64,000 nucleotides of DNA from an uncultured Enterobacteriaceae bacterium (lineage in GTDB: Bacteria > Pseudomonadota > Gammaproteobacteria > Burkholderiales > SG8-39), in contig CAZMGP010000028.1 of NCBI GenBank assembly GCA_964565875.1, forward strand, positions 158 through 64,157. The letters run 5' to 3'. Positions 1 to 64,000 of this stretch are shown one piece after another. Under the pieces are notes generated by a model, which saw nothing but the letters and a program-made list of their open reading frames with translations, made no database searches and was not told the origin of the DNA. Made by a program: the position numbers and the translations under genes. Each line of letters opens with the position of its first letter. The stretch's first letter is position 1.

Positions 1-407
1 TACGCTCAATACGCGATGATTATTGTCAATTACGCCGTAGCTCATTCTGGAGGCCCGCCAGTTTGAAATTGGTTGAAATCCAGATTCAATCCGGTACCCA
101 GAATTGCGACTCCCCGGAATCATTCGGGTCGCACGTCCCCTAATTCGGCAAGATTGGCAATCCGGACGCCATCCGGATAGGTCAACTGGACCGTTTTGCG
201 GTTTATTACATTGACCTTCCGAGAAGTTCTGTCGACATTCGCCTTCAACCCGTTACCCAACCGAGCTGTGTTCCAGGAATAAAGGGCTCGAATTTGTTGA
301 CCCAAGTCAGAAGGGTATTTGGATTTCCATGGCGCACGGCGCATTAGTGATCGAACGTCCGCACAATCTCGTCACTCCGGAGAACCGTGCCGAGCAATAG
401 TGCGTAT

Positions 408-1295
408 CTATTCATCTAGTCCCAGACCAAGCCTTCGCGCAAGCGCGACGATTGACTCCGCACGTCTTACAAAGGGCGGGTCGATCATCTTGCCATCGAC
501 CATCCACGCGCCAAATCCCTTGGCCTGTGCTGCGCGCGCGCCTTCCAGTACGCGCAGCGCGTGCACGATTTCCTCCTCGCCCGGCCGAAATGCAGCGTTG
601 ATAACCGCGACCTGGCTCGGATGGATCGCTGACTTGCCAAGATAGCCAAGACTGCGCGCGGACTCAGCCTCACGCTTGAGCGCAGCACTATCCTTGACGT
701 TGGCGAAAGCTGTATCGTAGGCAAATACGCCGGCTTCCCCTGCCGCAAGCCGCATTCCGACCTGAAAATGCAGGATTACCGGAAGATTGTAGCGATCGAT
801 GCCCAGTGGTTCGAGCATGTCGGCCAACCCCAATTGCAAACCCACAATTCGCTGATCAGCGCGCGCGATCTCCAACGCAGAGCGAAATGCTCTTGGCGTT
901 TCGATATTGGCGAGGACTCCGATTGGCTTTGTAATTCCTTTTGCCCGCTCCACTTGGTCGATGCGCTCGCTTGCCCTGCGAACATCCTCGGCCGATTCCG
1001 TCATTGGCAGATTGATGAGATCGAGGCCGAAGCCTACGATCGCCTGCAAGTCGAAGTCGAAGTGCTCGCTGTCAACAGCGTTGACGCGCACGATGATGGT
1101 TTTCTCATTGTTCGCGGGCAGCGCAGACAGAAACTCTTTGACCGCAATTCTCGCCTCGGACTTACGGTTTGTGTCGACGGCGTCCTGAAGATCAATAGAG
1201 AGCGCATCGGCGTCGCTCGCCAGCGCCTTGGCGAAAAGTTCTGGCCGCGATCCAGGAACGAACAGCTTACTTCGCATGATGGGAAATCTTTGCAT
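408..1295 (-). CDS. CitE-like CoA-ester lyase (HpcH/HpaI family; citramalyl-/malyl-CoA lyase-like)
   Basis: RSKLFVPGSRPELFAKA, NIETP, LGLADM, GYLGKSAIHPSQV and VDGKMIDPP motifs typical of the CitE family. Confidence 0.9.
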   Translation of the reverse strand: MQRFPIMRSKLFVPGSRPELFAKALASDADALSIDLQDAVDTNRKSEARIAVKEFLSALPANNEKTIIVRVNAVDSEHFDFDLQAIVGFGLDLINLPMTESAEDVRRASERIDQVERAKGITKPIGVLANIETPRAFRSALEIARADQRIVGLQLGLADMLEPLGIDRYNLPVILHFQVGMRLAAGEAGVFAYDTAFANVKDSAALKREAESARSLGYLGKSAIHPSQVAVINAAFRPGEEEIVHALRVLEGARAAQAKGFGAWMVDGKMIDPPFVRRAESIVALARRLGLGLDE

Positions 1296-1447
1296 ACAGT
1301 GATCTCCTCAGATTCAATACTGCGCAAATTGGCGCTGCATAACTCTTGGTATTCAGAGCGAACGAATTCTTGGCCGCGCTCAGGGAAGTGCGCCGGTGTT
1401 GCGCACAGATGACATAGGGTTGCAAGCCAGCCGGTACCGCGTAACGC

Positions 1448-2782
1448 TCATCGCCTCACTAACGCAGAAAAGCGCGCGTACTGTCCCGGACGTTCGAACG
1501 TTCTAAGGATTTCAAACAGTTCGGACGTTCTGTCCTTCATCGATGGTTCGACCAACGGGAAGAATTTCTGGCGCAAATCCTCCCAGCTCATTGGATTGCC
1601 GGGATTGCCCTTTGTGAGCGGAGTATGCGTCTCGACTTGGGTTCCATCGGCAAATTTGATGCGCAATGTGGCTGCGGTTTTCGCCATGTCAACGTCCGGC
1701 ACCAGAGTCACGAGGCGCGCTAAGCCGCATACAAGTTTGTCTTTCAACCGCAAAGCGGAAAAATCATGTTCGGATACCGCATGACCGGCAAGTCCGAGCG
1801 CAACACAGAATGAAGTGCTGAATTTCCCTTCGAGAGGCGTCTGAGGGTTCGCCCTGCCGGCGAGCTGGACCGCGAGCGGGTTGACGCGAGCCTCGATCGC
1901 GACTACTTGCTTTCCGCGCAATGCATCCGCGAGACTTTGCGCGGCGTCGATTGCGGCATGCGTGAGCAGGCAGCATGCGTAGGGTTTGAACGTATTGCGC
2001 GTCACCTCCCATCCGCTATCGAGTCTGAACTTCTGGATCATGTCGCTTTGATCCTGAACCAGCGTGGTTGCCAACCCGCCGCCAGGCTCGAGCAGATCTT
2101 CGGCTGATCCAAAGCCCGCCGCTGATAGCTGCGCCGCGAACAATCCATTAAAGGCAGCCTTCCCGGCGTGGAGCGGCTTTGCCATAGTGCCAAATGAAGC
2201 GGTAAGGCCTGAAACCTGCGTTGCTGCGGCACCCAGCGCACGCGCGATCCCGGCCTGATTCAGACCAAGTATTGCACTCGAGCCTGCAGCGGCCGCAAGG
2301 CAGCCAAAGATTCCTGTCGAATGCCAGCCGTGGTGATCGACGGTAACGCCGAAACCGGCACCGCCAAGACGGGCGCCGACTTCGTATCCGGCGACGAACG
2401 CCTTCAGCATTTCCATTTCGGTGGCGCTGGATTCCGCTCCCGATGCAAGCACTGCTGCCCACGTGGGTCCGCTTAGATGAGCGACAGAATCCACATGGGT
2501 ATCGTCAAAGTCGAGGCAGTGTGCGAGGGTCCCGTTTATAAGCGCCGCTGCAGCCGGTGCCATACTCGCGCCGAGGAGAGCTTGCGCCTTTCCGCTCGCC
2601 CTCCATGCAGATACAGCTTTTCTCACGGCTTTGCCGGCGGGTTCCTTATGCGCACCAAGCGCGACCCCACACCAATCGACGAGACACATTTTCGCGGCAG
2701 TAGCTACCTCTTCGGGAAGAACCCTATCCGGCATGGAAGCTACAAACTGCGCGGCGGCACTGCCGTTGACGGGATTCGTCAT
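1448..2782 (-). CDS. MmgE/PrpD family protein
   Basis: NGTLAHCLDFDDTH, GWHSTG, AKPLHAG, FKPYACC and KGNPGNPMS motifs; start moved to ATG 2782 to avoid overlap with the upstream gene. Confidence 0.92.
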   Translation of the reverse strand: MTNPVNGSAAAQFVASMPDRVLPEEVATAAKMCLVDWCGVALGAHKEPAGKAVRKAVSAWRASGKAQALLGASMAPAAAALINGTLAHCLDFDDTHVDSVAHLSGPTWAAVLASGAESSATEMEMLKAFVAGYEVGARLGGAGFGVTVDHHGWHSTGIFGCLAAAAGSSAILGLNQAGIARALGAAATQVSGLTASFGTMAKPLHAGKAAFNGLFAAQLSAAGFGSAEDLLEPGGGLATTLVQDQSDMIQKFRLDSGWEVTRNTFKPYACCLLTHAAIDAAQSLADALRGKQVVAIEARVNPLAVQLAGRANPQTPLEGKFSTSFCVALGLAGHAVSEHDFSALRLKDKLVCGLARLVTLVPDVDMAKTAATLRIKFADGTQVETHTPLTKGNPGNPMSWEDLRQKFFPLVEPSMKDRTSELFEILRTFERPGQYARFSALVRR

Positions 2783-2795
2783 GACGTTGTCACCG

Positions 2796-4061
2796 CTATC
2801 CCAAAGCGCCCGACTGCCGCAAGTGTTGTCTGTCCGGCGCGGAATATCCGACCTCTTCAAGGATGTCATCCGTATCTTGGCCCAAGGCGGGCGCAGGTCG
2901 ACGCCGCGTATCCGCAAGCCCGGCGCGAGCTAGTGGGTTCCCGAGTTGTACAATCGCACCCTCAGACGGGTGCTCGATCGACTCAACCAAGCCGCGTTCC
3001 ATTACGTTCTGCGATACGACTGCCTCTTCTGGACTGAGCACCGGACATATCGGTATGTCCGCAGCCTGCATTTCGCGGGAGATCTGATCGCGGGTACGGG
3101 CCGAACAATAACCCGCAATCGCTCCGCGGTAGTCCTCCGCGCGCTCGCCGTGATCGGAATGCCGGTGCTCGGGGCCTTCGTCATCGGAAACGAGTTCTGG
3201 ACGGCCGATGAACTCACAGAAAGTCTTCCAAAGTCTGGTTTCCAGCAAGCTTACGGCAACTGATTTGGCATCGGCGGTACGGTACACAGCGTAGCGTGGA
3301 TTTGCACCCCACACCTGCATTCTGGACGGATCGCTGCTGCCGGCAGCCTGGGCCAGCGCCCCCGTTAAAACGATATTGCACATACTGAATAGGCCATCGA
3401 ACATGGCGAGGTCGATATAACAACCGAGCTTGGACTGGCGTCGGGAAATGATCGCTGCGAGAATTCCGATGCAGGCATAGCTTGCGCCCGCGTAATCTGC
3501 GGCTTGAAAACCGGGCACATGACTCCCGGTACCGTCACCGCCGTCTGCGTTCATCAGACCCGTACCCGATTGCAGCACTAAGTCGTGCCCCGGAGAGTTA
3601 GCAAGTGGACCGTCTTGTCCGAAGCCGGTGATGGAACAGTAGATAATGCGCGCGTTGAGGCGCTTCACGGACGGGTAATCGAGGCCGAGTCTTTTGGCCA
3701 CGCCGACGCTGAACGATTCGACGATCACATCAGCACGCTCGATAAGACGATTCATGACCTCCTTGCCGGAGGCGCTGCGCAAATCGAGCACAATACTGCG
3801 CTTGTTGCGATTTACGGTATTGAAATAGACGCTCGAGTCGCGATTGCGCGGCGAATTATGGCGACTTGGATCGCCTCCCCCGGGTGCCTCTATCTTGATC
3901 ACATCGGCGCCGAAATCGCCAAGCATCTGCGTGCACCATGGCCCCGGAAGCAAGCGGCTGAAATCAAGCACTCGGACGCCGCTCAGCGGCAACTGCCTCG
4001 CGCTCAACAGATTCTCGGTGGTCGATTCGGCGTGCATGCCGCCCTGCATTTGTGTTTGCAC
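2796..4061 (-). CDS. Family III CoA-transferase (CaiB/BaiF)
   Basis: LSGVRVLDFSRLLPGP, GADVIKIE, NRNKRS, YCSITGFGQDGP, GHD motifs; catalytic Asp in QAADYAG. Confidence 0.92.
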   Translation of the reverse strand: MQTQMQGGMHAESTTENLLSARQLPLSGVRVLDFSRLLPGPWCTQMLGDFGADVIKIEAPGGGDPSRHNSPRNRDSSVYFNTVNRNKRSIVLDLRSASGKEVMNRLIERADVIVESFSVGVAKRLGLDYPSVKRLNARIIYCSITGFGQDGPLANSPGHDLVLQSGTGLMNADGGDGTGSHVPGFQAADYAGASYACIGILAAIISRRQSKLGCYIDLAMFDGLFSMCNIVLTGALAQAAGSSDPSRMQVWGANPRYAVYRTADAKSVAVSLLETRLWKTFCEFIGRPELVSDDEGPEHRHSDHGERAEDYRGAIAGYCSARTRDQISREMQAADIPICPVLSPEEAVVSQNVMERGLVESIEHPSEGAIVQLGNPLARAGLADTRRRPAPALGQDTDDILEEVGYSAPDRQHLRQSGALG

Positions 4062-4064
4062 TGG

Positions 4065-4847
4065 TTATCTACCCTTGAATGACGCCGGGCGCTTCTCCAG
4101 AAACGCCGAGATGCCTTCCTTGCGATCACCGGTGCCGTAGATGGTGGAGACCAGAAAAGTCTCAAATTCCAGCGCTGACCCGAGGTCCATCTGCATCCCG
4201 CCATAGACGGCACGTTTGACCCACGCCAGACTCAGTGGCGCACGCTGAGCATAGGTCTTCGCCAGTGTTTTGGCTTCTGCCAAGGCTTGACCTTTTGCGA
4301 CCAGGCAGTTGACGAGGCCAATACGGTATGCTTCGGCCGCATCGATAGGGTTTCCGGAAAACATGATTTGGAGCGCTCTGGACGGTCCGACCAGACGCGG
4401 CAGACGCTGCGTGCCGCCTGCCCCAGCGACAGTACCGATCTTGCAGCTTGTGATGGCGAAACTCGCGCCTTCGCCGGCTATGCGCAGGTCGCAGGCCATT
4501 GCAAGCTCCGCGCCCCCTGTCATGCAAAAGCCTTCGATTGCCGCGATCACCGGCTTGGCCAGCTTTTCGAGCGTATCGTTGAGACGATGCCAGCACTTGA
4601 AATACTCGACGCCTTCGGCCGGTGAACTGATCGCCAAAGCATCGTTCAGGTCGGCCCCAGCGCAGAAATATTCCGCATTGCCGGTGATGATAAGCGCGCG
4701 GGTCGTTGCGTCCGCTTCGGCTTCCTTTGCCGCAGCGATGATCTCATCCATCGCTTTGAGACTGACCGCATTGCGCCGCTCGGGGCAGTTGAGACGTACA
4801 ACTCTGGACGGACCGTCCATGTCTACTTCGATAGTCTCGAAACTCAC
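4065..4847 (-). CDS. Enoyl-CoA hydratase/isomerase
   Basis: FCAGADL, KPVIAAIEG, GGAELAMACDLRIA, GGTQRLPRLVG motifs. Confidence 0.92.
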   Translation of the reverse strand: MSFETIEVDMDGPSRVVRLNCPERRNAVSLKAMDEIIAAAKEAEADATTRALIITGNAEYFCAGADLNDALAISSPAEGVEYFKCWHRLNDTLEKLAKPVIAAIEGFCMTGGAELAMACDLRIAGEGASFAITSCKIGTVAGAGGTQRLPRLVGPSRALQIMFSGNPIDAAEAYRIGLVNCLVAKGQALAEAKTLAKTYAQRAPLSLAWVKRAVYGGMQMDLGSALEFETFLVSTIYGTGDRKEGISAFLEKRPASFKGR

Positions 4848-4922
4848 GATGTCGCCTTCGAAAAATGCACCATGTCTAGTCTCCTATGATGAAATAACAA
4901 AACTTGCGCGGTCTCGAGATAT

Positions 4923-6434
4923 TCACACCGGTCTCTTACCAAGGTAGGTCTCGATTACTCTTGGATCCCTCACGACTTCCGCCGGCAATCCTTCATGCAA
5001 TTTTTCGCCAAAATTTAGCACCAGTACGTGCTCGGACAGTTCCAAGATCACGTGGACTAGATGCTCGATCATGACAATTGTGGTTCCGGCGGCGTGAACA
5101 TTCCTAAGCACCTGGACCAGTTCCTCGATCTCGGTATTTGTGGAGCCCGCCATAACCTCGTCGAGCAGCAGTACGTTCGGGTTCGTGGCAAGAGCCCGTG
5201 CAAGCTCCAGTTTCTTTCGTTCACCCAAACTCAGCGTGCTTGCCTGGTCATCCGATTTCGCGCCCAGTCCGACAAGCTCCAGCGGCCGCAGCGCTGCTTC
5301 TCGTGCCTCGCGCACGGACAATCGTTTTTCGCGCGAAAACAGGGCGCCGGTCATGACGTTTTCGGCCACGGTCATCTCCTGGAACGGACGCACCACCTGA
5401 AAGGTGCGCCCAATGCCAAGTCGGCAAATCTCGTACGGCTTGCGGCCGTCTATGCGCTCGCCATTCAGGACTATTTCCCCCGAAGTCGGGGCAAAGTAGC
5501 CGGTAATAAGGTTGAGCAGCGTGGTCTTACCAGCACCGTTGGGCCCAATCACGCCCATGAACTGACCGCGTTTTACCGAGAATGAAAGGTCCGTTGTCGC
5601 CTGCAGTCCACCGAAGCGCTTGTTCAGGCCCCTGACTTCCAACGCGCTGACGCCCCCATCGAACCGCGCAACCGCGGCAACAGCCCCCTGGCCCGCCCGC
5701 GCGCCACCGTCACTTGCCCCGTAGAAGAAAGCTTCTTGCACTGCAGCGGTGTTGGAGAGTTCCGAACTCGATCCAGCCACGGTGACATGGCCCTTGGAGA
5801 TAACGTAGCCTCGCGTAGCGACCCCAAAAGCCGCATGCGCATTTTGCTCGACCACCAAAACGCTGATACCTGAGGCCACGATCCGCCCGATTGCCGCGAA
5901 TACCGTTTCGACGATTACCGGCGCTAGTCCAAGCGAGGGCTCGTCAAGAAGCAATAGTTCAGGGCGCCCCATAAGTGCGCGGCCGATCGCCAGCATCTGC
6001 TGTTCGCCGCCGGACAGCGATCCCGCGAACTGCTTTCGGCGCTCGGCAAGACGCGGAAATAGCTCGTAGGCCATCTCAAAGCTCCGCTTACGGTCGCGTC
6101 GCGATCGCCGCGAGGTGGCGCCAAGAAACAGATTGTCTTCGATCGAAAGATACGGAAATACCTGTCGCCCCTCGGGCGCAAGGCATATTCCGGCGTCAAC
6201 ACGCTCGTGTGCGGGTACAGCGAGTAGATCAATATTCTGGAAGGCAATCTCTCCAGAAACCGGCTTAAGCAACCCGGTAATCACTCGCATGACCGTTGTC
6301 TTTCCAGCCCCATTGGGACCGAGCAAGGTAACAACCTCTCCCCGATCTACGCGAAAACTGAGCTTTTCGAGGACTGACGAATCGCCGTACCCAGCGCATA
6401 TATCACGCAGTTCGAGCAGTGGCGACGCACTCAT
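4923..6434 (-). CDS. Fused dual ABC ATPase, LivF-like N-terminal domain plus LivG-like C-terminal domain
   Basis: Two Walker A motifs GPNGAGKTT; N-half has PEGRQVF, LSGGEQQM, LLLDEPSLGLAP (LivF); C-half has KRFGGLQA, GIGRTFQ, LELARALA (LivG). Confidence 0.9.
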   Translation of the reverse strand: MSASPLLELRDICAGYGDSSVLEKLSFRVDRGEVVTLLGPNGAGKTTVMRVITGLLKPVSGEIAFQNIDLLAVPAHERVDAGICLAPEGRQVFPYLSIEDNLFLGATSRRSRRDRKRSFEMAYELFPRLAERRKQFAGSLSGGEQQMLAIGRALMGRPELLLLDEPSLGLAPVIVETVFAAIGRIVASGISVLVVEQNAHAAFGVATRGYVISKGHVTVAGSSSELSNTAAVQEAFFYGASDGGARAGQGAVAAVARFDGGVSALEVRGLNKRFGGLQATTDLSFSVKRGQFMGVIGPNGAGKTTLLNLITGYFAPTSGEIVLNGERIDGRKPYEICRLGIGRTFQVVRPFQEMTVAENVMTGALFSREKRLSVREAREAALRPLELVGLGAKSDDQASTLSLGERKKLELARALATNPNVLLLDEVMAGSTNTEIEELVQVLRNVHAAGTTIVMIEHLVHVILELSEHVLVLNFGEKLHEGLPAEVVRDPRVIETYLGKRPV

Positions 6435-7387
6435 TGTTTGTCCCCCTTCGTGCGTCGCCTGCTGCGCTCTCGCAGGTCCCTGTATGCACCCCAGATCCCT
6501 CGCGGCATGAACATTATAAAAATGACTAACGTAACGCCGTAGACGAGCAGGCTAAAGCCTTTGGCACCGAGCCATATTCGGGCACCTTCGGAGAGAAACA
6601 CCGTGGCGATTGATCCGATTATCGGTCCCGCGAGGGTATGAATTCCCCCGAGGATGGGAGCAATCTGTGCCAAGATCGTAATATGCAAATCGAACGCGAT
6701 ATTCGGGTCGAGGAATCCCGTGTACCAAGTGCTGACCCCACCGGCCAAGGATGCCAGGGAGCCGGCCAGTGCAAGCACACCAACCCGGAAGCGCAATGGA
6801 TTGACACCAAGCATTTGCGCCGCGGACTCGTTCGCCCGCATCGCCCGGCAGGCGTACTGATATGGCCTACGCGCGAGCGCCCAGGAGATCGCGACTGCAC
6901 CGATAGCGCAGCAAACCATCAGCACGGTAACGACATAGTTTTCCGGGCGCAGTGCCTGTTTCAGGTACAGTCCCTCGCCACCGCCTGTCACACTAGGCAG
7001 CATGATTGCGATCACCCTGAGACCTTCGGACAAAGCCAAGGTTGCAATGGCGAAAAAAATGCCCTGCAACCTTCCGGTAATCACGGCCAAGGCAGCGCCA
7101 AGAAAACCGCCAACCAAGGCTGCCGCAAGAGCAGAGGCCAGAATCGGCATGCCAAACTTGTTCGCAGTTAACACCGCGGCGTAGCTGCCCACACCCCAGA
7201 ACGCCGAGTGGCCGAGAGAAATCAATCCGGCGTTGGCAGCCAAATTCCAGCTTACCGCGATAACAATCAGTTTGGCGGCACCAATGAGCCAGTCGTTGAC
7301 TACCGGGGTTGCCACAAACGGAAGGGCAATGCATAGCGCCGAGATGACAACCGCGGCAACGAGCGGGACGATCTTTAGAGGCATCAT
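6431..7387 (-). CDS. Branched-chain amino acid-type ABC permease (LivM-like)
   Basis: GLISLGHSAFWGVGSY, FFAIATLAL, ILGGIHTLAGPIIG motifs; hydrophobic; 4-nt overlap with the ATPase. Confidence 0.9.
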   Translation of the reverse strand: MMPLKIVPLVAAVVISALCIALPFVATPVVNDWLIGAAKLIVIAVSWNLAANAGLISLGHSAFWGVGSYAAVLTANKFGMPILASALAAALVGGFLGAALAVITGRLQGIFFAIATLALSEGLRVIAIMLPSVTGGGEGLYLKQALRPENYVVTVLMVCCAIGAVAISWALARRPYQYACRAMRANESAAQMLGVNPLRFRVGVLALAGSLASLAGGVSTWYTGFLDPNIAFDLHITILAQIAPILGGIHTLAGPIIGSIATVFLSEGARIWLGAKGFSLLVYGVTLVIFIMFMPRGIWGAYRDLRERSRRRTKGDKQ

Positions 7388-7402
7388 ACGGCCATTTGAG
7401 GA

Positions 7403-8284
7403 CTATTCGTTCGCTTGGCCGAGGATGCCGCTTGGCCGTATGATCAGAACGACGAGCAGCACCGCCATTGCGACACCTTCGGCCCATCCTCCACCTTCGG
7501 GAACGAAGTATGCGACCCCCGTCTCAGCAAAAGCGAGCATGAACGCAGCCCAAAACGTTCCACCGATGCTGCCTAGCCCTCCCAACACGACAATCGCAAA
7601 ACCTTTGACCAGCATGTGGAACCCCATGAATGGGGAAACGGTCAGTAGGAAACTGACCATCCCGCCGCTGGCTGCGCCGAGCGCGGCACTGAGCATAAAG
7701 GACAAGGCGTACACGCTGACGACGTTGATTCCCATAAGCGTTGCCGCATCTCTGCCCTGCGCGACAGCCTGCGTCGCCCGCCCGAGTTCAGATCGCCTGA
7801 GCCACATTACCAGTGAGCCGGCAAGAATAAGAGATACCAAGAACGCGATCAGCCTGCCATGGGCAATCGTCAGCCCCCACAACTCGGTAGCGGAAAGAGA
7901 ATAGCTAGTCTGCACCGAACGATCATCGCCGGTCATGATGAGCGCAACAACGTTCTGCAAAATCAAACCGACGGCAAATAGCAGAAGAATTTGATTGGTA
8001 TGCGGTGCTTCAAGCACGCGCTCTAGGCAAAGCTTGAATATCACGAAAGCGATGGCCGCCACCGCCAGCGCAACCAGCGGAAGCGCCAGCAGTGGGTCGA
8101 TGTGCGCATGGATCGCCAGAAGATATGAACCATATGCTCCGAGCATGATGAATTCACCATGCGCGAAATTGATAATTCTGGTGACACCGTACGCGAGAGA
8201 CAAGCCTACTGCCATCAGACAGTACAGTCCGCCCAAAAATACGGCGTCAACGAGAAACTGGGGAAACAGATCCATGCCGGGCAA
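7403..8284 (-). CDS. Branched-chain amino acid-type ABC permease (LivH-like)
   Basis: GLSLAYGVTRIINFAHGEFIMLGAY and VVLGGLGS motifs. Confidence 0.92.
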   Translation of the reverse strand: MPGMDLFPQFLVDAVFLGGLYCLMAVGLSLAYGVTRIINFAHGEFIMLGAYGSYLLAIHAHIDPLLALPLVALAVAAIAFVIFKLCLERVLEAPHTNQILLLFAVGLILQNVVALIMTGDDRSVQTSYSLSATELWGLTIAHGRLIAFLVSLILAGSLVMWLRRSELGRATQAVAQGRDAATLMGINVVSVYALSFMLSAALGAASGGMVSFLLTVSPFMGFHMLVKGFAIVVLGGLGSIGGTFWAAFMLAFAETGVAYFVPEGGGWAEGVAMAVLLVVLIIRPSGILGQANE

Positions 8285-8289
8285 GCCGT

Positions 8290-9501
8290 CTAATTAATCG
8301 GTTTTAGCGTGCCGTTGGCGAACTTCTTCGGATAAACAATTGCAAACTGCGTGCCCTGACGCTGGTACACGAGCATCTCACCGAATGCCTGATTGAGCGC
8401 CCCGCCTTTGGTCTTGACGAACTTGCCATCACCCAGCATGGTCTGAACCCCAAGGTTGCGAAGTTCGTTGGCCACTTTCTGCTTGTCGGGAGTCCCTGCG
8501 CGTTCAATCGCGAGAAACAACATAGCCGCCGACGTATAGACGGTTACGTCGAGAAACTCCGCATTGCGGTTGTAGCGCTTCTTAAATGCGGCCTCCCAAT
8601 CCTTGCTTGACGGAAAGAGTTTTGGATACTTGGGATCGGCGGGAGCCTGCATGCCCGGGAGGTAGCTGTTGGCGGCGATCCAGCCGTCTGCAGCCTCACC
8701 GACGGCGTCGGCCCATTCCTGCAGTTGCGGAAATGCGGTTCCTACCAGGAAGGGTATGCTTAGCTTGGCTATGCGGATCTGCTTTGCCAGCACGATGGCG
8801 TCGGTGGTTTGTAGTATTGCTACCAGCACATCCGGTTTGGTGAGTCGGATCTTTTGCAGCGCCGGGCTCATGTCATTTGAGTTCTCCCGTACCAGTTCGG
8901 TGGCAACCACCTGAAATCCTGCCTCGGTATAGTAGTCCTTCGCTGGCTGCAGTTGCGAACGGCCGTAGCTCCCATCTGAATAGAGGATTGCGACCTTCTT
9001 TCCTTTGCCGACCACCGCAGCGATCGCCTTGGCCGTGCCTTCATGATAGTGATAGGCCCAGGGGTAGGTGTGAAATACCAGTTCTTCGCCGGCGATTGCT
9101 TCTTCGAACGCGGTAGACGAAGACCCAGGCACGATCCACAGGGCTTTCTTCTGACGCCAAGAAGGCACCGCGGCGGAAACGAATCCAGAAGCAATCGGAC
9201 CGACGACAAAATCCACTTTGTCGTTCTGCAATAGTTCGGTCATCACCGAGACTGTTCCTTGATTTGTGCTCTGGACGTCTTTGAGCAGCACTTCAATCTT
9301 ATAACCGGCCACCGTGCCGCCGTAAGCATCCAATGCCATTTCAAAGCCACGCTGGCCTTGAGCTCCATAAGCCACGAATTTTCCGCTTAGCTCGTACGGG
9401 GCGCCGATTTTGATTACCTTCTGCGCCCATGCAGACATGCTCGCACTCAACGACAATGCGCCCAGCAAAGCCACCGTAATTACTCGCCGCGTTGATTTCA
9501 T
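8290..9501 (-). CDS. ABC substrate-binding protein (Leu/Ile/Val-binding family)
   Basis: Signal peptide MKSTRRVITVALLGALSLSASMSAWA, IKIG motif; GGAGGAG RBS before ATG 9501; heads the liv-type operon. Confidence 0.88.
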   Translation of the reverse strand: MKSTRRVITVALLGALSLSASMSAWAQKVIKIGAPYELSGKFVAYGAQGQRGFEMALDAYGGTVAGYKIEVLLKDVQSTNQGTVSVMTELLQNDKVDFVVGPIASGFVSAAVPSWRQKKALWIVPGSSSTAFEEAIAGEELVFHTYPWAYHYHEGTAKAIAAVVGKGKKVAILYSDGSYGRSQLQPAKDYYTEAGFQVVATELVRENSNDMSPALQKIRLTKPDVLVAILQTTDAIVLAKQIRIAKLSIPFLVGTAFPQLQEWADAVGEAADGWIAANSYLPGMQAPADPKYPKLFPSSKDWEAAFKKRYNRNAEFLDVTVYTSAAMLFLAIERAGTPDKQKVANELRNLGVQTMLGDGKFVKTKGGALNQAFGEMLVYQRQGTQFAIVYPKKFANGTLKPIN

Positions 9502-9796
9502 ATAGTTCTCCTCCAAAAAGTGTATGGCCGCCATGTTATCCGGCGGTACATCTACAACAACGAATACCGGGCGCGATAAGTTGCGGACGGAAGACGTCCG
9601 CAAGGCTGTTCGATCCCGCTCGAACCAAGTCTGCTTGTGTGATCCTCGGTTTTATCTTCCATTCTCTTGTTGTATCCAAGGCGTGCCACCGAGTGGAATG
9701 CTAAAGGCTCACAGAGATCATGGGCGCGCAGCCTGTCCACGGCGTTGGCGCCCGACTCGCAACTGCTCCTCAGTCTGACCCGCAAGCGGCAAAAGG

Positions 9797-11980
9797 TCAT
9801 TGAGCGACTCTCCCAACCTCGGCTGGCTCGGCTGGCAGCCACGTTCGCCCGAATATTTCCGCATTAGCTTCGCCAAGGAGTCCGATTGGGCGGGGAACCA
9901 CGGTCGGGGTTCGAGCCATGCGCAGAGGTGAAGTCAGCATGGGCCACTTCATACCGTTTCCGCTGCCATAGACAATGAGTTCGCGCGCAATCACCTGGGG
10001 ATGGTCCACGATGTCGCTTACAGTATTCACAGCTGCAGCACACAGTCCGGAGGCGGCCGCCGCTTGAACCATTTCGGCACGAGAGCGCTGCGCGCGCGCC
10101 TGTGTCGGACTCAATCCAGACTGGCTCAGCCAGATTTGAAGCTGTACCGGCGCGCCCTCAATCACCGCAAATCCATCGCAACATTGCACCACGATCGAAT
10201 CCATGCCGCGTGCTGCGCGGCCCCATTCCATTTGCGTAATCCACGCGCCGACGTCTTGCATTGCAATGTCGATACTCTGCCCCAGGCCGCTACGTTCCCT
10301 ATATTCAAGCGCGGCCAATATGGCACACAGCGCGAGCTCGCCGCCCATGACATCCGCCGCAGATATACCGGTCTTGGTCGGGGCCCCATGCGGGCGCGTC
10401 AAATCCATGAAACCGCACATTGCCTGCACCACCGTGTCGAACGCCGGGCGGCCAGGGTAAACGGAGTCGGCACCAAAGCCGGAAATCGCGCAATACACCA
10501 AACGCGGATTTGCCTGGGCGAGCTCCGCGGCGCTGAATCCAAGACGCGCCAGCGAGCCTGGTTTCAGGTTTTCCACTAGCACGTCCGCGCTATGCAACAG
10601 TGATTGCAACTGCGCCTTGTCCTCGGCTCTATTCAGATCCAAGGCCAGACTTCTCTTATTGCTGTTGTTAAGAGTGAAGAAGTATCCCTGTTGCCCCTGT
10701 TGTGGTTCCCAGTGCCGCGAGCCTTCGCCTCCCGGCGGTTCGATCTTTAGCACTTCGGCCCCCAGTGCACCCATCTGGCGCGCCACCAGCGGGGCTGTAG
10801 TGAATTGCCCAAGCTCCAACACGCGCACACCGTCAAGCGGAGCAGCAACCCGCCCGCTGCCGCGTACCGGTCGCTTCGCCGCGCGCCGGGTGAGTCCGAG
10901 ACATCGCGCTTCGAGATTAGTCCGATCCTGATCCGGCCGCGCGATACTTACTGGTGCGATCCCTGGTGTGCGCGTAGCCTTAATTGGAGATCCAGGGAGC
11001 GCAATCTCCCGCCCGACAACGGGATCTAAACAACGGCGCACCATATCCCTGTGCTGCAGGTTTTCATGTTCAAGCAACTGCTCCACAGTAACGATCGGGC
11101 CACAGGCAATCCCAATCTCGGCAAGACGCTCCACGCACCGACTCACCGTCAATCCGGCCACCCATGCCTGTACCAAGGTGTCGACCTCTGCCAGGCGCGC
11201 TACACGTTCTGGATTGGTATCAAATCCTGCGTGATCGCCTCCAAGAACGTCGCGCAGCCGCCGCCACTGCTCGTCGGTTGCAGTGCAGATCAGGACCCAC
11301 CCGTCGCTTGCCCGATATGCGTTCCAAGGGGCGGTGAGCGCATGCCGATTCGCCGAGCGGGAGATGGTTTTCCCAACCATGGGGAATGGAAGGAAAGTCG
11401 ACAAAGCGGCTACCGCGCAGTCGAATAATGCAATCTCCACGTCTTGCCCCATTGTGCAGCTTTGCCGCACCCGGAGGGCCGCAAGAACCGCGGACACGGC
11501 GTAAATTCCTGCGGCGAACTCAAGCACTTCGAATCCGATGATGCTCGGCGGGCCAGCCGGATCGCCGGTGGTGTCGGCAACGCCTGCCAGCGCCTGGACC
11601 AGGGTGTCCGAATACGCTCGGTGCGCGAGCGGACCGCAAGCACCAAAAGCCGTGATGTCGCATACGACTTGTTGCTGACCTTTTGACCACTTCGGCGCGG
11701 ACGTGACGTCGCTGGACAACAGCACCACGTCGGCAGATTCCAACAGCGCGCGCGTGACGCCACGGGGATCGGAGCAGTCGTCCACGAGACTGCGTTTTCC
11801 GGCGGCCATGACGGCGCGGTTACGCCATTTGTGCGCAGCCAGGCCGGTGTGCGTTGGTTCAACAAGAATCACTTCCGCGCCAAGCTGCGCCAACAGCGAG
11901 CCGCAAGCCCCGACCCCGACACGATCCCCCAATTCCAGCACCAGCAGATCAGAAAGTGCGCCGGGCATGCTCATGGACAC
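9797..11980 (-). CDS. Tandem two-domain family III CoA-transferase (CaiB-CaiB fusion)
   Basis: 727 aa with two repeats: LSDLLVLEL...LGAEVILVEP...ITAFG and LDGVRVLEL...LGAEVLKIEPP...NSNKRSLALDL...ISGFG. Confidence 0.88.
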   Translation of the reverse strand: MSMSMPGALSDLLVLELGDRVGVGACGSLLAQLGAEVILVEPTHTGLAAHKWRNRAVMAAGKRSLVDDCSDPRGVTRALLESADVVLLSSDVTSAPKWSKGQQQVVCDITAFGACGPLAHRAYSDTLVQALAGVADTTGDPAGPPSIIGFEVLEFAAGIYAVSAVLAALRVRQSCTMGQDVEIALFDCAVAALSTFLPFPMVGKTISRSANRHALTAPWNAYRASDGWVLICTATDEQWRRLRDVLGGDHAGFDTNPERVARLAEVDTLVQAWVAGLTVSRCVERLAEIGIACGPIVTVEQLLEHENLQHRDMVRRCLDPVVGREIALPGSPIKATRTPGIAPVSIARPDQDRTNLEARCLGLTRRAAKRPVRGSGRVAAPLDGVRVLELGQFTTAPLVARQMGALGAEVLKIEPPGGEGSRHWEPQQGQQGYFFTLNNSNKRSLALDLNRAEDKAQLQSLLHSADVLVENLKPGSLARLGFSAAELAQANPRLVYCAISGFGADSVYPGRPAFDTVVQAMCGFMDLTRPHGAPTKTGISAADVMGGELALCAILAALEYRERSGLGQSIDIAMQDVGAWITQMEWGRAARGMDSIVVQCCDGFAVIEGAPVQLQIWLSQSGLSPTQARAQRSRAEMVQAAAASGLCAAAVNTVSDIVDHPQVIARELIVYGSGNGMKWPMLTSPLRMARTPTVVPRPIGLLGEANAEIFGRTWLPAEPAEVGRVAQ

Positions 11981-12110
11981 ACACGCGCTGACCGAGCCGC
12001 GCCGGCACCGGATCCTCGCGGCAGCGCAACTAGCACCAAAAGGAAGATGGTACGGTGCGATTGAAACATCGATGTGGTCATCCGGCGGGTAAGTGGCGTC
12101 TGCACGGCGT

Positions 12111-12899
12111 TCAAGCCATGGTGAATCCGCCGTTCACACTCAATACCTGCCCGGTGATCCATGCAGCTTGCTCCCCAGCCAGGAAGGCTACTGCCGCGGC
12201 AATATCGTCCGGTTCACCCAGGCGACCGGTGGGATACATTTTCAGTACGGTCTTGACCCTGCGCCCATACTTCTCTTCGCCCATTTGCGCCCGCAACTTC
12301 GCTTCGCGCTCCTGCCTCAGCTCCGTGTTGGTTGCTCCGGGGGATACAACATTGAGCGTTACGCCGCTCGGCCCGACCTCCTGCGCTACCGATTTGACCA
12401 AGGCTATGAGACCGGCTTTGGCAGCCGCATAGTAGGACAATCGTGCCTGTCCGAGTCGAGCGGAGTCCGATGCCAGACAAACGACGCGCCCGTATCCGCG
12501 TTCCCGCATCGGCGGCAGCAGGGCGTGCATGCACAGCATCGGTCCCTGCAGACAGACGTCGAACATGCGGCGCCAGTCGCCCGGTTTCGAATCCAAGAAC
12601 AACTTGTCGTCAAGAATGGCAGCACTGCTGATGAATATATCCACGGCGCCCAAGTTGGCCGTGGCGGATTGCACCATTGCCCGAACATCAGCTTCGGAGC
12701 TTATGTCGCATCGGATACCCAACGCGCGTGCACCGGTTTCCCGTGTCATTTCGGCCGCGGCCGCGGCAACGCGTTCACCATCGATATCCACCAGAACCAA
12801 ACTTGCCCCGCCTCGCGCCAGGATGCGTGCGCTCGCATTGCCTATGCCACGCGCCCCTCCGGTAATCAGTGCGACCTTGCCGTCAAATCCGAAATTCAT
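12111..12899 (-). CDS. SDR oxidoreductase, BadH-like
   Basis: TGGARGIG, ASDSARLG, YAAAK, NVVSPGAT motifs; adjacent to a BadI/MenB-like crotonase. Confidence 0.85.
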   Translation of the reverse strand: MNFGFDGKVALITGGARGIGNASARILARGGASLVLVDIDGERVAAAAAEMTRETGARALGIRCDISSEADVRAMVQSATANLGAVDIFISSAAILDDKLFLDSKPGDWRRMFDVCLQGPMLCMHALLPPMRERGYGRVVCLASDSARLGQARLSYYAAAKAGLIALVKSVAQEVGPSGVTLNVVSPGATNTELRQEREAKLRAQMGEEKYGRRVKTVLKMYPTGRLGEPDDIAAAVAFLAGEQAAWITGQVLSVNGGFTMA

Positions 12900-12918
12900 T
12901 TGCCCACCCCCCCAAGTT

Positions 12919-13716
12919 CTACATGCCCTTGCGACGAAAGCGCCGGAATTCCGGTTTGCGCTTTTCCAGAAATGCCCTTATGCCTTCCATGTTTTCTTCA
13001 TTGCCGTAGATTGAAGCCAGTAAGGCGCTGGCTGGGAAGAACGACGAGTAGAATTCCTGATCCGAACCAGCATTGAGCGCCAGCTTGGCTATGCGCAGGC
13101 TCTGCGGGCTCTTGCTGAGAATTTCTTGACACCAGTCGTCCACCGCTCGGTCGAGCTCTTCGGCCTTCCACACTTCGTTGATCAGACCCATCGCCAATGC
13201 TTCCTGCGCCGTGTACAACCGGCACCCAAACACCATTTCCCGCGCCTTCCTCTCGCCTATATAGCGCGCCAGCAGCTGACACGCACCCCAGATCGGAATG
13301 CTGCCAACACGCGGTCCAGTCTGACCGAACTTGGCGTCCTCGCTCGCTATCGAAAGGTCGGCGAACAGATGGATTTCGTTGCCGCCACCCACGCAGAAGC
13401 CGCGGATCTTGGCAATGATAGGTTTGTCCAGCATACGCATCACCGACGACAGCGCGAACAGGCGCCGCATATGCGCCCGTCCAACATCAGGTGTCCTGCT
13501 CGATTGGTCGCCCACATCACCGCCAGAGCAAAACGCCTTGTCGCCTGCGCCAGTAATTACCACCACCCCCACTTCGGCGTCGTCGGCCGCCGCGTGCACC
13601 GCGTGTGTGAGCTCCTCGTAAGTCGACGGCCGCACGGCATTACGCTTCTCCGGTCGATTGATCGTAATCGTGGCCACCCCATCATTGACCTGATAAAGAA
13701 TATCGCGATAGTTCAA
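12919..13716 (-). CDS. BadI/MenB-subfamily crotonase (putative ring-opening beta-ketoacyl-CoA hydrolase)
   Basis: ITINRPEKRNA, GAGDKAFCSGGD, FGQTGPRVGS, GERKAREM motifs; likely TTG start at 13716 behind GGAG. Confidence 0.85.
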   Translation of the reverse strand: MNYRDILYQVNDGVATITINRPEKRNAVRPSTYEELTHAVHAAADDAEVGVVVITGAGDKAFCSGGDVGDQSSRTPDVGRAHMRRLFALSSVMRMLDKPIIAKIRGFCVGGGNEIHLFADLSIASEDAKFGQTGPRVGSIPIWGACQLLARYIGERKAREMVFGCRLYTAQEALAMGLINEVWKAEELDRAVDDWCQEILSKSPQSLRIAKLALNAGSDQEFYSSFFPASALLASIYGNEENMEGIRAFLEKRKPEFRRFRRKGM

Positions 13717-13821
13717 GCTCGTTCTCCAGTTGTTTTCCGATACGGCCAACACTCAAGCACCATTTGCGGGCTGCGCACATTCGCGAGCGCAGATCAAACC
13801 TTAATCGCTCAAGTCATCTGT

Positions 13822-13857
13822 GTCAACTAAAATGAGACTGGTTTCATTGCTTGGAAC
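13822..13857. promoter_or_regulatory. Putative IclR operator, GTTTCATTGCTTGGAAC (13841-13857) plus an adjacent half-site
   Basis: Imperfect palindrome matching the sites at 19478 and 25163; lies upstream of the leftward operon. Confidence 0.55.
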
Positions 13858-14052
13858 TTTCGAAACAACGTCACATGGGCAGCACTGCTGCTCAATGATG
13901 ATTAGATGTGGTTCTTACTTCGCTTGCTAAAAATTGACGTGGAGTCGTGCCGGGGACAGCACGTAAAGTTAGCCACGTGCCCTTCGCGCAATACGCCCTA
14001 TTCCGTTCGAAAGTGGGTGTGGCTAGCCCACCTCTCCTAGTGACGCGCGCGG

Positions 14053-14802
14053 CTAAGTTGCGTCGCCGCCGCTTACGCTTGCACCGAGGCGCCGAGAAAT
14101 ATCCTCGGCGGCTTTCACCACCAGCCGGATGAAATCCTTCTCTTTAGGCCGAGCACGAACAGTCGGCGCGGTGATGGTAATGCAGTATTTCACTTCGCCG
14201 TCAACTTCCCGGATTGGGGCTGAAACAGCGGCGAGGCCGAGTACGCGCTCGTCATAGGTGACACCATACCCACGCTGGCGGATCTGCTCCAACTCGGCTA
14301 CCAGGTCCGTACGCTTGCGCTTGCCTGCCTTGGCGGCATAGGTGATTACTTTTTGCTGTTCCTTCTTCGGCAGATGTGCCATTAGCGTCTTCGCCGATGC
14401 GCCATCGATCAGCGGCACGTGCATACCCGGTCTGGAGACACTCATCAGCGAAGATGGCACGTCGATGACATCCACGCACACCCGGTCGCGACCACTGACT
14501 GTGTTCAGGGTAACTGCTTCATGGCTGCGCTCGGCGAGTTCCGTCATTATCGGCCGTGCAATCTGGCGAACGTTGAGTGTGTTGTTGACCAGTCCTGCGA
14601 GGCGAGTGAAACGATGCGACAGGCAATACGACTGGTTCTCGAGGCGCACCAGATATCCTGCCTTGTCCAGACTCTGCACCAACCTGAAGGCCGTGGACTT
14701 GGTGAGATGGCTACGATCGGCGATCTTCTGCAGGGTCAGGCTGGTGCTGGCCGCATTGAAGCTCTCGAAAATCGCCAAAATACGCTGCACGGATCGCATC
14801 AT
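14053..14802 (-). CDS. IclR family transcriptional regulator
   Basis: RSVQRILAIFESF, LTKSTAFRLVQSL HTH, IRQRGYG and AAVSAPI motifs. Confidence 0.93.
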   Translation of the reverse strand: MMRSVQRILAIFESFNAASTSLTLQKIADRSHLTKSTAFRLVQSLDKAGYLVRLENQSYCLSHRFTRLAGLVNNTLNVRQIARPIMTELAERSHEAVTLNTVSGRDRVCVDVIDVPSSLMSVSRPGMHVPLIDGASAKTLMAHLPKKEQQKVITYAAKAGKRKRTDLVAELEQIRQRGYGVTYDERVLGLAAVSAPIREVDGEVKYCITITAPTVRARPKEKDFIRLVVKAAEDISRRLGASVSGGDAT

Positions 14803-14951
14803 CTGTCATTAATCCAGTGAAAAACAAAACATTCGTTTGTCGTCCAATGATAGCAAGTAGATTTGCCGAAGGGAACAAGGTTCACGCGCCTGCATCGTCC
14901 ACATCAGCTGCCGCTTCGCCGGCCGGGGAGTCTTGTTCGTCACTGCAATGA

Positions 14952-15803
14952 TCAGGCAAATTCGACGGCCATCGACAACGCGAGCGCAGCCTGATCATCA
15001 AGCGCCCATAATTTGGCGGACTTGCCATCAGCCGCCGGTTCGCCACACAAGCTGACCAGCCGATTGACGAACAGCGGGCGCACATTCCGCGCAACTATGT
15101 ATTTGAGCGGTGTCGCCGCGTTGCTGCGTGCAAGTTCGAACGCGAGCAAGGTCGTGAGCCCGCCATTCATCACTAAATCCGGGTAGCCTTCAGTCTTGGT
15201 CACGTAAGGGTAATCGTAGTGAATACGATGACCGTTGAAGGTAAGGGCAGAATAGCGGAACAACATTACCGGGTCCGGGTTGACGATTTTGCTCCAGATC
15301 GCCTTGCCCGGTGCGGCTTGCGGTGCGGGAGGTGCCGCGTTTGGATCGGATTCGCCGCGATAGACGATATCCTGCTCTTCGCTGATCGCCAGTCCGCGCG
15401 GGCTATGAATATCGGTCTTGACTGTGACGAATACCATTTCGCCGCTGCGCCCCTGCTTGAGCGCAATGTCCTTGATCGTCGACTCACGCCGAACTTCATC
15501 GCCTACCCGCAAATCCGCATAGATGCTGATGCGCTTGCCGGCGAACATTCGCCGCGGCAGCGGCACCGGAGGCAGAAAGTCGCCACGCTTCGGGTGGCCG
15601 TCAACGCCCAGCTGCGACTGCCGCGCGACGCGCGGAAACAGAATCGAATGCCAGCCGATTGGTAACGGATCGCCTACGCAAGGCATCGGGTCGTCGCGGT
15701 CGAGTGTGGCCGCAAGGCGCTGTACCGCAGGGATGGTCACGTAGTCTACTGCGGACTCGCGCTGGCCAATCCATTCCTTGAGCTTCTCCAAGTCTTGATT
15801 CAC
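14952..15803 (-). CDS. MaoC/hot-dog dehydratase, itaconyl-CoA hydratase (Ich)/mesaconyl-CoA hydratase-like
   Basis: DGHPKRGDFLPPVPLPRRMFAG, EEQDIVYR, LFRYSALTFNGHRIHYDYPY motifs. Confidence 0.85.
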   Translation of the reverse strand: MNQDLEKLKEWIGQRESAVDYVTIPAVQRLAATLDRDDPMPCVGDPLPIGWHSILFPRVARQSQLGVDGHPKRGDFLPPVPLPRRMFAGKRISIYADLRVGDEVRRESTIKDIALKQGRSGEMVFVTVKTDIHSPRGLAISEEQDIVYRGESDPNAAPPAPQAAPGKAIWSKIVNPDPVMLFRYSALTFNGHRIHYDYPYVTKTEGYPDLVMNGGLTTLLAFELARSNAATPLKYIVARNVRPLFVNRLVSLCGEPAADGKSAKLWALDDQAALALSMAVEFA

Positions 15804-15825
15804 GTCGGTCTATCCGATAGTTGTG

Positions 15826-16986
15826 TCAGAACGATCTGGGCATGCCGAGCACATGCTGCCCGATATACGACAGAATCAGATTAGGGGAAATAGGCGCCAC
15901 CAGGTGCAGCCGAGTTTCGCGGAATTTGCGTTCGACGTCGTATTCCGCCGCAAAGCCAAAGCCACCGTGCGTCTGCATGCAGACGTTGGCAGCCTCCCAC
16001 GAGGCTTCGGCCGCCAACAATTTCGCCATATTGGCTTGGGCTCCGCACTCTTTCTTGGCATCGAACAGCGAGGCAGCCCTAAAGCGCATCAAATTTGCCG
16101 CCTCGACTTTTGTATAGGCGCTCGCAATCGGAAATTGAATTCCCTGATTCTGTCCGATCGGCCGGTCGAACACCACGCGCTCCTTGGCGTAGGCGCTGGC
16201 CTTGTCGATGAACCAGTAGCCGTCGCCGACGCACTCCGCAGCAATTAGGACCCGCTCGACGTTGAGACCATCGAGAAGGTATTTGAATCCCTTGTTTTCC
16301 TCGCCGATGAGATTCTCCTCCGGAATTTCAAGGTCATCGAAGAATACTTCGTTTGTCTCGTGGTTTACCATATTGCGTATCGGTCGAACGGTCATGCCCT
16401 TGCCCAGCGCGGCGCGTACGTCGACTAGGAAGATCGACATGCCTTCGGATTTCTTCTTAATTTGGTCAAGGGGCATAGTGCGGGCGAGCAATACCATCAG
16501 TTCAGAATGTTGCAGACGAGACGTCCACACTTTCTGTCCATTGACGACGTATCGATCGCCGCGTTTCTGTGCAAAAGTCTTGATCTTGGTGGTATCGGAG
16601 CCGGCACCCGGCTCAGTTACCGCCATCGACTGCATTCGCAGTTCGCCCGAGGCGATTTTCGGCAGGTAGCGCTGCTTCTGCGCTTCGGAACCATGCCGCA
16701 GCAAGGTTCCCATGTTGTACATCTGGCCATGGCAGGAACCGGCATTGCCACCCGAGCGGTTGATTTCCTCCATGATCACCGACGCTTCTGTGACCGAAAG
16801 TCCCGATCCGCCGTACTGCTCTGGAATCAGCGCTGCGAGCCAGCCAGCTTCGGTCAATGCACGAACGAAATCGTCCGGATAGCCGCGTTCGTCGTCGATC
16901 TTGCGCCAATATTCGCCGGGAAAAGTGTTGCACAGGGCGCGCACCGCGTCGCGCAAGCTTGAATGATCATCGGATTGATTCGTCAT
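15826..16986 (-). CDS. Acyl-CoA dehydrogenase (type often found beside ich; possibly methylsuccinyl-CoA-type)
   Basis: IPEQYGGSGL, AVTEPGAGSD, NGQKVWTS, HGGFGFAAEYDVERKFRE motifs. Confidence 0.9.
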   Translation of the reverse strand: MTNQSDDHSSLRDAVRALCNTFPGEYWRKIDDERGYPDDFVRALTEAGWLAALIPEQYGGSGLSVTEASVIMEEINRSGGNAGSCHGQMYNMGTLLRHGSEAQKQRYLPKIASGELRMQSMAVTEPGAGSDTTKIKTFAQKRGDRYVVNGQKVWTSRLQHSELMVLLARTMPLDQIKKKSEGMSIFLVDVRAALGKGMTVRPIRNMVNHETNEVFFDDLEIPEENLIGEENKGFKYLLDGLNVERVLIAAECVGDGYWFIDKASAYAKERVVFDRPIGQNQGIQFPIASAYTKVEAANLMRFRAASLFDAKKECGAQANMAKLLAAEASWEAANVCMQTHGGFGFAAEYDVERKFRETRLHLVAPISPNLILSYIGQHVLGMPRSF

Positions 16987-17082
16987 GTCGTCCTCGATTA
17001 ATTTAAAAAAATGCGCATTGCGCTTACCCGCCTGCCACGCGGTACCCCGGCTTTAGATATACAGCATGAAATTCCGGTCACG

Positions 17083-18198
17083 TCACGCTTGGCGCACCGG
17101 TTTGAGAAAATCGCCCCCGCGCATTGCCGGATGCGAGCGTTCGTACTGCTTCGGATAGAATGTGCTTTCTCCAAGTTCCACGGCCGCGCGCCACGGCCAA
17201 CGCGGATCGAACAGCATGCCGCGTCCGAGCGCCACCAGATCTGCCTTGCCCGAAGTGAGGATCTCCTCCGCTTGACGTGCCTCGGTGATCAATCCCACGG
17301 CCATAGTCGCCATACCAGTTTCGCGGCGAATGCGCTCGGCAAACGGAACCTGATAGCCAGGATAGACATTGAGCTTTTGCTCAGCGGTAACACCGCCGCT
17401 TGATGCGGTGATGTAATCGCAGCCGCGCTCGCGCAACCTTGTGGCCAGTTCCACGCTATCGTCCAGTGTCCAGCCGCCCTCGGCCCAGTCGGTTGCCGAC
17501 AGACGCATTCCCAGCGGCTTGCTCTCGGGCCATACAGCGCGGATGGCGTCGAACACCTCCAGCGCGAAACGCATACGCCCGTTTCGGTTTGCGCCGTACT
17601 CGTCCTCGCGTTGATTGGATAGCGGCGAGAGAAAACTGTGTATCAGATAGCCGTGTGCACCATGAATTTCGAGCAGATCGAAGCCGATGCGGTCGGCTCG
17701 CTGTGCCGCAGTCGAGAACGCGCGGAGGATGCGTTTGATTCCCTGCGTGTCCAGGGCCTTTGGAATAACGCGGCCGGCGTGCGCAATTGCCGACGGCCCG
17801 CATATTTCCCATCCGCCTTCTTCCGGTGGAACCGGTCGCTGGCCTTCCCAAGCAACGGTGCAGGAGCCCTTGCGCCCCGCATGGTAGAGCTGCATGCCGA
17901 GCCTGGAACCGCCGTGCGCGCGACAAAAGCGGACAACTCTCGCAAGCGCGTCGACATGATCGTCCGACCAGATGCCGAGATCATGCTTGCTAATGCGGCC
18001 GCTCGCCTCCACGGCCGTCGCTTCGGTAATGATCAATCCGGCGCCCGACATTGCCAGGTGGCCGAGGTGCATCAAATGCCATTCAGTCGCGTGCCCTGAA
18101 ACCTCGGCGGAGTATTGGCCCAACGGGGAGACGACAATTCTATTTGGCAATTCGAGCTGGCGTAGCCCGAACGGCGAAAACAATCTTGTGTGTGACAC
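17083..18198 (-). CDS. NADH:flavin oxidoreductase / old yellow enzyme (YqjM/XenA-like)
   Basis: NRIVVSP, HAGRKGS, EIHGAHGYLIHSFLSPLSNQREDEYG motifs; GTG 18198 behind GGAGG. Confidence 0.9.
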   Translation of the reverse strand: MSHTRLFSPFGLRQLELPNRIVVSPLGQYSAEVSGHATEWHLMHLGHLAMSGAGLIITEATAVEASGRISKHDLGIWSDDHVDALARVVRFCRAHGGSRLGMQLYHAGRKGSCTVAWEGQRPVPPEEGGWEICGPSAIAHAGRVIPKALDTQGIKRILRAFSTAAQRADRIGFDLLEIHGAHGYLIHSFLSPLSNQREDEYGANRNGRMRFALEVFDAIRAVWPESKPLGMRLSATDWAEGGWTLDDSVELATRLRERGCDYITASSGGVTAEQKLNVYPGYQVPFAERIRRETGMATMAVGLITEARQAEEILTSGKADLVALGRGMLFDPRWPWRAAVELGESTFYPKQYERSHPAMRGGDFLKPVRQA

Positions 18199-18222
18199 GA
18201 GGCATCCCTCCTTGAATGTCAC

Positions 18223-19398
18223 TCAGTCGCGGGCTCGCGCGAAACCACGGAAGGCTTCGACACCGGTAAGTTCGCGGCCGTGAATTAGCGAGAGAATCTC
18301 GTTGGTACCATCTGGTATCGGCAGCATGCAGATGTCACGGTAAAGCATTTCGACGCGCGCTTCCTGCGATAGGCCCATGGCCCCAAGGACGTTCATTGCT
18401 TGCCATGCCGCCTCGCGACAGGAATTTTGCGCAAAACGCTTGGCCATTGCAGCGGCGCCTTCGGCCGCCCCCCCGCGGTCGATCAACCCCAGAGCGTAGT
18501 AGCACAGCAGACGGGATGCGGTGATCGCGGTCACGCAGTCGGACAGATTCTTTTGCACCAATTGGTGGCCGGCAATCACTTTTCCGAATTGCTTGCGAAC
18601 CTTGGCATATTCCAGCGCGATATCGTATGCCCCCTGCGCCAGATGTACCGCCTGCAACCCGATAAGCGGTCGATTAACCATCCAAGTCGTCTTCAATATT
18701 TCGGTACCACCGGCGCGCGACTCGATTACGTTTTCCGGCGGCACCTCGCAGTTATCAAAAACAGCCTCGCCCAAGATCCCCTGACGCATGCCGATGGTAT
18801 CGATGGCACGAGTATCGAAGGGTACATGCTCGCGCTCGATCACCACTTTCACCACCTGATTCCCCTTATCGCCTTCACGCCAGTCGCGGCAGGTCACGAT
18901 CATGACATCACAGGCCGTGACGTTGGTAATCCACATTTTGCTGCCGCTCAAGACCAACTTCGTACCGTGCCGGGTCAGCCGGGTCTTGATACCGCGTGGA
19001 TCGGAGCCCGTGTCTGGTTCGGTCGATCCGGTGCAGCAGATCTTCCGTCCCGCGATGAGATCTGGCAGAAAGCGTTTGCGCTGTGATTCGCTGCACTCGG
19101 CATAAATGCGCGCGATTGCGCCTTCGTGAGCGATCAAGGCGATTCCGATCGCAGCCGGAATTTGTTCGAACATGATGCCGTAATCGAGCATACGTATGCC
19201 GGGACCGCCTGCAGATTCCGGCAGCCGCGGCGCAGTAAGCCCGAGGTCGGCGAACTTGGCCAGTATCTCGAGAAACGCCGACTTCGGCAGCGGCCGATTG
19301 TGATCGTGCCGATCGAGCAACGGCGCTACATCGCGCTCGACCATGCGTCGCGCGGCGTCACGCATCAATTCCTGCTCTGCGCTTAACTGAAAGTCCAT
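18223..19398 (-). CDS. Acyl-CoA dehydrogenase
   Basis: MDFQLSAEQ, STEPDTGSD, GSKMWIT, RKQFGKVI, IPDGTNEI motifs. Confidence 0.9.
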   Translation of the reverse strand: MDFQLSAEQELMRDAARRMVERDVAPLLDRHDHNRPLPKSAFLEILAKFADLGLTAPRLPESAGGPGIRMLDYGIMFEQIPAAIGIALIAHEGAIARIYAECSESQRKRFLPDLIAGRKICCTGSTEPDTGSDPRGIKTRLTRHGTKLVLSGSKMWITNVTACDVMIVTCRDWREGDKGNQVVKVVIEREHVPFDTRAIDTIGMRQGILGEAVFDNCEVPPENVIESRAGGTEILKTTWMVNRPLIGLQAVHLAQGAYDIALEYAKVRKQFGKVIAGHQLVQKNLSDCVTAITASRLLCYYALGLIDRGGAAEGAAAMAKRFAQNSCREAAWQAMNVLGAMGLSQEARVEMLYRDICMLPIPDGTNEILSLIHGRELTGVEAFRGFARARD

Positions 19399-19663
19399 AG
19401 TCGTACTGCTCTCCCTTCTCAGGCGTTGCGGCACCTGTGCTTGTCATAGCGCGTCAGGCAGTGTTGGCGCTAATATGGTTCCATTGGATGGAACTGCTTC
19501 CACTGCTCGCAACTCTATCTTGCCCATTTTTTGCGCCGCTGTCCAGTGCAACCACAAAATTGTTGCAAGCAGGCGGTCTATCTGGTGCTTAAGGACAACA
19601 TCCGGCTGCTTGCCGTGGCGCCTCGAAGGTGTTGCGAGATGACGTCAAAGCAAGCGCTGCAGA
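19213..19663. repeat. Copy 1 of a ~450-bp diverged direct repeat (ACAD 5' end plus upstream promoter)
   Basis: Colinear with 24898-25348 at constant offset 5685, e.g. CAACTCTATCTTGCCCA..TTTTGCGCCGCTGTCCAGTGCAACC and CAAAGCAAGCGCTGCAGA shared. Confidence 0.9.
19478..19513. promoter_or_regulatory. Putative tandem IclR operators
   Basis: Perfect-arm palindrome GTTCCAT-TGG-ATGGAAC, followed 19 bp later by the degenerate CTTCCACTGCTCGCAAC. Confidence 0.6.
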
Positions 19664-19861
19664 AGATGCGAGTAATAGGGCGTGATTAGGCGCGTGAGTA
19701 ATGGAGTGGAAGGCGACTACGGGGGCAATCTCAAGCTGACCGATACGAGGGATCGACGGACAATGGCGCACGGTCGCAGCGGAATGCAAGCGTCTCCCGC
19801 AATAAGCCCTGTAACTGTCGGTGAACCGATGCCTTACCTCTCTGAATGATGCGTATTCTTG

Positions 19862-21058
19862 CTATGCACCTTCGAAAATCGCCGCCAGTCCCTGGCCACT
19901 GCCGATGCACATGGTCTCCAGCGCGTAGCGTCCTTTGCGCCGCTTGAGTTCATGCAGCATCGTGGCAAGAATACGCACCCCCGTGGCGCCGATCGGGTGT
20001 CCAAGGGAAATGCCTGAGCCATTCACGTTCAACCGATCTGGATCATTCCAGCCCCAGCCCTTGAGCACCGACAGCACCTGGCAGGCGAAGGCTTCGTTCA
20101 GCTCCACCAGGTCCATCTTGTCGAAACTGAGTCCGGTCTTGCCGAACAGTTTCTTCACCGCAGGCACCGGCCCTATGCCCATGGTCGCCGGATGGCAGCC
20201 GGCTGCCGCCCAGCCGACCAGATAGCCCATGGGCTCAAGTTTGAGCTCCTTCAGCTTGTCCTCGGCGACCACTAGGCAGGCGGCAGCGGCGTCGTTCTGC
20301 TGGCTGGAGTTGCCGGCCGTCACCGTGCCGTCCTTCATCAGCGGCTTCAGCTTCGCCAGCGTTTCCATGCTGGCGTCGGCGCGGCAGCCTTCGTCCTGCT
20401 CGAATGCCTTGGTTTCCCCTTTTTTCTGAGGCACGCTGATCGGCACCAGTTCGTCCTTGAATTTTCCCGATTTCCAGGCTTCGGTCGCGCGCTGGTGGCT
20501 GCGCACCGCGTAGGCATCCGCTTCCGCGCGCGCAATGCCGTACTCCTTCGCCAGGTTCTCCGCCGTTTCTATCATTCCGGAGATGTGGCCGAAGCGCCAC
20601 TCGGGCTGCGAGCGCTCGCGCCCGCGCTGTATCCGATCATGCAACGTCACTGAGCCCGATCGCTTGCCCCATCGCATGTCGGTGGTGTAATACTCGATAT
20701 TGCTCATACTCTCGACGCCTGCAGCAAGGACTACGTCTGCGGTGCCGGTCTGCACCATCATAGCGGCGTTGAGTACGGCCTGCAGCCCGCTGCCGCAACG
20801 CCGGTCGAGCTGGTAGCCCGGGATGTCGATCGGCAAGTCTGCCTCCAGTACCGCGTAACGCCCGATGCAAGGCGCTTCTGCGTTCGCATACGACTGTGCG
20901 ACGACGACCTCGTCGAGCCTTGCGGCATCGAGGCCAGAACGCGCTATCAGCGCCTTGATCACGCTCGCTATGAGTTTCTCCACCGGCACCGGGCGCAGGC
21001 TGCCGCCATAGGTACCGACTGCAGTGCGAAGCGGGGCTACGATGGCTGCTCGTCTCAT
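19862..21058 (-). CDS. Acetyl-CoA C-acyltransferase (thiolase)
   Basis: DRRCGSG (catalytic Cys), NEAFA, GHPIGATG, MCIGSG motifs; AAGGAG RBS. Confidence 0.95.
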   Translation of the reverse strand: MRRAAIVAPLRTAVGTYGGSLRPVPVEKLIASVIKALIARSGLDAARLDEVVVAQSYANAEAPCIGRYAVLEADLPIDIPGYQLDRRCGSGLQAVLNAAMMVQTGTADVVLAAGVESMSNIEYYTTDMRWGKRSGSVTLHDRIQRGRERSQPEWRFGHISGMIETAENLAKEYGIARAEADAYAVRSHQRATEAWKSGKFKDELVPISVPQKKGETKAFEQDEGCRADASMETLAKLKPLMKDGTVTAGNSSQQNDAAAACLVVAEDKLKELKLEPMGYLVGWAAAGCHPATMGIGPVPAVKKLFGKTGLSFDKMDLVELNEAFACQVLSVLKGWGWNDPDRLNVNGSGISLGHPIGATGVRILATMLHELKRRKGRYALETMCIGSGQGLAAIFEGA

Positions 21059-21309
21059 GCTCGTTCTCCTTTGGATTGACTGGAAAGTCAACTGACTAAT
21101 TCACGTAACTCTGCTGCGACCATGGCCTTCTGCGTGAACCATCGCTGAACATACCTCGGTTAAAATCTCGCGAGCATGCTCGGCTTCGGCTCGCAATCGA
21201 CGATGTCACAGGAAGCAAGGCTGATGGGATTTCAGCAACTCGTTTTATTGCCCGCCGAATTTGCCATCACCCAATTCGGACTTACATGTCCTGGTGCGCT
21301 CCCGCATGT

Positions 21310-22482
21310 CTATGCAGGCAGATCAAGCACTTGCTTGGCCAGAATGTTGCGCTGGATTTCGTTGCTACCACTGTAGATCGACGGTAGTCGCGCGTTGTAG
21401 AAGAGCCCAAGGACGTTTACAACCTCAGCCCCAATGCGCGTGTCGGACTGCAAGCTGCCATGCGCACCCGCCGTCTCCAGAATCAGGTCGGCAATTCGCT
21501 GAAACGTTTCAGTGGCCCAGATCTTGAGCATCGACACATCGTGCCCCAAGTGCTCTCCTCGCACCGCCATCTCGGCATACTTCCTGAACACCTCACTGAG
21601 GTGATCGACGTCGAGCTGGAGTTGCGCATACTTGTCGCGGAACACTGGATCATCCAGTGCCCCGCGCGCCTTTGCGACCTGACTCAGTAGCCTGAGGCCG
21701 TATTCCGGAAGCTTCGGACTTCCAATAAAGATGCGCTCGAAACCCAGTAGTGACTTCGCCACCGTCCAGCCCTTGTTCAGACCGCCCACCAGGTTGGATA
21801 CGTGCGTACGCACATTGTCGAAGAATACTTCGCAGAACTCTTCTTCACCGGCCAGATTTCGAATGGGACGTACAGTGATACCGGGTGCGTTCAGGTCGAC
21901 CAGCAAGAAGCTGATGCCCTCCTGCTTCTTCACTGTGGCATCAGTACGCGCCAGAACATAAATGTGGCTGCAATCCTGCGCCATCGAAGTCCAGATCTTG
22001 TGTCCGTTGATGACGAACTCGTCACCTTCGATTCGCGCTTGAGTACGCAGACTGGCCAGGTCCGATCCCGCGTTTGGCTCGGAATAGCCCTGACACCACA
22101 GTTGATCGCACGAAAGGATCCCCGGCAGGTAGCGTCTCTGCTGTTCGGGCGATCCATACTTGATCAGCATCGGTCCCACCATGTGGATGCCATGATCAGC
22201 GAAGCGGCCGATGCCGAGCCGCTCCTGCTCATCGATGAAGATGAGCAGCTTGGAGGACTCTAGACCCATGCCTCCAAACTCGGTCGGCCAGTTGGGCGCA
22301 ATCCATCCCTTCTGTGCCATGCGCCGGTACCAATTGCAATTCTCTGTCCAGCGTAGCCGGCGCGGTACGAAGCGTAGCTCCAGCGGATAATTGACTTCAA
22401 ACTCCGTGTTGACGAGGGCACGAAATTCATTGTCATTAAGGGCATTCCAATCCCGTTCCTGCGCCACGCCATACGCGTTCAT
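21310..22482 (-). CDS. Acyl-CoA dehydrogenase, large subunit of a heteromeric PimC/FadE-type pair
   Basis: WCQGYSEPNAGSDLASLRT, NGHKIWTS, FCEVFFDNV, IYSGSNEIQRNI motifs. Confidence 0.9.
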   Translation of the reverse strand: MNAYGVAQERDWNALNDNEFRALVNTEFEVNYPLELRFVPRRLRWTENCNWYRRMAQKGWIAPNWPTEFGGMGLESSKLLIFIDEQERLGIGRFADHGIHMVGPMLIKYGSPEQQRRYLPGILSCDQLWCQGYSEPNAGSDLASLRTQARIEGDEFVINGHKIWTSMAQDCSHIYVLARTDATVKKQEGISFLLVDLNAPGITVRPIRNLAGEEEFCEVFFDNVRTHVSNLVGGLNKGWTVAKSLLGFERIFIGSPKLPEYGLRLLSQVAKARGALDDPVFRDKYAQLQLDVDHLSEVFRKYAEMAVRGEHLGHDVSMLKIWATETFQRIADLILETAGAHGSLQSDTRIGAEVVNVLGLFYNARLPSIYSGSNEIQRNILAKQVLDLPA

Positions 22483-23591
22483 ACAGCCTCCTTGAGCAAT
22501 GCGTAGCGGCGTCGATGTTCGGCGCCATTGCCGAGCCAGCCTGACAAAACCAGCGCCCGATTGAAATACAGGCCGAGATCATACTCATCGGTGATTCCGA
22601 TCGCACCGTGCAGTTGAATCGCTTGCTTACCGACCAACAACGCAGTATCTGCGGCACGCGATTTGGCGCTACTCGAGGCAATCGCGCACGCCTTAGGCGA
22701 GGCGTTAGGATCGGCCATCACGCGCTCGGCCGCAGCAACCGCAGCCTTGGCCAGTTCGGACTGTATCCAGAGGTCCACGGCCCGATGCTGCAAGGCCTGG
22801 AAGCTGCCGATCGGCTTGCCGAACTGTTGGCGGGTACGCAGATAGTCGAGTGTGATTTCAAGCATGCGCTCAATCACGCCGGTGAGTTCGGCAGCTCCGG
22901 CAACGATTGCGGCATCAATAGCGCGCGCCAAGGCTCGCGCCGCCACCGGTGCGCCGGCGATCTGCGATGTTTCAGGAACTGTAATCGAATCGAAGTGGAT
23001 GCAAGCGCTCGGTCCGCCATCGGCACGTGTTTCATTTGTGAGGCATAGACCCGGGGTATTGGCCGGAACCCAGAACAGCGCGAGTCCTGAATCTTCCCGC
23101 GCAGCGGCAATGTAGACATCGGCACCCGATGTCATCAGGAACCGCGCCGATCCGTCAATGCGCACCAAACCTGCATCTGTCTTTGCTCGTAGGGCAGTCC
23201 TGTCCGGATTGAGACTGGCTACATCGTCCTGCCAGGCGACTGCCGCCACCACTTCTCCCGAGGCCAGCGAAGCGAGCCTTTCCTGATTCAAATGTCCTGC
23301 GTCGCAACCCGCCAAGCACTCCGTCGCAAGAACGCCCGACGCGACAAATGGTTCTGGATACAGGCCCTTTCCGAGTCCTTTGGCAATGACGTTCACGGCA
23401 GGCATGCCAAGACCCAGTCCGCCCTGTGACTCTGGCACGAGCACGGACAGCCATCCTTGATCGGCTATGCCTTTCCAAACGCGTTGGTCATAGCCAGGCA
23501 TTGTATTTCTCAGCCTACGCACACGCTTAGCGTCCGGTCGCGCGAAGGAGCTGACAGCGCTCTCGAGCATGGACAAGGTTTCGTCGCTCAT
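22479..23591 (-). CDS. Acyl-CoA dehydrogenase, small/accessory subunit (PimD-type)
   Basis: RQQFGKPIGSFQALQHR and QLHGAIGITDEY with a degenerate N-half; ATGA overlap with its partner. Confidence 0.85.
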   Translation of the reverse strand: MSDETLSMLESAVSSFARPDAKRVRRLRNTMPGYDQRVWKGIADQGWLSVLVPESQGGLGLGMPAVNVIAKGLGKGLYPEPFVASGVLATECLAGCDAGHLNQERLASLASGEVVAAVAWQDDVASLNPDRTALRAKTDAGLVRIDGSARFLMTSGADVYIAAAREDSGLALFWVPANTPGLCLTNETRADGGPSACIHFDSITVPETSQIAGAPVAARALARAIDAAIVAGAAELTGVIERMLEITLDYLRTRQQFGKPIGSFQALQHRAVDLWIQSELAKAAVAAAERVMADPNASPKACAIASSSAKSRAADTALLVGKQAIQLHGAIGITDEYDLGLYFNRALVLSGWLGNGAEHRRRYALLKEAV

Positions 23592-23730
23592 ATATTTCTC
23601 CAAGAGACCTGTACGCGAACCGACACGCACATGGTGTTCAAAAACTCAATGCGACCGGGAGTTGTCAATGGCGGTCACAATAAGCGGACTAACGTCGGAT
23701 TTGGCGATAATGGTCTTCTGACCACTCGCT

Positions 23731-24705
23731 CTAGTCCGCCTTCATATTGGCCCGTTCGACGATGGTTGCCCATTTGAGAATTTCCGCTCGCTGGAACTTA
23801 CCCAGTTCCTCCGGTGTGCTTCCAATCGGGTCCATACTTTGCGAAATGAGTCTTTCTCTTACATCGGACATCTTGACCACGTCGGCAAGGTCCGTCGAGA
23901 TCTTGGCGATAATGTCTTTGGAGGTACTGGCCGGCGCAAACACGGCAAAGAATGGAACCAGTACATAGTCGGGTACGCCTGCCTCGATCATGGTCGGAAG
24001 ATCTGGCGCTGCTGCAGTGCGAGTCGGGCCGGTAACTGCAAGAGCCTTCACGCGTCCGGCTTTCATTTGCGGCATGGAACTGTTCAGGACATTAAACATT
24101 ACCTGGACCCGACCCCCAATGAGGTCTGTCATCGCAGGAGCATTGGCCTTGTAGGGAATATGTACCATCTTGATACCGGCCAGCATATTTAGGAGTGCTC
24201 CACCAGCTTGGGCAGAACTGCTACCACCGGCAAAGTTCAGCTCGCCCGGCCGGGACTTCGCCAAGCCAATTAGCTCCTTCACCGAGTTAGCGGGAACACT
24301 CGGGTTGATTAGTAACACCAGCGGCGGTGTGGTGAGAAGGCTAACCGGAGCAAAGTCCTTTACCGGGTCGTAGGGAAGTTTGCTGTACATACTGGCATTG
24401 GCTGCATGGGACGTCTGCGTTCCCAAGATCAGCGTGTAGCCGTCCGGTGCCGACTTCGCGACCATTTCTGTGCCGATAATGGCATTTGCGCCAGGACGAT
24501 AGTCAAGCACCACTGCCTGGCCCCACTTTACGTGCAGCTTTTCAATTAGCACTCGAGCAAGCGCGTCAACCGGGCCGCCGGCCGCAAACGGCACCACCAG
24601 GCGTACTGGTTTCGTCGGGAAGGTTTGAGCCAGTGACGGCGGAGAGAGAGCAAGTGAGAGTACCGCTATCAATAGAACTAGTGCAGATCTGGGCGTGCGT
24701 TTCAT
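23731..24705 (-). CDS. Bug/TctC tripartite tricarboxylate transporter substrate-binding protein
   Basis: FPTKPVRLVVPFAAGGPVD, APDGYTL, YDPVKDFAPV, HIPYK motifs. Confidence 0.93.
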   Translation of the reverse strand: MKRTPRSALVLLIAVLSLALSPPSLAQTFPTKPVRLVVPFAAGGPVDALARVLIEKLHVKWGQAVVLDYRPGANAIIGTEMVAKSAPDGYTLILGTQTSHAANASMYSKLPYDPVKDFAPVSLLTTPPLVLLINPSVPANSVKELIGLAKSRPGELNFAGGSSSAQAGGALLNMLAGIKMVHIPYKANAPAMTDLIGGRVQVMFNVLNSSMPQMKAGRVKALAVTGPTRTAAAPDLPTMIEAGVPDYVLVPFFAVFAPASTSKDIIAKISTDLADVVKMSDVRERLISQSMDPIGSTPEELGKFQRAEILKWATIVERANMKAD

Positions 24706-24897
24706 TGGTTTCTCTCCTTTAGTGATGCTCTGAACTCTCTTTCGCTAGTGCAGATCGGATATTGTGGCAACTCATTAAGATTGGCAGTCAATGCTTGGAA
24801 TTGCTGATCGCCTCTTCTAAATTGGCACGAAACTGGGTTCGGCCACATCTTCAACCAGCCATGCGCAAAGCTTAGACGCACCGCTTGGACGAGCCGG

Positions 24898-25083
24898 CGA
24901 ATCCAACAGTCCCGGCGCCGTTGGCCATAGCCCAATGAACTTGGCCACGATGTCGAGAAGGGGACAATTTTGCATCGGCTGATTAAGGTCGCACCGATCG
25001 AGCAACACCGCTATACCACGCTCGACCACGCATCGACCGGCGTCGCGCATTAGATCCTGTTCTGCGCTTAACTGAAATTCCAT
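24898..25083 (-). pseudogene. Decayed N-terminal fragment duplicated from ACAD 18223-19398
   Basis: MEFQLSAEQDLMRDAGR... versus MDFQLSAEQELMRDAAR...; 36/62 aa identical by my hand count, then homology stops. Confidence 0.85.
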
Positions 25084-25348
25084 AGCCGCACTTTCCTTCC
25101 TCGTCCGTCGACGGCGCACCTGTGCATGCCATTACGTGACAAGCTGGGCTAACGCCTACAAGGTTTCACTGTGTGGAACGTCTTCCACTGTATGCAACTC
25201 TATCTTGCCCAATTTTTGCGCCGCTGTCCAGTGCAACCGCAAAATTGTTGCAAATGGGCCGTCTATCTGGCGCTTTAGGACAACATCCGGCTGCATGCCC
25301 TGGTGCCTCGAAGGTGTTGCGACATGACACCAAAGCAAGCGCTGCAGA
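24898..25348. repeat. Copy 2 of the ~450-bp direct repeat, including operators at 25163-25179 and 25182-25198
   Basis: Colinear with 19213-19663. Confidence 0.9.
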
Positions 25349-25716
25349 GAAACCGTGATTCTGGCCTGCCGAATGTAGTACCCAACGCGCGTGGCAACCC
25401 CAGCCGAGCTAATCGGGACGAGCGGCGCCATCGCGCGCAAGAACACTGCGCGATCATTGCTGATCGGATAGCCGTTCTTCAGGTAATCGACAATCGCCGT
25501 GCAGACGACAGTCGACAGCGGATAGGTGGTCGAATTACCAGCCTTGCGCTCCCGGATCCGCAGGCGATCATTACCCCAGTCGATGTCATCAAGCGTAAGC
25601 GCGGCGACTTCGCACCCGCGCAGCCGGTAGGTTGTCGGCAACGGCATGGAGTAGTCCCGCTTCCCGCAGTCGGCACGCCGATAAGTTCCGGATAGCACCT
25701 GTTCAACCGGTCCCAA
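25349..25716 (-). pseudogene. Truncated tyrosine recombinase fragment (RIT-element-like integrase)
   Basis: GKRDY...LRGCEVAALTLDDIDW...RERKAG...YPL...AIVDYLKNG...VFLR; the HxxR and catalytic Tyr region is missing, cut at the repeat boundary. Confidence 0.8.
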
Positions 25717-25976
25717 TTAATTGAACCTAAGATTCCGGACGGTCGGTAGGACTGCAGGAATTCGATGACCGAGCTAAGGTTTTTGGCTTGCACTCCTTCC
25801 AGATGGAGGTAGTGTTGTTTGCGCGGATCAGATTGACCAGACCTGCGCGATTGGATTGACCAAGGCCAAGGATCTTCAATTCCTTGGCAGAACTGGAAAA
25901 TGACCTAAAGAAGGGTGGTCAGTGCAATTCGCGCAGGATGGTCAATTCGGCTCGCGCAGCAACATCTTGAGAGAAC

Positions 25977-26375
25977 TCATCTCCAGTTCTCAACCTTTAA
26001 TCCACTCACCCGCTTGAACTCACCCACATTTGAAGTGACTACTACCAGCCCCTTTGCCAGACCCGTTCCGGCAATCAGAACATCATATGCCCCGACAGGC
26101 TGTCCCTTTGCTTTGAGCGCAGCGCGAATGCCGGCTGCAGCCAGCGCGTCGGCTTCGTCGAATGGCAGTGTGGCGATAGTTGCAAAGAAGGCGTCAAGGA
26201 CTGGCGCAAGCTTCCTTGCCCGTTCGGCGTTTAGTGCGAGACCGTAATCAATCTCCATGCGCGTAAGCGCTGATACGACTATAAGGGTGGGCGATGTAGA
26301 TTTGACCCGCGCCAGCACATTAGGCTGGCCTTTGACGAAATCGGAAACCGCGCAGGTATCGAGCAGATACTTCAT
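25977..26375 (-). CDS. vapC: VapC PIN-domain toxin
   Basis: YLLDT, EIDYG, LPFD, DVLIAGT, VVTSNVGEF motifs. Confidence 0.92.
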   Translation of the reverse strand: MKYLLDTCAVSDFVKGQPNVLARVKSTSPTLIVVSALTRMEIDYGLALNAERARKLAPVLDAFFATIATLPFDEADALAAAGIRAALKAKGQPVGAYDVLIAGTGLAKGLVVVTSNVGEFKRVSGLKVENWR

Positions 26376-26608
26376 GCCAGCGGATCATCAATTGGCGGCT
26401 TGAGCCTGTCTCGGCTCGATTCAAACAGCGGCATGTCGGCCATACCTTTGAAGGCAAGCACTTCGTCAGGCCACTGCGGTTTGCCATGCCGCCTCAGCCA
26501 ATCGCTCACTGCCTGGCGAACCAGTGCGTTCCGGCTTTCGCCGGCGCGTTTGGCCAATTGGTTGAGCTGCTGACCGGTTTCGTCGTCGAGGTAAATATTG
26601 AAATTCAT
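26372..26608 (-). CDS. Ribbon-helix-helix (CopG-type) antitoxin
   Basis: NFNIYLDDETGQQLNQLAKRAGESRNALVRQAV; ATGA overlap with vapC; GGAGG RBS. Confidence 0.85.
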   Translation of the reverse strand: MNFNIYLDDETGQQLNQLAKRAGESRNALVRQAVSDWLRRHGKPQWPDEVLAFKGMADMPLFESSRDRLKPPIDDPLA

Positions 26609-26622
26609 GGTGGCCGCCTCCA

Positions 26623-26644
26623 TATAACTGCTCAATATGTTATA
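26623..26644. promoter_or_regulatory. Possible TA autoregulatory operator
   Basis: TATAAC-N10-GTTATA inverted repeat just upstream of the antitoxin. Confidence 0.35.
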
Positions 26645-26679
26645 CGAAGCGGGCGTGAATAGGAAGGCCGTGTCTCGCT

Positions 26680-26908
26680 GGGAAATATTTCAAAGCCGAT
26701 CCTAAGGAAAACAACAGGATACCGAGTCGAAATCGATCAAAATATTTCCCGACTTCATCTGTTAAGCGATTGTTCCGACAATCTTTCTATGCATTTCTAA
26801 GACGGACTGTTAATCCGCAGGTCCCTGGTTCGAGCCCAGGTCGGGGAGCCAAAATCAACTACTTAGATTCAGCGCGCGAAGCGATTGGGAAATATCGCGG
26901 GTAATATC
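26680..26908 (+). repeat. att module 1: arm sites, IHF sites and tRNA-Asn core
   Basis: GGGAAATATT 26680; inverted AATATTTCCC 26741; core 26801-26851; IHF consensus AATCAACTACTTA 26853; GGGAAATATC 26887; GGGTAATATC 26899. Confidence 0.85.
26801..26851 (+). tRNA. Partial tRNA-Asn(GTT), 3' 51 nt only (att core, not a functional gene)
   Basis: Anticodon arm CGGA-CTGTTAA-TCCG, T-arm CCTGG-TTCGAGC-CCAGG, acceptor 3' strand TCGGGGA-GCCA; D-arm and 5' acceptor strand absent. Confidence 0.9.
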
Positions 26909-27036
26909 TTCGCGACGTCACTGCAGTAACACCCGGTCATTCAGCAAGTTAACCCTAGCAGCTCAGCGGACAACTGATCCGTCGCTCGCATCTGCAAAAA
27001 GAATACAATTTTGAGACGTCGAACGAAGATCTGCAG

Positions 27037-28206
27037 CTAGTTAACGCTGGCTGACGAGGAGATTTCTCGCCGGTCCAATATCTTCCAAAGACCGCGTGCC
27101 TCTAGATAGCTGAGGCAGGCTTCGACCTGCGCGTCCGTGAACGACTCCGGACCGCATACCCCCTTTTGTCGAAATTCGTTGCGGGCGATCAACTGGGCGG
27201 TGAACGAAGCCGGCAATGCCGTCATGCGCCCCTGCGGCAGCGGATCCCAGCCCTGCGGATGCCCCACCGTCATCTCGTTCACCACGCGCCGCCCCTTTTC
27301 TTCGCCGATGACGCGCACGCGCAGGAGATAGAGCGGCTGCACGCCTTCCGGCTTGAGCGAGCCGTCGCCCATCAGCGCGTCGCGCAAAAGCGGCTGAAAT
27401 TTCGTTCGCGCTCCGTTCACCTCGACCGTCAGATCCTGATCCATCAGTCCGAAACCGTAGAGCGCCTTGAGCAGATTCATGATCTTCGGCTGATACGCGC
27501 CGCGCACGCTCACCTTCTTCAATCCCGGCACGAATCGCGGCACGGTCACGGGCTCGGAATGCGGCGTGTAGACGAGTTCGACTTCCTCCTCCAGCCCGGG
27601 AAAACGCGTGCGTATCGCGCCTTCGAACGGAAGCTTAGAGTGGTAGGTGCCGTCCTCGAATACCGTCGCGCGGATATGGTTCCTGAATTGCCTGAGCGCC
27701 GTGTCGAGCAGGCCGAGCGAAGGATTCATCGGACGATGGGTCACATACTCCACTTCGACGACGATTTCACCCGCCGCGTTGCGCGCCCCGTAGCCGGCAA
27801 GCATGTTGGTTATTCCGGGGCTGCATCCCATGCCGATCAGTGCCGTGATTCCTGCAGCTTCGACCGCCGCGGACTTGGCTAGGCGCTCGTTAACGAGCAG
27901 TGTTCCATGCACGTCGAGGTAAGGCACCCGCGCCTTCATTGCGGCATCGAGAATTTCCAGGCTCTTCGAGCCGTCGGTGGTGTTGACGAGGACCGCCGCG
28001 CCTTGTGCGTGGCGCGCGAGCGCCTCCGGGTCAGCGACGTCGAGCGTCAGGTAAGCGACGCGCGACGCGCCCGCAATCCGCGCCGTTTCGGTGAGCGACG
28101 CGGTATTGTTGTCGATGGCCGTCACCTGCGCCCTGGCATCCGCGCCGAGCAGATCCTTGATGAGGCAACGACCGATATTTCCCGCGCCGACGACTACGTA
28201 ATGCAT
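27037..28206 (-). CDS. Saccharopine dehydrogenase-like NAD(P)-dependent oxidoreductase
   Basis: VVVGAGNIG Rossmann motif, VPYLDV, GMGCSPGITNMLA, HSEPVT; ATG 28206 behind GGAGGAG. Confidence 0.85.
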   Translation of the reverse strand: MHYVVVGAGNIGRCLIKDLLGADARAQVTAIDNNTASLTETARIAGASRVAYLTLDVADPEALARHAQGAAVLVNTTDGSKSLEILDAAMKARVPYLDVHGTLLVNERLAKSAAVEAAGITALIGMGCSPGITNMLAGYGARNAAGEIVVEVEYVTHRPMNPSLGLLDTALRQFRNHIRATVFEDGTYHSKLPFEGAIRTRFPGLEEEVELVYTPHSEPVTVPRFVPGLKKVSVRGAYQPKIMNLLKALYGFGLMDQDLTVEVNGARTKFQPLLRDALMGDGSLKPEGVQPLYLLRVRVIGEEKGRRVVNEMTVGHPQGWDPLPQGRMTALPASFTAQLIARNEFRQKGVCGPESFTDAQVEACLSYLEARGLWKILDRREISSSASVN

Positions 28207-28225
28207 CTTCTCCTCCACTGCAGGT

Positions 28226-29905
28226 TTATCGAGAACCGACGCCGTACACGCGTTCCGCCTCGGCGGCATCGATGAGACCGTCGGCGATATCCTCTGCGAC
28301 CGCGTCCGCCGCCCGTGATTTCGGGTCGCCGATTCCGCCTCCGCCTGGCACCAGCAGAACCAGCGCGGAGCCGGGCCGCATTTCGATACGGCTGCCCAGT
28401 TCGATCCGCTTGCCGTCCAGCTCGGCAACCGGTTCCGCGACGTCGCTCCCGCCATGCAGCCCGTACACCGGCACGCCGAAGCGTCCGCCGCGCACGCCGG
28501 CGACGAGCGGCCCATCGATGTCCTCGACCCATTCCGGCAGCCTGATCACGACGCGTTGGCCGAAGCCCCCGCGCTGGCGTCCGGCCCCGGCCGAGCTGGG
28601 CGCGAACATCTTCTCTTCGAACACGATCGGCGCATCGCTCTCGATGATCTCCAGGGGAATCGAGGCGACGTTTGCCGGATACGACAAGCAGGAGATGCCG
28701 TCGCGTCCGCCGCGGGCGCCCAGCCCGCCGTTGAACGTGACCACCGCATAGAAAGTTCGGCCGTCCTTGTAGCGCCCGGTGAAGTTGCCGTACCACAGGG
28801 GGGTCGATCCGCTGCCCGCCAGCACCCGCTCGGGCACGGCCTTGGCCAGTGCCTGCATGATCAGCTCGGGCAGAAAATGCGCGAGCACGGTCCGCCCCCA
28901 GGTCGCCGCCGGGAATACCGCGTTGAGGACGGAAGCGCTCGGCGCATGGACTTGAATCGGCCGCAGGCAGCCTTCGTTGTTTGGCACCCCCGGGTCGAGC
29001 AGGCATTTCAGGGGATACACCGAATACGACCGCGTCATGTTGAGCGAGACGTTGATCGCGCGGGGCACCTGCGGCGAGGATCCTGCGTAGTTGAGAACGA
29101 CGTCTTCGCCGCGGATGGCGAGCTTGAGGGCGAGCGTGATCGGCTGCGCCAAGCCGGTGACGCCCGTGAGGATCATGCTGCTCGCGAATTCCCCGTTAGG
29201 CAGTTCCCGCACCGCCCGCCTCATGCTGCTCTCGGACCTTGAAATGATCTCGTCGCCCAGCCGCTCCAGGCCGTCCAGGCCGGCGTCGTCCATGATCGCG
29301 ACCAGGCGATGTGCCGCGGCGTGCGTCGCCGCCACTTGGGCGCGAATGTCGCCCACCACCTTGTCCGCCTCGCGCACATTGGCGCGGATGAGCTCGAACA
29401 CGGATTCCTCGGCCTTGCCCTCTCGGTACAAAGGAATGATCGGAATCTGCAAGCCTTCTTCGTAGATGTCCCGCCCTTCCAGCGTCGCCAGCCGCCCGCC
29501 CACATTGAGATGATGGACCACGCACAACACGTAGCCGACGAGCGCCGCTCCCCGAAATACCGGCGTCGCGATGGTGATGTCGATCAGATGGCCGCTCGCC
29601 TGCCAGGGATCGTTGGTGATGAAGACGTCACCGGGGCGCGCCTGCGCGAAGCGCGTGTGGCGCAGGAAGTTCGGGATGGTGAACGGGAGGATGCCGAGCA
29701 GGCCGGGGGTCGAATGCGTCGACTGTGCCAGCATGCGCCCGCCGCGGTCGAACACGGCGCAGGCGTAGTCGTGAAAATCGCGGATGACGCTCGAGAACGA
29801 GGTGCGCACCAGGGTCGTCGCGGCCTCGTCGACGGCCGTGATCAGCCGCCGCCAGAGCAGCTCGATCTCGACCGCATTCAAGTTTCGCGGGCTCTTCGGC
29901 GCCAT
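28226..29905 (-). CDS. Hydantoinase B/oxoprolinase subunit
   Basis: RTSFSSVIRDFHDY, PGDVFITNDPW..GHLID, GAGRQRGG, PGGGGIGDP motifs. Confidence 0.93.
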   Translation of the reverse strand: MAPKSPRNLNAVEIELLWRRLITAVDEAATTLVRTSFSSVIRDFHDYACAVFDRGGRMLAQSTHSTPGLLGILPFTIPNFLRHTRFAQARPGDVFITNDPWQASGHLIDITIATPVFRGAALVGYVLCVVHHLNVGGRLATLEGRDIYEEGLQIPIIPLYREGKAEESVFELIRANVREADKVVGDIRAQVAATHAAAHRLVAIMDDAGLDGLERLGDEIISRSESSMRRAVRELPNGEFASSMILTGVTGLAQPITLALKLAIRGEDVVLNYAGSSPQVPRAINVSLNMTRSYSVYPLKCLLDPGVPNNEGCLRPIQVHAPSASVLNAVFPAATWGRTVLAHFLPELIMQALAKAVPERVLAGSGSTPLWYGNFTGRYKDGRTFYAVVTFNGGLGARGGRDGISCLSYPANVASIPLEIIESDAPIVFEEKMFAPSSAGAGRQRGGFGQRVVIRLPEWVEDIDGPLVAGVRGGRFGVPVYGLHGGSDVAEPVAELDGKRIELGSRIEMRPGSALVLLVPGGGGIGDPKSRAADAVAEDIADGLIDAAEAERVYGVGSR

Positions 29906-32002
29906 TTATCGATTCCCCACTTCCACCTGCAGCACACCGAAACGGTCGACCGAAAACGCCCCGCCGGGCCCGACGACCATAGTCGTCTCGCGCTCCTCGA
30001 TCAGGGCGGCCCCCTCGTGGCGGTGCCCCACCTGCAGGCGGTAGCGATCGAATACCGGGCAATCAACCTTTCCCTGGCGTTCGCCGAAGAACACGCTTCT
30101 GCTCCCCTTGCGCGCGTCGAGAACGCTTCCCGCCGCCCGCGGCAATTCCTGCGGCACGTAGGGCCTGGCCGTGGGTATGCGCGCGGTGACGCGCAAGTTG
30201 ACGAGTTCCACGACGACGTCGGCGTACACGCGCCCGTAGCGCTTGACGTATTCGGCCTCGAACGCGCGCTGGATTGCGGCTGCGTCCGTGCCGGACCAGG
30301 CTTGCGGCGCCGGCAGCGCCACGCGGATGTTGTAGCCCTGGCCGCGGTAGCGCATGTCGGCGCTGCGCTGCACGACCAGCGTCACAGGCTGCGTCTGCAG
30401 CAACTGCGCGGCTTCTGCTTCCAACTCGCGAAACCGACGGTCCAGATGCGCCGCGTCGATGCCCGAGACCGGCGCCTTGAACGTCTGCACGCGATCGATG
30501 GCCACATCCGCCACCAGCATGCCGAGCGCCGACATCACGCCGGCCGCCGGCGGCACGAGAATGCGCTCGACGCCCAGCTTCTGCGCCAGCCCGTAGGCGT
30601 GTACCGGCCCTGCGCCCCCGTAGGCAACCATCGTCAGCCGCGTCGCGTCCTCTCCCCGTTCCGCGAGATGCAGGCGCGCCGCGGAGGCCATGTCCTCGTT
30701 GGCGATGTCGTGGATGCCGAACGCGGCGATCTCGCCCGCTATTGCGAGCGGCTGGGCCACCCGCAGGCCTATCGCCTGCAGTGCGGCATTCCGATCGAGG
30801 CGCATGCTGCCGCCGAGGAAATAATCCGGGTTGAGCAGTCCCAAGGCGACGTCCGCGTCGGTGACCGTGGCTTCCGCGCCGCCCAGCGCATAGCTCGCCG
30901 GCCCCGGAGCCGCGCCGGCGCTCTGCGGTCCCACCTTGAGCAGACCCAGGTGATCGATATGGGCAATGCTGCCGCCGCCGGTGCCGATTTCGAGCAGATC
31001 ATACACGGGCACGCTGATCGCGAGCCCCGAACCGCGCTTGAAGTGATGCACCCGCGCCACTTCGTAATCGTCCGCGACCAGCGCCTCGCCGGCGATCACC
31101 GTGCACAGCTTCGCCGTGGTTCCGCCCATGTCGAAGCAGAAGAGGTTCGACGCTTCGCACAGCGCGCCCCACCAACGCGCCGCGGCGACCCCTCCCGCGG
31201 GCCCCGATTCGAGCACCCGGATGGGCACGGATTGCGCCGTCGCGCTCGAGACCACCCCGCCGCTCGACTGCATGATATAGAGCTGGCCCGGAAAGCCACG
31301 TTCGGCGAGCTGCTGCTCGATCCGATCCAGATAGCGCTCGATCAGCGGGCGGACGTAGGCGTTGGCGGCGGTCGTGCTGCTGCGTTCGTACTCCTTGATT
31401 TGAGGCAGGACGTCGCAGGATAAGGACACCGACAGGTCCGATGCGTGCTCTTGCAGGAATTCCCCCACCCGCCTTTCGTTGGCGGGGTTGGCGTAAGAGT
31501 GCAGCAGGCACACCGCCACCGACTGCACCTCGACGGCGCGCATGGCGGCGATGATCTTCTCCAGAGCCCGCTCGTCCGGCGCCGCAATCACTCTGCCGTC
31601 GGCCAGCGTGCGCTCAGCGAGTTCGTAGCGCAGGGCGCGCGGGATTAGCGGCGGCGGGAATTCGAGCTGCAGATCGTAGACGTCATAGCGCAGTTCGTTG
31701 CGCATTTCGATCACGTCCCTGAACCCGCGCGTGGTGATCAGGGCCGTGCGCACCCCTTTGCGTTCGATCAGCGCATTGATGACCAAGGTCGTTCCGTGCA
31801 CCATGGCGCTCGCCTCGTCCAAGCTGACGCCGTGGGCGCGCGCCATGTCCTCCAGCCCGATGCGTATCCCTTGCGCGGGATCGCGGGGCGTGGTCAAAGT
31901 CTTTCCCAGCCGCAGCGCGCCGCTTTGACCGTCGACGGCGACAAGATCGGTGAAGGTGCCGCCGATGTCCGTCCCGATCCTGAAGCGCTTGTTTCCCTTC
32001 AT
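29906..32002 (-). CDS. Hydantoinase A/oxoprolinase ATP-binding subunit
   Basis: DIGGTFTD, HGTTLVINALIERKG, ESGPAGG, DMGGTT, IGTGGGSIA, YGGAGPVH motifs. Confidence 0.94.
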   Translation of the reverse strand: MKGNKRFRIGTDIGGTFTDLVAVDGQSGALRLGKTLTTPRDPAQGIRIGLEDMARAHGVSLDEASAMVHGTTLVINALIERKGVRTALITTRGFRDVIEMRNELRYDVYDLQLEFPPPLIPRALRYELAERTLADGRVIAAPDERALEKIIAAMRAVEVQSVAVCLLHSYANPANERRVGEFLQEHASDLSVSLSCDVLPQIKEYERSSTTAANAYVRPLIERYLDRIEQQLAERGFPGQLYIMQSSGGVVSSATAQSVPIRVLESGPAGGVAAARWWGALCEASNLFCFDMGGTTAKLCTVIAGEALVADDYEVARVHHFKRGSGLAISVPVYDLLEIGTGGGSIAHIDHLGLLKVGPQSAGAAPGPASYALGGAEATVTDADVALGLLNPDYFLGGSMRLDRNAALQAIGLRVAQPLAIAGEIAAFGIHDIANEDMASAARLHLAERGEDATRLTMVAYGGAGPVHAYGLAQKLGVERILVPPAAGVMSALGMLVADVAIDRVQTFKAPVSGIDAAHLDRRFRELEAEAAQLLQTQPVTLVVQRSADMRYRGQGYNIRVALPAPQAWSGTDAAAIQRAFEAEYVKRYGRVYADVVVELVNLRVTARIPTARPYVPQELPRAAGSVLDARKGSRSVFFGERQGKVDCPVFDRYRLQVGHRHEGAALIEERETTMVVGPGGAFSVDRFGVLQVEVGNR

Positions 32003-32008
32003 TTCGCC

Positions 32009-33418
32009 TTACACGCCCTGCAGCACGCACTGCCGCACGATCGCACCTGCATCGTCGAGCGCTTCGAGGCTGCGTATCCGCTCGATCAATGCCTCGCCTC
32101 CGCTCCAGCCGGGCCGCCCATGGCGCGTGCAATCGAGGAATTTCGCCGCAAGCTCGTCGAATGACATCGGATTGTTTGGATGCCCTTTCACGTATTCGAC
32201 TACGCGCTTGGTCTCGCGCCCGCTGCGCTCGACGACTGTCACGATGCCCGGCATCGGGAACTTGCCGCGTCCCTCCGTCTGCGATTCGGTGCGCGCTTCG
32301 ACTTCGACTTTTTGCGTGAGCGCCCGGACCGCCGCATCGTCGAGGCTCGCCGGCGACGCCGCGGCGAAGCCGATGCTGCGATGGACCGCCGCCCAGGCCA
32401 GCATGAACGGCAGGCTAAACTGCGCGTCGGTCACGCTCGCCGGATTCCATTTGCGCTCGTGCGTGGTGCACACGAGGTCGAAGACTTCCTTGTTGGTCAC
32501 GACGACGCGGATGCGCTCGATGTCCTCGATCCGGATGGCGGCCTCCCCGGTCGCCGCGAGCAAGGCGTCGATCGGACCGTGGATGAACTTGCAGCAGGGA
32601 TAGAGCGGCTTGATGCTGACGTCGTTCGCGAGCCAGCGCGAGCCGAGCTCGCGCACCAGGTCGTCCCTGTCGTATTTGCCGCGGTGGAACACGTGGTAAT
32701 AGCCGAAGCGGCCTTCGAGCACGTCGGCCGAGCCGGTCAGATTGCGCTCCGCCATCAGCGCGGCGACGACACCGCCCTGCGCCGCGATCCCTTGCATCAC
32801 GCGTACGGTCATCGCGCCGGTGAGGAAACCCTGCTGGTTGCCGGCGACACAGGCATGCGCAATGCCCAGGGCATGACGCGTCTGCGCCAGGCTCAAACCG
32901 AGCAAGCGCGAGGTCGCAAGGGCCACGCCGTAATACGGACACTGATAAGTCATGGAGCTGCCGGTCTCGCTGAAGCCGATGCGCGGCGCTGCCGACATGC
33001 GGCAGATGATTTCGGAGCCCACGGCGACGGCGGCGACGAGATCGCGACCGCTGATCGGGCCGCGCGCCTGCGCCAGCGCAAGCATGGCCGGGACGGTGCT
33101 CACGTTGACGTGGCAGGTGTTCTGCTCGTGCACGTCGTCCAAGTCCCATGCCCGGGCCGCCGTGGTGTTGACCAGAACGGCAAGCGGCAGCGGCAGCTTC
33201 GCGCCGTTGGTGATCAGCGTGGCCTCGGGCCTGCCACCCCAGTGGCAGGCAAGCGCAGTGAGTTCGGCTACCGCGTCGGCGCGGATGCCCGCGATGGCGG
33301 TGCCGAGCGTGTCGAGCACGGCCATCTTCGTCCGCGCAACGACGTTCTGCGGAAGCCGCTCGTAGCGCATGCCATGACCGAATTCGAGCAATGCCTCCAT
33401 TGCGTCCGGCTTATCCAT
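32009..33418 (-). CDS. MmgE/PrpD family protein
   Basis: AWDLDDVH, KPLYPCCKFIH, AQFSLPF, KGHPNNPMS motifs. Confidence 0.9.
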   Translation of the reverse strand: MDKPDAMEALLEFGHGMRYERLPQNVVARTKMAVLDTLGTAIAGIRADAVAELTALACHWGGRPEATLITNGAKLPLPLAVLVNTTAARAWDLDDVHEQNTCHVNVSTVPAMLALAQARGPISGRDLVAAVAVGSEIICRMSAAPRIGFSETGSSMTYQCPYYGVALATSRLLGLSLAQTRHALGIAHACVAGNQQGFLTGAMTVRVMQGIAAQGGVVAALMAERNLTGSADVLEGRFGYYHVFHRGKYDRDDLVRELGSRWLANDVSIKPLYPCCKFIHGPIDALLAATGEAAIRIEDIERIRVVVTNKEVFDLVCTTHERKWNPASVTDAQFSLPFMLAWAAVHRSIGFAAASPASLDDAAVRALTQKVEVEARTESQTEGRGKFPMPGIVTVVERSGRETKRVVEYVKGHPNNPMSFDELAAKFLDCTRHGRPGWSGGEALIERIRSLEALDDAGAIVRQCVLQGV

Positions 33419-33483
33419 TCTTAGTCCTTCGCTCCAGGCAGATGCCCCAGAAGATCTTCACGGCAGAGCGACGTTCGCTCAAG

Positions 33484-34623
33484 CTAGCGCCCGCGTTCAT
33501 AGCCGGACTTCGCGCGCCGATCGAGCCACCAGCCGTATTGCACCGGCATTGCGCGAAACTCCGGATCCGCTCCCAGATCCTTCGCGGCATGCACTGCCCA
33601 GAAGGGGTCGTAGAGCATCTCGCGTCCAATTGCGACCACATCGGCGCGGCCGCTGGCGACGATCGCCTCCGCTTGTTGCGCATTGACGATCAGACCTACG
33701 GCGATCGTCGGAATGTCTGCTTCTTTGCGGATCGCTTCGGCGAAGGGAACTTGAAAACCGAGCTGGCGGGCGACGTTAGCCGCCGTGGGCGAGCGCACAT
33801 TGATGCCTCCGGAAGAGCAGTCGATCGCGTCAACGGCCCGCTTTTTCAGCTCTCGTGCGAGGGTAATCGAATCCTGCAGGCTCCAGCCGCCTTCGTCCAC
33901 GCAGGACGCGCGAAAGAATAGCGGCTTTCCTGCGGGCCAATAGGTTCGCACCGCTTCGGCAATCTCGAGCGCAAAGCGCATGCGGTTCGCCAAGCTGCCG
34001 CCGTACCGATCCGAGCGGATATTCGACGCCGGCGACAGGAATTCGTGCACGAGATAGCCATGCGCACCGTGGATCTCGAGCACGTCGACGCCTGCCTCGT
34101 CCGCTCGTCGCGCCGCTTGTGCAAATGCGTCGATGACTGTCCGGATGTCCTCTAACGTCATTTCCCGCGGTATCGGCCATCCATCGAGGTACGGCACCGC
34201 GCTCGGTCCGATCACGGGCCAGTGATCCTGCCCTTCGATCTTGATGCTGCGATCGAGCGGTCCAAATCCTTCCCAGGGGCGCTTGGTACCTGCCTTGCGG
34301 CCTGCATGGTTGAGTTGAATTGCGGAGACGGTGCCTTGCTTGCGCAGGAAATCCGTTATCTTGCGTATGGGCGCGATGTGCTCATCCTTCCACAGTCCCA
34401 TGTCACCCACGGTGCCGAGGCCGCGGCGCTCCACCTTGGTCGCCTCCATGGAGACGAGGCCGGCGCCGCCGATCGCGAATTTCGCAAAGTGCGCAAAATG
34501 CCATTCCTGCGCCGAACCATCGACTGCACAATATTGCGCCATGGGCGAGACCATGATGCGGTTGCGCAGCACCACGTCGCGAAACCGTAGCGGCGAGAAC
34601 AGAACCGATTGCTTTGCTGCCAT
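33484..34623 (-). CDS. NADH:flavin oxidoreductase / old yellow enzyme
   Basis: NRIMVSPMAQY, QLNHAGRKA, EIHGAHGYLVHEFLSP motifs. Confidence 0.92.
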   Translation of the reverse strand: MAAKQSVLFSPLRFRDVVLRNRIMVSPMAQYCAVDGSAQEWHFAHFAKFAIGGAGLVSMEATKVERRGLGTVGDMGLWKDEHIAPIRKITDFLRKQGTVSAIQLNHAGRKAGTKRPWEGFGPLDRSIKIEGQDHWPVIGPSAVPYLDGWPIPREMTLEDIRTVIDAFAQAARRADEAGVDVLEIHGAHGYLVHEFLSPASNIRSDRYGGSLANRMRFALEIAEAVRTYWPAGKPLFFRASCVDEGGWSLQDSITLARELKKRAVDAIDCSSGGINVRSPTAANVARQLGFQVPFAEAIRKEADIPTIAVGLIVNAQQAEAIVASGRADVVAIGREMLYDPFWAVHAAKDLGADPEFRAMPVQYGWWLDRRAKSGYERGR

Positions 34624-34650
34624 GGTGTTACACACTCCCCTGCGCTTGCA

Positions 34651-35625
34651 CTATTGCGCCTTGATTCCGGTGTTCTTCAGGAATGTCGTCCACTTGGTGA
34701 ACTCGGAGCGATGAAAGGCGATGAAGGATTCGCGCGAGCCGCCCATGATATCGACGCCCATGCCGTTCAAGCGCTCCACCACCGCCGGCTGTTTGAGTAT
34801 CGCGTCGATTTCGCTGTTCAGCTTCTCCAAGATGTCGGGCGGCGTGCCGGCCGGCGCCCAGATCCCGAACCAGGCGGTCACGTCGAAGCCGGGGTACCCC
34901 TGCTCGGCGATGGTAGGCACGTCGGGCAAGGCAGCCACGCGTTTGGCGCCGCTCGCGCCCAGAGGGCGCAGCTTGCCGCTCTTGATGTAGGGAATAGACG
35001 TCGCCGCCGCGTCGAACACCATGTTCATTTGACCCGCGAGCACATCGATCATTGCCGGCGCCGCGCCCTTGTAGGTTATTTCGGTGATATCGACTTTTGC
35101 CATGTGCTTGAGCAGTTCCGCGCCGAGGTAGGGCGAAGCGCCTATGCCTGTGCTTGCGTAGTTCAGCGACCCCGGTTTCGCGCGCGCGGCGGCGATCAGT
35201 TCTCCCAGCGTTTTGAATGGCGAGGAGGTCGGAACCACCAGGATGTTCGGAACCTGGGCTACCGCTATCACCGGTTCGAAATCCTTCAGCGGGTCGTAGC
35301 CGACATTCTTGTAAAGCACGGTGTTTAGGGTGAACGAACCGGCGTTCGACAGCACCAAGTTATAGCCGTCCGGCGCCGTCTTCGCGACTACCTGCGTCCC
35401 AATCGACCCGCCCATGCCGCCGCGATTGTCGACGACGACCGGTTGGCCGAGTTTTTCCGACAAGCCTTGCGCGATGGTCCTGCCGAGGATGTCGGTCATC
35501 CCCCCCGCGGGAAAGGTGACGACGAGCCGAATGGGCTTATCGGGGTAGGCCGCACTGGCGGAGATGCCCGGGCCGCCGAGGACGATCAGTATCGACGCGA
35601 TTACGCATTGCAGCAGCTGTTTCAT
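34651..35625 (-). CDS. Bug/TctC TTT substrate-binding protein
   Basis: YPDKPIRLVVTFPAGGMTD, APDGY, YDPLKDF, PDVPTIAE motifs. Confidence 0.93.
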   Translation of the reverse strand: MKQLLQCVIASILIVLGGPGISASAAYPDKPIRLVVTFPAGGMTDILGRTIAQGLSEKLGQPVVVDNRGGMGGSIGTQVVAKTAPDGYNLVLSNAGSFTLNTVLYKNVGYDPLKDFEPVIAVAQVPNILVVPTSSPFKTLGELIAAARAKPGSLNYASTGIGASPYLGAELLKHMAKVDITEITYKGAAPAMIDVLAGQMNMVFDAAATSIPYIKSGKLRPLGASGAKRVAALPDVPTIAEQGYPGFDVTAWFGIWAPAGTPPDILEKLNSEIDAILKQPAVVERLNGMGVDIMGGSRESFIAFHRSEFTKWTTFLKNTGIKAQ

Positions 35626-35677
35626 GGCGAATTTCCTCAAGGTTCAGATGCTCGACGCAAATTTGCTCGAATCGCAG

Positions 35678-36658
35678 TTAGAACTGGATCTTGATTCCGG
35701 TAGAACGGATGAACGCCGTCCAGCGCTCGAATTCGGCGCGGTGAAACGCGGCGAAGTTCTCCACCGATCCACCCATGATCTCCGCGCCCAATCCCGTGAA
35801 GCGCGCGTTGACGTCTGGCATCTTCAAGATGAGGTTGATTTCCTCGTTGAGCTTATGAACGATGTCGGGTGGCGTTCCTGACGGCGCCCACAGCGCGTAC
35901 CAGGCGACGACATCGAACCCCGGGTAGCCGCTCTCGGCGATGGTGGGCACGTCCGGCAGCGCCTTCAATCGATGCGGGCTGGTCGTAGCGAGGGCGCGTA
36001 TGGCCCCGGCTTTGATCTGAGGAATGGAAGTGCCGACCGCATCGAATGCCATGGTCACTTCCCCGCTTATGGCGGCCGTGAGGGCGGGCGCGCCGCCCTT
36101 GTACATCACCTCGAGTATGTCGACCTTCGCCATTTTCTTCAGCAGTGTCAGGCTCAGGCTGGGCGAGGCGCCGATTCCTGTGCTGGCGTGGCTGAGCGCG
36201 CCCGGTTTCGCCCGGGCTGCATCGATGATTTCGGAGAGATTTTTGAACGGCGACTTGCTCGATACCACGAGGACATTCGGCACCGCCGCAATCGGAATGA
36301 TTGGCGCAAAGTCCTGCAGCGGGTGGTACGGCAGCTTGTCGACCAATTCCGCGTTCACGGCGTGGGTGCCGAAGGTGCCAAGGACGAGGGTGTAGCCGTC
36401 CGGCGGCGATTTCGCAGCCAGATTGGTACCGATCGTTCCGCCCGCGCCACCGCGATTGTCCAATACCACGGGTTGGCCCAGCTTTTCGGTGAGTTTGACG
36501 CCTATCGTCCGTCCAAGCACGTCGGTCATCCCACCGGGCGGATACGGGATGATGATGCGTATGGGTTTATCGGGGTACGCGGCAGCCGCGGTTGCGCCCA
36601 CGCCGATCAATGCAAGGCCGGCAATAACCGCGGACAGACGTCGAATTAGCTGATGCAT
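35678..36658 (-). CDS. Bug/TctC TTT substrate-binding protein
   Basis: YPDKPIRIIIPYPPGGMTD, PPDGYTL, PDVPTIAE motifs. Confidence 0.93.
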   Translation of the reverse strand: MHQLIRRLSAVIAGLALIGVGATAAAAYPDKPIRIIIPYPPGGMTDVLGRTIGVKLTEKLGQPVVLDNRGGAGGTIGTNLAAKSPPDGYTLVLGTFGTHAVNAELVDKLPYHPLQDFAPIIPIAAVPNVLVVSSKSPFKNLSEIIDAARAKPGALSHASTGIGASPSLSLTLLKKMAKVDILEVMYKGGAPALTAAISGEVTMAFDAVGTSIPQIKAGAIRALATTSPHRLKALPDVPTIAESGYPGFDVVAWYALWAPSGTPPDIVHKLNEEINLILKMPDVNARFTGLGAEIMGGSVENFAAFHRAEFERWTAFIRSTGIKIQF

Positions 36659-36722
36659 TCAGGTACCTCCTCCGAGTTGTTAGTGCGATATCCCCGGCAC
36701 AGACCGCGGCCTCGCAATCAGC

Positions 36723-38363
36723 CTAGTAATGCGGATCGAACATCTGCGCGCGCACGTCGGCGAGCACGTCGGCGGGCTTCGCTTTGCCGGCAAGTCCGCT
36801 CGCGTAGGCGCACTCGGCAACCGCTGCCGCGATATGCGCCGAGACTTCGCGGATGCGCGGCAGCGCCGGGTAGAGGCTGCCCTGCTCGAGATCGGCTTCG
36901 GTGACGAGGTGCGCGAGCGTCTTCGCCGCAGCCATGAACATCTCGTCGGTGATGTGGCGCGTGCGGCTGGCGATCGCTCCCAGGCCCACCCCGGGGAAGA
37001 TGTAGGAGTTGTTCCCCTGCCGCGGCACGAAGGTCTTGCCGCTGTATTTCACCGGATCGAACGGGCTGCCGCAGGCAAATAGCGCGCGGCCCTTGGTCCA
37101 GCGATACGCCTCCTCGGCGTTGCACTCCGCCTTGGAGGTCGGGTTCGAAAGCGCGAACACGATCGGCCGCTCGTTGATCCGCGCCATTTCCTCGAGTACT
37201 TCTTGCGTGAAGGTGCCGCCGACGGCGGCCACGCCGACGATGGCGGTGGGTTTGAGCGCCTTGATCGCGGCGAGGAAATTGGGCACCGGGGCGTGATCGT
37301 GCGCGTAGGGGAGCTTGTGCTCGGCGAGATCGTTGCGGCTTTTCACCACCAGGCCGCGCGAATCGACCGCCCAGCAGCGCCGGCGCGCTTCCGCCTCGGG
37401 CAGCCCCTGCGCCATCATCGCCGACACCACCAGGTCGCAGATGCCGGTGGCGGCTTCGCCCGCGCCGAGGAAGAGGAGTTTCTGATCGCTGAACTTGCCG
37501 CCGGTGATGCGCAGCGCCGAGAACATGCCGGCGAGCGCGACCGCCGCGGTGCCTTGAATGTCGTCGTTGAAGCTGCAGATGCGGTTGCGGTATTTCTTTA
37601 GAAGCCGGAAGGCGTTGTGGTTGGCGAAATCCTCGAACTGGATCACCACGCCCGGGAACACTTCGGTCGCCGCGCTGATGAATTCCTCGATCAGCTCGTC
37701 GTAGGCCGCGCCGGTCAGGCGCCGCTGGCGTAGGCCGACATAGAACTGGTCTTCGAGCATCGCGGCGTTGTTGGTGCCGACATCGATGGTGACCGGCAGC
37801 GCGAGTTGCGGGTGCACGCCCGCGCAGGCGGTATAGAGGGACAATTTCCCCACGGGAATGCCCATGCCGTTCGCGCCCAGATCGCCCAAGCCCAAGATGC
37901 GCTCGCCGTCGGTAACGACGATGATCCCCGCCTGGTAGGGCCAGTTGCGCAGCAGCTGCTTGATGCGGCCGCGGTCGTTCGCGCCGATGAATAGCCCGCG
38001 CGGCCGCTGGAAGATGTGGCCGAATTTCTGGCAGGCAAGCCCCACGGTCGGGGTGTAGACGAGCGGCTGCATTTCATCGATGTTGTCGCACAGCACGCGG
38101 AAGTAGAGCGACTCGTTGCGGTCGTGCAGCGCATTCAGCGCGACGAACTTATCCAGCGGATCGGTCATGCGGCGCAGGCGTGCGAGCACGCGCACCGCCT
38201 GCTCCTCCTGCGTGTGCACATGCGGCGGCAGGAAGCCGCGCAGGTTGTATTTGTCGCGCTCGGCCTCGGTGAAACCGGTGCCGTGGTTCAGAGCGGGATC
38301 GCGCAGTATGTCCTGGCCGGTCTTGAACGACGCGCCCTCACCCACTAGAGTCTTGTCGAGCAT
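36723..38363 (-). CDS. maeA: NAD(P)-dependent malic enzyme, large MaeA/SfcA type
   Basis: VYTPTVGLAC, VVTDGERILGLGDLG, QFEDF, FNDDIQGT, LGAGEA, FALSNPT, QGNNSYIFPG motifs. Confidence 0.93.
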   Translation of the reverse strand: MLDKTLVGEGASFKTGQDILRDPALNHGTGFTEAERDKYNLRGFLPPHVHTQEEQAVRVLARLRRMTDPLDKFVALNALHDRNESLYFRVLCDNIDEMQPLVYTPTVGLACQKFGHIFQRPRGLFIGANDRGRIKQLLRNWPYQAGIIVVTDGERILGLGDLGANGMGIPVGKLSLYTACAGVHPQLALPVTIDVGTNNAAMLEDQFYVGLRQRRLTGAAYDELIEEFISAATEVFPGVVIQFEDFANHNAFRLLKKYRNRICSFNDDIQGTAAVALAGMFSALRITGGKFSDQKLLFLGAGEAATGICDLVVSAMMAQGLPEAEARRRCWAVDSRGLVVKSRNDLAEHKLPYAHDHAPVPNFLAAIKALKPTAIVGVAAVGGTFTQEVLEEMARINERPIVFALSNPTSKAECNAEEAYRWTKGRALFACGSPFDPVKYSGKTFVPRQGNNSYIFPGVGLGAIASRTRHITDEMFMAAAKTLAHLVTEADLEQGSLYPALPRIREVSAHIAAAVAECAYASGLAGKAKPADVLADVRAQMFDPHY

Positions 38364-38393
38364 ACTTGTCTATCCTCGTGAATACGCGCCTTA

Positions 38394-39374
38394 TTACTCG
38401 ACCTTGATCTTGGCTTCGCGGATGAATCGCGACCAGCGCTCGATTTCCGCGTGCTGGTACCGTGCAAGTTCCTCCGAGCTGCTCACAACCAAATCGACCG
38501 CGAGGTCGTCGAGGTGCGCTACGGTGTCCGACTGCGTCGCGGCAGCCGCGATGGTATTGCGGATCTTCGCCACGATTTCCGATGGCGTACCCTTCGGCGC
38601 AAACACGGCATACCAGGTGACGATATTGAATCCTTGCACGCCGTCTTCGATCATCGTCGGTAGATCGGAAGCCGCTTTCGCGCGTGACGTGCCCGTGACC
38701 GCCAAGCCTTTGAGCTTTCCGCTTCTTACGTAGGGCAGCGCGCTCGGCATGTAGTCGAACGTCAGGGACACGTGTCCCGCCATGAGATCGGTGAGAGCCG
38801 GGGCACTGCCGCGATAGGGCACATGAACGATGTCGACCTGTGCGAGCCTGCGAAACATCTCACCGGCGAGATGCGATGCGGTACCCGCGCCCGCAGAGGC
38901 GTAGGTCAATTTGCCGGGATTGGCTTTTGCGTAGCTAATGAGTTCTTTGACGTTGCTAATCGGCAGCGACGGAGTGACTGCGAGCAGGTTGGGCAGCGTG
39001 GCGAGCAGCGTAACCGGCGCGAAGTCCTTTTCCGGGTTGTAGGTGATCTTCTTGTAAAGGCTGGCATTGACTGCATGCGTACCGATCGTTCCAAGAACGA
39101 TGGTGTAGCCGTCAGGCGCCGCGTGCGCGACCAGTTCCGTGCCGATAATGCCGCCGGCTCCGGAGCGGTTTTCCACCACCACCGGCTGGCCCCAGGCTTC
39201 CGACATCTTTTGGGCAAATATGCGCGCAAGGATATCGGTCGTACCCCCTGGCGGAAACGGCACGACGAACTTAACAGTCTGATTTGGATAGCTATCTGCG
39301 AACGCTGCGACTGTCACCACACTCGCCGCCACCGCGACCAAGCAGCGATATGCCCATTTGCTAATGCGCATCAC
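38394..39374 (-). CDS. Bug/TctC TTT substrate-binding protein
   Basis: VVPFPPGGTTD, APDGYT, HVPYRG motifs. Confidence 0.93.
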   Translation of the reverse strand: MMRISKWAYRCLVAVAASVVTVAAFADSYPNQTVKFVVPFPPGGTTDILARIFAQKMSEAWGQPVVVENRSGAGGIIGTELVAHAAPDGYTIVLGTIGTHAVNASLYKKITYNPEKDFAPVTLLATLPNLLAVTPSLPISNVKELISYAKANPGKLTYASAGAGTASHLAGEMFRRLAQVDIVHVPYRGSAPALTDLMAGHVSLTFDYMPSALPYVRSGKLKGLAVTGTSRAKAASDLPTMIEDGVQGFNIVTWYAVFAPKGTPSEIVAKIRNTIAAAATQSDTVAHLDDLAVDLVVSSSEELARYQHAEIERWSRFIREAKIKVE

Positions 39375-39469
39375 GGACCTCCTCCTTAAGATGGCAACTA
39401 CAGCCGCCCTCCCTTGGCGGCTGGATTATTTCTTCGCTACGCGTTAACCCTACGTATTCCATGTACTCT

Positions 39470-39485
39470 AAATGGTATACCATTT
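39470..39485. promoter_or_regulatory. Putative GntR/FadR operator
   Basis: Perfect palindrome AAATGGTATACCATTT in a divergent intergenic region. Confidence 0.75.
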
Positions 39486-39828
39486 GATGTCAATCGCACA
39501 TTTTCCTGTTATGATCAGACACCATCTTGAGCGTTGGATATTATCTAGCGAAGACGCTCCAACTCTCAGCGCTGAAACGCGGCAGCACGGCGAAGGTCTA
39601 TGGCACTAGGGAACGAAATCGTCTTGGAGGCGCAAGAAACCGTTATGAAGAAGGAGCGTCGCCACGCAGCCCCCAGCGACAAACCGAGAAAAATCGCAGG
39701 TACCGCGCCATCTCGCACAGATGGAGCGCGGACAGCGGCAGGTTCCCGCGCACGGAGCCCGATAACAATATGATTGATCTGCGTGCGCTGCCTAGCCGAA
39801 GGTCCAAATTCCAACGAATCCGAGGAGG

Positions 39829-41070
39829 TTGATGATGAAACGAATGAAATTCTCGCTCATAGCCGCAGCGCTTCTCGCCTTCGGCACCTGTCAGGCGGCG
39901 GCGCCAAGCGCCGGCGCGAAGGCCGGAGCCGCGTCCGGCGACGTCGTGAAGATCGCGGTACTGACCGACATGTCGGGGCCCTATTCGGACATCGGTGGCC
40001 CCGGTTCGGTCGAAATGGCGCGCATGGCTGTCGCCGACTTCGGCGGCAAGGTTTTAGGCAAGCCGATCGAAGTCATTTTTGGCGACCACCAAAATAAGGC
40101 AGATGTTTCATCGCAGATGGTGCGCGGGTGGATCGACACCCAAGGCGTCGACATGATCGTCGATGCGAACAATTCCGCCGTCGCCCTCGCCGTGGCGAAG
40201 ATCGTCACGGAAAAGAAGCGCATCTTCATCGCCGGCGGCGTAGGCACGACCCGCCTCACCAATGAAGACTGCAGCCCCTATGTGGTTCAGTACATCTTCG
40301 ACACCTACGCCCTCGGCAACGGCACCGCCCGCGCGATCGTCAAGAACGGCGGAAAGTCCTGGTTCTTCCTCACCGTCGACTACGCCTTCGGGCACGCCTT
40401 GGCCCAGGACGCGGCGAGCGCCGTGCGCGCATCGGGCGGAACCGTGATCGGCGAGGCGCGCCATCCTCTGAACACCTCCGACTTCGCCTCTTATATGCTG
40501 CAAGCGCAGAGTTCCAAGGCGCAGGTCATCGGGCTTGCCAATTCGGGCAACGACACCATCAACGCAATCAAGTCGGCGAACGAATTCGGCCTCACCAAGA
40601 ATCAGACGCTCGCCGGATTGCTGGTATTCAGCACCGACATCCACAGCCTCGGCCTTGGGCTGACCCAGGGCATGTTGATGACCGATGGCTGGTATTGGGA
40701 CTACAACGACGACACACGCAAGCTCGGCCGGCGCTTCTTCGAAAAGATGAAACGCATGCCGACGATGACTCAGGCCGGCGTCTACTCCGCCACCTTGAGC
40801 TACCTAAAGGCAGTGCGTGCAGCGGGAACCGACAACGCCGATGCGGTCATGACCGAATTGAAGAAGATGAAGATCAACGACAGCTTCGCCAAGAACGCCT
40901 ACATCCGCCAGGATGGGCGCATGATGCACGACATGTACCTGATGCAGGTGAAGAAGCCTTCCGAATCGAAGTATCCCTGGGATTACTACCACATCAAGGC
41001 GGTAATTCCGGCGGAGGAGGCGTTCCAGCCGCTTTCTCTGTCTAAGTGTTCGTTGGTCACCAAGAAATAA
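39829..41070 (+). CDS. ABC substrate-binding protein (Leu/Ile/Val-binding family), paralog 1
   Basis: Signal peptide, LTDMSG, DHQNKAD, WFFLTVDYAFG, DGRMMHDMYL motifs. Confidence 0.92.
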   Translation: MMMKRMKFSLIAAALLAFGTCQAAAPSAGAKAGAASGDVVKIAVLTDMSGPYSDIGGPGSVEMARMAVADFGGKVLGKPIEVIFGDHQNKADVSSQMVRGWIDTQGVDMIVDANNSAVALAVAKIVTEKKRIFIAGGVGTTRLTNEDCSPYVVQYIFDTYALGNGTARAIVKNGGKSWFFLTVDYAFGHALAQDAASAVRASGGTVIGEARHPLNTSDFASYMLQAQSSKAQVIGLANSGNDTINAIKSANEFGLTKNQTLAGLLVFSTDIHSLGLGLTQGMLMTDGWYWDYNDDTRKLGRRFFEKMKRMPTMTQAGVYSATLSYLKAVRAAGTDNADAVMTELKKMKINDSFAKNAYIRQDGRMMHDMYLMQVKKPSESKYPWDYYHIKAVIPAEEAFQPLSLSKCSLVTKK

Positions 41071-41077
41071 TTCGCCA

Positions 41078-41106
41078 ATCGGACCGCGGTCGTGCCGCGG
41101 TCCGAT
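41078..41106. terminator. Hairpin between convergent genes
   Basis: ATCGGACCGCGG-TCGTG-CCGCGGTCCGAT, perfect 12-bp stem, no strong U-tract. Confidence 0.55.
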
Positions 41107-41123
41107 CGCAGGCCTGATTTCCT

Positions 41124-41975
41124 TCACTTCTTATCGGCGTCCGCCCATTTCGGTTTGATCATCTGGCCCGGGAGGCCGGACCACGCGACCGGCGCACCTG
41201 CGACTTCGGCGGCCTTCGACGGCGGGAGACTCGAATCCCAGCGGGCGGCAATGAACCGCCGCGCGGTTGTCTGCGATGCCTCTTCCGATACGAGCCATAC
41301 CAAGGGCGCGGCCATGATTTCAGGTTGCAGCATTGAGCTTCGATCGAAGCCTGCCGCCGCAGGTATGAAAGCGGTGTTGGTTGGCCCGCCGGGCACGAGA
41401 ATATTGGCGGTCACGCCCGTGCCGGCGAGTTCAGCCGCCATGACCGCGGTAAACGCCTCGGTCGCCGCCTTGGTCGGGCCGTAGGGCACGAATCCCGCCC
41501 GCAGCATGGAATCAAGACTCGTCGTGATGTTGACGATACGGCCCCACTTGCGCGAAATCATATCCGGCACGACCGTCCGCGAAAGCAGGAACGGCGATTG
41601 CGAATTGACGGCAAAGAACTTCATCCATTGCGCGGGCGTCACTTCGTAAAAGCGCAAGGGACGTTGCCAATTGTCGGGTCGGATGGTCGCCTGCCCCACG
41701 CCGGCGTTGTTAACCAGGATGTCGACACGCGAGAACTTCGCGATCACAGCGGAAACGATGACGTCGATCTGTTCCGGATTGCTGAGATCCGCATCCACCG
41801 TCAGGATCGAGTCACCGCAACCTTCAGTCAAAGCAATTGCCCGCAGCGCCTCTAGCGACGTGCGATCGGTGTCAACAGCCGCGACTCTCCGTCCGCTGCG
41901 CAAGAGCCCAAGTACCATCGCGCGCCCCAAACCCTTCGCCCCGCCCGTTACTATGGCTACTCGTGGATCGTTCAT
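41124..41975 (-). CDS. SDR oxidoreductase
   Basis: TGGAKGLG, LVNNAG, YGPTK motifs. Confidence 0.92.
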   Translation of the reverse strand: MNDPRVAIVTGGAKGLGRAMVLGLLRSGRRVAAVDTDRTSLEALRAIALTEGCGDSILTVDADLSNPEQIDVIVSAVIAKFSRVDILVNNAGVGQATIRPDNWQRPLRFYEVTPAQWMKFFAVNSQSPFLLSRTVVPDMISRKWGRIVNITTSLDSMLRAGFVPYGPTKAATEAFTAVMAAELAGTGVTANILVPGGPTNTAFIPAAAGFDRSSMLQPEIMAAPLVWLVSEEASQTTARRFIAARWDSSLPPSKAAEVAGAPVAWSGLPGQMIKPKWADADKK

Positions 41976-42071
41976 AAGGTGCCTCGCTCCTTTCGTCTGC
42001 CTTTATGCGTCCGCGGCCCGAAGTGCCGCAGCCGATGAATCATGTTCTGTGCCATGCGCTCGTTACGTCGG

Positions 42072-43112
42072 TCATACGGTCGCCACCGGTGTTACCGGTG
42101 AACCGACCGCGCCGGGCAGATGCAATGGCGGCGCTGTGAGCAAGAAGCGCGAACGGCCTTTCGCGCCGAGATAGTCGGCAAGATCCTTTAGCCACCACAG
42201 TTCGGCCAGCGGAACGCCCAACTTGAATAGGCAATGCTCGTGCAGTGGAAGGGCGGGCCTCCTTCCCAGCGCCTGCTTCGCGGGCACGCCCTCGACCGCG
42301 TAGTTGTCGGCGCAGATCGCCGCGACGCCGGAATCCGTAATCCATTGGAGTAGTTCCGAATCGCGGCCGTCCAAGACGCTCGCCGTCTTGTTCAACACCG
42401 CAATATCCGGCACGCGCTTCATTTCCATCAACACCTCGGTGAATCCGGTGCGAAGGAGCAGCATGTCGCCCTCCTCGATGACAATGCGGTCGACCTCGAG
42501 AATGCGCCTAAGATCCTGGCAACTCACATAACGTCGATCAAGGCCAAAATGCTTCTTCAGGTCCAGGAGCACGCCGCGCCCTTGAATGGCCTTGCGTGCC
42601 ATCTTCGACACGTCCAATGCCCGCGTGCCGTACGGACCTTCGACTGGAACATCGTCCCCGTCGCGATAGTCGAGCGGACCGACGATATGTTCGTTGGCAC
42701 GGTAGCCGTTGTAATAGACTTTTTCCTCGACGCCTGAGCCACCCACATCGAAGGTCCCGCCCATGTGAGCGAGCGAATCCCACTGGGTCGAATACTGCAG
42801 CGCCAAGGTCACTTGGTCGTCCGACATCACATCGGTATTGCGGCCATCGACGCGGGACAGTGGGAAATTGAAGCAAGGACAGCCGTCGCGCGAAATCGGC
42901 GAAAGTTTGGGCGGATGTCGGTGCGGGTTGAGCACCGCGCCGCCGGGGTAATCCAGGGGCATGCTGAGTCCGAACACGATTCCGTCATGGACCTCGGCAA
43001 TGCCCTGCCTTACCTTCTCCGGCGTGAGCAGGTTCAGCCGTCCGAGTTGATCATCCTCGCCGAAGTCACCCCACGTCGACCCTTCCGGGCGCCGCACCCA
43101 GCGTTTTGCCAT
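42072..43112 (-). CDS. Cyclase family metal-dependent hydrolase (kynurenine formamidase-like)
   Basis: WGDFGEDDQLGRLN, QYSTQWDSLAH, GRGVLLD, GDMLLLRTG, ADNYAVE motifs. Confidence 0.88.
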   Translation of the reverse strand: MAKRWVRRPEGSTWGDFGEDDQLGRLNLLTPEKVRQGIAEVHDGIVFGLSMPLDYPGGAVLNPHRHPPKLSPISRDGCPCFNFPLSRVDGRNTDVMSDDQVTLALQYSTQWDSLAHMGGTFDVGGSGVEEKVYYNGYRANEHIVGPLDYRDGDDVPVEGPYGTRALDVSKMARKAIQGRGVLLDLKKHFGLDRRYVSCQDLRRILEVDRIVIEEGDMLLLRTGFTEVLMEMKRVPDIAVLNKTASVLDGRDSELLQWITDSGVAAICADNYAVEGVPAKQALGRRPALPLHEHCLFKLGVPLAELWWLKDLADYLGAKGRSRFLLTAPPLHLPGAVGSPVTPVATV

Positions 43113-43246
43113 ATTTCGAGCCCTCCTCGAGGCGCCGCATCACGCAGCTCGGCGTCGGCCGATAGACATTTCGCGGCCTGACGCGCTGACGCTAGCGCAT
43201 AGGCCGGTTCGCGACCTGCTTCGCCGGCACGCGTGACGACATAGTA

Positions 43247-43262
43247 CGATGGTATACCATCG
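43247..43262. promoter_or_regulatory. Putative GntR/FadR operator
   Basis: Perfect palindrome CGATGGTATACCATCG in a divergent intergenic region. Confidence 0.75.
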
Positions 43263-43507
43263 ACGGTCAATCGCACGCCAACTTTATATTTCTTGACACC
43301 ATTTTACCGCTTAGATATTGTAAGCATCGTTGCAATGGCTATCTGGCGCACACCTTCCTCCATGCTTAACCGACCCGACTTTCAACTCGGTTTCGTATTG
43401 GAGTTCCCCTCACCGCGCTGGATTCCCGTCGGCCCACGCAAGGTTCGGTTCGCCCACGCGGACACACTTCGATACTCATACATACATTCCATTGGAGGAG
43501 GTTCACC

Positions 43508-44743
43508 GTGAGACGCAAAATCTTTCCCACCCTGTTGGTAGCCGCTTTAACCGCAGTGAGCGCAGTTTCCTACGCTGAAGACCGCTCCGCCAAGCCTGGC
43601 GCGATATCCGGCGACGTCGTCAAGATCGGCGTGCTCACCGATATGGCCGGGCCCAATTCTGACTTGGCCGGCCCCGGCTCCGTAGAAGCCGCGCGCATGG
43701 CGATAGCGGATTTCGGCGGCAAGGTGCTCGGGAAGCCGGTCGAATTGATATATGCGGACCACCAGAACAAGACCGACATCGGATCTGAAACAGTGAGATC
43801 CTGGATCGACACGCAGGGCGTGGACATGGTCGCCGACGCCAACAACTCCGCCGTGGCTCTTGCCGTTGCCAAGGTCGTTACGGAAAAGAAGCGCATCCTG
43901 ATGGCGGGTGGCGCTGCGACCGTGCGCCTGACAAACGAAGATTGCAGTCCCTACGTGGTCCACTACGTGTACGACACCTACGCTCTGGCGAATGGCACCG
44001 CCCGTGCGGTAGTGCAGAGCGGGGGAAAATCGTGGTTCTTCCTTACGGTGGACTACGCGTTCGGCCAAGCACTCGAACAGGACGCCGCGAACGCGGTGCG
44101 CGCTGCAGGCGGCACCGTGGTTGGGCAAGTTCGCCACCCGCTCAACGCCGCGGATTTCGCCTCATTCATGCTTCAGGCGCAATCTTCTAAGGCGCAGGTA
44201 ATCGGCCTCGCCAACTCCGGCAATGACGCGATCAACGCCATCAAAGCGGCGAACGAATTCGGCATCACCAAGAACAAGATGCTCGCCGGGCTGTTAGTGT
44301 TTAGCACAGACATACATGCCCTTGGGCTCAACGCCACGCAGGGCATGCTGCTGACGGACGGGTGGTACTGGGATTACGACGAAGATACGCGCAAACTTGG
44401 GCGCCGTTTTTTTGAAAAGATGAAGAAGATGCCGACCTTAACCCAAGCCGGCGTGTACTCGGCAGTGCTTAGTTACCTAAAAGCGGTACGAGCAGCAGGC
44501 ACCGACGATGCGGGCAAGGTCATGGTCGAGTTAAAGAAGCTGAAGATCAACGACGGGTTCGCGAAGAACGCCTATATCCGTGCGGACGGACGCATGATGC
44601 ACGACATGTATCTCATGCAGGTGAAGAAGCCGTCCGAATCCAAGTATCCGTGGGACTACTACAAAGTGAAAGCTGTCATTCCGGCGGAACAGGCGTTTCA
44701 GCCGCTCTCGCTGTCCAGGTGCCCGCTGATCAAGAAGCAGTGA
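43508..44743 (+). CDS. ABC substrate-binding protein, paralog 2
   Basis: Close paralog of 39829-41070, with shared stretches such as MLQAQSSKAQVIGLANSGND and DGRMMHDMYLMQVKKPSESKYPWDYY. Confidence 0.92.
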   Translation: MRRKIFPTLLVAALTAVSAVSYAEDRSAKPGAISGDVVKIGVLTDMAGPNSDLAGPGSVEAARMAIADFGGKVLGKPVELIYADHQNKTDIGSETVRSWIDTQGVDMVADANNSAVALAVAKVVTEKKRILMAGGAATVRLTNEDCSPYVVHYVYDTYALANGTARAVVQSGGKSWFFLTVDYAFGQALEQDAANAVRAAGGTVVGQVRHPLNAADFASFMLQAQSSKAQVIGLANSGNDAINAIKAANEFGITKNKMLAGLLVFSTDIHALGLNATQGMLLTDGWYWDYDEDTRKLGRRFFEKMKKMPTLTQAGVYSAVLSYLKAVRAAGTDDAGKVMVELKKLKINDGFAKNAYIRADGRMMHDMYLMQVKKPSESKYPWDYYKVKAVIPAEQAFQPLSLSRCPLIKKQ

Positions 44744-44755
44744 CTCGTAGGACTG

Positions 44756-44783
44756 CTCCGAGGGCGCCTTGGCGCCCCCGGAG
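44756..44783. terminator. GC-rich hairpin between convergent genes
   Basis: CTCCGAGGGCGCC-TT-GGCGCCCCCGGAG. Confidence 0.45.
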
Positions 44784-44877
44784 GACCGATCGCGATCGCT
44801 TAAGCTGATGGACGAAGGAGCCTGCTCGCGCGAGCCTGGAGTTTTTGAAGTCGGCCTAGCGGCAGCCGGGCTTACTA

Positions 44878-45657
44878 TCAGCGGAAGCGGCTGAAATCCG
44901 GCTTGCGTTTTTCGAGGAAGGCGCTCGCCCCCTCGGTCTGCTCGCCGGTGGAGAAATACTGCGGCGAGACTTCTTGGATCAAGTCATCCATGTCTCGATC
45001 CATGATCGGCTTCATATGGTCATAGAGCGAACGCTTCACCACCTTGAGGCAGGTCGGGCTCACCGCAAGCAACTCGTCGCACCATTTCTTCACTTCCTCG
45101 TCGAGCTTCGCCATCGGCACTACAGCATTGACCAAGCCCCAATCGTAGGCTTGTTTCGCCGTGTAGCGGCGGCATAACATCCACAGTTCTCTCGCGCGCT
45201 TGTGGCCGATCACGTTCGCCGCGTGCGCGACGATATGCCCGCCTGCTGGCGAACCGACGCGAGGTCCGTTCTGGCCGAAGATCGCGTGCTCGGCGGCGAT
45301 GGTGAAATCGCAGAAATAGGCGATGTGATGGCCTGCCCCGATCGCGTAGCCGTTGACCCGCGCGATCACCGGCTTGTCGCATTGGGCGATTTCGCGGTTG
45401 AGGAAGAATTTCATGCCCTGCAGCCCGCTTTTGCCGCCCGAGCCCTTTTCCCAGTTGACGTCGCCGCCGACGCAGAAGGAGCGCTCGCCGGCGCCGGTAA
45501 GCACGATCACCCCGACTTTATGGTCGGCCGCCGCCTCGGCGAGGCGCGCCTGAATTTCCTTGTAGTTGTCGCCGGTGAAGGCGTTCAGCACCTTCGGCCG
45601 GTTGATGGTAATCGTGGCGACGTAATCTTTGACTTCGTAGATGATTTCTTTTTCCAT
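44878..45657 (-). CDS. BadI/MenB-subfamily crotonase (2-ketocyclohexanecarboxyl-CoA hydrolase-like)
   Basis: ITINRPKVLNAF, VGVIVLTGAGERSFCVGGD, FGQNGPRVGS, ARELWMLCRRYTA motifs. Confidence 0.87.
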   Translation of the reverse strand: MEKEIIYEVKDYVATITINRPKVLNAFTGDNYKEIQARLAEAAADHKVGVIVLTGAGERSFCVGGDVNWEKGSGGKSGLQGMKFFLNREIAQCDKPVIARVNGYAIGAGHHIAYFCDFTIAAEHAIFGQNGPRVGSPAGGHIVAHAANVIGHKRARELWMLCRRYTAKQAYDWGLVNAVVPMAKLDEEVKKWCDELLAVSPTCLKVVKRSLYDHMKPIMDRDMDDLIQEVSPQYFSTGEQTEGASAFLEKRKPDFSRFR

Positions 45658-45734
45658 TTTTCCTGCGTCCTGTTGACGGTCCGTATAAAGACAAAACTAG
45701 CGGCGATGCGCCGGCATCTCGCCGGCGGACAAAC

Positions 45735-47249
45735 TCATTTTCCCGGCGCGTTCGATTGCGCAGCCAATTTGCGCAATTCGATCTTCTGTATCTTTCCCGT
45801 GGGCGTCAAAGGCAGCGCGTCCACGATCACAAAGCGACGCGGCACCTTGTAGCTCGACAGCTGCTGGCGGCAGTGCGCCTCGAGCGCCTCCGCCGCGGCC
45901 GCCCCGGCCTCCCGCAAAACGACGTAGGCGACGGGCAACTCCCCCATCACGCGATCCGGAACACCGATCAAGGCGCACATCTGCACTGCAGGGTGCGTGC
46001 CGAGCACCCCTTCCACCTCGGCGGGGTAGATATTGGCGCCGCCGGTGATGATCATGTCCTTGGCGCGATCCAGGATGCGCAAGAAGCATCCGTCCTCCAG
46101 CACCCCGATATCGCCCGTCTGGAACCAGCCGTCCGGAAGCGACTCGGGATTGACCCGTCCCTGCTGCCAATAGCCCTTGATAGCCGTCAGCCCGCGCGCG
46201 TAGATCTCGCCTGGCGTTCCCGGCGGAACCGGCTTTCCGTCCCTGCCCAGGAGCTTCAGCTCGATGGTGCCACCCGGCGTTCCGGCGCAGCCGAGCTTGC
46301 GTGGCGCCCCGAGCATCTCGCGCGAAATCGCGCCGGCCTCGGTCGCACCATAGATATTGAGCAGCGTCGCCCCGCTCAGCGATTCGAATCTCTCGATGAC
46401 TTCCGGAGCGATCGGCGCGCCCGCCGTCGAGCATAGCCGCAGGCTCTTCAGCGCGCCCAACTGCTCTGCCTTCTTGTCGACGAGCAAGGTGTACATGGTG
46501 GGCACCGCGAAGAAGCTCGTCACCTTATGTTTCCCCACCAGGTCGCAGCATCGGTCCACGTCGAAGCGGTTAAGAATCACGATCGTGCCGCCCGCCAGCA
46601 CTATCGGGATGATTCCGTGCATCGGTGCGACCGTCCAGAACATCGGGGTCATCACCAGGAACACTTCGGACGGAGTGTAACGGCAGGCAATGACCCAGCT
46701 ATGGGCGAGATGGCTCGCGAACTCGTGATCGATCGGCGCGCCCTTGGGTTTGCCGGTCGTGCCCGAAGTGAAGAACAGCGCGAGCACATCATCCGAGGCG
46801 CGATCCGCCGCTGCGCCGCCCAGCTTGTCGTCGCCGATCCAACGCGCGAACAAGCCGCTCGGGTCGTCATACGAGGACAACTGATAGCCGAATTTCGGTT
46901 GCAACGAGCGCGCAGTGGCTTCGCCCTCTCCCGTCGTCAGTATCAGGCGAATCCCGCTTTCAGCGAGGATATGTTCGAGTTCCGCCGGGCGCAGCATGAC
47001 GTTGAGCGGAACCAGGATGTAACCACCGTGGATCGCCGCAAACAGGGTCACTACGAGTTCCCAGCGATTGTTGCCGTGATAGGACACGCGGTCACCCGGC
47101 TTGAGGCCGAGCGCCCGCATGCCGGCGGCCACGCGCGTGACCGCCTGGTACAACTCTGCGTAGGTAAGCGCGGTCTCGCCGTCCTTCAGCGCGATCTTCT
47201 GCGGAAAGCGTGAGGCTGAGTTCTGCAGAAACTCTCCGACGATGTTCAC
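45735..47249 (-). CDS. Acyl-CoA ligase (AMP-forming)
   Basis: FTSGTTGKPKG, YGATE, WFQTGD, DRAKDMIITGGANIYPAEVE, TGKIQK motifs. Confidence 0.94.
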   Translation of the reverse strand: MNIVGEFLQNSASRFPQKIALKDGETALTYAELYQAVTRVAAGMRALGLKPGDRVSYHGNNRWELVVTLFAAIHGGYILVPLNVMLRPAELEHILAESGIRLILTTGEGEATARSLQPKFGYQLSSYDDPSGLFARWIGDDKLGGAAADRASDDVLALFFTSGTTGKPKGAPIDHEFASHLAHSWVIACRYTPSEVFLVMTPMFWTVAPMHGIIPIVLAGGTIVILNRFDVDRCCDLVGKHKVTSFFAVPTMYTLLVDKKAEQLGALKSLRLCSTAGAPIAPEVIERFESLSGATLLNIYGATEAGAISREMLGAPRKLGCAGTPGGTIELKLLGRDGKPVPPGTPGEIYARGLTAIKGYWQQGRVNPESLPDGWFQTGDIGVLEDGCFLRILDRAKDMIITGGANIYPAEVEGVLGTHPAVQMCALIGVPDRVMGELPVAYVVLREAGAAAAEALEAHCRQQLSSYKVPRRFVIVDALPLTPTGKIQKIELRKLAAQSNAPGK

Positions 47250-47263
47250 GCGCGTTCCCTCCG

Positions 47264-48022
47264 TTAGAGCATCGTGAGGCCGCCGGATACGCTCAGCACT
47301 TGGCCCGTCACGAAGCTCGAATCGTCGGAGACCATGAACAGCACCGCCTTCGCGATCTCCTCAGGCTTGCCGAAGCGCTTGAGCGGAATCCACTTCTGCA
47401 CCGAGCGCATGATCTTGCCCTTGTTCTCGTCGGCGAGGTTCGCCAGGAACTGCGGCGTCTCGGTCAATCCGGGACAAATGATGTTCACGCGGATACCGTT
47501 ACGCGCCTCTTCGCGCGCGAGCGTCTTGCCGAAGCCCAGCAGCGCCGCCTTTGCCCCCGCATACACCGCTTCGCCCGTGGAGCCCACGCGTGCCGCGTCG
47601 CTAGAAATGTAGACGATCGCGCCGCCGCCCGCCGCTCGCATGTAGGGCAGCACCGCATGGGTGACGGTCAGGTGGCCCTTGTAGTTGAGGTCGATCATCC
47701 AGTCCCAATGCGCCTCGTCGGAGTCGATGAAGATCTTCACTTCGTCGTAGCCCGCGTTGTTCACCAGGATATCGATCTTCTTGTACTTCTCGCCGATCTC
47801 CTTCACCAACTTGCGCACGTCGGCACTCTTGGTGATGTCGAGCTCATAGCCCTCGGCCTTGCCGCCAGATTTGCGGATCTTCTCTGCGACCGCCTTCGCG
47901 TTCGCCCCGTTCTTGTCCACGCTGATGACGGTGGCGCCTTCCTGCGCGAGGAGGATGCTATCGGCCTCCCCCATGCCGCGGCCGCCGCCCGTGATGATCG
48001 CAACCTTGTCCTTCAGCTTCAT
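47264..48022 (-). CDS. SDR, BadH-like (2-hydroxycyclohexanecarboxyl-CoA dehydrogenase-like)
   Basis: TGGGRGMG, NNAGYD, SSDAARVGSTGEAVYAGAK...KTLARE motifs. Confidence 0.87.
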   Translation of the reverse strand: MKLKDKVAIITGGGRGMGEADSILLAQEGATVISVDKNGANAKAVAEKIRKSGGKAEGYELDITKSADVRKLVKEIGEKYKKIDILVNNAGYDEVKIFIDSDEAHWDWMIDLNYKGHLTVTHAVLPYMRAAGGGAIVYISSDAARVGSTGEAVYAGAKAALLGFGKTLAREEARNGIRVNIICPGLTETPQFLANLADENKGKIMRSVQKWIPLKRFGKPEEIAKAVLFMVSDDSSFVTGQVLSVSGGLTML

Positions 48023-48201
48023 GATTAATCGCTCCTTGGATGAATGGTGGTGGTTAATCTGCTTATGTATGTGCGCTGCTTGTGTACTTGGTCTTCATGT
48101 TCGCCATGGAATTCCCGCGGACCTGCAAAGCGGCCGACGCAATCGACCAACCCCGCGGCAATCCGATCGTGCTCCCGAGCTCTGCCGCCGCGCGATCTCA
48201 C

Positions 48202-49437
48202 TCAGAGGATGTTGCTTTCTTCGAGGGCGCGTATTTCTCCTGCCGACAGCCCGAGCTCGCGCGAAACGATTTCGTGCGTATGCTCGCCCAGCAGCGGCGC
48301 CCGCGACAGCGGCCGCTTGTCCTCGCCGGGCGAGGAGATGGGAACGCTCGGCGCAAATAGGCCGGGCATGACGCCGGCGAGCGGATGCTCGAGCGGCTGC
48401 AGCATGCCGCGCGCCGCAAGGGAAGGATCGCGGTTCAGTTCTGCGAGGTCTTCCACGACCTTCGCGCACGGGATGCCCTTTTTCCCCGTGAGCTCGATCA
48501 AATCCGCGACGGTGTAGGCGTGCACCCAGGCCGCCACCTGCTCGTCGATCCAATCCTGGCGCTCCAGACGGGCAGCGAGCGGAACAAGATCCGGATCGAG
48601 CAACTGCTCCGAACCGATCAGCTTTGCCAGACGCTGCCACAAGCGCGGCGGCGCCGCATTCAGCGCGACGTAGCCGTCGCGACAGTGATAAACATTGCAC
48701 GGCGCAAGGCGTGGGATGCGGCTGCCGGTGCGCAAGGGGAAACCCCATTCGACCTGCGCTTCCACAGGCTCCACCATCAACATCGCCACCAGCGAATCGT
48801 GCATCGCGACGTCGACCACGCTTCCCTTATTCGTCCGGTCGCGTTCGCGCAGCGCGGCGAGAATCCCGATTACCGCATAAAGCGAGGGCACGGTGTCGCC
48901 GAAACTGATCCCGGTGCGGCTGGGCGGCTCGGATGCGAACCCGTTCGTTGCCATAGTGAGTGAGCTCGCCTGCACGATCGGATCGAATGCCGGCAGGTTC
49001 GCCTTGGGCCCGGATCGCCCGTAGCCCGAGATCGAGCACAGCACGATGCGCGGATTGGCAGCGCAGAGCGCGGCATAGCCCAGCCCCCACTTCTCCAGGA
49101 TTCCGGGGGCCAGGTTTTCGATCACGACGTCGAACTTCTCTACTAGGCGCAGGAACAGCGCCCGCCCCTCCGGCGCCTCGAGATTGAGCGTCAGGCTCTT
49201 CTTGCCGCGATTGCGCTTGAGGATAGCGATGGATTCGTCCTCTGCCGAGCTGATCTCGCGCATCGCGGTGCCGTTCACGCCGCAAAACGGCGGAAACGTG
49301 CGTGCCGGGTCACCGCCGTCGCGCCGCTCGACCTTCACCACTTCCGCCCCCAGGCCGGCGAGGGTCAAGGTCGCAAAAGGGCCGGACAGATAGCTCGTCA
49401 GATCGAGCACGCGTATTCCCGACAATGCATCACGCAT
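48202..49437 (-). CDS. Family III CoA-transferase (CaiB/BaiF)
   Basis: LSGIRVLDLT..LSGP, NRGKKS, ISGYG; catalytic Asp in GISFGD. Confidence 0.92.
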   Translation of the reverse strand: MRDALSGIRVLDLTSYLSGPFATLTLAGLGAEVVKVERRDGGDPARTFPPFCGVNGTAMREISSAEDESIAILKRNRGKKSLTLNLEAPEGRALFLRLVEKFDVVIENLAPGILEKWGLGYAALCAANPRIVLCSISGYGRSGPKANLPAFDPIVQASSLTMATNGFASEPPSRTGISFGDTVPSLYAVIGILAALRERDRTNKGSVVDVAMHDSLVAMLMVEPVEAQVEWGFPLRTGSRIPRLAPCNVYHCRDGYVALNAAPPRLWQRLAKLIGSEQLLDPDLVPLAARLERQDWIDEQVAAWVHAYTVADLIELTGKKGIPCAKVVEDLAELNRDPSLAARGMLQPLEHPLAGVMPGLFAPSVPISSPGEDKRPLSRAPLLGEHTHEIVSRELGLSAGEIRALEESNIL

Positions 49438-50374
49438 GGCCGGCTCCGTTGGCATTCAATAGTCGTTGCGCGTTGTTCGCCAAGATATTGTCCACATCCT
49501 TGTTGGTGAATTGTCGATTCTGCTCGGGCAAGCGGCGTATGCAATCGATCCACTGCGCCAGTTCAGACTTGTCGCCGCCTACCTGGGGTCCGCTCAAATG
49601 GTCGCTGCCGAACAGAATGCGATCCGTGCCCATTTCGTCTCGCATCTCGGCCAGGATATCCACGAACTTGGCGTAATTCCTCGATGCCAGCTTGTACCAT
49701 TGCGAAATTTCGAGGTAAGCGTTCGGGTTTCGACGCGCGACCGTGATTGCGTCCGTCCACTGGTACGGATACCCCGCGTGCCCGATGATGAATTTGAGCT
49801 CCGGCAACTCCGCCTGCACATCGGAGAGCAGCACCGGATCGCCGTAGCGCGCACGCATCGGATAGTTGACCCCGCCGCTGTGGAACATCACCGGCACCTC
49901 TTCCTCCATGGCCACGCGGCAAACAGCGAGCGATTCGGGGCTCGCCGGATCGAACCCGGCCGGCGGATAGAGGTTCAGTCCCTTGAGCTTGAAGCGGCGT
50001 AGCGTCCTGCGCACGAAATCGACGGCGCCGGGGCGGCGCGGATCGATACCGGTGAAAGAAATGTAGCGTCCGGGATATCGCTCCTGCAGCGCCGCGCTGT
50101 GCTCGACGATCTCGTCCATCGAGGCGCTCGGTTCGCCCAGCGCAAGACCATAGTCGAGGGGGTGGCTTACGACGACGTCGACCCCCGCCTTGTCCAGATC
50201 TTTCATCATGAACTGCGCATCGGGATCGAGGATGCGGCTCTCCAGTCGCGCCGCGAACTGCTTGATGTCGGTCGTTCCCGGACGCTGGGAGGCCAGATGG
50301 CGCGCGAGCACGTCGAACCAGCGGGCAGGTAGATGGCCGGCAGCGAACAGGTGAATGTGGAAATCGACGATCAC
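49430..50374 (-). CDS. Amidohydrolase family 2 protein (possible decarboxylase/hydratase)
   Basis: VDFHIH, LYP, MFHSG, IGHAG, ILFGSD, NAQRLL motifs. Confidence 0.88.
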   Translation of the reverse strand: MIVDFHIHLFAAGHLPARWFDVLARHLASQRPGTTDIKQFAARLESRILDPDAQFMMKDLDKAGVDVVVSHPLDYGLALGEPSASMDEIVEHSAALQERYPGRYISFTGIDPRRPGAVDFVRRTLRRFKLKGLNLYPPAGFDPASPESLAVCRVAMEEEVPVMFHSGGVNYPMRARYGDPVLLSDVQAELPELKFIIGHAGYPYQWTDAITVARRNPNAYLEISQWYKLASRNYAKFVDILAEMRDEMGTDRILFGSDHLSGPQVGGDKSELAQWIDCIRRLPEQNRQFTNKDVDNILANNAQRLLNANGAGHA

Positions 50375-50402
50375 GTTTTGTCCTCAGTGGAGGCGTCTGG
50401 CG

Positions 50403-51185
50403 TCAGCCCGATGCACGCTGCTTCGATCGCGGGCGTGCCAGGAAGCCCTGCAGAACTTCACGATTGCGTGGATTCGCATAGCAGTCGCGCAGCAGCGTAA
50501 GCTCGAGATCGTTGCTGTCTATGCCGAGCGCCGCCTGGCGCGCACAGGATAGGACCGCACGCACCGCATTCGGCTCGAACCCGGCCAAATGCCGCGCTGC
50601 CTGGCTGACTTCGCGTTCAAACTCATTCGCTGCGCACACTCGATCGACGATTCCCAGCGCTTGCGCCGCGTCGGCGCCGATGAGTTCGGTGCCGAGGACC
50701 AAGCTACGGGTGCGCGCGGCGCCGATGAGGCGCGTCAGGCGGCGTACACCACCGGCCGCTGGGAACAATCCCACCTTCAGTTCGGGAAGTCCGACACGCG
50801 CCTCCGCTACCGCAATCCGTTGGTGGCACGCGAGCGCAAGTTCGAGACCGCCGCCGACGGCTGCGCCATTGATGGCCGCGATTACGGGCTTTTCACTGCA
50901 CTCGATCAGATCCACTACCTCATGCCACTTGCGCAAATGCACGCCGATGTCGGGAACACCGTGCGCCAGTTCGGAGATGTCTGAGCCGCTGCAGAAAAAC
51001 TTCTGGCCGCTTCCGGAAAGAACGATGACGCGGATCGCCGCGTCGGCTAGGCATTCTCGAATGTGGCTGGCGAGCAGGAGCAGATCCGCGCCACGCATGG
51101 CGTTGCCGGCGTCCGCACGCATGATTTGAATGCGCGCGACTGCCTCTTCGCGCGACAGGCCGACGCTCGCCGACGTGGCGCTCAC
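50403..51185 (-). CDS. Enoyl-CoA hydratase/isomerase
   Basis: FCSGSDI, KPVIAAINGAAVGGGLELALAC, GLPELKVG motifs; GTG start overlapping the ACAD stop (GTGA). Confidence 0.9.
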   Translation of the reverse strand: MSATSASVGLSREEAVARIQIMRADAGNAMRGADLLLLASHIRECLADAAIRVIVLSGSGQKFFCSGSDISELAHGVPDIGVHLRKWHEVVDLIECSEKPVIAAINGAAVGGGLELALACHQRIAVAEARVGLPELKVGLFPAAGGVRRLTRLIGAARTRSLVLGTELIGADAAQALGIVDRVCAANEFEREVSQAARHLAGFEPNAVRAVLSCARQAALGIDSNDLELTLLRDCYANPRNREVLQGFLARPRSKQRASG

Positions 51186-52327
51186 GCGAGTTCCCGGCGC
51201 AGCGTGCGATAGACCAAGGCGCGCTGCAATTCGTTTGCGCCTTCGAAGATTTGAATCCCCTTGGCGTCGCGCATCATGCGCTCGCAAGGATGCTCGCCAG
51301 TGTAGCCGTGGCCGCCGAGCAGTTGCACCGCGTCGGTCGTGACTCTCATCGCCACGTCGGAGGCGAAGTATTTCGCCATCGACGCCTGCAGCGAGAATGA
51401 CTCCTTCGCGTCGGCGCGCCGCGCCGCCTCCATCGTAAGCTGACGCGCCGCCTCGATTTCCGTCGCCATGTCCGCGAGCTTGAACTGCACCCCTTGAAAA
51501 TCAGCCACAGCGCGACCGAACACGCTTCGCTCAAGCGTGTAGCGGAATGCGTAATCGAACGCGCCTTGGGCAAGACCGACCGCCATCGCGGCGATGCCGA
51601 CGCGCGAGTAATCGAGCCCGGTCATCGCTTGGCGGAACAGCCCCGCTTCACCCAAACAGTCGTTCTTCGATACGTGCAGGTCCTGCAAGCTGATTTCGCA
51701 TAGCGGTGCGGCGCGCAAGCCAAGCTTCTTCTCCAGGCGGGAGATCACGAATCCCTGCTGAGGTGGGCGCACGACAAAGCAGGAAATGCCGTCCTTGGGC
51801 GGCAGCGTGGTTATGCGCGCAAATACGAGGACGACATCGGCCATGCTTGCCCAGCTGGAGAAGCACTTCGTCCCGTTCAAACGATACCCATCCCCGTCCG
51901 GGGTCGCCGTGGCGCGTATCTGGGCGGCATCGGAGCCCGCCCCGGGTTCGGTGAGCGAATAGGCAGTAATCAATTGCCGCTCGACGATTTCGGCAAGCAC
52001 GGCGTCCGCCGCGGCCCGATTCGTCGCATAGCGCAGAAGATAGGCGTTATTGCCCTGCAGGTGCACGAGCGTCGAGGTCGTGCAATCGGCGCTCGCCAGC
52101 AACTCGACGACCTTGCAGAATAGTTGCACCGAGACTTCGGCCCCGCCAAGCGCCTCCGGCACGCATAGCCCCGCTAAGCCGAGGTCCTTCACTGCATTCC
52201 ACAACTCGGGCGCAAATTTCTCCTGCGCATCGTTCTGTTTCGCCAGGGCACGCGCTTCATTCGCGAGCCTGGACGCCGAATTGAGGATGGCGGCATCGAT
52301 GCTATCGCTAGCTACTGGTTGATTCAT
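51182..52327 (-). CDS. Acyl-CoA dehydrogenase
   Basis: SLTEPGAGSD, FQGVQFKLADM, VQLLGGHGY, QIFEGANE motifs. Confidence 0.93.
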   Translation of the reverse strand: MNQPVASDSIDAAILNSASRLANEARALAKQNDAQEKFAPELWNAVKDLGLAGLCVPEALGGAEVSVQLFCKVVELLASADCTTSTLVHLQGNNAYLLRYATNRAAADAVLAEIVERQLITAYSLTEPGAGSDAAQIRATATPDGDGYRLNGTKCFSSWASMADVVLVFARITTLPPKDGISCFVVRPPQQGFVISRLEKKLGLRAAPLCEISLQDLHVSKNDCLGEAGLFRQAMTGLDYSRVGIAAMAVGLAQGAFDYAFRYTLERSVFGRAVADFQGVQFKLADMATEIEAARQLTMEAARRADAKESFSLQASMAKYFASDVAMRVTTDAVQLLGGHGYTGEHPCERMMRDAKGIQIFEGANELQRALVYRTLRRELA

Positions 52328-52409
52328 CGAAAATTCCTAAAGTCGACCTGCGGGTGGGTGTTTCGAGTTACCATACGTCCCGGCCACTTCCGATATCATT
52401 CGCTGAATG

Positions 52410-52442
52410 TGGTATACGTGATATAAATAATGGTATACCATT
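52410..52442. promoter_or_regulatory. Putative GntR/FadR operators
   Basis: AATGGTATACCATT palindrome (52429-52442) plus degenerate TGGTATACGT (52410) in a divergent promoter. Confidence 0.75.
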
Positions 52443-52513
52443 CGAGGACGGTCATCAAGCATTTTGTCGCCTTTGAATAAAGTAGAGCGTTCTCGGGAGC
52501 CGTCGCCACAGTC

Positions 52514-53416
52514 ATGAACGAAACCTCTGCCATCAAGACCGTGCTCATCGCCGGCGCCGGTTCCATTGGAATCGGCGTAGCGCGGTCCTTTGCGACGTCG
52601 GGATTTGCGCTCCAGGTGCTGAGTCGGAATCCAAGCCGCCTGCAGGGCGCACTCGATGGAGTCGACATCGTCGATAAGATTCCGGCGACAGCACCCGATC
52701 TCATCGTCGAATCGTTTCCCGAGCATCCCGAGCTCAAGGCGCGCTTCTACCGCGACGTGGAAGACGCTTACGGCGGAGCCTCTATACTCGCCACCAACAC
52801 CTCGGGCCTGCCGCTCCAGGACCTCATGCAAAGTCTGCGCTATCCGGAGCAGTTCCTCGGCACCCATTATTTGTACCCTGCCGACGCCTCAGAGTTCGTG
52901 GAAGTCGTGCGGACGGAGAAGACGAGCGATGCGGCCGTCGAACGCGTGCTTGCTGCCCTGAAGAAGTGCCGAAAAACCCCGGTTCTGGTCAATCAGCCGG
53001 TGATTGGGGCACTAATCAACCGGCTTCAGCACGCGATCCTGCACGAGGCCTACTATCTGATCGACGCGGGCATCACGACCGCGGAACAGGTGGATGACGT
53101 CGCACGGCGACTGCTCGGGCCGCGCATGTGCGTGACAGGGCTGCTGCTGCAAAAGGACATCAGCGGCCTCGACACCCACGCCCTGGCGCAGCGCACCATC
53201 GTGCCGCAATTGCGTCACGACAAGACCCCGAGCAAGACCTTACAAGCGCTATACGAGGGTGGGCATCTGGGCCTCAAGACGGGCCGGGGCTTTTATGACT
53301 GGACCAATGCCGATGCGGCGCATATCCGCGCCACCGCAAAAGAGAACGTAGCGAAAATTGTCGAACTCATGCAGCAACTGGAAGTGATTCCCTACGGAAC
53401 CTGCGAACATGTCTGA
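52514..53416 (+). CDS. 3-hydroxyacyl-CoA dehydrogenase family protein
   Basis: IAGAGSIG, VESFPE...K, ATNTSG, GTHY..P, GLKTGRGFYDW motifs. Confidence 0.9.
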   Translation: MNETSAIKTVLIAGAGSIGIGVARSFATSGFALQVLSRNPSRLQGALDGVDIVDKIPATAPDLIVESFPEHPELKARFYRDVEDAYGGASILATNTSGLPLQDLMQSLRYPEQFLGTHYLYPADASEFVEVVRTEKTSDAAVERVLAALKKCRKTPVLVNQPVIGALINRLQHAILHEAYYLIDAGITTAEQVDDVARRLLGPRMCVTGLLLQKDISGLDTHALAQRTIVPQLRHDKTPSKTLQALYEGGHLGLKTGRGFYDWTNADAAHIRATAKENVAKIVELMQQLEVIPYGTCEHV

Positions 53417-54593
53417 CGCAAAGAACGCGATCCTGTTCTCGCCCTTGCAGCTGCGCGGCATCCGTTTGAAGAATCGGGTGGTCATCTCCCCCATGGCGCA
53501 ATACTGCGGAGAACGCGGCAATTCCACCGATTGGCATTTCGCCCATCTCGCAAGCTTCGCCATAGGCGGTGCGGGGCTGGTATTTACCGAGTCGACGAAA
53601 GTCGAGCCGCGCGGCCTGGGCAGCTATGGCGATCTTTCGCTCTGGTCGGAGGAGCATGTCGCATCGTTTCGCCCGATTACCGCGTTCCTGAAGCAGATGG
53701 GAGCGAGCCCCGGAATCCAGCTCAACCACTCCGGGCGTAAAGCGCGTTCGCAGCGGCCCTGGGAAGGCTTCGGACCGCTCAAGGCGCCGGAGTTGGAACT
53801 GTGGCCCGTGATCGCCCCCAGCCCTCTGAAACATGAGGAGGGATGGGCCGTGCCGCGCGAAATGACGCTTGAGGACATCCGCGAGGTGATCGATGCCTGG
53901 GTGCGCGCCACCAAGCTCGCGGCCGAGGCGGGGTTCGAGGTGCTTGAGATCCACGGCGCGCACGGCTATCTGCTGCATCAGTTCCTGTCGCCCGTGGCGA
54001 ACCAACGCCGCGACGCCTATGGCGGCTCGCTCAAGCAGCGTATGCGCTTCGTGCTCGAACTGACTGAAGGGGTCCGTGCGGCCTGGCCCGCAGAGTTTCC
54101 CCTCTTCTTTCGCGTTTCCGCGACAGATGACATGGGGTGGACTCTGGAGGACTCGGTGGCGCTCGCCAAGGAACTCGCCGCTCTGGGCGTGGATGTCATC
54201 GACTGCTCCTCCGGCGGCATGACTGCGCGCTCGCCGACCGCCTCGCAGACCAGCCGCGCTCTCGGCTATCAGGTTCCCTACGCCGACAGAATAAAGAAAG
54301 ATTCAGGCATTCGTACTATGGCGGTCGGACTCATCGTCAAGCCACGGCAAGCGGAATCGATTCTGCAAAGCCAAGCCGCCGACCTCATCGCCATTGGACG
54401 CGAAGCCTTGTACAACCCGTTCTGGGCATTGCATGCTGCGCGCGACATGGGATTGGACCCCGAGTTCGCGCTCTGGCCCAAGCAGTACGGTTGGTGGCTA
54501 GACCGGCGGGAAAAGTCCGGCCCCATCCGGCCGCCCGAGGCCGCCGCCGCAGGACGGCGCCTCGAGTCCATCGGTGGCACGGTTCGCAGCTAG
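53409..54593 (+). CDS. NADH:flavin oxidoreductase / old yellow enzyme
   Basis: NRVVISPMAQY, EIHGAHGYLLHQFLSP motifs; paralog of 33484-34623. Confidence 0.92.
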   Translation: MSDAKNAILFSPLQLRGIRLKNRVVISPMAQYCGERGNSTDWHFAHLASFAIGGAGLVFTESTKVEPRGLGSYGDLSLWSEEHVASFRPITAFLKQMGASPGIQLNHSGRKARSQRPWEGFGPLKAPELELWPVIAPSPLKHEEGWAVPREMTLEDIREVIDAWVRATKLAAEAGFEVLEIHGAHGYLLHQFLSPVANQRRDAYGGSLKQRMRFVLELTEGVRAAWPAEFPLFFRVSATDDMGWTLEDSVALAKELAALGVDVIDCSSGGMTARSPTASQTSRALGYQVPYADRIKKDSGIRTMAVGLIVKPRQAESILQSQAADLIAIGREALYNPFWALHAARDMGLDPEFALWPKQYGWWLDRREKSGPIRPPEAAAAGRRLESIGGTVRS

Positions 54594-54624
54594 CAGCAAC
54601 GACTGCATCTTTAATGGATTTACC

Positions 54625-55389
54625 ATGACAGAAAAAACCGGCAAGAAGGCACGAGGCGCGGCACGGGTGAAACGGCCCTCCCCATCCCTCGCGAAGGTAG
54701 ACGCAAACGTCGGCGAGCGCTTAGACGCGATATTGCGCACGATCGAAGAGGACATCGTCGCAGGCAGCCTGCGCCCGGGGGAACGGCTGGACGAGCGCAC
54801 CTTGGCGCAACGATTCAATGTTTCGCGCACTCCGATCCGCGAAGTCCTGGTGCGGATGTCGTCGCTCGGAATAGTGGAACTAAAGCGCAATCAAGGTGCG
54901 TTCGTCGCCGAAATCTCCTCGGGCCGCTTGATAGGCATGCTCGAAGTCATGGCGGAACTCAAAGTGCTCGCCGCGCGGCAATCGGCCCGGCGCATGACCA
55001 TTGAAGAGCGGCAGCACATTATCGAGCTACGCGACCAAATGGCGAAATGCGTCGAGAGCGGCGGCCTGCAAGAGTATTTCGACCTTGCGACGGCCTTGCA
55101 CGACGCTGTATGCGAGGGCACGCATAACCCCTTCCTGGTCGAGAGCACACGCAATATCCAAGTATGCCTTTGCGCCTACCGCAGGCACCTGTCCCGCATC
55201 CTGCACCTGCCGATCAAGACCTCGCTGGAAGAGAACAGCCGCGTCGTCGACGCGATCGTTCAAGGCGATCCGACCGAAGCCGAGAACTGGATGCGCAAGC
55301 AAACCGAGTTGCGCCGTGAAGAGTTCGCCGATCTGATCACCCTCGTTTCGGAGAAGGCTCCGCCGGCAGACCTTGCGAGCATGATTTGA
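54625..55389 (+). CDS. GntR family regulator (FCD/FadR subfamily)
   Basis: LRPGERLDE..LAQRFNVSRTPIRE wHTH; FCD features (LHDAV...HNPFL). Confidence 0.92.
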   Translation: MTEKTGKKARGAARVKRPSPSLAKVDANVGERLDAILRTIEEDIVAGSLRPGERLDERTLAQRFNVSRTPIREVLVRMSSLGIVELKRNQGAFVAEISSGRLIGMLEVMAELKVLAARQSARRMTIEERQHIIELRDQMAKCVESGGLQEYFDLATALHDAVCEGTHNPFLVESTRNIQVCLCAYRRHLSRILHLPIKTSLEENSRVVDAIVQGDPTEAENWMRKQTELRREEFADLITLVSEKAPPADLASMI

Positions 55390-55485
55390 CCGCGGCGGTT
55401 GCGATCGATCGGCATTCCAAGCTCTGTCACCAATCGGGACCCGCCGCGTTAGCGCGGCCCGGCAACCGTTCTTACAGGACACCCC

Positions 55486-56400
55486 ATGATCAAATGGACC
55501 ACCCTTGCCTCCGGTTTGCGTTTCCCCGAGGGGCCAATCGCGTTCGCCGACGGCTCGGTATTGATCGTCGAGATCAGGCGCGGGACCTTGACGCGGATAT
55601 CGCCGGACGGTTCGAGCAACGTCGTGGCTTACTTGGGCGGCGCTCCGAACGGCGCCGCGATCGGCCCCGACAATGCCTGCTACATCTGCAACAGCGGAGG
55701 ATTCAAGTGGCATGAGGAGCCGGGCATGCTGCGGCCGATCGGCCAAGCGGAGGACTACGTCGGCGGCAGCATACAGCGCGTCGATCTAAACACTGGTGCG
55801 GTTACCACGCTGTACGGCGGAGAAAGAGGTTCGCAGCTCAAAGGACCGAATGATCTGATCTTCGACGCAAGCGGTGGCTTCTGGTTCACCGACCAGGGCA
55901 AGACGCGTGAACGCAGCATGGATCGCGCCAGCGTCTATTACGGCAAGCCCGACGGCTCCAGCCTCAAGGAAGTCATATTCCCGATGATCGGCGCCAATGG
56001 CGTCGGCCTCTCCCCGGACGGCGGCAAACTCTACGTCGCGGAGACGATCACCGGGCGGCTGTGGGAATTTGAGGTCACGGATTTCGGCGCGATCGATCCG
56101 AAGCCGTGGCCTTCGCCGAACGGCGGCAGCTTGTTGACGGGTTCCTCGAACTACCAGCTATTTGATTCGCTCGCCGTAGAAGAGAGCGGCAACATCTGCG
56201 TCGGCACGCTCATCAATGGCGGCATCACTATTGTGTCGCCGACGGGAAGCGTCCTTGAACACGTGAAGCTGCCCGATCACTACGCCAGCAATATCTGCTT
56301 CGGCGGCCCGGATATGCGCACCGCGTACATCACGCTGTCGCTCACCGGCAAGCTGATCGCGATGGAATGGCCCCGGCCGGGGCTGCGCCTACCCTTCTAA
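55486..56400 (+). CDS. SMP-30/gluconolactonase family protein
   Basis: GLRFPEGP, PNGAAIGPD, GPNDL..D..GGFWFTD, NGVGLSPDG, NICFGG motifs. Confidence 0.92.
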   Translation: MIKWTTLASGLRFPEGPIAFADGSVLIVEIRRGTLTRISPDGSSNVVAYLGGAPNGAAIGPDNACYICNSGGFKWHEEPGMLRPIGQAEDYVGGSIQRVDLNTGAVTTLYGGERGSQLKGPNDLIFDASGGFWFTDQGKTRERSMDRASVYYGKPDGSSLKEVIFPMIGANGVGLSPDGGKLYVAETITGRLWEFEVTDFGAIDPKPWPSPNGGSLLTGSSNYQLFDSLAVEESGNICVGTLINGGITIVSPTGSVLEHVKLPDHYASNICFGGPDMRTAYITLSLTGKLIAMEWPRPGLRLPF

Positions 56401-56415
56401 GCGCTGAGCAGCCGT

Positions 56416-57543
56416 CTAAAGCGCAGCAAAACGCGGCACGATCGCCGCATTGTCTGCGCCGACGGTGGGTGCGGCCGCGGCAGCCGCGCCGGCGCGCAAG
56501 CTCGGGACCACCGGCACCGGCAAGGCCGGAAGAACATGACCGGGTAGCGTCACCTTGCGCTCGAATAGCCCGCGGGCGCGAAAATGAATGTCGCGCACCG
56601 CCTCCTCCAGCGTGCGCACCACGGCGCAGCAGACATCGACTCCCTGGAACTTCTCTTCCCAGTGCGCGGCCGGCCGCGCCGCAACCCGCGCCTGCACGGC
56701 CGCGATCGTGGCCGCTGGATCATGGCTGTCATCGGCGCGGTCTGCCGGCAGTTCGATCAGGCCACAGAACGTCTTCCAGAACTTGTCTTCCAGGGCGGCG
56801 ACGGCGAGGAAGCGCGCATCGGCGGTGCGATAAATGCGGTAGCGCGGCGAGCCGCCCGTCAATTGCTCCTTACCTGCGCGCGGCCAATTGCCCGCCCCGT
56901 GCCCCATCGCCAGTCCCCAGAACATGAAGGTGAACAGATTGTCGGTCATGGCGATATCGATGAAGCAGCCCTCCCCGCTGCGATCGCGTTGGCGCAACGC
57001 CAACAGAATGTTGACCACCGCCGGATACGAGCCTGCGCCAATGTCGGCGATCAAAGTGGGAGGAATGCAAGGCGCGCCTTCACTGTCTGCGCTGATGCCG
57101 AGCAAGCCAGTTTCGGCGGCGTAGCTGAGATCGTGGCCGGCGACTTGCGCCTTGGGGCCTGATTGGCCGTAGCCCGTGATCGCGCAATAGATGATCTTCG
57201 GGTTGGCGGCACGAAACTCTTCAAAACCCAAACCGAGGCGGCTCATCACCCCGGGGCGGAACTGCTCGATGACGATATCCACTTCCGCCGCCAGGGCGAG
57301 GATCGCCTGCACCGCACCGGGTGCACGCAGGTCGAGCGCAATTGCGCGCTTGCCGCGATTGAGCAGCGCAAAGCCGGCACCCATTCCCCCGATTTGCGGC
57401 TGATAGGCGCGCATGTCCTCCCCCGCCCCCGGCCGCTCCACCTTGATCACCTCGGCCCCCGCCTCCGCCAAGATCAGGCTTGCAAGTGGCCCCGGCAGCA
57501 GGGTGCTGAAATCGAGGACGCGGACACCGGACAGCGGAAGCAT
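56416..57543 (-). CDS. Family III CoA-transferase (CaiB; alpha-methylacyl-CoA racemase-like)
   Basis: MLPLSGVRVLDFSTLLPGP, NRGKR, EQFRPGVM, AGHDL, IADIGAG motifs; true start at ATG 57543. Confidence 0.9.
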   Translation of the reverse strand: MLPLSGVRVLDFSTLLPGPLASLILAEAGAEVIKVERPGAGEDMRAYQPQIGGMGAGFALLNRGKRAIALDLRAPGAVQAILALAAEVDIVIEQFRPGVMSRLGLGFEEFRAANPKIIYCAITGYGQSGPKAQVAGHDLSYAAETGLLGISADSEGAPCIPPTLIADIGAGSYPAVVNILLALRQRDRSGEGCFIDIAMTDNLFTFMFWGLAMGHGAGNWPRAGKEQLTGGSPRYRIYRTADARFLAVAALEDKFWKTFCGLIELPADRADDSHDPAATIAAVQARVAARPAAHWEEKFQGVDVCCAVVRTLEEAVRDIHFRARGLFERKVTLPGHVLPALPVPVVPSLRAGAAAAAAPTVGADNAAIVPRFAAL

Positions 57544-57636
57544 TGATTTCTCCAAGTCAATTTCCAAAATGCAATGTATGCATGTTGCAATACCATTCAG
57601 TTGCGATAGAATACCATACAAATTCTTGAATCCTGG

Positions 57637-58773
57637 ATGAGCGTGTACAAAGACGTCGCTGTCGCGGGGATCGGAACTACGGACTTCGGCGCGCTCTATG
57701 CTCGTCCGGCCGTGCCGAGATCCGCATACGATCTCGCCCTGGAGGCGTTTGCCGGAGCGCTTGCCGATTGCGGCTTGGAGAAGGATCGCATCGACGCGAT
57801 CATCTGCGTTCGCCTTCCTTCCTACCAGCAAGTCGCCTGTGAATTCGGCCTGGGACCGCTGCGCTTTGCCTACAGCCTGGAGGGAACCGGCCGCATGGCG
57901 GGCATCGCCCTGCAGCAGGCGGCGACCGCGATCGCCCAAGGCCAGGCGCGTGCGGTGGCGGTCATCTACGGCAACAACGGGCGCTCCGCAGGAGAGCGCT
58001 ACGGGGGCAAGTTCGACAACAGTTCCCCCGCCGCGTACGACGCGATGTATGGCATGACCTCCCCCGGCGGCTACGTCGCCATGATGCACCGCCGTCACCA
58101 GTTCGAGTTCGGCACCTCGGCGGAAGGCCTCGCTGCGCTCGCCATCAATAACCGCAAGAATGCGGCACTCAATCCCAATGCGGTGTTCAAGAAACCGATC
58201 TGCCGCAACGAATATTTCGCCGCACCCTTTGTCGCGGAACCGCTGCGCTTGTTCGACTATTGCCTGATCAACGACGGCGGCGTATGCATCATACTCACCG
58301 ACATATCCTTGGCGCAGTCTCTCAAACAGCCGCCGGTGCGGATTCTCGGAACGGCGGCGGCGAGCAGTCTCACGGCGCATTACACTTCCAAGGACTACTT
58401 CTATTCGGCCTGCCGGACCGTGGCGCAAGACGTCTATCGCCAATCGGGGCTGTCGCCCGCCGACATCGACTGCGCACAAATCTACGACAACTTCACCCCG
58501 ACGATCTTGTATTCGCTCGAAGGATTTGGCTTCTGCGATCGCGGCAAGAGCGGCGACTGGGTCCAGGGTGGCCGCATCGAATTGGGCGGCACATTGCCGA
58601 TCAATACCTGCGGCGGCCACACCGCGGAAGGCTATATGCAAGGCTTCGCATTGCAGGCGGAAGCCATACGTCAAGTGCGCGGCCAATGCGACCGCCGCCA
58701 AGTACCGGATTGCCACGTCGCCCAATACATCTGCGTCTCACCGATCGTTAGCTCCCACATCTTCTCGCTTTGA
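57637..58773 (+). CDS. SCP-x/Ltp2-type thiolase-fold protein (putative retro-aldolase)
   Basis: EPLRLFDYCLINDGG, QIYDNF, INTCGGHTAEGY motifs; no Cys at the usual nucleophile position. Confidence 0.85.
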   Translation: MSVYKDVAVAGIGTTDFGALYARPAVPRSAYDLALEAFAGALADCGLEKDRIDAIICVRLPSYQQVACEFGLGPLRFAYSLEGTGRMAGIALQQAATAIAQGQARAVAVIYGNNGRSAGERYGGKFDNSSPAAYDAMYGMTSPGGYVAMMHRRHQFEFGTSAEGLAALAINNRKNAALNPNAVFKKPICRNEYFAAPFVAEPLRLFDYCLINDGGVCIILTDISLAQSLKQPPVRILGTAAASSLTAHYTSKDYFYSACRTVAQDVYRQSGLSPADIDCAQIYDNFTPTILYSLEGFGFCDRGKSGDWVQGGRIELGGTLPINTCGGHTAEGYMQGFALQAEAIRQVRGQCDRRQVPDCHVAQYICVSPIVSSHIFSL

Positions 58774-58776
58774 CCG

Positions 58777-59199
58777 ATGTCCGATCCAAATTCACGCCCC
58801 GTTCCGGCAACCCTGCCAACGATTACCGCAGCCAATAGAGGCTTCTGGGAAGCTGCCCGGCGCGGCGTCCTCGCGCTGCCGGCCTGCCGGGCATGCTCCA
58901 ACGTTTGGTTTCCTCCTTCGGCGCGCTGCCCCCGCTGCCTATCCCAGGACGTCGAATATCGCGAGACATCGGGGCGCGCGAAATTATGGTCATGGATCGT
59001 CATGCACCGGCAATACTTCAAGGATTTTGCGCCGCCCTATCTGGTCGCCTTCGTCGAACTCGAGGCAGGCCCCATGCTCATGGCTGCGCTAGCAAACGTT
59101 TCGCCGGACGAACTGCGTTGCGAACTGCCGCTGCAGGCCAGCTTCGAGAAGCTGACAGAGGAGATTCGCATCCTGCGATTTGAGCCGCGGCGTTCCTGA
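58777..59199 (+). CDS. DUF35 Zn-ribbon/OB-fold protein
   Basis: FWEAA, CRAC...CPRC, PPYLVAFVELEAGP motifs. Confidence 0.9.
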   Translation: MSDPNSRPVPATLPTITAANRGFWEAARRGVLALPACRACSNVWFPPSARCPRCLSQDVEYRETSGRAKLWSWIVMHRQYFKDFAPPYLVAFVELEAGPMLMAALANVSPDELRCELPLQASFEKLTEEIRILRFEPRRS

Positions 59200-59242
59200 G
59201 CCAGACGGTGAAATTTCAAGATTTCAACCTAACCCAACGGAG

Positions 59243-59833
59243 ATGAAATTGAGCGTCAAGGATCAATATTCGCCCGAGCGCATCGCCGATCGCATGGCGA
59301 TTCAAGACGTGATGTACAAATGGTGCCGAGCGATAGACCGGCTGGACTCTGAGGGCATGCGGGCCGCCTTCCATCCCGATGCCATCGATAGCCACGGAGC
59401 CTACGTGGGCGGCGTGGACGGGCTGGTGCAATGGGTGCAGGAACGGCACAAACCGATTCCGTTTTCCAGCCATCAGGTGTCCAACATGCTGATCGAATTC
59501 GCAAGCCCCGATCTTGCGCTGGTCGAGACTTACATCCGCACCCTGCAGCACTACCCGGCGGAGGCCAAGGCGAGCTTGGCGCAACTATCCGGCGGTGCAT
59601 CGGGCAAGCCGGGCGTCGGCGTCGACCTCATGACCTCTTCACGCTACGTCGATCGCTTCGAGCGGCGCAACGGCAAATGGCGGATTGCCCGCCGTACGCT
59701 GATCCAGGACTGGAAGCACTTGCTCGAGGTCCATGGAGAACCGCCCAAGGCGAAATCCGGCTGGTACGTGGGCCGGCGCGACAAGCAGGATTTCGTCTAT
59801 GTCGAGCGCGCCGAACTCGGCATAAGCGACTGA
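59243..59833 (+). CDS. NTF2/SnoaL-like protein
   Basis: DRMAIQDV..WCRAIDRLD, FHPDA, RYVDRFERRNGKWRIARR motifs. Confidence 0.88.
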   Translation: MKLSVKDQYSPERIADRMAIQDVMYKWCRAIDRLDSEGMRAAFHPDAIDSHGAYVGGVDGLVQWVQERHKPIPFSSHQVSNMLIEFASPDLALVETYIRTLQHYPAEAKASLAQLSGGASGKPGVGVDLMTSSRYVDRFERRNGKWRIARRTLIQDWKHLLEVHGEPPKAKSGWYVGRRDKQDFVYVERAELGISD

Positions 59834-59990
59834 GGCGGCTTCGATCCCAAGGGCCGCAAAGGCCGAAAATCGATGTGAGCGCGAATGATGGGACCGTCCG
59901 CAAGGTCCCGCGCTGTCGTCGTCAGCGCCTCATATCGGTTCAGCCCCTATAATCGCGCCTGAGCAAGAACCTCGCCCCGAGGAGGCTGCG

Positions 59991-61667
59991 CTGTCTTCCC
60001 CTTTCTCTCCAGCAGCGACGCAGGACGCGCCGCTGACGCTCGCGCAGGCGCTCGTGCACAGCTTCCGCGACTATGCTGCGCGCCCTGCAATCAAGCCTCT
60101 GGGCGAGGCGCCTCTCACTTATGCCCAGATCGAACAACGGGTCAGAGCTGCGATCTCCATATTACGCAGGCTCGATTGCCGCGCCGGCGACCGCGTCGGC
60201 ATATGCTTGCCCAATCGCCCCGAATGGCCGGTTCTCAGCTACGCAGCCGCGCTGCTCGGACTGTGCATCGTTCCCATCAATGTTCGCCTGCGCGCCGGCG
60301 AACTCGCGCATGTACTGCGCCACTCACGGCCGAAAGCGATATTCAGCCAGGAGCGATTCCTGAGCAACGATCTGCTTGTCCGCTACCGGGAAGCGGTCAC
60401 GCAGCTCGGAGCTGAGAACGCGGATTTCGCCGCGCAATCGATCCGCCTCGTCCTCGTCGACGACTCAGCTCACGCCGGGGCGCTGAGCTATCGCAGCCTG
60501 GAGGCAGAAGGCGTCGAAAAGCTCGATCTCGCCGAGCTCGCCAGAGAACGGTCGGCGAGCGATCCCCTGTGGCTATTCTGGACTTCGGGGACCACCAGCA
60601 CCCCTAAAGGCGTCCTGCTCGCGCAATCTGCGATTGCAACGGTGTGGAACTGGACGCGTCTCGCGGGCTATCGCGCCGACGACAGGGTGCTCGTATCGCG
60701 CCCGCTGTTTTACATCGCCGGGCATTTCTGGTGCATGCTGGGCCCCCTTTTGCACGGCGCCCTTGCCGTCATCGGCGAGCGCTTTACACCCGAAGAGATC
60801 GTCAGGCTGTGCGCCGAGGAGAGAATCAGCGTCCTTTCCGGCAATCCCCTGCTGCTCAAGCAAGTCGTCACCGATCGCACTTTCGACGCGACGGCGTTTT
60901 CCCAGGTGCGGCTGGGCTACTTCAGCGGCTCGAGCATTTCTTTTGACGACCTCAAACGCATCAAGCATTCCATTCCTTACCGGTCGCTTTTGCAGACTTA
61001 CGGCGCAACCGAGTTAACCGGCTTTGCCTGCAGCACCCTCCCCGACGACACGCTCGAGTCGGCCCATGCGAGCTGCGGCTACCCTTTGCCGGATGTTGAA
61101 ATGCATTTGGTCGACGCTGAAACAGGCGTCGCCGTGCCCCAAGGCAGCATTGGCACCCTGCTCGCCAAGACACGCAGCTTCATCGACTACGTTGGTGTCT
61201 CAAGCGCTGATCGCCCGAAGCTGCTGACCGATGATGGCTGGATACGGACGGGTGACCTGATGCGCCAGCATCCCGATGGACGCTACGAGTTCATCGGACG
61301 CATCAAGGACCTTATCAAGGTCGGCGGGGAAAACGTGGCGGCGAGCGAGATCGAGCGGGTGCTGCTCGCCCACCCTGCGATCAAAGAGGCGGCTGTCGTT
61401 GCCATTGCGGACGCTCAGCGCGGCGAGGTGCCGTTCGCTTATGTCGAATTGGAGCATGAGGCTTCGCTTAGCGACGTGGAAATCCAGGCGTGGTGCCGCG
61501 AACGCATGGCGCCTTTCAAAGTGCCGCGATTTGTGGCGTTCATGCGTGATGGCTCGTGGCCCATGACCGCAACAGGCAAAATCGCTAAGAATGAACTTGC
61601 CTCACGTGGAGCGGCTCGGCGCAAAAAGTGGGAAACATCGCCGATTTCGACTACGACAAAACAATAG
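59991..61667 (+). CDS. Acyl-CoA ligase (AMP-forming); probable CTG start (first canonical start is GTG 60054)
   Basis: WTSGTTSTPKG, YGATE, WIRTGD, GRIKDLIKVGGENV, TGKIAK motifs; GAGGAGG 5 nt before an in-frame CTG at 59991. Confidence 0.88.
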   Translation: MSSPFSPAATQDAPLTLAQALVHSFRDYAARPAIKPLGEAPLTYAQIEQRVRAAISILRRLDCRAGDRVGICLPNRPEWPVLSYAAALLGLCIVPINVRLRAGELAHVLRHSRPKAIFSQERFLSNDLLVRYREAVTQLGAENADFAAQSIRLVLVDDSAHAGALSYRSLEAEGVEKLDLAELARERSASDPLWLFWTSGTTSTPKGVLLAQSAIATVWNWTRLAGYRADDRVLVSRPLFYIAGHFWCMLGPLLHGALAVIGERFTPEEIVRLCAEERISVLSGNPLLLKQVVTDRTFDATAFSQVRLGYFSGSSISFDDLKRIKHSIPYRSLLQTYGATELTGFACSTLPDDTLESAHASCGYPLPDVEMHLVDAETGVAVPQGSIGTLLAKTRSFIDYVGVSSADRPKLLTDDGWIRTGDLMRQHPDGRYEFIGRIKDLIKVGGENVAASEIERVLLAHPAIKEAAVVAIADAQRGEVPFAYVELEHEASLSDVEIQAWCRERMAPFKVPRFVAFMRDGSWPMTATGKIAKNELASRGAARRKKWETSPISTTTKQ

Positions 61668-61857
61668 TTTAACTATATCGAACTGAAAGAAATCTTCCCA
61701 CCAGCAGTTGGTATGTGCTTGATCAGCAGTCGACTTTTGCTGTTTTCAGGATGGACTGTTAATCTGCAGATCCCTGGTTCGAACCCAGGTCGGGGAGCCA
61801 AAATCAATCACTTAGAGTTTCCACCGAACGCGATTGGGAAATATCGCGGGTAACGTC
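61630..61857 (+). repeat. att module 2: arm sites, IHF sites and tRNA-Asn core
   Basis: GGGAAACATC 61630; inverted AAATCTTCCC 61690; core 61750-61800; IHF AATCAATCACTTA 61802; GGGAAATATC 61836; GGGTAACGTC 61848. Confidence 0.85.
61750..61800 (+). tRNA. Partial tRNA-Asn(GTT), 3' 51 nt only (att core)
   Basis: 47/51 identical to 26801-26851; 5' portion absent. Confidence 0.88.
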
Positions 61858-61916
61858 GTCAAATTCATGCAAAGTCGGCTGCATCTACATGATCATGTAT
61901 TTTCCAAGTAACTCCT

Positions 61917-62471
61917 TCAGCTAACCCGCCGCACCGGCTCGGTCCCGTCCCAGGCGAGCGACGCCTGGTGCATTTTTGCGTAGCGCTCCTCGAACCCCGT
62001 GGTGAGTTCGATGAGTTCTATCACCCCCGGCAGCTCGCGCGTCGTATCCACGTACGCGATGCGGTATACCCGGGACGAACGCACGCTGAACGCGATCTCG
62101 TCGCCGAGACTGCGATAGCGCTCGACATCGTCATCGAACGCCTCGCTGGCAACGGCCCAGTGGTGGAAGCCGTAGCCGCGCGCTTCAATCGTCTCGCGGA
62201 ACACCGACGGCACGGTATCGTGCTGTTCAATCAGCTCGAAGCTCATATGCCCAGCAAAGCCGACTGCAAGCGTCAGGCTGAGCTCGGTCGCGCGGCCACG
62301 ATATTGCGCCTGCGACGGCTTGAACGGGCCGGACACGAACCACGGCCCGTTTTTCAGCCGCGCGCTGAACTGGCGCATAGAACGCTCGATGTCCTCAACG
62401 ACATAGGCGACCTGGATCACGCCGCCGAGCGGTTGACCGAAGCTGTGCCGGGACAATTGCGCCCCCTTCAT
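61917..62471 (-). CDS. VOC/glyoxalase family protein (methylmalonyl-CoA epimerase-like fold)
   Basis: IQVAYVVEDIE, GPW, FELIEQ, GFHHWA, AYVDT, IELIE motifs. Confidence 0.85.
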   Translation of the reverse strand: MKGAQLSRHSFGQPLGGVIQVAYVVEDIERSMRQFSARLKNGPWFVSGPFKPSQAQYRGRATELSLTLAVGFAGHMSFELIEQHDTVPSVFRETIEARGYGFHHWAVASEAFDDDVERYRSLGDEIAFSVRSSRVYRIAYVDTTRELPGVIELIELTTGFEERYAKMHQASLAWDGTEPVRRVS

Positions 62472-62522
62472 CTGATCCAACCCGCGTCGCGCCGGTAATT
62501 TCCCCCCAGCTCGAGCGAGCGG

Positions 62523-62548
62523 CATCCCCTTCTGGCGGGAAGGGGATG
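62523..62548. other. Intergenic hairpin
   Basis: CATCCCCTTC-TGGCGG-GAAGGGGATG, perfect 10-bp stem between co-directional genes. Confidence 0.45.
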
Positions 62549-62564
62549 AGCCCAAAGCGCGAGG

Positions 62565-63500
62565 CTAGATGGCGCCGAGCGTCTTCAGCGCCTGCTCCAC
62601 CGCGGCCTGCGTCTGGTCGTCGACAAAATGCACCGGCCTGACCGGGCCCTTGCCGTCCAGCTTGACCGGCGGCTGGCCTTTGAACCAGAGTTTGGTGATT
62701 TCGATGAAATCGTCGGTGCCGTAGCCGTCGGTCACCATCTTGGCCACTTTCGCCTTGTCGGCAGTGCTCGGCGTCTGGTAGTTCATTACCGTCTGCATGA
62801 TCGGCTTGACGGTTCTCAAGGTCGTCGGAGTCATGCGCGCGATCAGGCCCTGGGCCACTTCGTACGCGGTCTTGGTGACGTCCTTCTGCGGGACCGCCAT
62901 GCTGAACAGTCCCCACTCCACCCCTGTCTTGGCATCGATAGGCTTGGAGAACAGCATGATTTCCATAGCGCGAGGCAAACCGACGAGGTTGATGGTTCTC
63001 TGTGCCGCCATGAAGTTGGGGCCGAGTGCGCGCTTGCCGCCGCCCTTGATCGCCAAATCGGCCATGCCCCAGGTGACGTTGTCCGCGACGATGCGGATAT
63101 CGCAGGCCTCGGCCACCATCCTGCCGGTGGCGAAAGCGCCGCCGCTGATGGCGGCAATCACCGGTTGCGGGCAGCTCATGATTCTGCCCGTCAGATTGCA
63201 CATCAGCGTCGCCATCGCCATATCGCGCTTGATCAGCTCGCGCTTTTCCTCCTCGGTTTCGGGGCGTTTGCCCGTGACGATCTCCTTGGTGTCGGCCCCG
63301 CCAATGAACACGCGCTCTCCTGCCGCGCGGATCACGATCACCAGAACCTTTTTGTCAACCGCCCAGGCGTCAAGCGTTTCGATGAACTTCTTGAACATGC
63401 GCGACGACAGAACATTGGCGCGCTCGGGCCTGTTCACGAATACCGTCCCGACTCCCCCTTTAACCTCGGTGATCAACAACTTGTCGACGTCGTTAGCCAT
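62565..63500 (-). CDS. Divergent crotonase-superfamily protein
   Basis: NRPERANVL, FIGGAD, PQPVIAAISG, ACDIRIVA motifs; canonical catalytic Glu residues not seen. Confidence 0.82.
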   Translation of the reverse strand: MANDVDKLLITEVKGGVGTVFVNRPERANVLSSRMFKKFIETLDAWAVDKKVLVIVIRAAGERVFIGGADTKEIVTGKRPETEEEKRELIKRDMAMATLMCNLTGRIMSCPQPVIAAISGGAFATGRMVAEACDIRIVADNVTWGMADLAIKGGGKRALGPNFMAAQRTINLVGLPRAMEIMLFSKPIDAKTGVEWGLFSMAVPQKDVTKTAYEVAQGLIARMTPTTLRTVKPIMQTVMNYQTPSTADKAKVAKMVTDGYGTDDFIEITKLWFKGQPPVKLDGKGPVRPVHFVDDQTQAAVEQALKTLGAI

Positions 63501-63593
63501 GGTTCCTACCTCACTTGGTGTATTTGCGGATGAATGGTCAAATCTGCGTATGAACAAACTGAAATGCGGCCGGGTGCTCGCTCGCGAATGCGT

Positions 63594-64000
63594 TCACCAT
63601 TTGTAGCTCGCAGGGCGCTCGATGTACTGTGGCTCTGCCTTGCGCCACACGGCGTAAGCCCGAATGTCCGTGCGAAAATACAGATTGATCACGGCTCCGG
63701 TGAGTGCCCGCGCTTCGTACGAGGCGAGAAAAGCGACGATGTCGGCGATTTCATCCGGTTGATTGAATCGCCCCGGATCCACCGGCTTTCCATCGACGCC
63801 CGCGGCGAAGCGCTCTTTTTGCCTGCGTGTCCAGTCGCGGCTGTTGACGGCTCCCGGGCAGACCACGTTGACGCAGATGCCCAGATGGGCGGTCGCCGCG
63901 GCAAGCGATTGGGCGAGCGCGATTTCGCCCGCATTGCCGACGTTGTAGGCCGACATATCGCCGGCAACCGGCCTCACCCCGGAGCCGGAACCGGTGAGGA
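63594..64000 (-). CDS. SDR oxidoreductase, C-terminal part (runs off the window)
   Basis: GICVNVVCPG, PDEIADIVAFLAS, LTGAVI motifs; YxxxK appears as YNVGN. Confidence 0.7.
   Translation of the reverse strand, partial: LTGSGSGVRPVAGDMSAYNVGNAGEIALAQSLAAATAHLGICVNVVCPGAVNSRDWTRRQKERFAAGVDGKPVDPGRFNQPDEIADIVAFLASYEARALTGAVINLYFRTDIRAYAVWRKAEPQYIERPASYKW

Follow-up and report, generated by a model that had tools for sequence, protein, structure and literature searches.

In lambda, attP carries five arm-type sites, and in lambda-type systems generally the hallmark of arm-type integrase sites is that they lie on both arms, in both orientations and at fixed distances from the core. An anticodon-loop class of tRNA-integrating islands and phages was reportedly set apart by Williams in 2002. 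Asparagine tDNA is the target of a further group of islands, including the Yersinia HPI, which have integrases of the P4 type and in which a short sequence at the tRNA's extreme 3' end is repeated. In the Islander database, 2083 of 3919 islands are anticodon-centred, so that this sublocation is a common one; an integrase gene is required of each island, and arrays of at least three islands are reported only four times (PMC4383910). CIMEs and their tandem accretion have been defined for ICESt1 and ICESt3 of Streptococcus thermophilus (PMC5704250), and in Klebsiella, asparagine tDNAs are described as hot spots for different islands (PMC4891358).

The window analysed here, meaning the whole 64-kb stretch of DNA (64,000 nucleotides), contains two sites in which a displaced 3' piece of tRNA-Asn(GTT), which extends from the anticodon stem as far as the CCA, is set between two motif-bearing arms (Table 1). 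No intact tRNA was found in the window by ARAGORN or Rfam, and the core of each site is thus a 3' tRNA fragment. The left (P) arm, of about 125 bp, has one direct and one inverted copy of the word GGGWAATAT together with an IHF-like box, while the right (P') arm has a perfect IHF consensus and two copies of GGGWAATAT in tandem. The match of the fragments to the tRNA gene begins 3-6 nt ahead of CTGTTAA and continues beyond the CCA. The presumed core, GGA-CTGTTAA-TCC, with inverted half-sites around an overlap in the 6-8 bp range of lambda-type sites, is identical in all six copies in which it was compared (12-nt GGACTGTTAATC), in agreement with the claim of the original prediction that the anticodon-loop heptamer is invariant, with the core centred there. 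The two fragments are direct repeats on one contig, and the sole intact tRNA-Asn gene lies on a separate one (C10:78145-78220). A repeat search reported only 26794-26911 against 61743-61860 (118 nt, 82%), that is, the tRNA fragment and the block downstream of it, which indicates that the upstream arm is not a plain repeat.

Table 1. Positions of the features of the two sites and of the surrounding segment in the window
Feature	Position	Strand	Remarks
Site 1, P arm, distal arm-type site GGGAAATATT, direct	26680..26689	+	Motif at -127/-126 from the C of CTGTTAA in 4 of 4 copies
Site 1, P arm, AAACA block	26709..26713	+	Invariant columns A38-A42 of the 4-copy alignment
Site 1, P arm, inverted arm-type site AATATTTCCC (- strand reads GGGAAATATT)	26741..26750	-	69-70 bp from the distal site in 4 of 4 copies
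Site 1, P arm, IHF-like box TAAGCGATTGTTC, reverse	26763..26775	-	2 mismatches to YAANNNNTTGATW
Site 1, displaced tRNA-Asn(GTT) 3' fragment	26801..26851	+	53-nt exact run in common with the intact gene; 5' half absent
Site 1, presumed core GGA-CTGTTAA-TCC	26804-26816	+	C of CTGTTAA at 26807; CCA ends at 26851
Site 1, P' arm, perfect IHF consensus AATCAACTACTTA	26853..26865	+	Same place in site 2 and C90
Site 1, P' arm, tandem arm-type sites GGGAAATATCGC (26887) and GGGTAATATCTT (26899)	26887..26910	+	
Site 1, non-coding extension of the P' arm	26911..26990	+	86-88% identity to the C90 and C10 copies
Site 2, P arm, distal arm-type site GGGAAACATC	61630..61639	+	1 mismatch
Site 2, P arm, inverted arm-type site AAATCTTCCC	61690..61699	-	Degenerate
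Site 2, P arm, IHF-like box TATGTGCTTGATC	61712..61724	-	
Site 2, displaced tRNA-Asn 3' fragment	61750..61800	+	Core GGACTGTTAATC intact; C of CTGTTAA at 61756
Site 2, P' arm, perfect IHF consensus AATCAATCACTTA	61802..61814	+	
Site 2, P' arm, tandem arm-type sites GGGAAATATCGC and GGGTAACGTCGT (61848)	61836..61859	+	Second site degenerate
Island of about 35 kb, P' arm at left, P arm at right	26853..61749	.	Repeat spacing 34949 bp
Truncated tyrosine-recombinase fragment, right end of the left island	25156..25713	-	PF00589 positions 36-121 only; 1 kb from the P arm
vapBC-type toxin-antitoxin pair (PIN and RHH), immediately left of the site 1 P arm	25977..26632	-	

Additional tRNA-Asn fragments occur elsewhere in the assembly, at C90:11422, at the end of contig C123 and at the start of contig C28, giving at least five fragments in the genome. 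The P-arm layout is replicated in four copies (site 1, site 2, C90 and C123) and the P' arm, with its IHF box and tandem sites, in three (site 1, site 2 and C90). Measured from the C of CTGTTAA, GGGWAATAT stands at -127 and about -57 in the P arms (n = 4) and at +80 and +92 in the P' arms, and the IHF-like box is found at -44, -44, -43 and -44 in the four P arms, the C123 version (TAAGTGCTTGATC) having 1 mismatch. At C10:18478-18589 there is a core-less copy consisting of a P' arm with tandem arm sites, from which the P arm and core are missing, and the fragment at the start of C28 is followed by no GGGWAATAT sites. The flank of the intact tRNA-Asn gene carries a related IHF box and three arm sites that are differently arranged, so that the motif occurs in three arrangements (P, P' and the intact gene's flank). 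The flanking genes differ at each copy.

The motifs lie where the original prediction had placed them, its offsets of -121/-120, -60/-60, -38/-38, +2/+2, +36 and +48, counted from the first base of the tRNA-like block and from the CCA end, being borne out within 1 bp. Its further claim of conservation "to the base pair" holds between site 1 and site 2 except at the distal arm site, which is displaced by 1 bp, and the spacing of the motifs in the other copies likewise shifts by 1 bp. The arm consensus then proposed, GGGWAAYRTY, is present and can be sharpened to GGGWAATAT(Y). The two sites had also been taken for a pair of att sites; they appear to be recombination sites, as claimed, but not the two ends of one simple element, for each is a P-core-P' composite and belongs to a series that also takes in three more tRNA-Asn fragments, the intact gene and a P'-only copy.

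The reading that best accounts for these features, to which a probability of roughly three in four is given, is that the sites are P-core-P' junctions of islands serially inserted at a single tRNA-Asn(GTT) gene by a lambda-type heterobivalent tyrosine integrase. Islands would have integrated one after another into this gene with strand exchange in the anticodon-loop region, producing the junction order P arm, core, remaining tRNA and P' arm, in which the P arm would be the right end of the left-hand island and the P' arm the left end of the right-hand island. The catalytic and core-binding domains of the integrase would act at GGA-CTGTTAA-TCC and its N-terminal domain would occupy the GGGWAATAT sites, direct and inverted on the P arm and two in tandem on the P' arm, while IHF would bend the DNA at the core-adjoining boxes, bridging arm and core sites. 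Both the proteins named here as binding the motifs and the point of crossover are predicted ones. The lambda-type architecture that had been proposed, with arm-type repeats on both arms and IHF-type boxes, is upheld by the motif layout, and the sites, so interpreted, are a clear case of an ordinary and well-known kind, namely lambda-style recombination sites.

The 35-kb segment between the sites is edged by a P' arm (26853-26910) and by a P arm with its fragment (61630-61800), as attL- and attR-type bounds, and its gene content is catabolic and transport only. No recombinase was found in 26853-61749 by Pfam searches of the ORFs or by six-frame searches with PF00589 and PF00239; no ORF matched any conjugation gene in the Pfam scan, and no ICE remnants were seen. 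With its catabolic genes and its lack of a recombinase, the segment resembles a CIME-like element. The sole PF00589 match in the window is the truncated fragment listed in Table 1, so that the window has no complete recombinase, and PF00239 gave no match on C28. This fragment was considered as the cognate enzyme of the sites and rejected, as it is not specifically similar to the C10 integrase described below or to others in the genome. The left island, at whose right end it lies, has a G+C content of 55-61%, compared with a genome-wide 64.3%. Downstream of the P' arms, tblastn with all 13 recombinases of the genome detected no integrase remnant. The P' extension has stops in every frame and no integrase remnant, gave no promoter or terminator matches and no Rfam match, and as a structured RNA has a weak consensus fold with a covariation term of -0.32. 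Having both arms and no recombinase, the 35-kb segment would be mobile only with an integrase supplied in trans, or else would be a fixed relic.

The second of these possibilities applies to the sites as a whole, and the odds that they are dead relics, scars of old integrations used by no integrase in which the motif conservation stems from donor elements, are judged to be about even. Such a state is what the absence of a complete recombinase from the window would suggest, and one C10 copy is without P arm and core. Site 2 has mismatches in three of its four arm sites, and its tRNA fragment departs from the gene by substitutions at 3 of 51 positions, as in a decaying relic; the distal arm site of site 2 falls within the 3' end of an acyl-CoA ligase ORF (60054-61667), which thus extends into the P arm, and the likeness of site 2 to the other copies stops at its tandem P' arm sites. 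Set against this are the perfect or near-perfect arm sites and exact tRNA fragments of site 1, C90 and C123, the 12-nt core that is the same in all six copies compared, and the presence in the genome of a full-length lambda-like integrase whose 3' end carries the arm motif. This alternative is compatible with an origin by serial insertion and differs from it solely in present activity, which is presumptive in these sites; selection for the motifs may date from before the insertions and have taken place in the donor elements. At the other extreme, the tRNA-Asn locus might be a working cassette platform on which one lambda-like integrase, in the tRNA-proximal island, moves catabolic islands of 27-35 kb, at least four in number and all lacking an integrase of their own. 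This is doubtful; excision, reshuffling or export would be possible given complete arm, IHF and core sites for each island, and, if it were true, whole metabolic modules would be traded in trans, somewhat like integron gene cassettes.

The arm word is concentrated at these places. GGGWAATAT occurs 45 times on both strands of the 5.1-Mb genome, 16 of these being within 200 nt of eight att-related places, and all genome-wide clusters of at least two copies within 250 bp are at such places. The 12-mer GGGAAATATCGC was observed 6 times against 0.36 expected, each time at an att-related place, and the tandem-pair pattern matched 5 times in the same genome against 0 for a reversed control. The IHF consensus WATCAANNNNTTR is found 48 times genome-wide, including 6 occurrences that immediately follow the 3' end of a tRNA or a fragment of tRNA-Asn, and both ihfA and ihfB are encoded in the genome, with scores above the NCBIfam cut-offs.

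The original prediction named no integrase, and a candidate can now be put forward, encoded at C10:61992-63077 (362 aa) in the island that adjoins the intact tRNA-Asn gene. It matches PF00589 (E = 8e-15) and phrog_1 (E = 4e-43), and its residues 1-287 align in phmmer with lambda Int (1z1g_A), including the N-terminal stretch MGR..DLPP..Y...LGRD, with an overall similarity that is marginal (E = 4e-4). Its stop codon overlaps GGGTAATAC, and GGGAAATATCGC lies 73 bp off in inverted orientation. Outside the training copies, its locus is the best match in the genome to the P-arm profile, a weak one (15.6 bits, E = 0.066) on the strand opposite to that of the hand alignment. The gene is 15 kb from the tRNA-Asn gene with no well-kept site adjoining it, and a core-like sequence beside it matches the tRNA at 17 of 24 positions and not beyond. 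Of 300 other genomes of the order, 21 encode relatives of this integrase, at 31-41% identity. Among 24 such loci are 13 where the 3' end of the integrase gene and that of a tRNA face each other; an exact direct repeat of at least 8 nt lies between the two in 9 of these 13, and in 8 of the 13 the observed repeat length was reached by at most 4 of 200 shuffles. In the relatives the integrase is on the P' side and the arm repeats are 19-21 bp apart and made of different words, as against the 12-bp spacing seen here. By this circumstantial evidence, the lambda-Int-like C10 protein is the best candidate for the cognate enzyme of the sites, and would be the one to act on them in trans.

The differing repeat words and spacing among these relatives, and the occurrence of the motif in three arrangements, would also fit a role for GGGWAATAT as the binding site of another protein, such as an excisionase or directionality factor or an island-encoded regulator, with an integrase that needs the core only. 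This is quite unlikely, given that the sites, direct and inverted, are found on both arms at set distances from the core, as is the hallmark of arm-type integrase sites, that the N-terminal stretch of the C10 integrase is lambda-Int-like, and that no excisionase or regulator gene consistently adjoins the sites.

The assembly is a draft of 155 contigs with 4.2% estimated contamination, in which unrelated flanks might have been joined over the repeated 50-nt tRNA fragment, making the P-core-P' arrangements chimeras. C123 and C28, which overlap by 55 nt, both end inside the repeat, and because site 1 and C90 have an exact run of 56 nt in common, the pairing of arms at site 1 rests on the assembler. 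Public runs X1-X4 derive from one sample, which may be that of the assembly; their contigs are interrupted within the tRNA fragment, none of them bridges site 1, and no excised or rearranged joints appeared in them, an outcome to be expected of such contigs whether or not these forms occur. Site 2, however, has the full P-core-P' layout although its exact runs with the other copies are of 12-16 nt only, for which reason its junction can be regarded as firmly assembled, and within each arm the motif layout holds whatever the pairing of the arms; an artefact of this sort is accordingly very unlikely.

In the alignment of the four copies of the P arm, the three motif windows have pairwise identities of 76-88%, the two copies from other contigs retaining the motifs at 82-88%, while the 98 columns outside them are at 34-46% in all pairs with site 1 or site 2, a level matching that of random genomic 130-mers aligned by the same procedure (38 +/- 10%); C90 and C123 are 60% identical outside the motifs. 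There are 38 invariant columns among 131, and the observed clustering was matched in 286 of 20000 column shuffles when scored by invariant runs of at least 4 and in 898 of 20000 when scored by the longest run. In the P' arm, a 24-nt block is identical between site 1 and site 2, and the similarity of site 1, C90 and the C10 copy is even, at 86-88% over about 100 nt. Motif-only conservation, as first claimed, thus stands for the upstream arm, where two extra copies agree, and not for the downstream arm. The 3 changes in 51 positions of the site 2 tRNA fragment suggest that the spacers diverged long before the insertions. That one att region was recently copied and then decayed uniformly, leaving the motifs as its best survivors, would suit the 82-88% identity of the tRNA fragment and downstream block among copies and the evenly similar P' extension in three of them, but is improbable in the extreme, a recent duplication having been disfavoured by the original prediction too, because the tested alternative of uniform similarity is unsupported for the P arm, with spacers at random level and motif-only conservation recurring in two independent extra copies, because the neutral tRNA fragment of site 2 has changed so little, and because each copy has different flanking genes.

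Searches were extended to other genomes. In BLAST comparisons of site 1 (321 nt) with 40 relatives, only the tRNA part was matched, the arms being found in 0 of 40, and a single site was the only arm motif in the flanks of 29 tRNA-Asn loci. The tandem-pair pattern was matched in 3 of 400 genomes of the order, with no tRNA in any of the loci; the loose word GGGWAATATNNNGGGWAATAT was found in at least 118 stretches of genome contigs, with tRNA-Asn-like sequence in none of the 80 flanks fetched; and the 4 matches to a 20-nt P' word in metagenomes were chance ones, none at tRNA-Asn. Against 120 relatives, the P-arm profile returned 5 noise-level matches (E = 0.02-0.1), the best of which (G011) lacks the arm motif. 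As no arm motifs were found beside tRNA-Asn in the other genomes searched, independent phylogenetic support is absent. The predicted GGGWAATAT site set is unmatched in the other genomes and collections searched. In same-genus genomes, the upstream flank of tRNA-Asn is conserved and the downstream flank varies by species, these downstream flanks mapping to other contigs (C7, C13/C14, C17 and C90).

These sites provide a clean and internally replicated map of integrase recognition, comprising arm word, spacings, IHF boxes and anticodon-loop core, which was obtained from sequence alone, and with a named candidate enzyme a direct test of binding and recombination is possible. They are of a textbook kind, and their value is that of a worked example and an aid to annotation, with no new principle. 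They would also illustrate how large catabolic blocks accumulate at one tRNA gene, having lost their own integrases and kept usable ends, which bears on how metabolic islands remain mobilisable.

Compared with lambda attP and its Int-IHF intasome, the locus is alike in that the core is flanked by arm-type repeats in both orientations and adjoined by IHF consensus boxes, and the arm-binding region of lambda Int (1z1g) aligns with the N-terminus of the C10 candidate. It is unlike lambda in having a tRNA gene as target where lambda uses an intergenic attB, in its arm word GGGWAATAT, in its two plus two arm sites where lambda has five, and in that no excisionase gene was identified here. With the anticodon-loop class it shares the displaced 3' tDNA fragment that runs from the anticodon stem to the 3' end. 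The islands of Islander differ from those of the window, which have no working integrase and belong to a genome with at least five fragments. The 35-kb segment is like the CIMEs in forming part of a tandem series of islands at one target, and unlike those of ICESt1 and ICESt3 in that its host is a Gram-negative environmental bacterium, that no conjugation genes or ICE remnants were seen in it and that its mobilisation is a predicted one. The Asn-tDNA islands of Enterobacteriaceae similarly have tRNA-Asn as a hot spot for differing islands; the present locus has a repeat that starts at the anticodon stem, and a candidate integrase of lambda-like type.

In the window, no tRNA gene is found by ARAGORN or Rfam, and the cores of both att-like sites (site 1, about 26680-26910; site 2, about 61630-61859) are 3' pieces of tRNA-Asn(GTT) extending from the anticodon stem to the CCA. 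Every motif listed in the original prediction was found at its coordinates and offsets at both sites, where the sole plain repeat returned by a repeat search of the window (26794-26911 versus 61743-61860; 118 nt, 82%) spans the tRNA piece and the downstream block and leaves the upstream arm outside. When an element integrates into a tRNA gene, its right (P') arm comes to lie after the intact gene, and the displaced fragment has the left (P) arm before it; a fragment flanked by a P arm (left) and a P' arm (right) therefore marks a junction between two serially inserted islands. The original prediction had read the sites as att sites shaped by selection for recombination, a reading that the sequence supports in the refined form that they are junctions of islands inserted in series.

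If so, positions 26853-61749 would be one island of about 35 kb with both ends present, and the roughly 27 kb on the left side of site 1 would be a second island, at whose right end lie a vapBC pair and a truncated recombinase fragment. The G+C content of this left island is 55-61% versus 64.3% for the genome, with a step at site 1. Six-frame searches of contig C28, of which the window is positions 158-64157, gave no further tyrosine recombinase and no serine recombinase. Cis-mobilisable elements (CIMEs) are defined as elements that are flanked by att sites and lack genes for integration or transfer (PMC5704250), a definition that the ~35-kb segment fits by its sequence as an integrase-less, CIME-like island.

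The remaining genes of the window serve catabolism or transport (CoA-transferases, acyl-CoA dehydrogenases, hydratases, TctC-type receptors, ABC transporter parts, regulators), among them four paralogues of the TctC family of tripartite tricarboxylate receptors. A ATGGTATACCAT palindrome followed by GTCAATCGCAC is repeated three times, including upstream of two duplicated periplasmic binding-protein genes, and is probably a regulator's operator. The vapBC-type toxin-antitoxin pair (PIN domain and ribbon-helix-helix) abuts the site 1 P arm and may be an island-stabilising module. The last ~37 nt of an acyl-CoA ligase ORF lie in the P arm of site 2 and cover the distal arm site, so that the C-terminus of the protein is encoded by att DNA.

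Features of the sites, islands and candidate integrase (plain coordinates, window; C-prefixed, contigs of the source genome; P-arm positions are distances from the C of CTGTTAA, listed for site 1 / site 2 / C90 / C123)
Feature	Position	Remark
Site 1 tRNA-Asn piece	26801-26851	C of CTGTTAA at 26807
Site 2 tRNA-Asn piece	61750-61800	C of CTGTTAA at 61756
GGGAAAYAT in P arm	-127 / -126 / -126 / -127	
Inverted arm-word copy in P arm	ends near -57	
AAACA in P arm	near -98	invariant
TWAGYGMTTGWTC in P arm	-44 / -44 / -43 / -44	
P' extension copies	26911-26990; C90 ~11530-11600; C10 ~18478-18560 (-)	
Downstream arm copy	C10:18478-18589	no core
Intact tRNA-Asn gene	C10:78145-78220 (-)	single
Further tRNA-Asn 3' fragments	C90:11422; C123 end; C28 start	
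C10 integrase	C10:61992-63077	362 aa from MGRYRK start; on tRNA-Asn contig
vapBC-type pair	25977-26632 (-)	
Truncated recombinase fragment	25156-25713	
TctC-family paralogues	23731-24702; 34651-35637; 35678-36655; 38394-39371	across both islands
ATGGTATACCAT/GTCAATCGCAC repeats	39472-39499; 43249-43276; 52430-52457	
Periplasmic binding-protein genes	39829-41067; 43508-44740	74-78% identical
Acyl-CoA ligase ORF	60054-61667 (+)	

In the genome as a whole, a 5.1-Mb draft of 155 contigs (estimated completeness 93.95%, contamination 4.2%), the intact tRNA-Asn gene is accompanied by at least five fragments, the two of the window included. C123 ends in the same 55 nt with which C28 begins, and the two contigs therefore probably abut. 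The upstream arm of sites 1 and 2 is also present in the C90 and C123 copies, and AATCAANNNNTTAG immediately 3' of CCA, followed by GCGATTGGGAAATATCGCGGGWAA, is common to site 1, site 2 and C90. A related IHF box also lies beside the intact gene, together with three arm words whose order and orientation differ. Just left of the window (C28:1-260), no sites of the presumed arm word GGGWAATAT come after the fragment with which the contig begins, and the left island would thus have a P arm of this type at its right end and a different left end. At C10 ~18590-18760 (-), about five CCGGAA-containing repeats, seen by eye in an alignment, stand before the P'-only copy in the place expected for its P arm and core; they may belong to the arm of another element that took over this position. 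By exact runs shared with other copies, site 2 (only 12-16 nt) is firmly assembled; site 1 shares 56 nt with C90. In three public sequencing runs (one sample, labelled mine drainage metagenome, possibly the one from which the assembly came), the contigs that cover the DNA of the window break within the tRNA piece. From their sequences, site 2 looks worn, and site 1, C90 and C123 look intact.

The arm word has 45 matches in the genome on both strands, 16 of them no more than 200 nt from one of the eight anchor points, and all clusters of at least two within 250 bp fall at att-related places. The 12-mer GGGAAATATCGC occurs six times (0.36 expected), always at att-related places. The IHF consensus, with 48 occurrences, lies directly 3' of the tRNA gene end in 3 of 35 cases, all three with an integrase beside it or on the contig, and also directly after three tRNA-Asn fragments; genes for both IHF alpha and IHF beta are present in the host genome.

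A recent duplication with uniform decay is at odds with the upstream arm. In a four-copy alignment, each pair shows 76-88% identity over the three P-arm motif windows (33 columns), while the other 98 columns are 34-46% identical in every pair with site 1 or site 2, which is the random level (random genomic 130-mers aligned by the same procedure, 38 +/- 10%); C90 and C123 are more alike, at 60% outside the motifs. Since the C90 and C123 copies played no part in the original prediction, they are an independent test of the motif windows. The clustering of invariant columns was matched by 286 of 20,000 column shuffles for runs of at least 4 and by 898 of 20,000 for the longest run, which alone is modest support. 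The site 2 tRNA piece differs from the gene at 3 of 51 positions while the P-arm spacers are saturated, which argues that the arms diverged long before the insertions. The motif-only conservation originally proposed thus holds for the upstream arm and fails for the downstream arm, where a 24-nt block is identical between sites 1 and 2 and similarity runs on for ~100 non-coding nt at 86-88% in site 1, C90 and the C10 copy. In this P' extension, GTCATTCAG.AAGTTAAC and TTCAGCGGA are almost invariant across the three copies, all frames contain stop codons, and folding and motif comparison gave neither a clear RNA structure nor a match to promoters or terminators.

All evidence for selection comes from paralogous copies in one draft assembly, because the arms were absent from the other genomes searched: 0 of 40 relatives by BLAST, none of 29 tRNA-Asn flanks, 0 of 400 genomes of the order in a pattern scan (three chance matches, none with a tRNA), none among the matches listed (at least 118 loci) in a genome-contig collection scanned with a too-loose pattern, and 0 of 4 metagenome matches. 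A profile built from the four P-arm sequences alone, on which the training copies score 87-98 bits, gave noise-level matches only in 120 relatives.

The original prediction called for an integrase without naming one, and a lambda-like candidate has now been located on C10. The genome has 13 PF00589 matches, the majority beside other tRNA genes. The C10 integrase (PF00589, 8e-15; phrog_1, 4e-43) aligns over residues 1-287 with lambda Int 1z1g_A (phmmer, E = 4e-4), with high posterior support across an N-terminal MGR..DLPP..Y...LGRD stretch that corresponds to the arm-binding domain of lambda Int. Its stop codon overlaps GGGTAATAC, with an inverted GGGAAATATCGC 73 bp away, versus a spacing of 69-70 bp in the four P arms; 52 nt beyond, GGATCGTGAATCCGC agrees with the anticodon stem-loop region in 17 of 24 positions, with no similarity past it. 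After the training copies, this locus is also the best match of the P-arm profile in the whole genome, weakly (15.6 bits, E = 0.066) and on the other strand, the arm pair being symmetric. That this is the cognate integrase of the sites is put at slightly short of an even chance. The truncated recombinase fragment beside site 1 was rejected as cognate, having no relation to the C10 integrase. Between tRNA-Asn and this integrase (within C10:60001-80000), a tRNA-proximal 16-kb island encodes NADAR, PRTase-CE, an ORC/CDC6-like ATPase, an AAA ATPase and an HTH regulator, a cargo that looks like anti-phage defence genes.

Of 300 other genomes of the order, 21 encode relatives of the C10 integrase, at 31-41% identity. 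ARAGORN places tRNA genes at 14 of 24 loci of these relatives; at 13 of them the integrase gene and a tRNA (Lys, Met, Leu, Phe, Ser, Thr, His) have their 3' ends towards each other, and the remaining locus, whose tRNAs lie ~650 nt away, was left out. An exact direct repeat of at least 8 nt lies between tRNA and integrase in 9 of 13 loci, usually spaced at 19-21 bp, and its length was reached by at most 4 of 200 shuffles in 8 of 13. This layout argues for the same family logic, a tRNA followed by tandem arm repeats, whereas arm words, spacing and integrase side all differ from those of the sites described here. Between tRNA (Met, Leu, Phe) and related integrase in several unrelated genomes of the order (loci L171-L176, L189, L190), a tandem TTCTACAAT repeat, 20-21 bp apart, looks like the conserved arm word of an integrase sub-family.

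Across the genus, tRNA-Asn has an upstream flank that is 80-86% identical to that on C10 in 14 of 15 loci (the fifteenth is too short upstream), and the downstream flanks vary between species, which makes this locus a hot spot. In another same-genus genome (G022:C12), an IHF-like box and three GTTCCGCA repeats lie directly downstream of tRNA-Asn, which suggests a different integrase family with the same target. The kind of system is textbook. In the Islander account, 2083 of 3919 islands are anticodon-centred, so that sites of this class are common, and arrays of three or more are rare, with four recorded (PMC4383910), partly because each island must contain an integrase. While Islander islands each carry an integrase, here a ~35-kb island lacks one, and five or more fragments are found in a single genome.

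Follow-up and report, generated by a model that had tools for sequence, protein, structure and literature searches.

How did two incomplete copies of one tRNA gene come to lie on either side of a long block of metabolic genes? The window, a stretch of 64,000 nucleotides from an uncultured Enterobacteriaceae bacterium (GCA_964565875.1, CAZMGP010000028.1:158-64157), carries two 51-nt tRNA-Asn 3′ fragments (sites A and B) spaced 34,949 bp apart (Table 1). Fragment B is 47/51 identical to fragment A, as it is to the tRNA. This pair had been proposed in a sequence-only reading and is real, with its coordinates shifted one base left. An ARAGORN scan of the window returned 0 tRNAs, so neither fragment is a full gene, as that reading had held. 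It had also placed an IHF box and an identical 24-mer behind each fragment. A match to WATCAANNNNTTR, which we take to be the IHF consensus, is found at +2 of both A and B, and the 24-mer begins 30 nt past CCA at both sites, with exactly two copies in the window (matches with ≤3 mismatches in 0 of 100 shuffles). Across site A, G+C content goes from 0.54-0.57 to 0.64-0.68.

TABLE 1 Features of the window, positions counted from its first nucleotide
Feature	Position	Strand	Basis or detail
Unit 1, catabolic and transport block	1-26668		Left bound is the C123/C28 junction just outside the window
Decayed tyrosine-recombinase fragment, 186 aa	25156-25716	-	PF00589, 30.8 bits
PIN toxin (25977-26375) and ribbon-helix-helix antitoxin (26372-26635)	25977-26635	-	Adjoins junction A left arm
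Junction A, left (P-type) arm	26669-26800	+	nhmmer left-arm profile, motif positions, 4-arm alignment
Core A, tRNA-Asn 3′ fragment, anticodon stem to CCA	26801-26851	+	51/51 versus intact gene on C10
Junction A, right (P′-type) arm	26852-26996	+	IHF-consensus box 26853-26865, 24-mer 26881-26904
Unit 2 cargo, metabolic only	26997-61618		Pfam annotation
Junction B, left arm	61619-61749	+	GGGAAACAT at 61630; degenerate inverted motif at ~61690
Core B, tRNA-Asn 3′ fragment	61750-61800	+	47/51 versus tRNA
Junction B, right arm	61801-61856	+	IHF-consensus box 61802-61814, 24-mer 61830-61853
Unit 3 start	61857-64000		Glyoxalase-like, enoyl-CoA hydratase; AMP-ligase beyond window

Both fragments are embedded in arms. 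The left arm of junction A carries GGGAAATAT directly at 26680 and inverted at 26742 (-124 and -62 from GGACTG), and its right arm carries tandem GGGAAATAT/GGGTAATAT at +36 and +48, inside the 24-mer, and ends in a conserved tail with a short stem-loop. This right arm resembles that of a further junction, on contig C90, and an orphan arm on contig C10 (84-88% over 112-170 nt). At junction B, the final codons of an AMP-ligase open reading frame (60054-61667) overlap the left arm, and the likeness of the right arm to the others ends right past the 24-mer. Left direct motifs lie at -124/-123 and inverted ones at -62/-61, with the IHF consensus at +2 and the right motifs at +36 and +48; A and C90 share the layout -124, -62, +2, +36, +48, which B and the C123/C28 junction (J0) nearly follow, and L062, an unrelated metagenome contig, has the same build. 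Copies of an arm-type repeat, GGG(A/T)AATAT, flank the core with fixed spacing on either side, an IHF-consensus site adjoins the core, and judged from sequence alone the arms are built like a lambda-type attP.

The arm family is confined to few places. Whole-genome nhmmer profiles found the left arm at four sites and the right arm at four, with 24-mer identity among the four right arms of 24/24 or 23/24. GGGAAATATCGC occurs six times in 5.1 Mb, always in arms, beside the tRNA, or ≤70 nt from an integrase stop codon, and the tRNA, site A, and C90 are the only places in the genome with clusters of GGGAAATAT. An arm search among 40 relatives returned none, and exact-pattern scans of the genome collection gave nothing or only chance matches in unrelated phyla.

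More copies of the junction had been predicted, together with an intact tRNA-Asn starting TCCCCGA to the left of the window. Further copies exist in the genome as the C123/C28 boundary junction, the C90 junction, and the C10 orphan right arm, which has no core. The single intact tRNA-Asn starts with TCCCCGA, is located on C10, and is upstream along the assembly path judged most likely. Along that inferred path the four junction fragments (51 nt; 47-51/51 versus the tRNA) and the intact gene have one orientation, so that the tRNA end is directly repeated at island boundaries and the complete gene closes the series on one side. Linkage of the junctions to the tRNA was obtained from contig-end overlaps plus elimination: overlaps at k=55 yield C10-C153-C123-C28, and the C153 homologue is natively flanked by C110 and C19 in 8/8 congener loci, so that C10 and C123 remain for the island copy. 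Contig-end overlaps and congener synteny together give, as the most likely array order, tRNA, 16-kb head element, 43-kb stretch, and units 0, 1, 2, and 3, a predicted span of at least 150 kb.

We consider it very unlikely that this tandem order is an artefact created at a repeat in a metagenome assembly by mis-joining or faulty binning. The genome is a draft (155 contigs, 94% complete, 4.2% contamination), two contigs break exactly at a core, and sites A and C90 have in common an exact 56-nt stretch that exceeds the assembler k of 55, so the unit order depends on the assembler’s repeat resolution. A mis-join between A and C90, however, would alter the order of units, while two-armed junctions would exist all the same. 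The arms differ clearly among the four junctions, which are therefore distinct loci. Junction B is unique at k=31, and its core is spanned without differences by Logan contigs from four separately assembled runs of one sample, one of these contigs being 10.6 kb long. The tRNA flank on C10 is, moreover, syntenic with congeners.

Comparison with relatives had been suggested as a check, and it agreed with an insertion at the tRNA: synteny is kept up to the tRNA and breaks directly after it in 12/12 loci, the downstream flank being different in each, as expected of accessory DNA. Neither unit 1 nor unit 2 has a syntenic counterpart in 22 congeners (same-genus genomes). Against the same 22 genomes, positions 1-19900 of unit 1 gave paralogue-level matches only, and within positions 26852-44800 of unit 2 the malic enzyme gene alone had orthologue-level matches.

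The units measure 27-35 kb and include GntR, IclR, and LysR regulators. Unit 1 encodes an HpcH aldolase, PrpD, CoA-transferases, an enoyl-CoA hydratase, an ABC branched-chain transporter, IclR, acyl-CoA dehydrogenases, a thiolase, and TctC. Unit 2 encodes hydantoinase A/B, a PrpD-like protein, two OYE flavoenzymes, three TctC receptors, malic enzyme, two LivJ-type binding proteins, SDRs, enoyl-CoA hydratases, an acyl-CoA dehydrogenase, two AMP-ligases, CoA-transferases III, and a GntR regulator. A Pfam scan of its 32 open reading frames assigned 28 to metabolic, transport, or regulator families and left 4 small ones unmatched. The contig ends, in a multi-copy repeat, 3.1 kb after the part of unit 3 that falls within the window.

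The claim of an integrase-free middle unit held. Six-frame searches of 26852-61800 with PF00589 and PF00239 gave no match, and a six-frame search with PF05930 (AlpA-type excisionase) gave none in the whole genome. Unit 2 is flanked in the manner of attL and attR, its left boundary being formed by a right arm and its right boundary by a left arm together with a core. The Pfam, PF00589, PF00239, and PF05930 searches found no integration, excision, or transfer gene in it, which makes it resemble the cis-mobilizable elements (CIMEs). The internal cognate integrase of an ordinary island is absent from unit 2 and from the units whose left arms were examined, and no remnant of a C10-type integrase was found ≤900 nt upstream of each of the four left arms. 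Units 0, 1, and 2 and those around the C90 junction contain catabolic, transport, and regulator genes alone; having no cognate integrase, they are CIME-like.

It had also been claimed that no integrase lies between the two sites or next to either. The first part stands; the second does not, as there is a recombinase fragment 1.1 kb to the left of site A, equivalent to about residues 261-367 of ~430-aa recombinases and fused to a duplicate of an acyl-CoA dehydrogenase 5′ region (window 19198-19635). Its best G005 matches are the first genes of three-recombinase clusters; it resembles a recombinase-in-trio remnant and is probably not the cognate integrase of the junctions. The PIN and ribbon-helix-helix pair beside the junction A left arm has a parallel in L062, where such a pair likewise adjoins a left arm. 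As a second example of the arrangement, L062 has two tRNA fragments, one of them armless, and none of this genome’s 13 recombinases was matched in it.

A tyrosine integrase at the head of the array or elsewhere had been predicted, and one is encoded on C10, within the 16-kb head element that adjoins the intact tRNA-Asn. It has a Pfam Phage_integrase match, and the 362-aa protein starting at M96 shows weak similarity (E 4.3e-4) to lambda Int, chain 1z1g_A, beginning at residue 1. A MobA/VirD2-like relaxase is encoded nearby (≤16 kb from the tRNA), its match also being weak (26 bits versus a cut-off of 24.6). The integrase gene sits at the end of the element far from the tRNA and reads toward left-arm motifs, and an arm motif overlaps its 3′ end at the stop codon. 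By this proximity of motifs, the lambda-Int-like gene appears to be the sole integrase tied to the att family of the junctions, and since the genome is a draft, another may be missing from it. A 43-kb stretch parts the integrase-side motifs from the orphan right arm, and the far att site has no core. With no core in the junction expected after the integrase, the head element may be unable to excise cleanly. The element may be an integrative mobilizable element (IME), a kind with an integrase and a relaxase of its own but no conjugation pore.

The reading that we regard as likely is that tandem accretion of CIME-like islands at tRNA-Asn produced an accessory region of at least 150 kb, of which the window is a part. 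Site-specific integration would have been repeated at the genome’s single tRNA-Asn gene. Integration of each circular element would regenerate the tRNA and shift the older 51-nt 3′ fragment downstream, so that at each internal junction a tRNA fragment would separate one unit’s left arm from the right arm of its successor. J0, which has no right-arm motifs on its right side, speaks against accretion, and the contigs of the public runs showed no recombined junction. We infer that the head integrase may have made the array and might even now excise units, or shuffle them, between any pair of junctions; the units may once have had an integrase of their own, or never had one. The interpretation offered by the sequence-only reading is, then, partly supported.

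A possible but less probable history is that ordinary islands lost their integrases and transfer genes by deletion, leaving the junctions as inert scars on which the C10 integrase no longer acts. Several features would fit such decay: the fusion of the recombinase fragment to a duplicated dehydrogenase 5′ region as a deletion scar, the curtailed right arm of junction B, the coreless right arm on C10, the missing right arm of J0, and the 1.05-kb “unit” of L062, which consists of the toxin-antitoxin pair and nothing else. Most such tandems, according to the part of a review of IMEs that treats them (PMC5704250), hold decayed elements. Yet the 24-mer and arm motifs have stayed intact where the adjoining bases have not: the right arms of A and B agree at 24/24 positions in the 24-mer, at 4/13 in the spacer, and at 8/36 in the following 36 nt, which is chance level. 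Three of the four left arms directly adjoin intact cargo genes, and the lack of C10-type integrase remnants upstream of all four likewise argues against loss by deletion.

Conservation of the motifs across otherwise diverged arms also bears on a bolder proposal, which we think improbable: operon-scale catabolic cassettes without integrases would form a lineage of their own, with two-armed att sites kept by selection, and one head integrase would capture, excise, and reorder them behind tRNA-Asn. If true, the array would serve as a platform that accretes whole regulons much as an integron does with its cassettes. It would account for one integrase carrying the arm motif in the head element, for the same kind of cargo in all units, and for the count of 0/6 fragment sites in two organisms with an adjoining cognate integrase (across this genome and L062, four junctions with two arms, J0 with a left arm, and one armless site, the last in L062). 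The same facts, however, are compatible with decay following accretion; the head junction is broken, the units are large and have their own regulators instead of being single promoterless open reading frames, and the congener and relative comparisons yielded no case of the same cassette in another place or order.

In lambda-type attP sites and islands of tRNA-targeting tyrosine integrases, the core is the 3′ part of the tRNA from the anticodon stem onward, with arm-type repeats on both sides and an IHF site beside it. The array discussed here has the tRNA 3′ core, the two-sided repeats, the IHF-consensus box, and an integrase with an Int-like N-terminal region; it differs in that the integrase gene is away from most junctions. 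Integron cassettes are usually single promoterless open reading frames with a folded attC, captured at attI by IntI. Here the junctions are tRNA fragments with arms, no attC-like structure was noticed, and the units, of 27-35 kb, include regulators, so the integron analogy drawn by the sequence-only reading fits only loosely; what is shared is the idea of one recombinase serving a row of recombinase-less gene units.

The primary papers on CIMEs and tandem accretion are reportedly those of Pavlovic (2004) and Bellanger (2011). Both terms were defined for islands related to ICESt1/ICESt3 of Streptococcus thermophilus (PMC5704250). As the relevant part of that review describes them, CIMEs, like the units here, are att-flanked, have no integration or transfer genes, are stacked with an integrase-bearing element at one target gene, and have junctions with sequences from both neighbours. 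Set against that description, the array differs in having at least three to four consecutive units without an integrase, in targeting tRNA-Asn, in a genome of Gram-negative type with many TctC receptors, and in its predicted att sites, which are long and two-armed with lambda-type arm repeats. A catabolic analogue exists at ssrA of Dehalococcoides, where multiple tandem islands lie ≤100 kb downstream of the tRNA-like gene and fifteen islands without an integration module were proposed as CIMEs (PMC3146451). The ssrA islands, in the portion of that paper concerning them, are likewise bounded by a direct repeat of the target 3′ end and carry catabolic or respiratory cargo. They differ in their repeat, of 20 bp, and in their enzyme, the serine recombinase DsiB encoded beside attL, as against 51 nt and a candidate tyrosine lambda-like integrase here, where both arms are conserved. 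Because such units are described CIMEs with this catabolic analogue, the suggested novelty of kind is, on the relevant parts of these two sources (PMC5704250, PMC3146451), not supported: accretion of integrase-less, att-flanked units is an already described phenomenon, of which the present array would be a further case.

Two 3′ fragments of tRNA-Asn lay in direct orientation 34,949 bp apart (table below), bearing out the sequence-only reading, and ARAGORN detected no tRNA gene in the window. A 24-mer, GCGATTGGGAAATATCGCGGGTAA, had exactly two copies in the window (26881 and 61830), starting at both fragments (sites A and B) 30 nt past the CCA; at up to 3 mismatches it was matched in 0 of 100 shuffles. 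Position +2 of both sites matched the IHF consensus, which we took to be WATCAANNNNTTR. The similarity between the two sites was real, and it proved broader and more structured than first described, with arms on both sides of each core. The left arm (~130 nt) carried GGGAAATAT in direct orientation at −124/−123 and inverted at −62/−61, and the right arm comprised the IHF-type box at +2, tandem motifs at +36 and +48 within the 24-mer, and a tail conserved to approximately +145 in three copies.

Arm profiles run over the 5.1-Mb genome recovered only four left arms (site A, site B, contig C90, and the end of contig C123) and four right arms (A, B, C90, and an orphan on contig C10). Identity of the 24-mer across the four right arms was 24/24 or 23/24; outside it, A and B agreed at 4 of 13 nt in the spacer and 8 of the following 36 nt. 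Conservation of the arms is selective, with the putative binding motifs kept and the neighboring bases not. All six genome copies of the 12-mer GGGAAATATCGC were tied to the att system, and clusters of GGGAAATAT (at least two within 300 bp) occurred only beside the tRNA, at site A, and on C90. Judged from sequence, the junction layout is that of a lambda-type attachment site with putative arm-type repeats. At the orphan right arm, core and IHF box were absent. Six copies of GCCGGAAT (four exact, two with one mismatch) lay within ~130 nt at C10:18590-18725, adjoining the start of the right-arm similarity, just before the arm in tRNA orientation; another mobile element may end in these repeats and have disrupted the junction.

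Coordinates of the tRNA-Asn fragments and of features elsewhere in the array (window positions unless a contig is named).
Feature	Position	Orientation or context	Remark
tRNA-Asn fragment, site A	26801-26851	direct	51/51 identical to the genome's own tRNA-Asn
tRNA-Asn fragment, site B	61750-61800	direct	47/51 identical
Intact tRNA-Asn	C10:78145-78220	complement strand	only one in genome
Tyrosine integrase	C10:61992-63362	after head-element genes	Pfam
Orphan right arm	C10:18475-18589		arm profile
Recombinase fragment (186-aa ORF)	25156-25716	1.1 kb left of site A	single PF00589 match there, 30.8 bits

The junctions were checked against independent assemblies. Four positions set the core at B apart from all other cores, making that junction unique for 31-nt words, and separately assembled contigs of four runs (one sample, possibly the source) spanned it with zero differences, one of them 10.6 kb long. 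Five runs contained part of the stretch, of which X5 contributed only a small share; the four from one sample are represented by contigs built with short words. These contigs revealed no excision products or recombined joints, although rare recombinants would escape contigs of this type. Short contigs holding only the core had depths of 17 to 70 versus 7 to 9 for the flanks, which fits a multicopy core. Site A and the C90 junction share an exact 56-nt stretch, longer than the assembler word of 55, so their partner arms rest on the assembler's repeat resolution.

Two features forecast for the remainder of the genome were present: an intact tRNA-Asn starting TCCCCGA, on C10, and further copies of the junction, on C90, at the boundary between C123 and C28 (the contig holding the window), and as the orphan arm on C10. 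The same 55-mer, containing a core, ends C123 and begins C28; this boundary junction (J0) has a full left arm on its left and no right-arm motifs on its right. Overlaps of 55 nt at contig ends connect C10, C153, C123, and C28 in the orientation of the tRNA. Contig C153 is a two-copy repeat with C19 and C110 as alternative partners; since its homologue was flanked by C110-like and C19-like sequence in all eight congener loci, the island copy is, by elimination, C123-C153-C10. We infer the order tRNA-Asn, head element (16.3 kb), a 43-kb stretch, orphan right arm, unit 0 (~27 kb), J0, unit 1 (27 kb), site A, unit 2 (34.9 kb), site B, and unit 3, for an array of at least ~150 kb. The C90 junction lies outside this order, its placement being blocked by repeats at the ends of C28 and C90. 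C28 terminates ~3.1 kb beyond the window in 40 nt that recurred at 12 contig ends, and the 40 nt opening C90 recurred at 8; these repeats are probably the ends of multicopy insertion sequences whose bodies lie outside the bin.

The C153 repeat belongs to a duplicated segment of at least 2.7 kb (C153, 1,878 bp, with C123:89-815 and C10:1-131) that encodes a putative AMP-ligase, a 249-aa open reading frame (ORF), and an ORF running into an acyl-CoA dehydrogenase-like C terminus on C10. One copy occupies its native place (C110-C153-C19, as in the 8/8 congener loci) and the other sits inside unit 0. The copies are so alike that the assembler collapsed the middle 1.9 kb, which suggests that chromosomal genes were recently copied into the island or that gene conversion took place.

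Immediately past the tRNA, the head element carries an IHF-type box at +6 and three arm motifs, followed by genes whose products have NADAR, HAD, PRTase-CE, ORC-CDC6-like, and AAA domains and by a weak match to a MobA/VirD2 relaxase. The NADAR, HAD-like, PRTase-CE, and ORC-CDC6-like proteins are consecutive (C10:71765-77351) and look like a putative antiphage defense cluster. The integrase expected at the array head was found behind these genes, with an arm motif at its stop codon: an exact GGGAAATATCGC lies within 70 nt of the stop codon and a second motif overlaps it, at a start-to-start spacing of 64 nt versus 62 nt in the left arms. The left-arm profile match at this place is weak by itself (E value, 0.06), so the exact 12-mer count was relied on instead. 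Read from M96 (362 aa), the product matched lambda integrase chain 1z1g_A from residue 1 (E value, 4.3e-4), which lends weak support to a putative arm-binding N terminus. No other integrase in the assembly is tied to the att family; the draft is 94% complete (contamination, 4.2%), so another integrase may be missing from it. Among 300 genomes of the order, the best match to the candidate integrase had 38% identity, and tRNA neighborhoods there were uninformative; no close relatives were found in the genome collection.

A search for a second core behind the integrase gave no match reaching 11 nt at the expected position, and an imperfect direct repeat of 18 nt around the head element is probably due to chance. 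The integrase-side motifs are separated from the orphan right arm by 43 kb of mixed genes, in which Pfam recognized no clear transposon or conjugation genes. Within this stretch, a DNase II-like protein adjoins a protein with a Tle1-like phospholipase domain (C10:56957-59428).

Unit 2, the cargo between A and B, had been described as lacking an integrase, and this withstood a search with integrase hidden Markov models: in six frames, the genome gave 13 PF00589 and 3 PF00239 matches, none within 26852-61800, and no match to PF05930 anywhere. Of 32 of its ORFs scanned with Pfam, 28 belonged to families of metabolism, transport, or regulation (hydantoinase A and B, PrpD, OYE flavoenzymes, three TctC receptors, malic enzyme, LivJ-type binding proteins, SDRs, enoyl-CoA hydratases, acyl-CoA dehydrogenase, AMP-ligases, family III CoA-transferases, and GntR), and four small ORFs were unmatched. 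Cargo of like kind was present in unit 1, the start of unit 3, C10:1-18442, C123, and both flanks of the C90 junction. Most of what the units carry is pathways for organic acids and CoA esters, complete with transporters and regulators of their own. Across site A, G+C content shifted from 0.54-0.57 to 0.64-0.68.

Comparison with relatives placed the variation downstream of the tRNA. The gene upstream of tRNA-Asn matched that of C10 in 12/12 related loci (71 to 89% amino acid identity), and the DNA downstream was different in each of the 12. Arms were absent from 40 relatives, where the tRNA part alone matched. Congeners carry other tRNA-Asn fragments with different flanks, so tRNA-Asn is a general hot spot in the genus; no integrases were found on the tRNA-Asn contigs of five congeners, all short contigs. 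Against 22 congeners, unit 1 (1-19900) gave paralogue-level matches only, and in unit 2 (26852-44800 tested) the malic enzyme gene alone had orthologue-level matches among those listed. That gene (36723-38363) is a second copy, with 89% DNA identity to C84:3654-5235, and is 81 to 86% identical to genes of 13 of the 22 congeners.

The claim that no integrase lies next to either site needs amending: the units do lack a cognate integrase, and a recombinase fragment is nonetheless present to the left of A, separated from the left arm by genes for a PIN toxin and an RHH antitoxin. It aligned only to residues ~261 to 367 of ~430-aa recombinases, and neither the N-terminal half nor the catalytic part at the C terminus is present; its nearest relatives showed 42 to 45% identity over ~100 aa. 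Among the genomes with matches, G229 is unpublished and underlies no conclusion here. Its best matches in the congener G005 were first genes of three-recombinase clusters, which we take to be "recombinase in trio" elements, and the fetched flanks of its homologues held a tRNA in 0/10 loci. We therefore read the fragment as the probable remnant of another mobile element and not as the unit's cognate integrase. G005 itself has 34 PF00589 matches in total and no fewer than six clusters (on C191, C353, C371, C388, C402, and C464) in which three tyrosine recombinase genes lie side by side.

The tail of the fragment's ORF and the next ORF (100 aa) form a duplicate, now diverged, of an acyl-CoA dehydrogenase gene's 5′ end together with the region upstream of it (24817-25330 versus 19198-19635; 52 to 70% at the protein level), and the fusion of this duplicate to the recombinase fragment is a rearrangement scar within unit 1. 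Such a scar favors decay, in which the units lost their integrases. A dedicated cassette platform, whose units would never have had integrases, is favored by the clean abutment of cargo to arms at three of the four left arms and by the lack of any C10-type integrase remnant within 900 nt of the left arms; we consider it quite improbable.

Further instances were sought with exact patterns, which diverged arms escape. Core-plus-arm patterns had 0 matches in the genome collection, and a 19-mer out of the 24-mer had six, in unrelated phyla, taken as chance. In metagenome contigs, a 21-mer had 0 matches and the left-arm/core boundary pattern retrieved two contigs, L061 and L062; in viral contigs, the boundary pattern had 0 matches, and five matches to a 17-mer, with no core nearby, look like chance. 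By exact-pattern scans, the att family and candidate integrase were not found elsewhere, except for these two short metagenome contigs. L061 (55-110) bears a left arm and a core, the core being interrupted by an ORF that is presumably an IS110-type transposase, going by its N-terminal sequence. L062 holds two fragments 1.05 kb apart (1600-2800, minus strand) that enclose only a PIN gene, an RHH gene, and a left arm; a cytochrome oxidase cluster lies on the left side, and on the right side is a right arm whose motifs fall at +38, +50, and +58, followed by VapB and PIN. None of the genome's 13 recombinases matched L062 by tblastn. The RHH-PIN pair adjoins the left arm both in this genome and in L062, which suggests that it belongs to the backbone of the att family. 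The toxin-antitoxin-only unit of L062 looks like an end state of decay and is a second point in favor of the units having lost their integrases. In run X3, from the sample of the four runs above, an 804-nt contig continues after a tRNA-Asn 3′ end with GAAATCAAGGGGTTAGG, with its loose end at window position 61802; this IHF-box-type flank is not in this genome's contigs, so the community contains further elements of the kind.

The data fit a family of elements, equipped with lambda-type att sites, that integrated site-specifically at tRNA-Asn one after another; the tandem array so left would have both arms at its internal junctions. We regard this accretion, resembling that of cis-mobilizable elements (CIMEs), as the likely explanation of the locus as a whole; given accretion, we lean against the junctions being still active while holding it a real possibility. 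The locus represents ~150 kb of foreign catabolic capacity piled up behind one tRNA gene in an environmental bacterium, and its unusually complete junctions make it testable whether one integrase moves integrase-less neighbors between any pair of junctions. If it can, such arrays would be reservoirs from which whole pathways are excised singly or several together; if it cannot, the locus clearly illustrates how islands become fixed.

The phenomenon is already known and its kind is in print, going by two sources. CIMEs, in the definition given in PMC5704250, are integrase-less, att-flanked units, as are the units of this array. At ssrA of Dehalococcoides, 15 catabolic islands free of an integration module were proposed as CIMEs in PMC3146451, the same idea as here. 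Particular to this locus are the number of consecutive integrase-less catabolic units, the complete and selectively conserved arms on both sides, and the single candidate integrase at the head.
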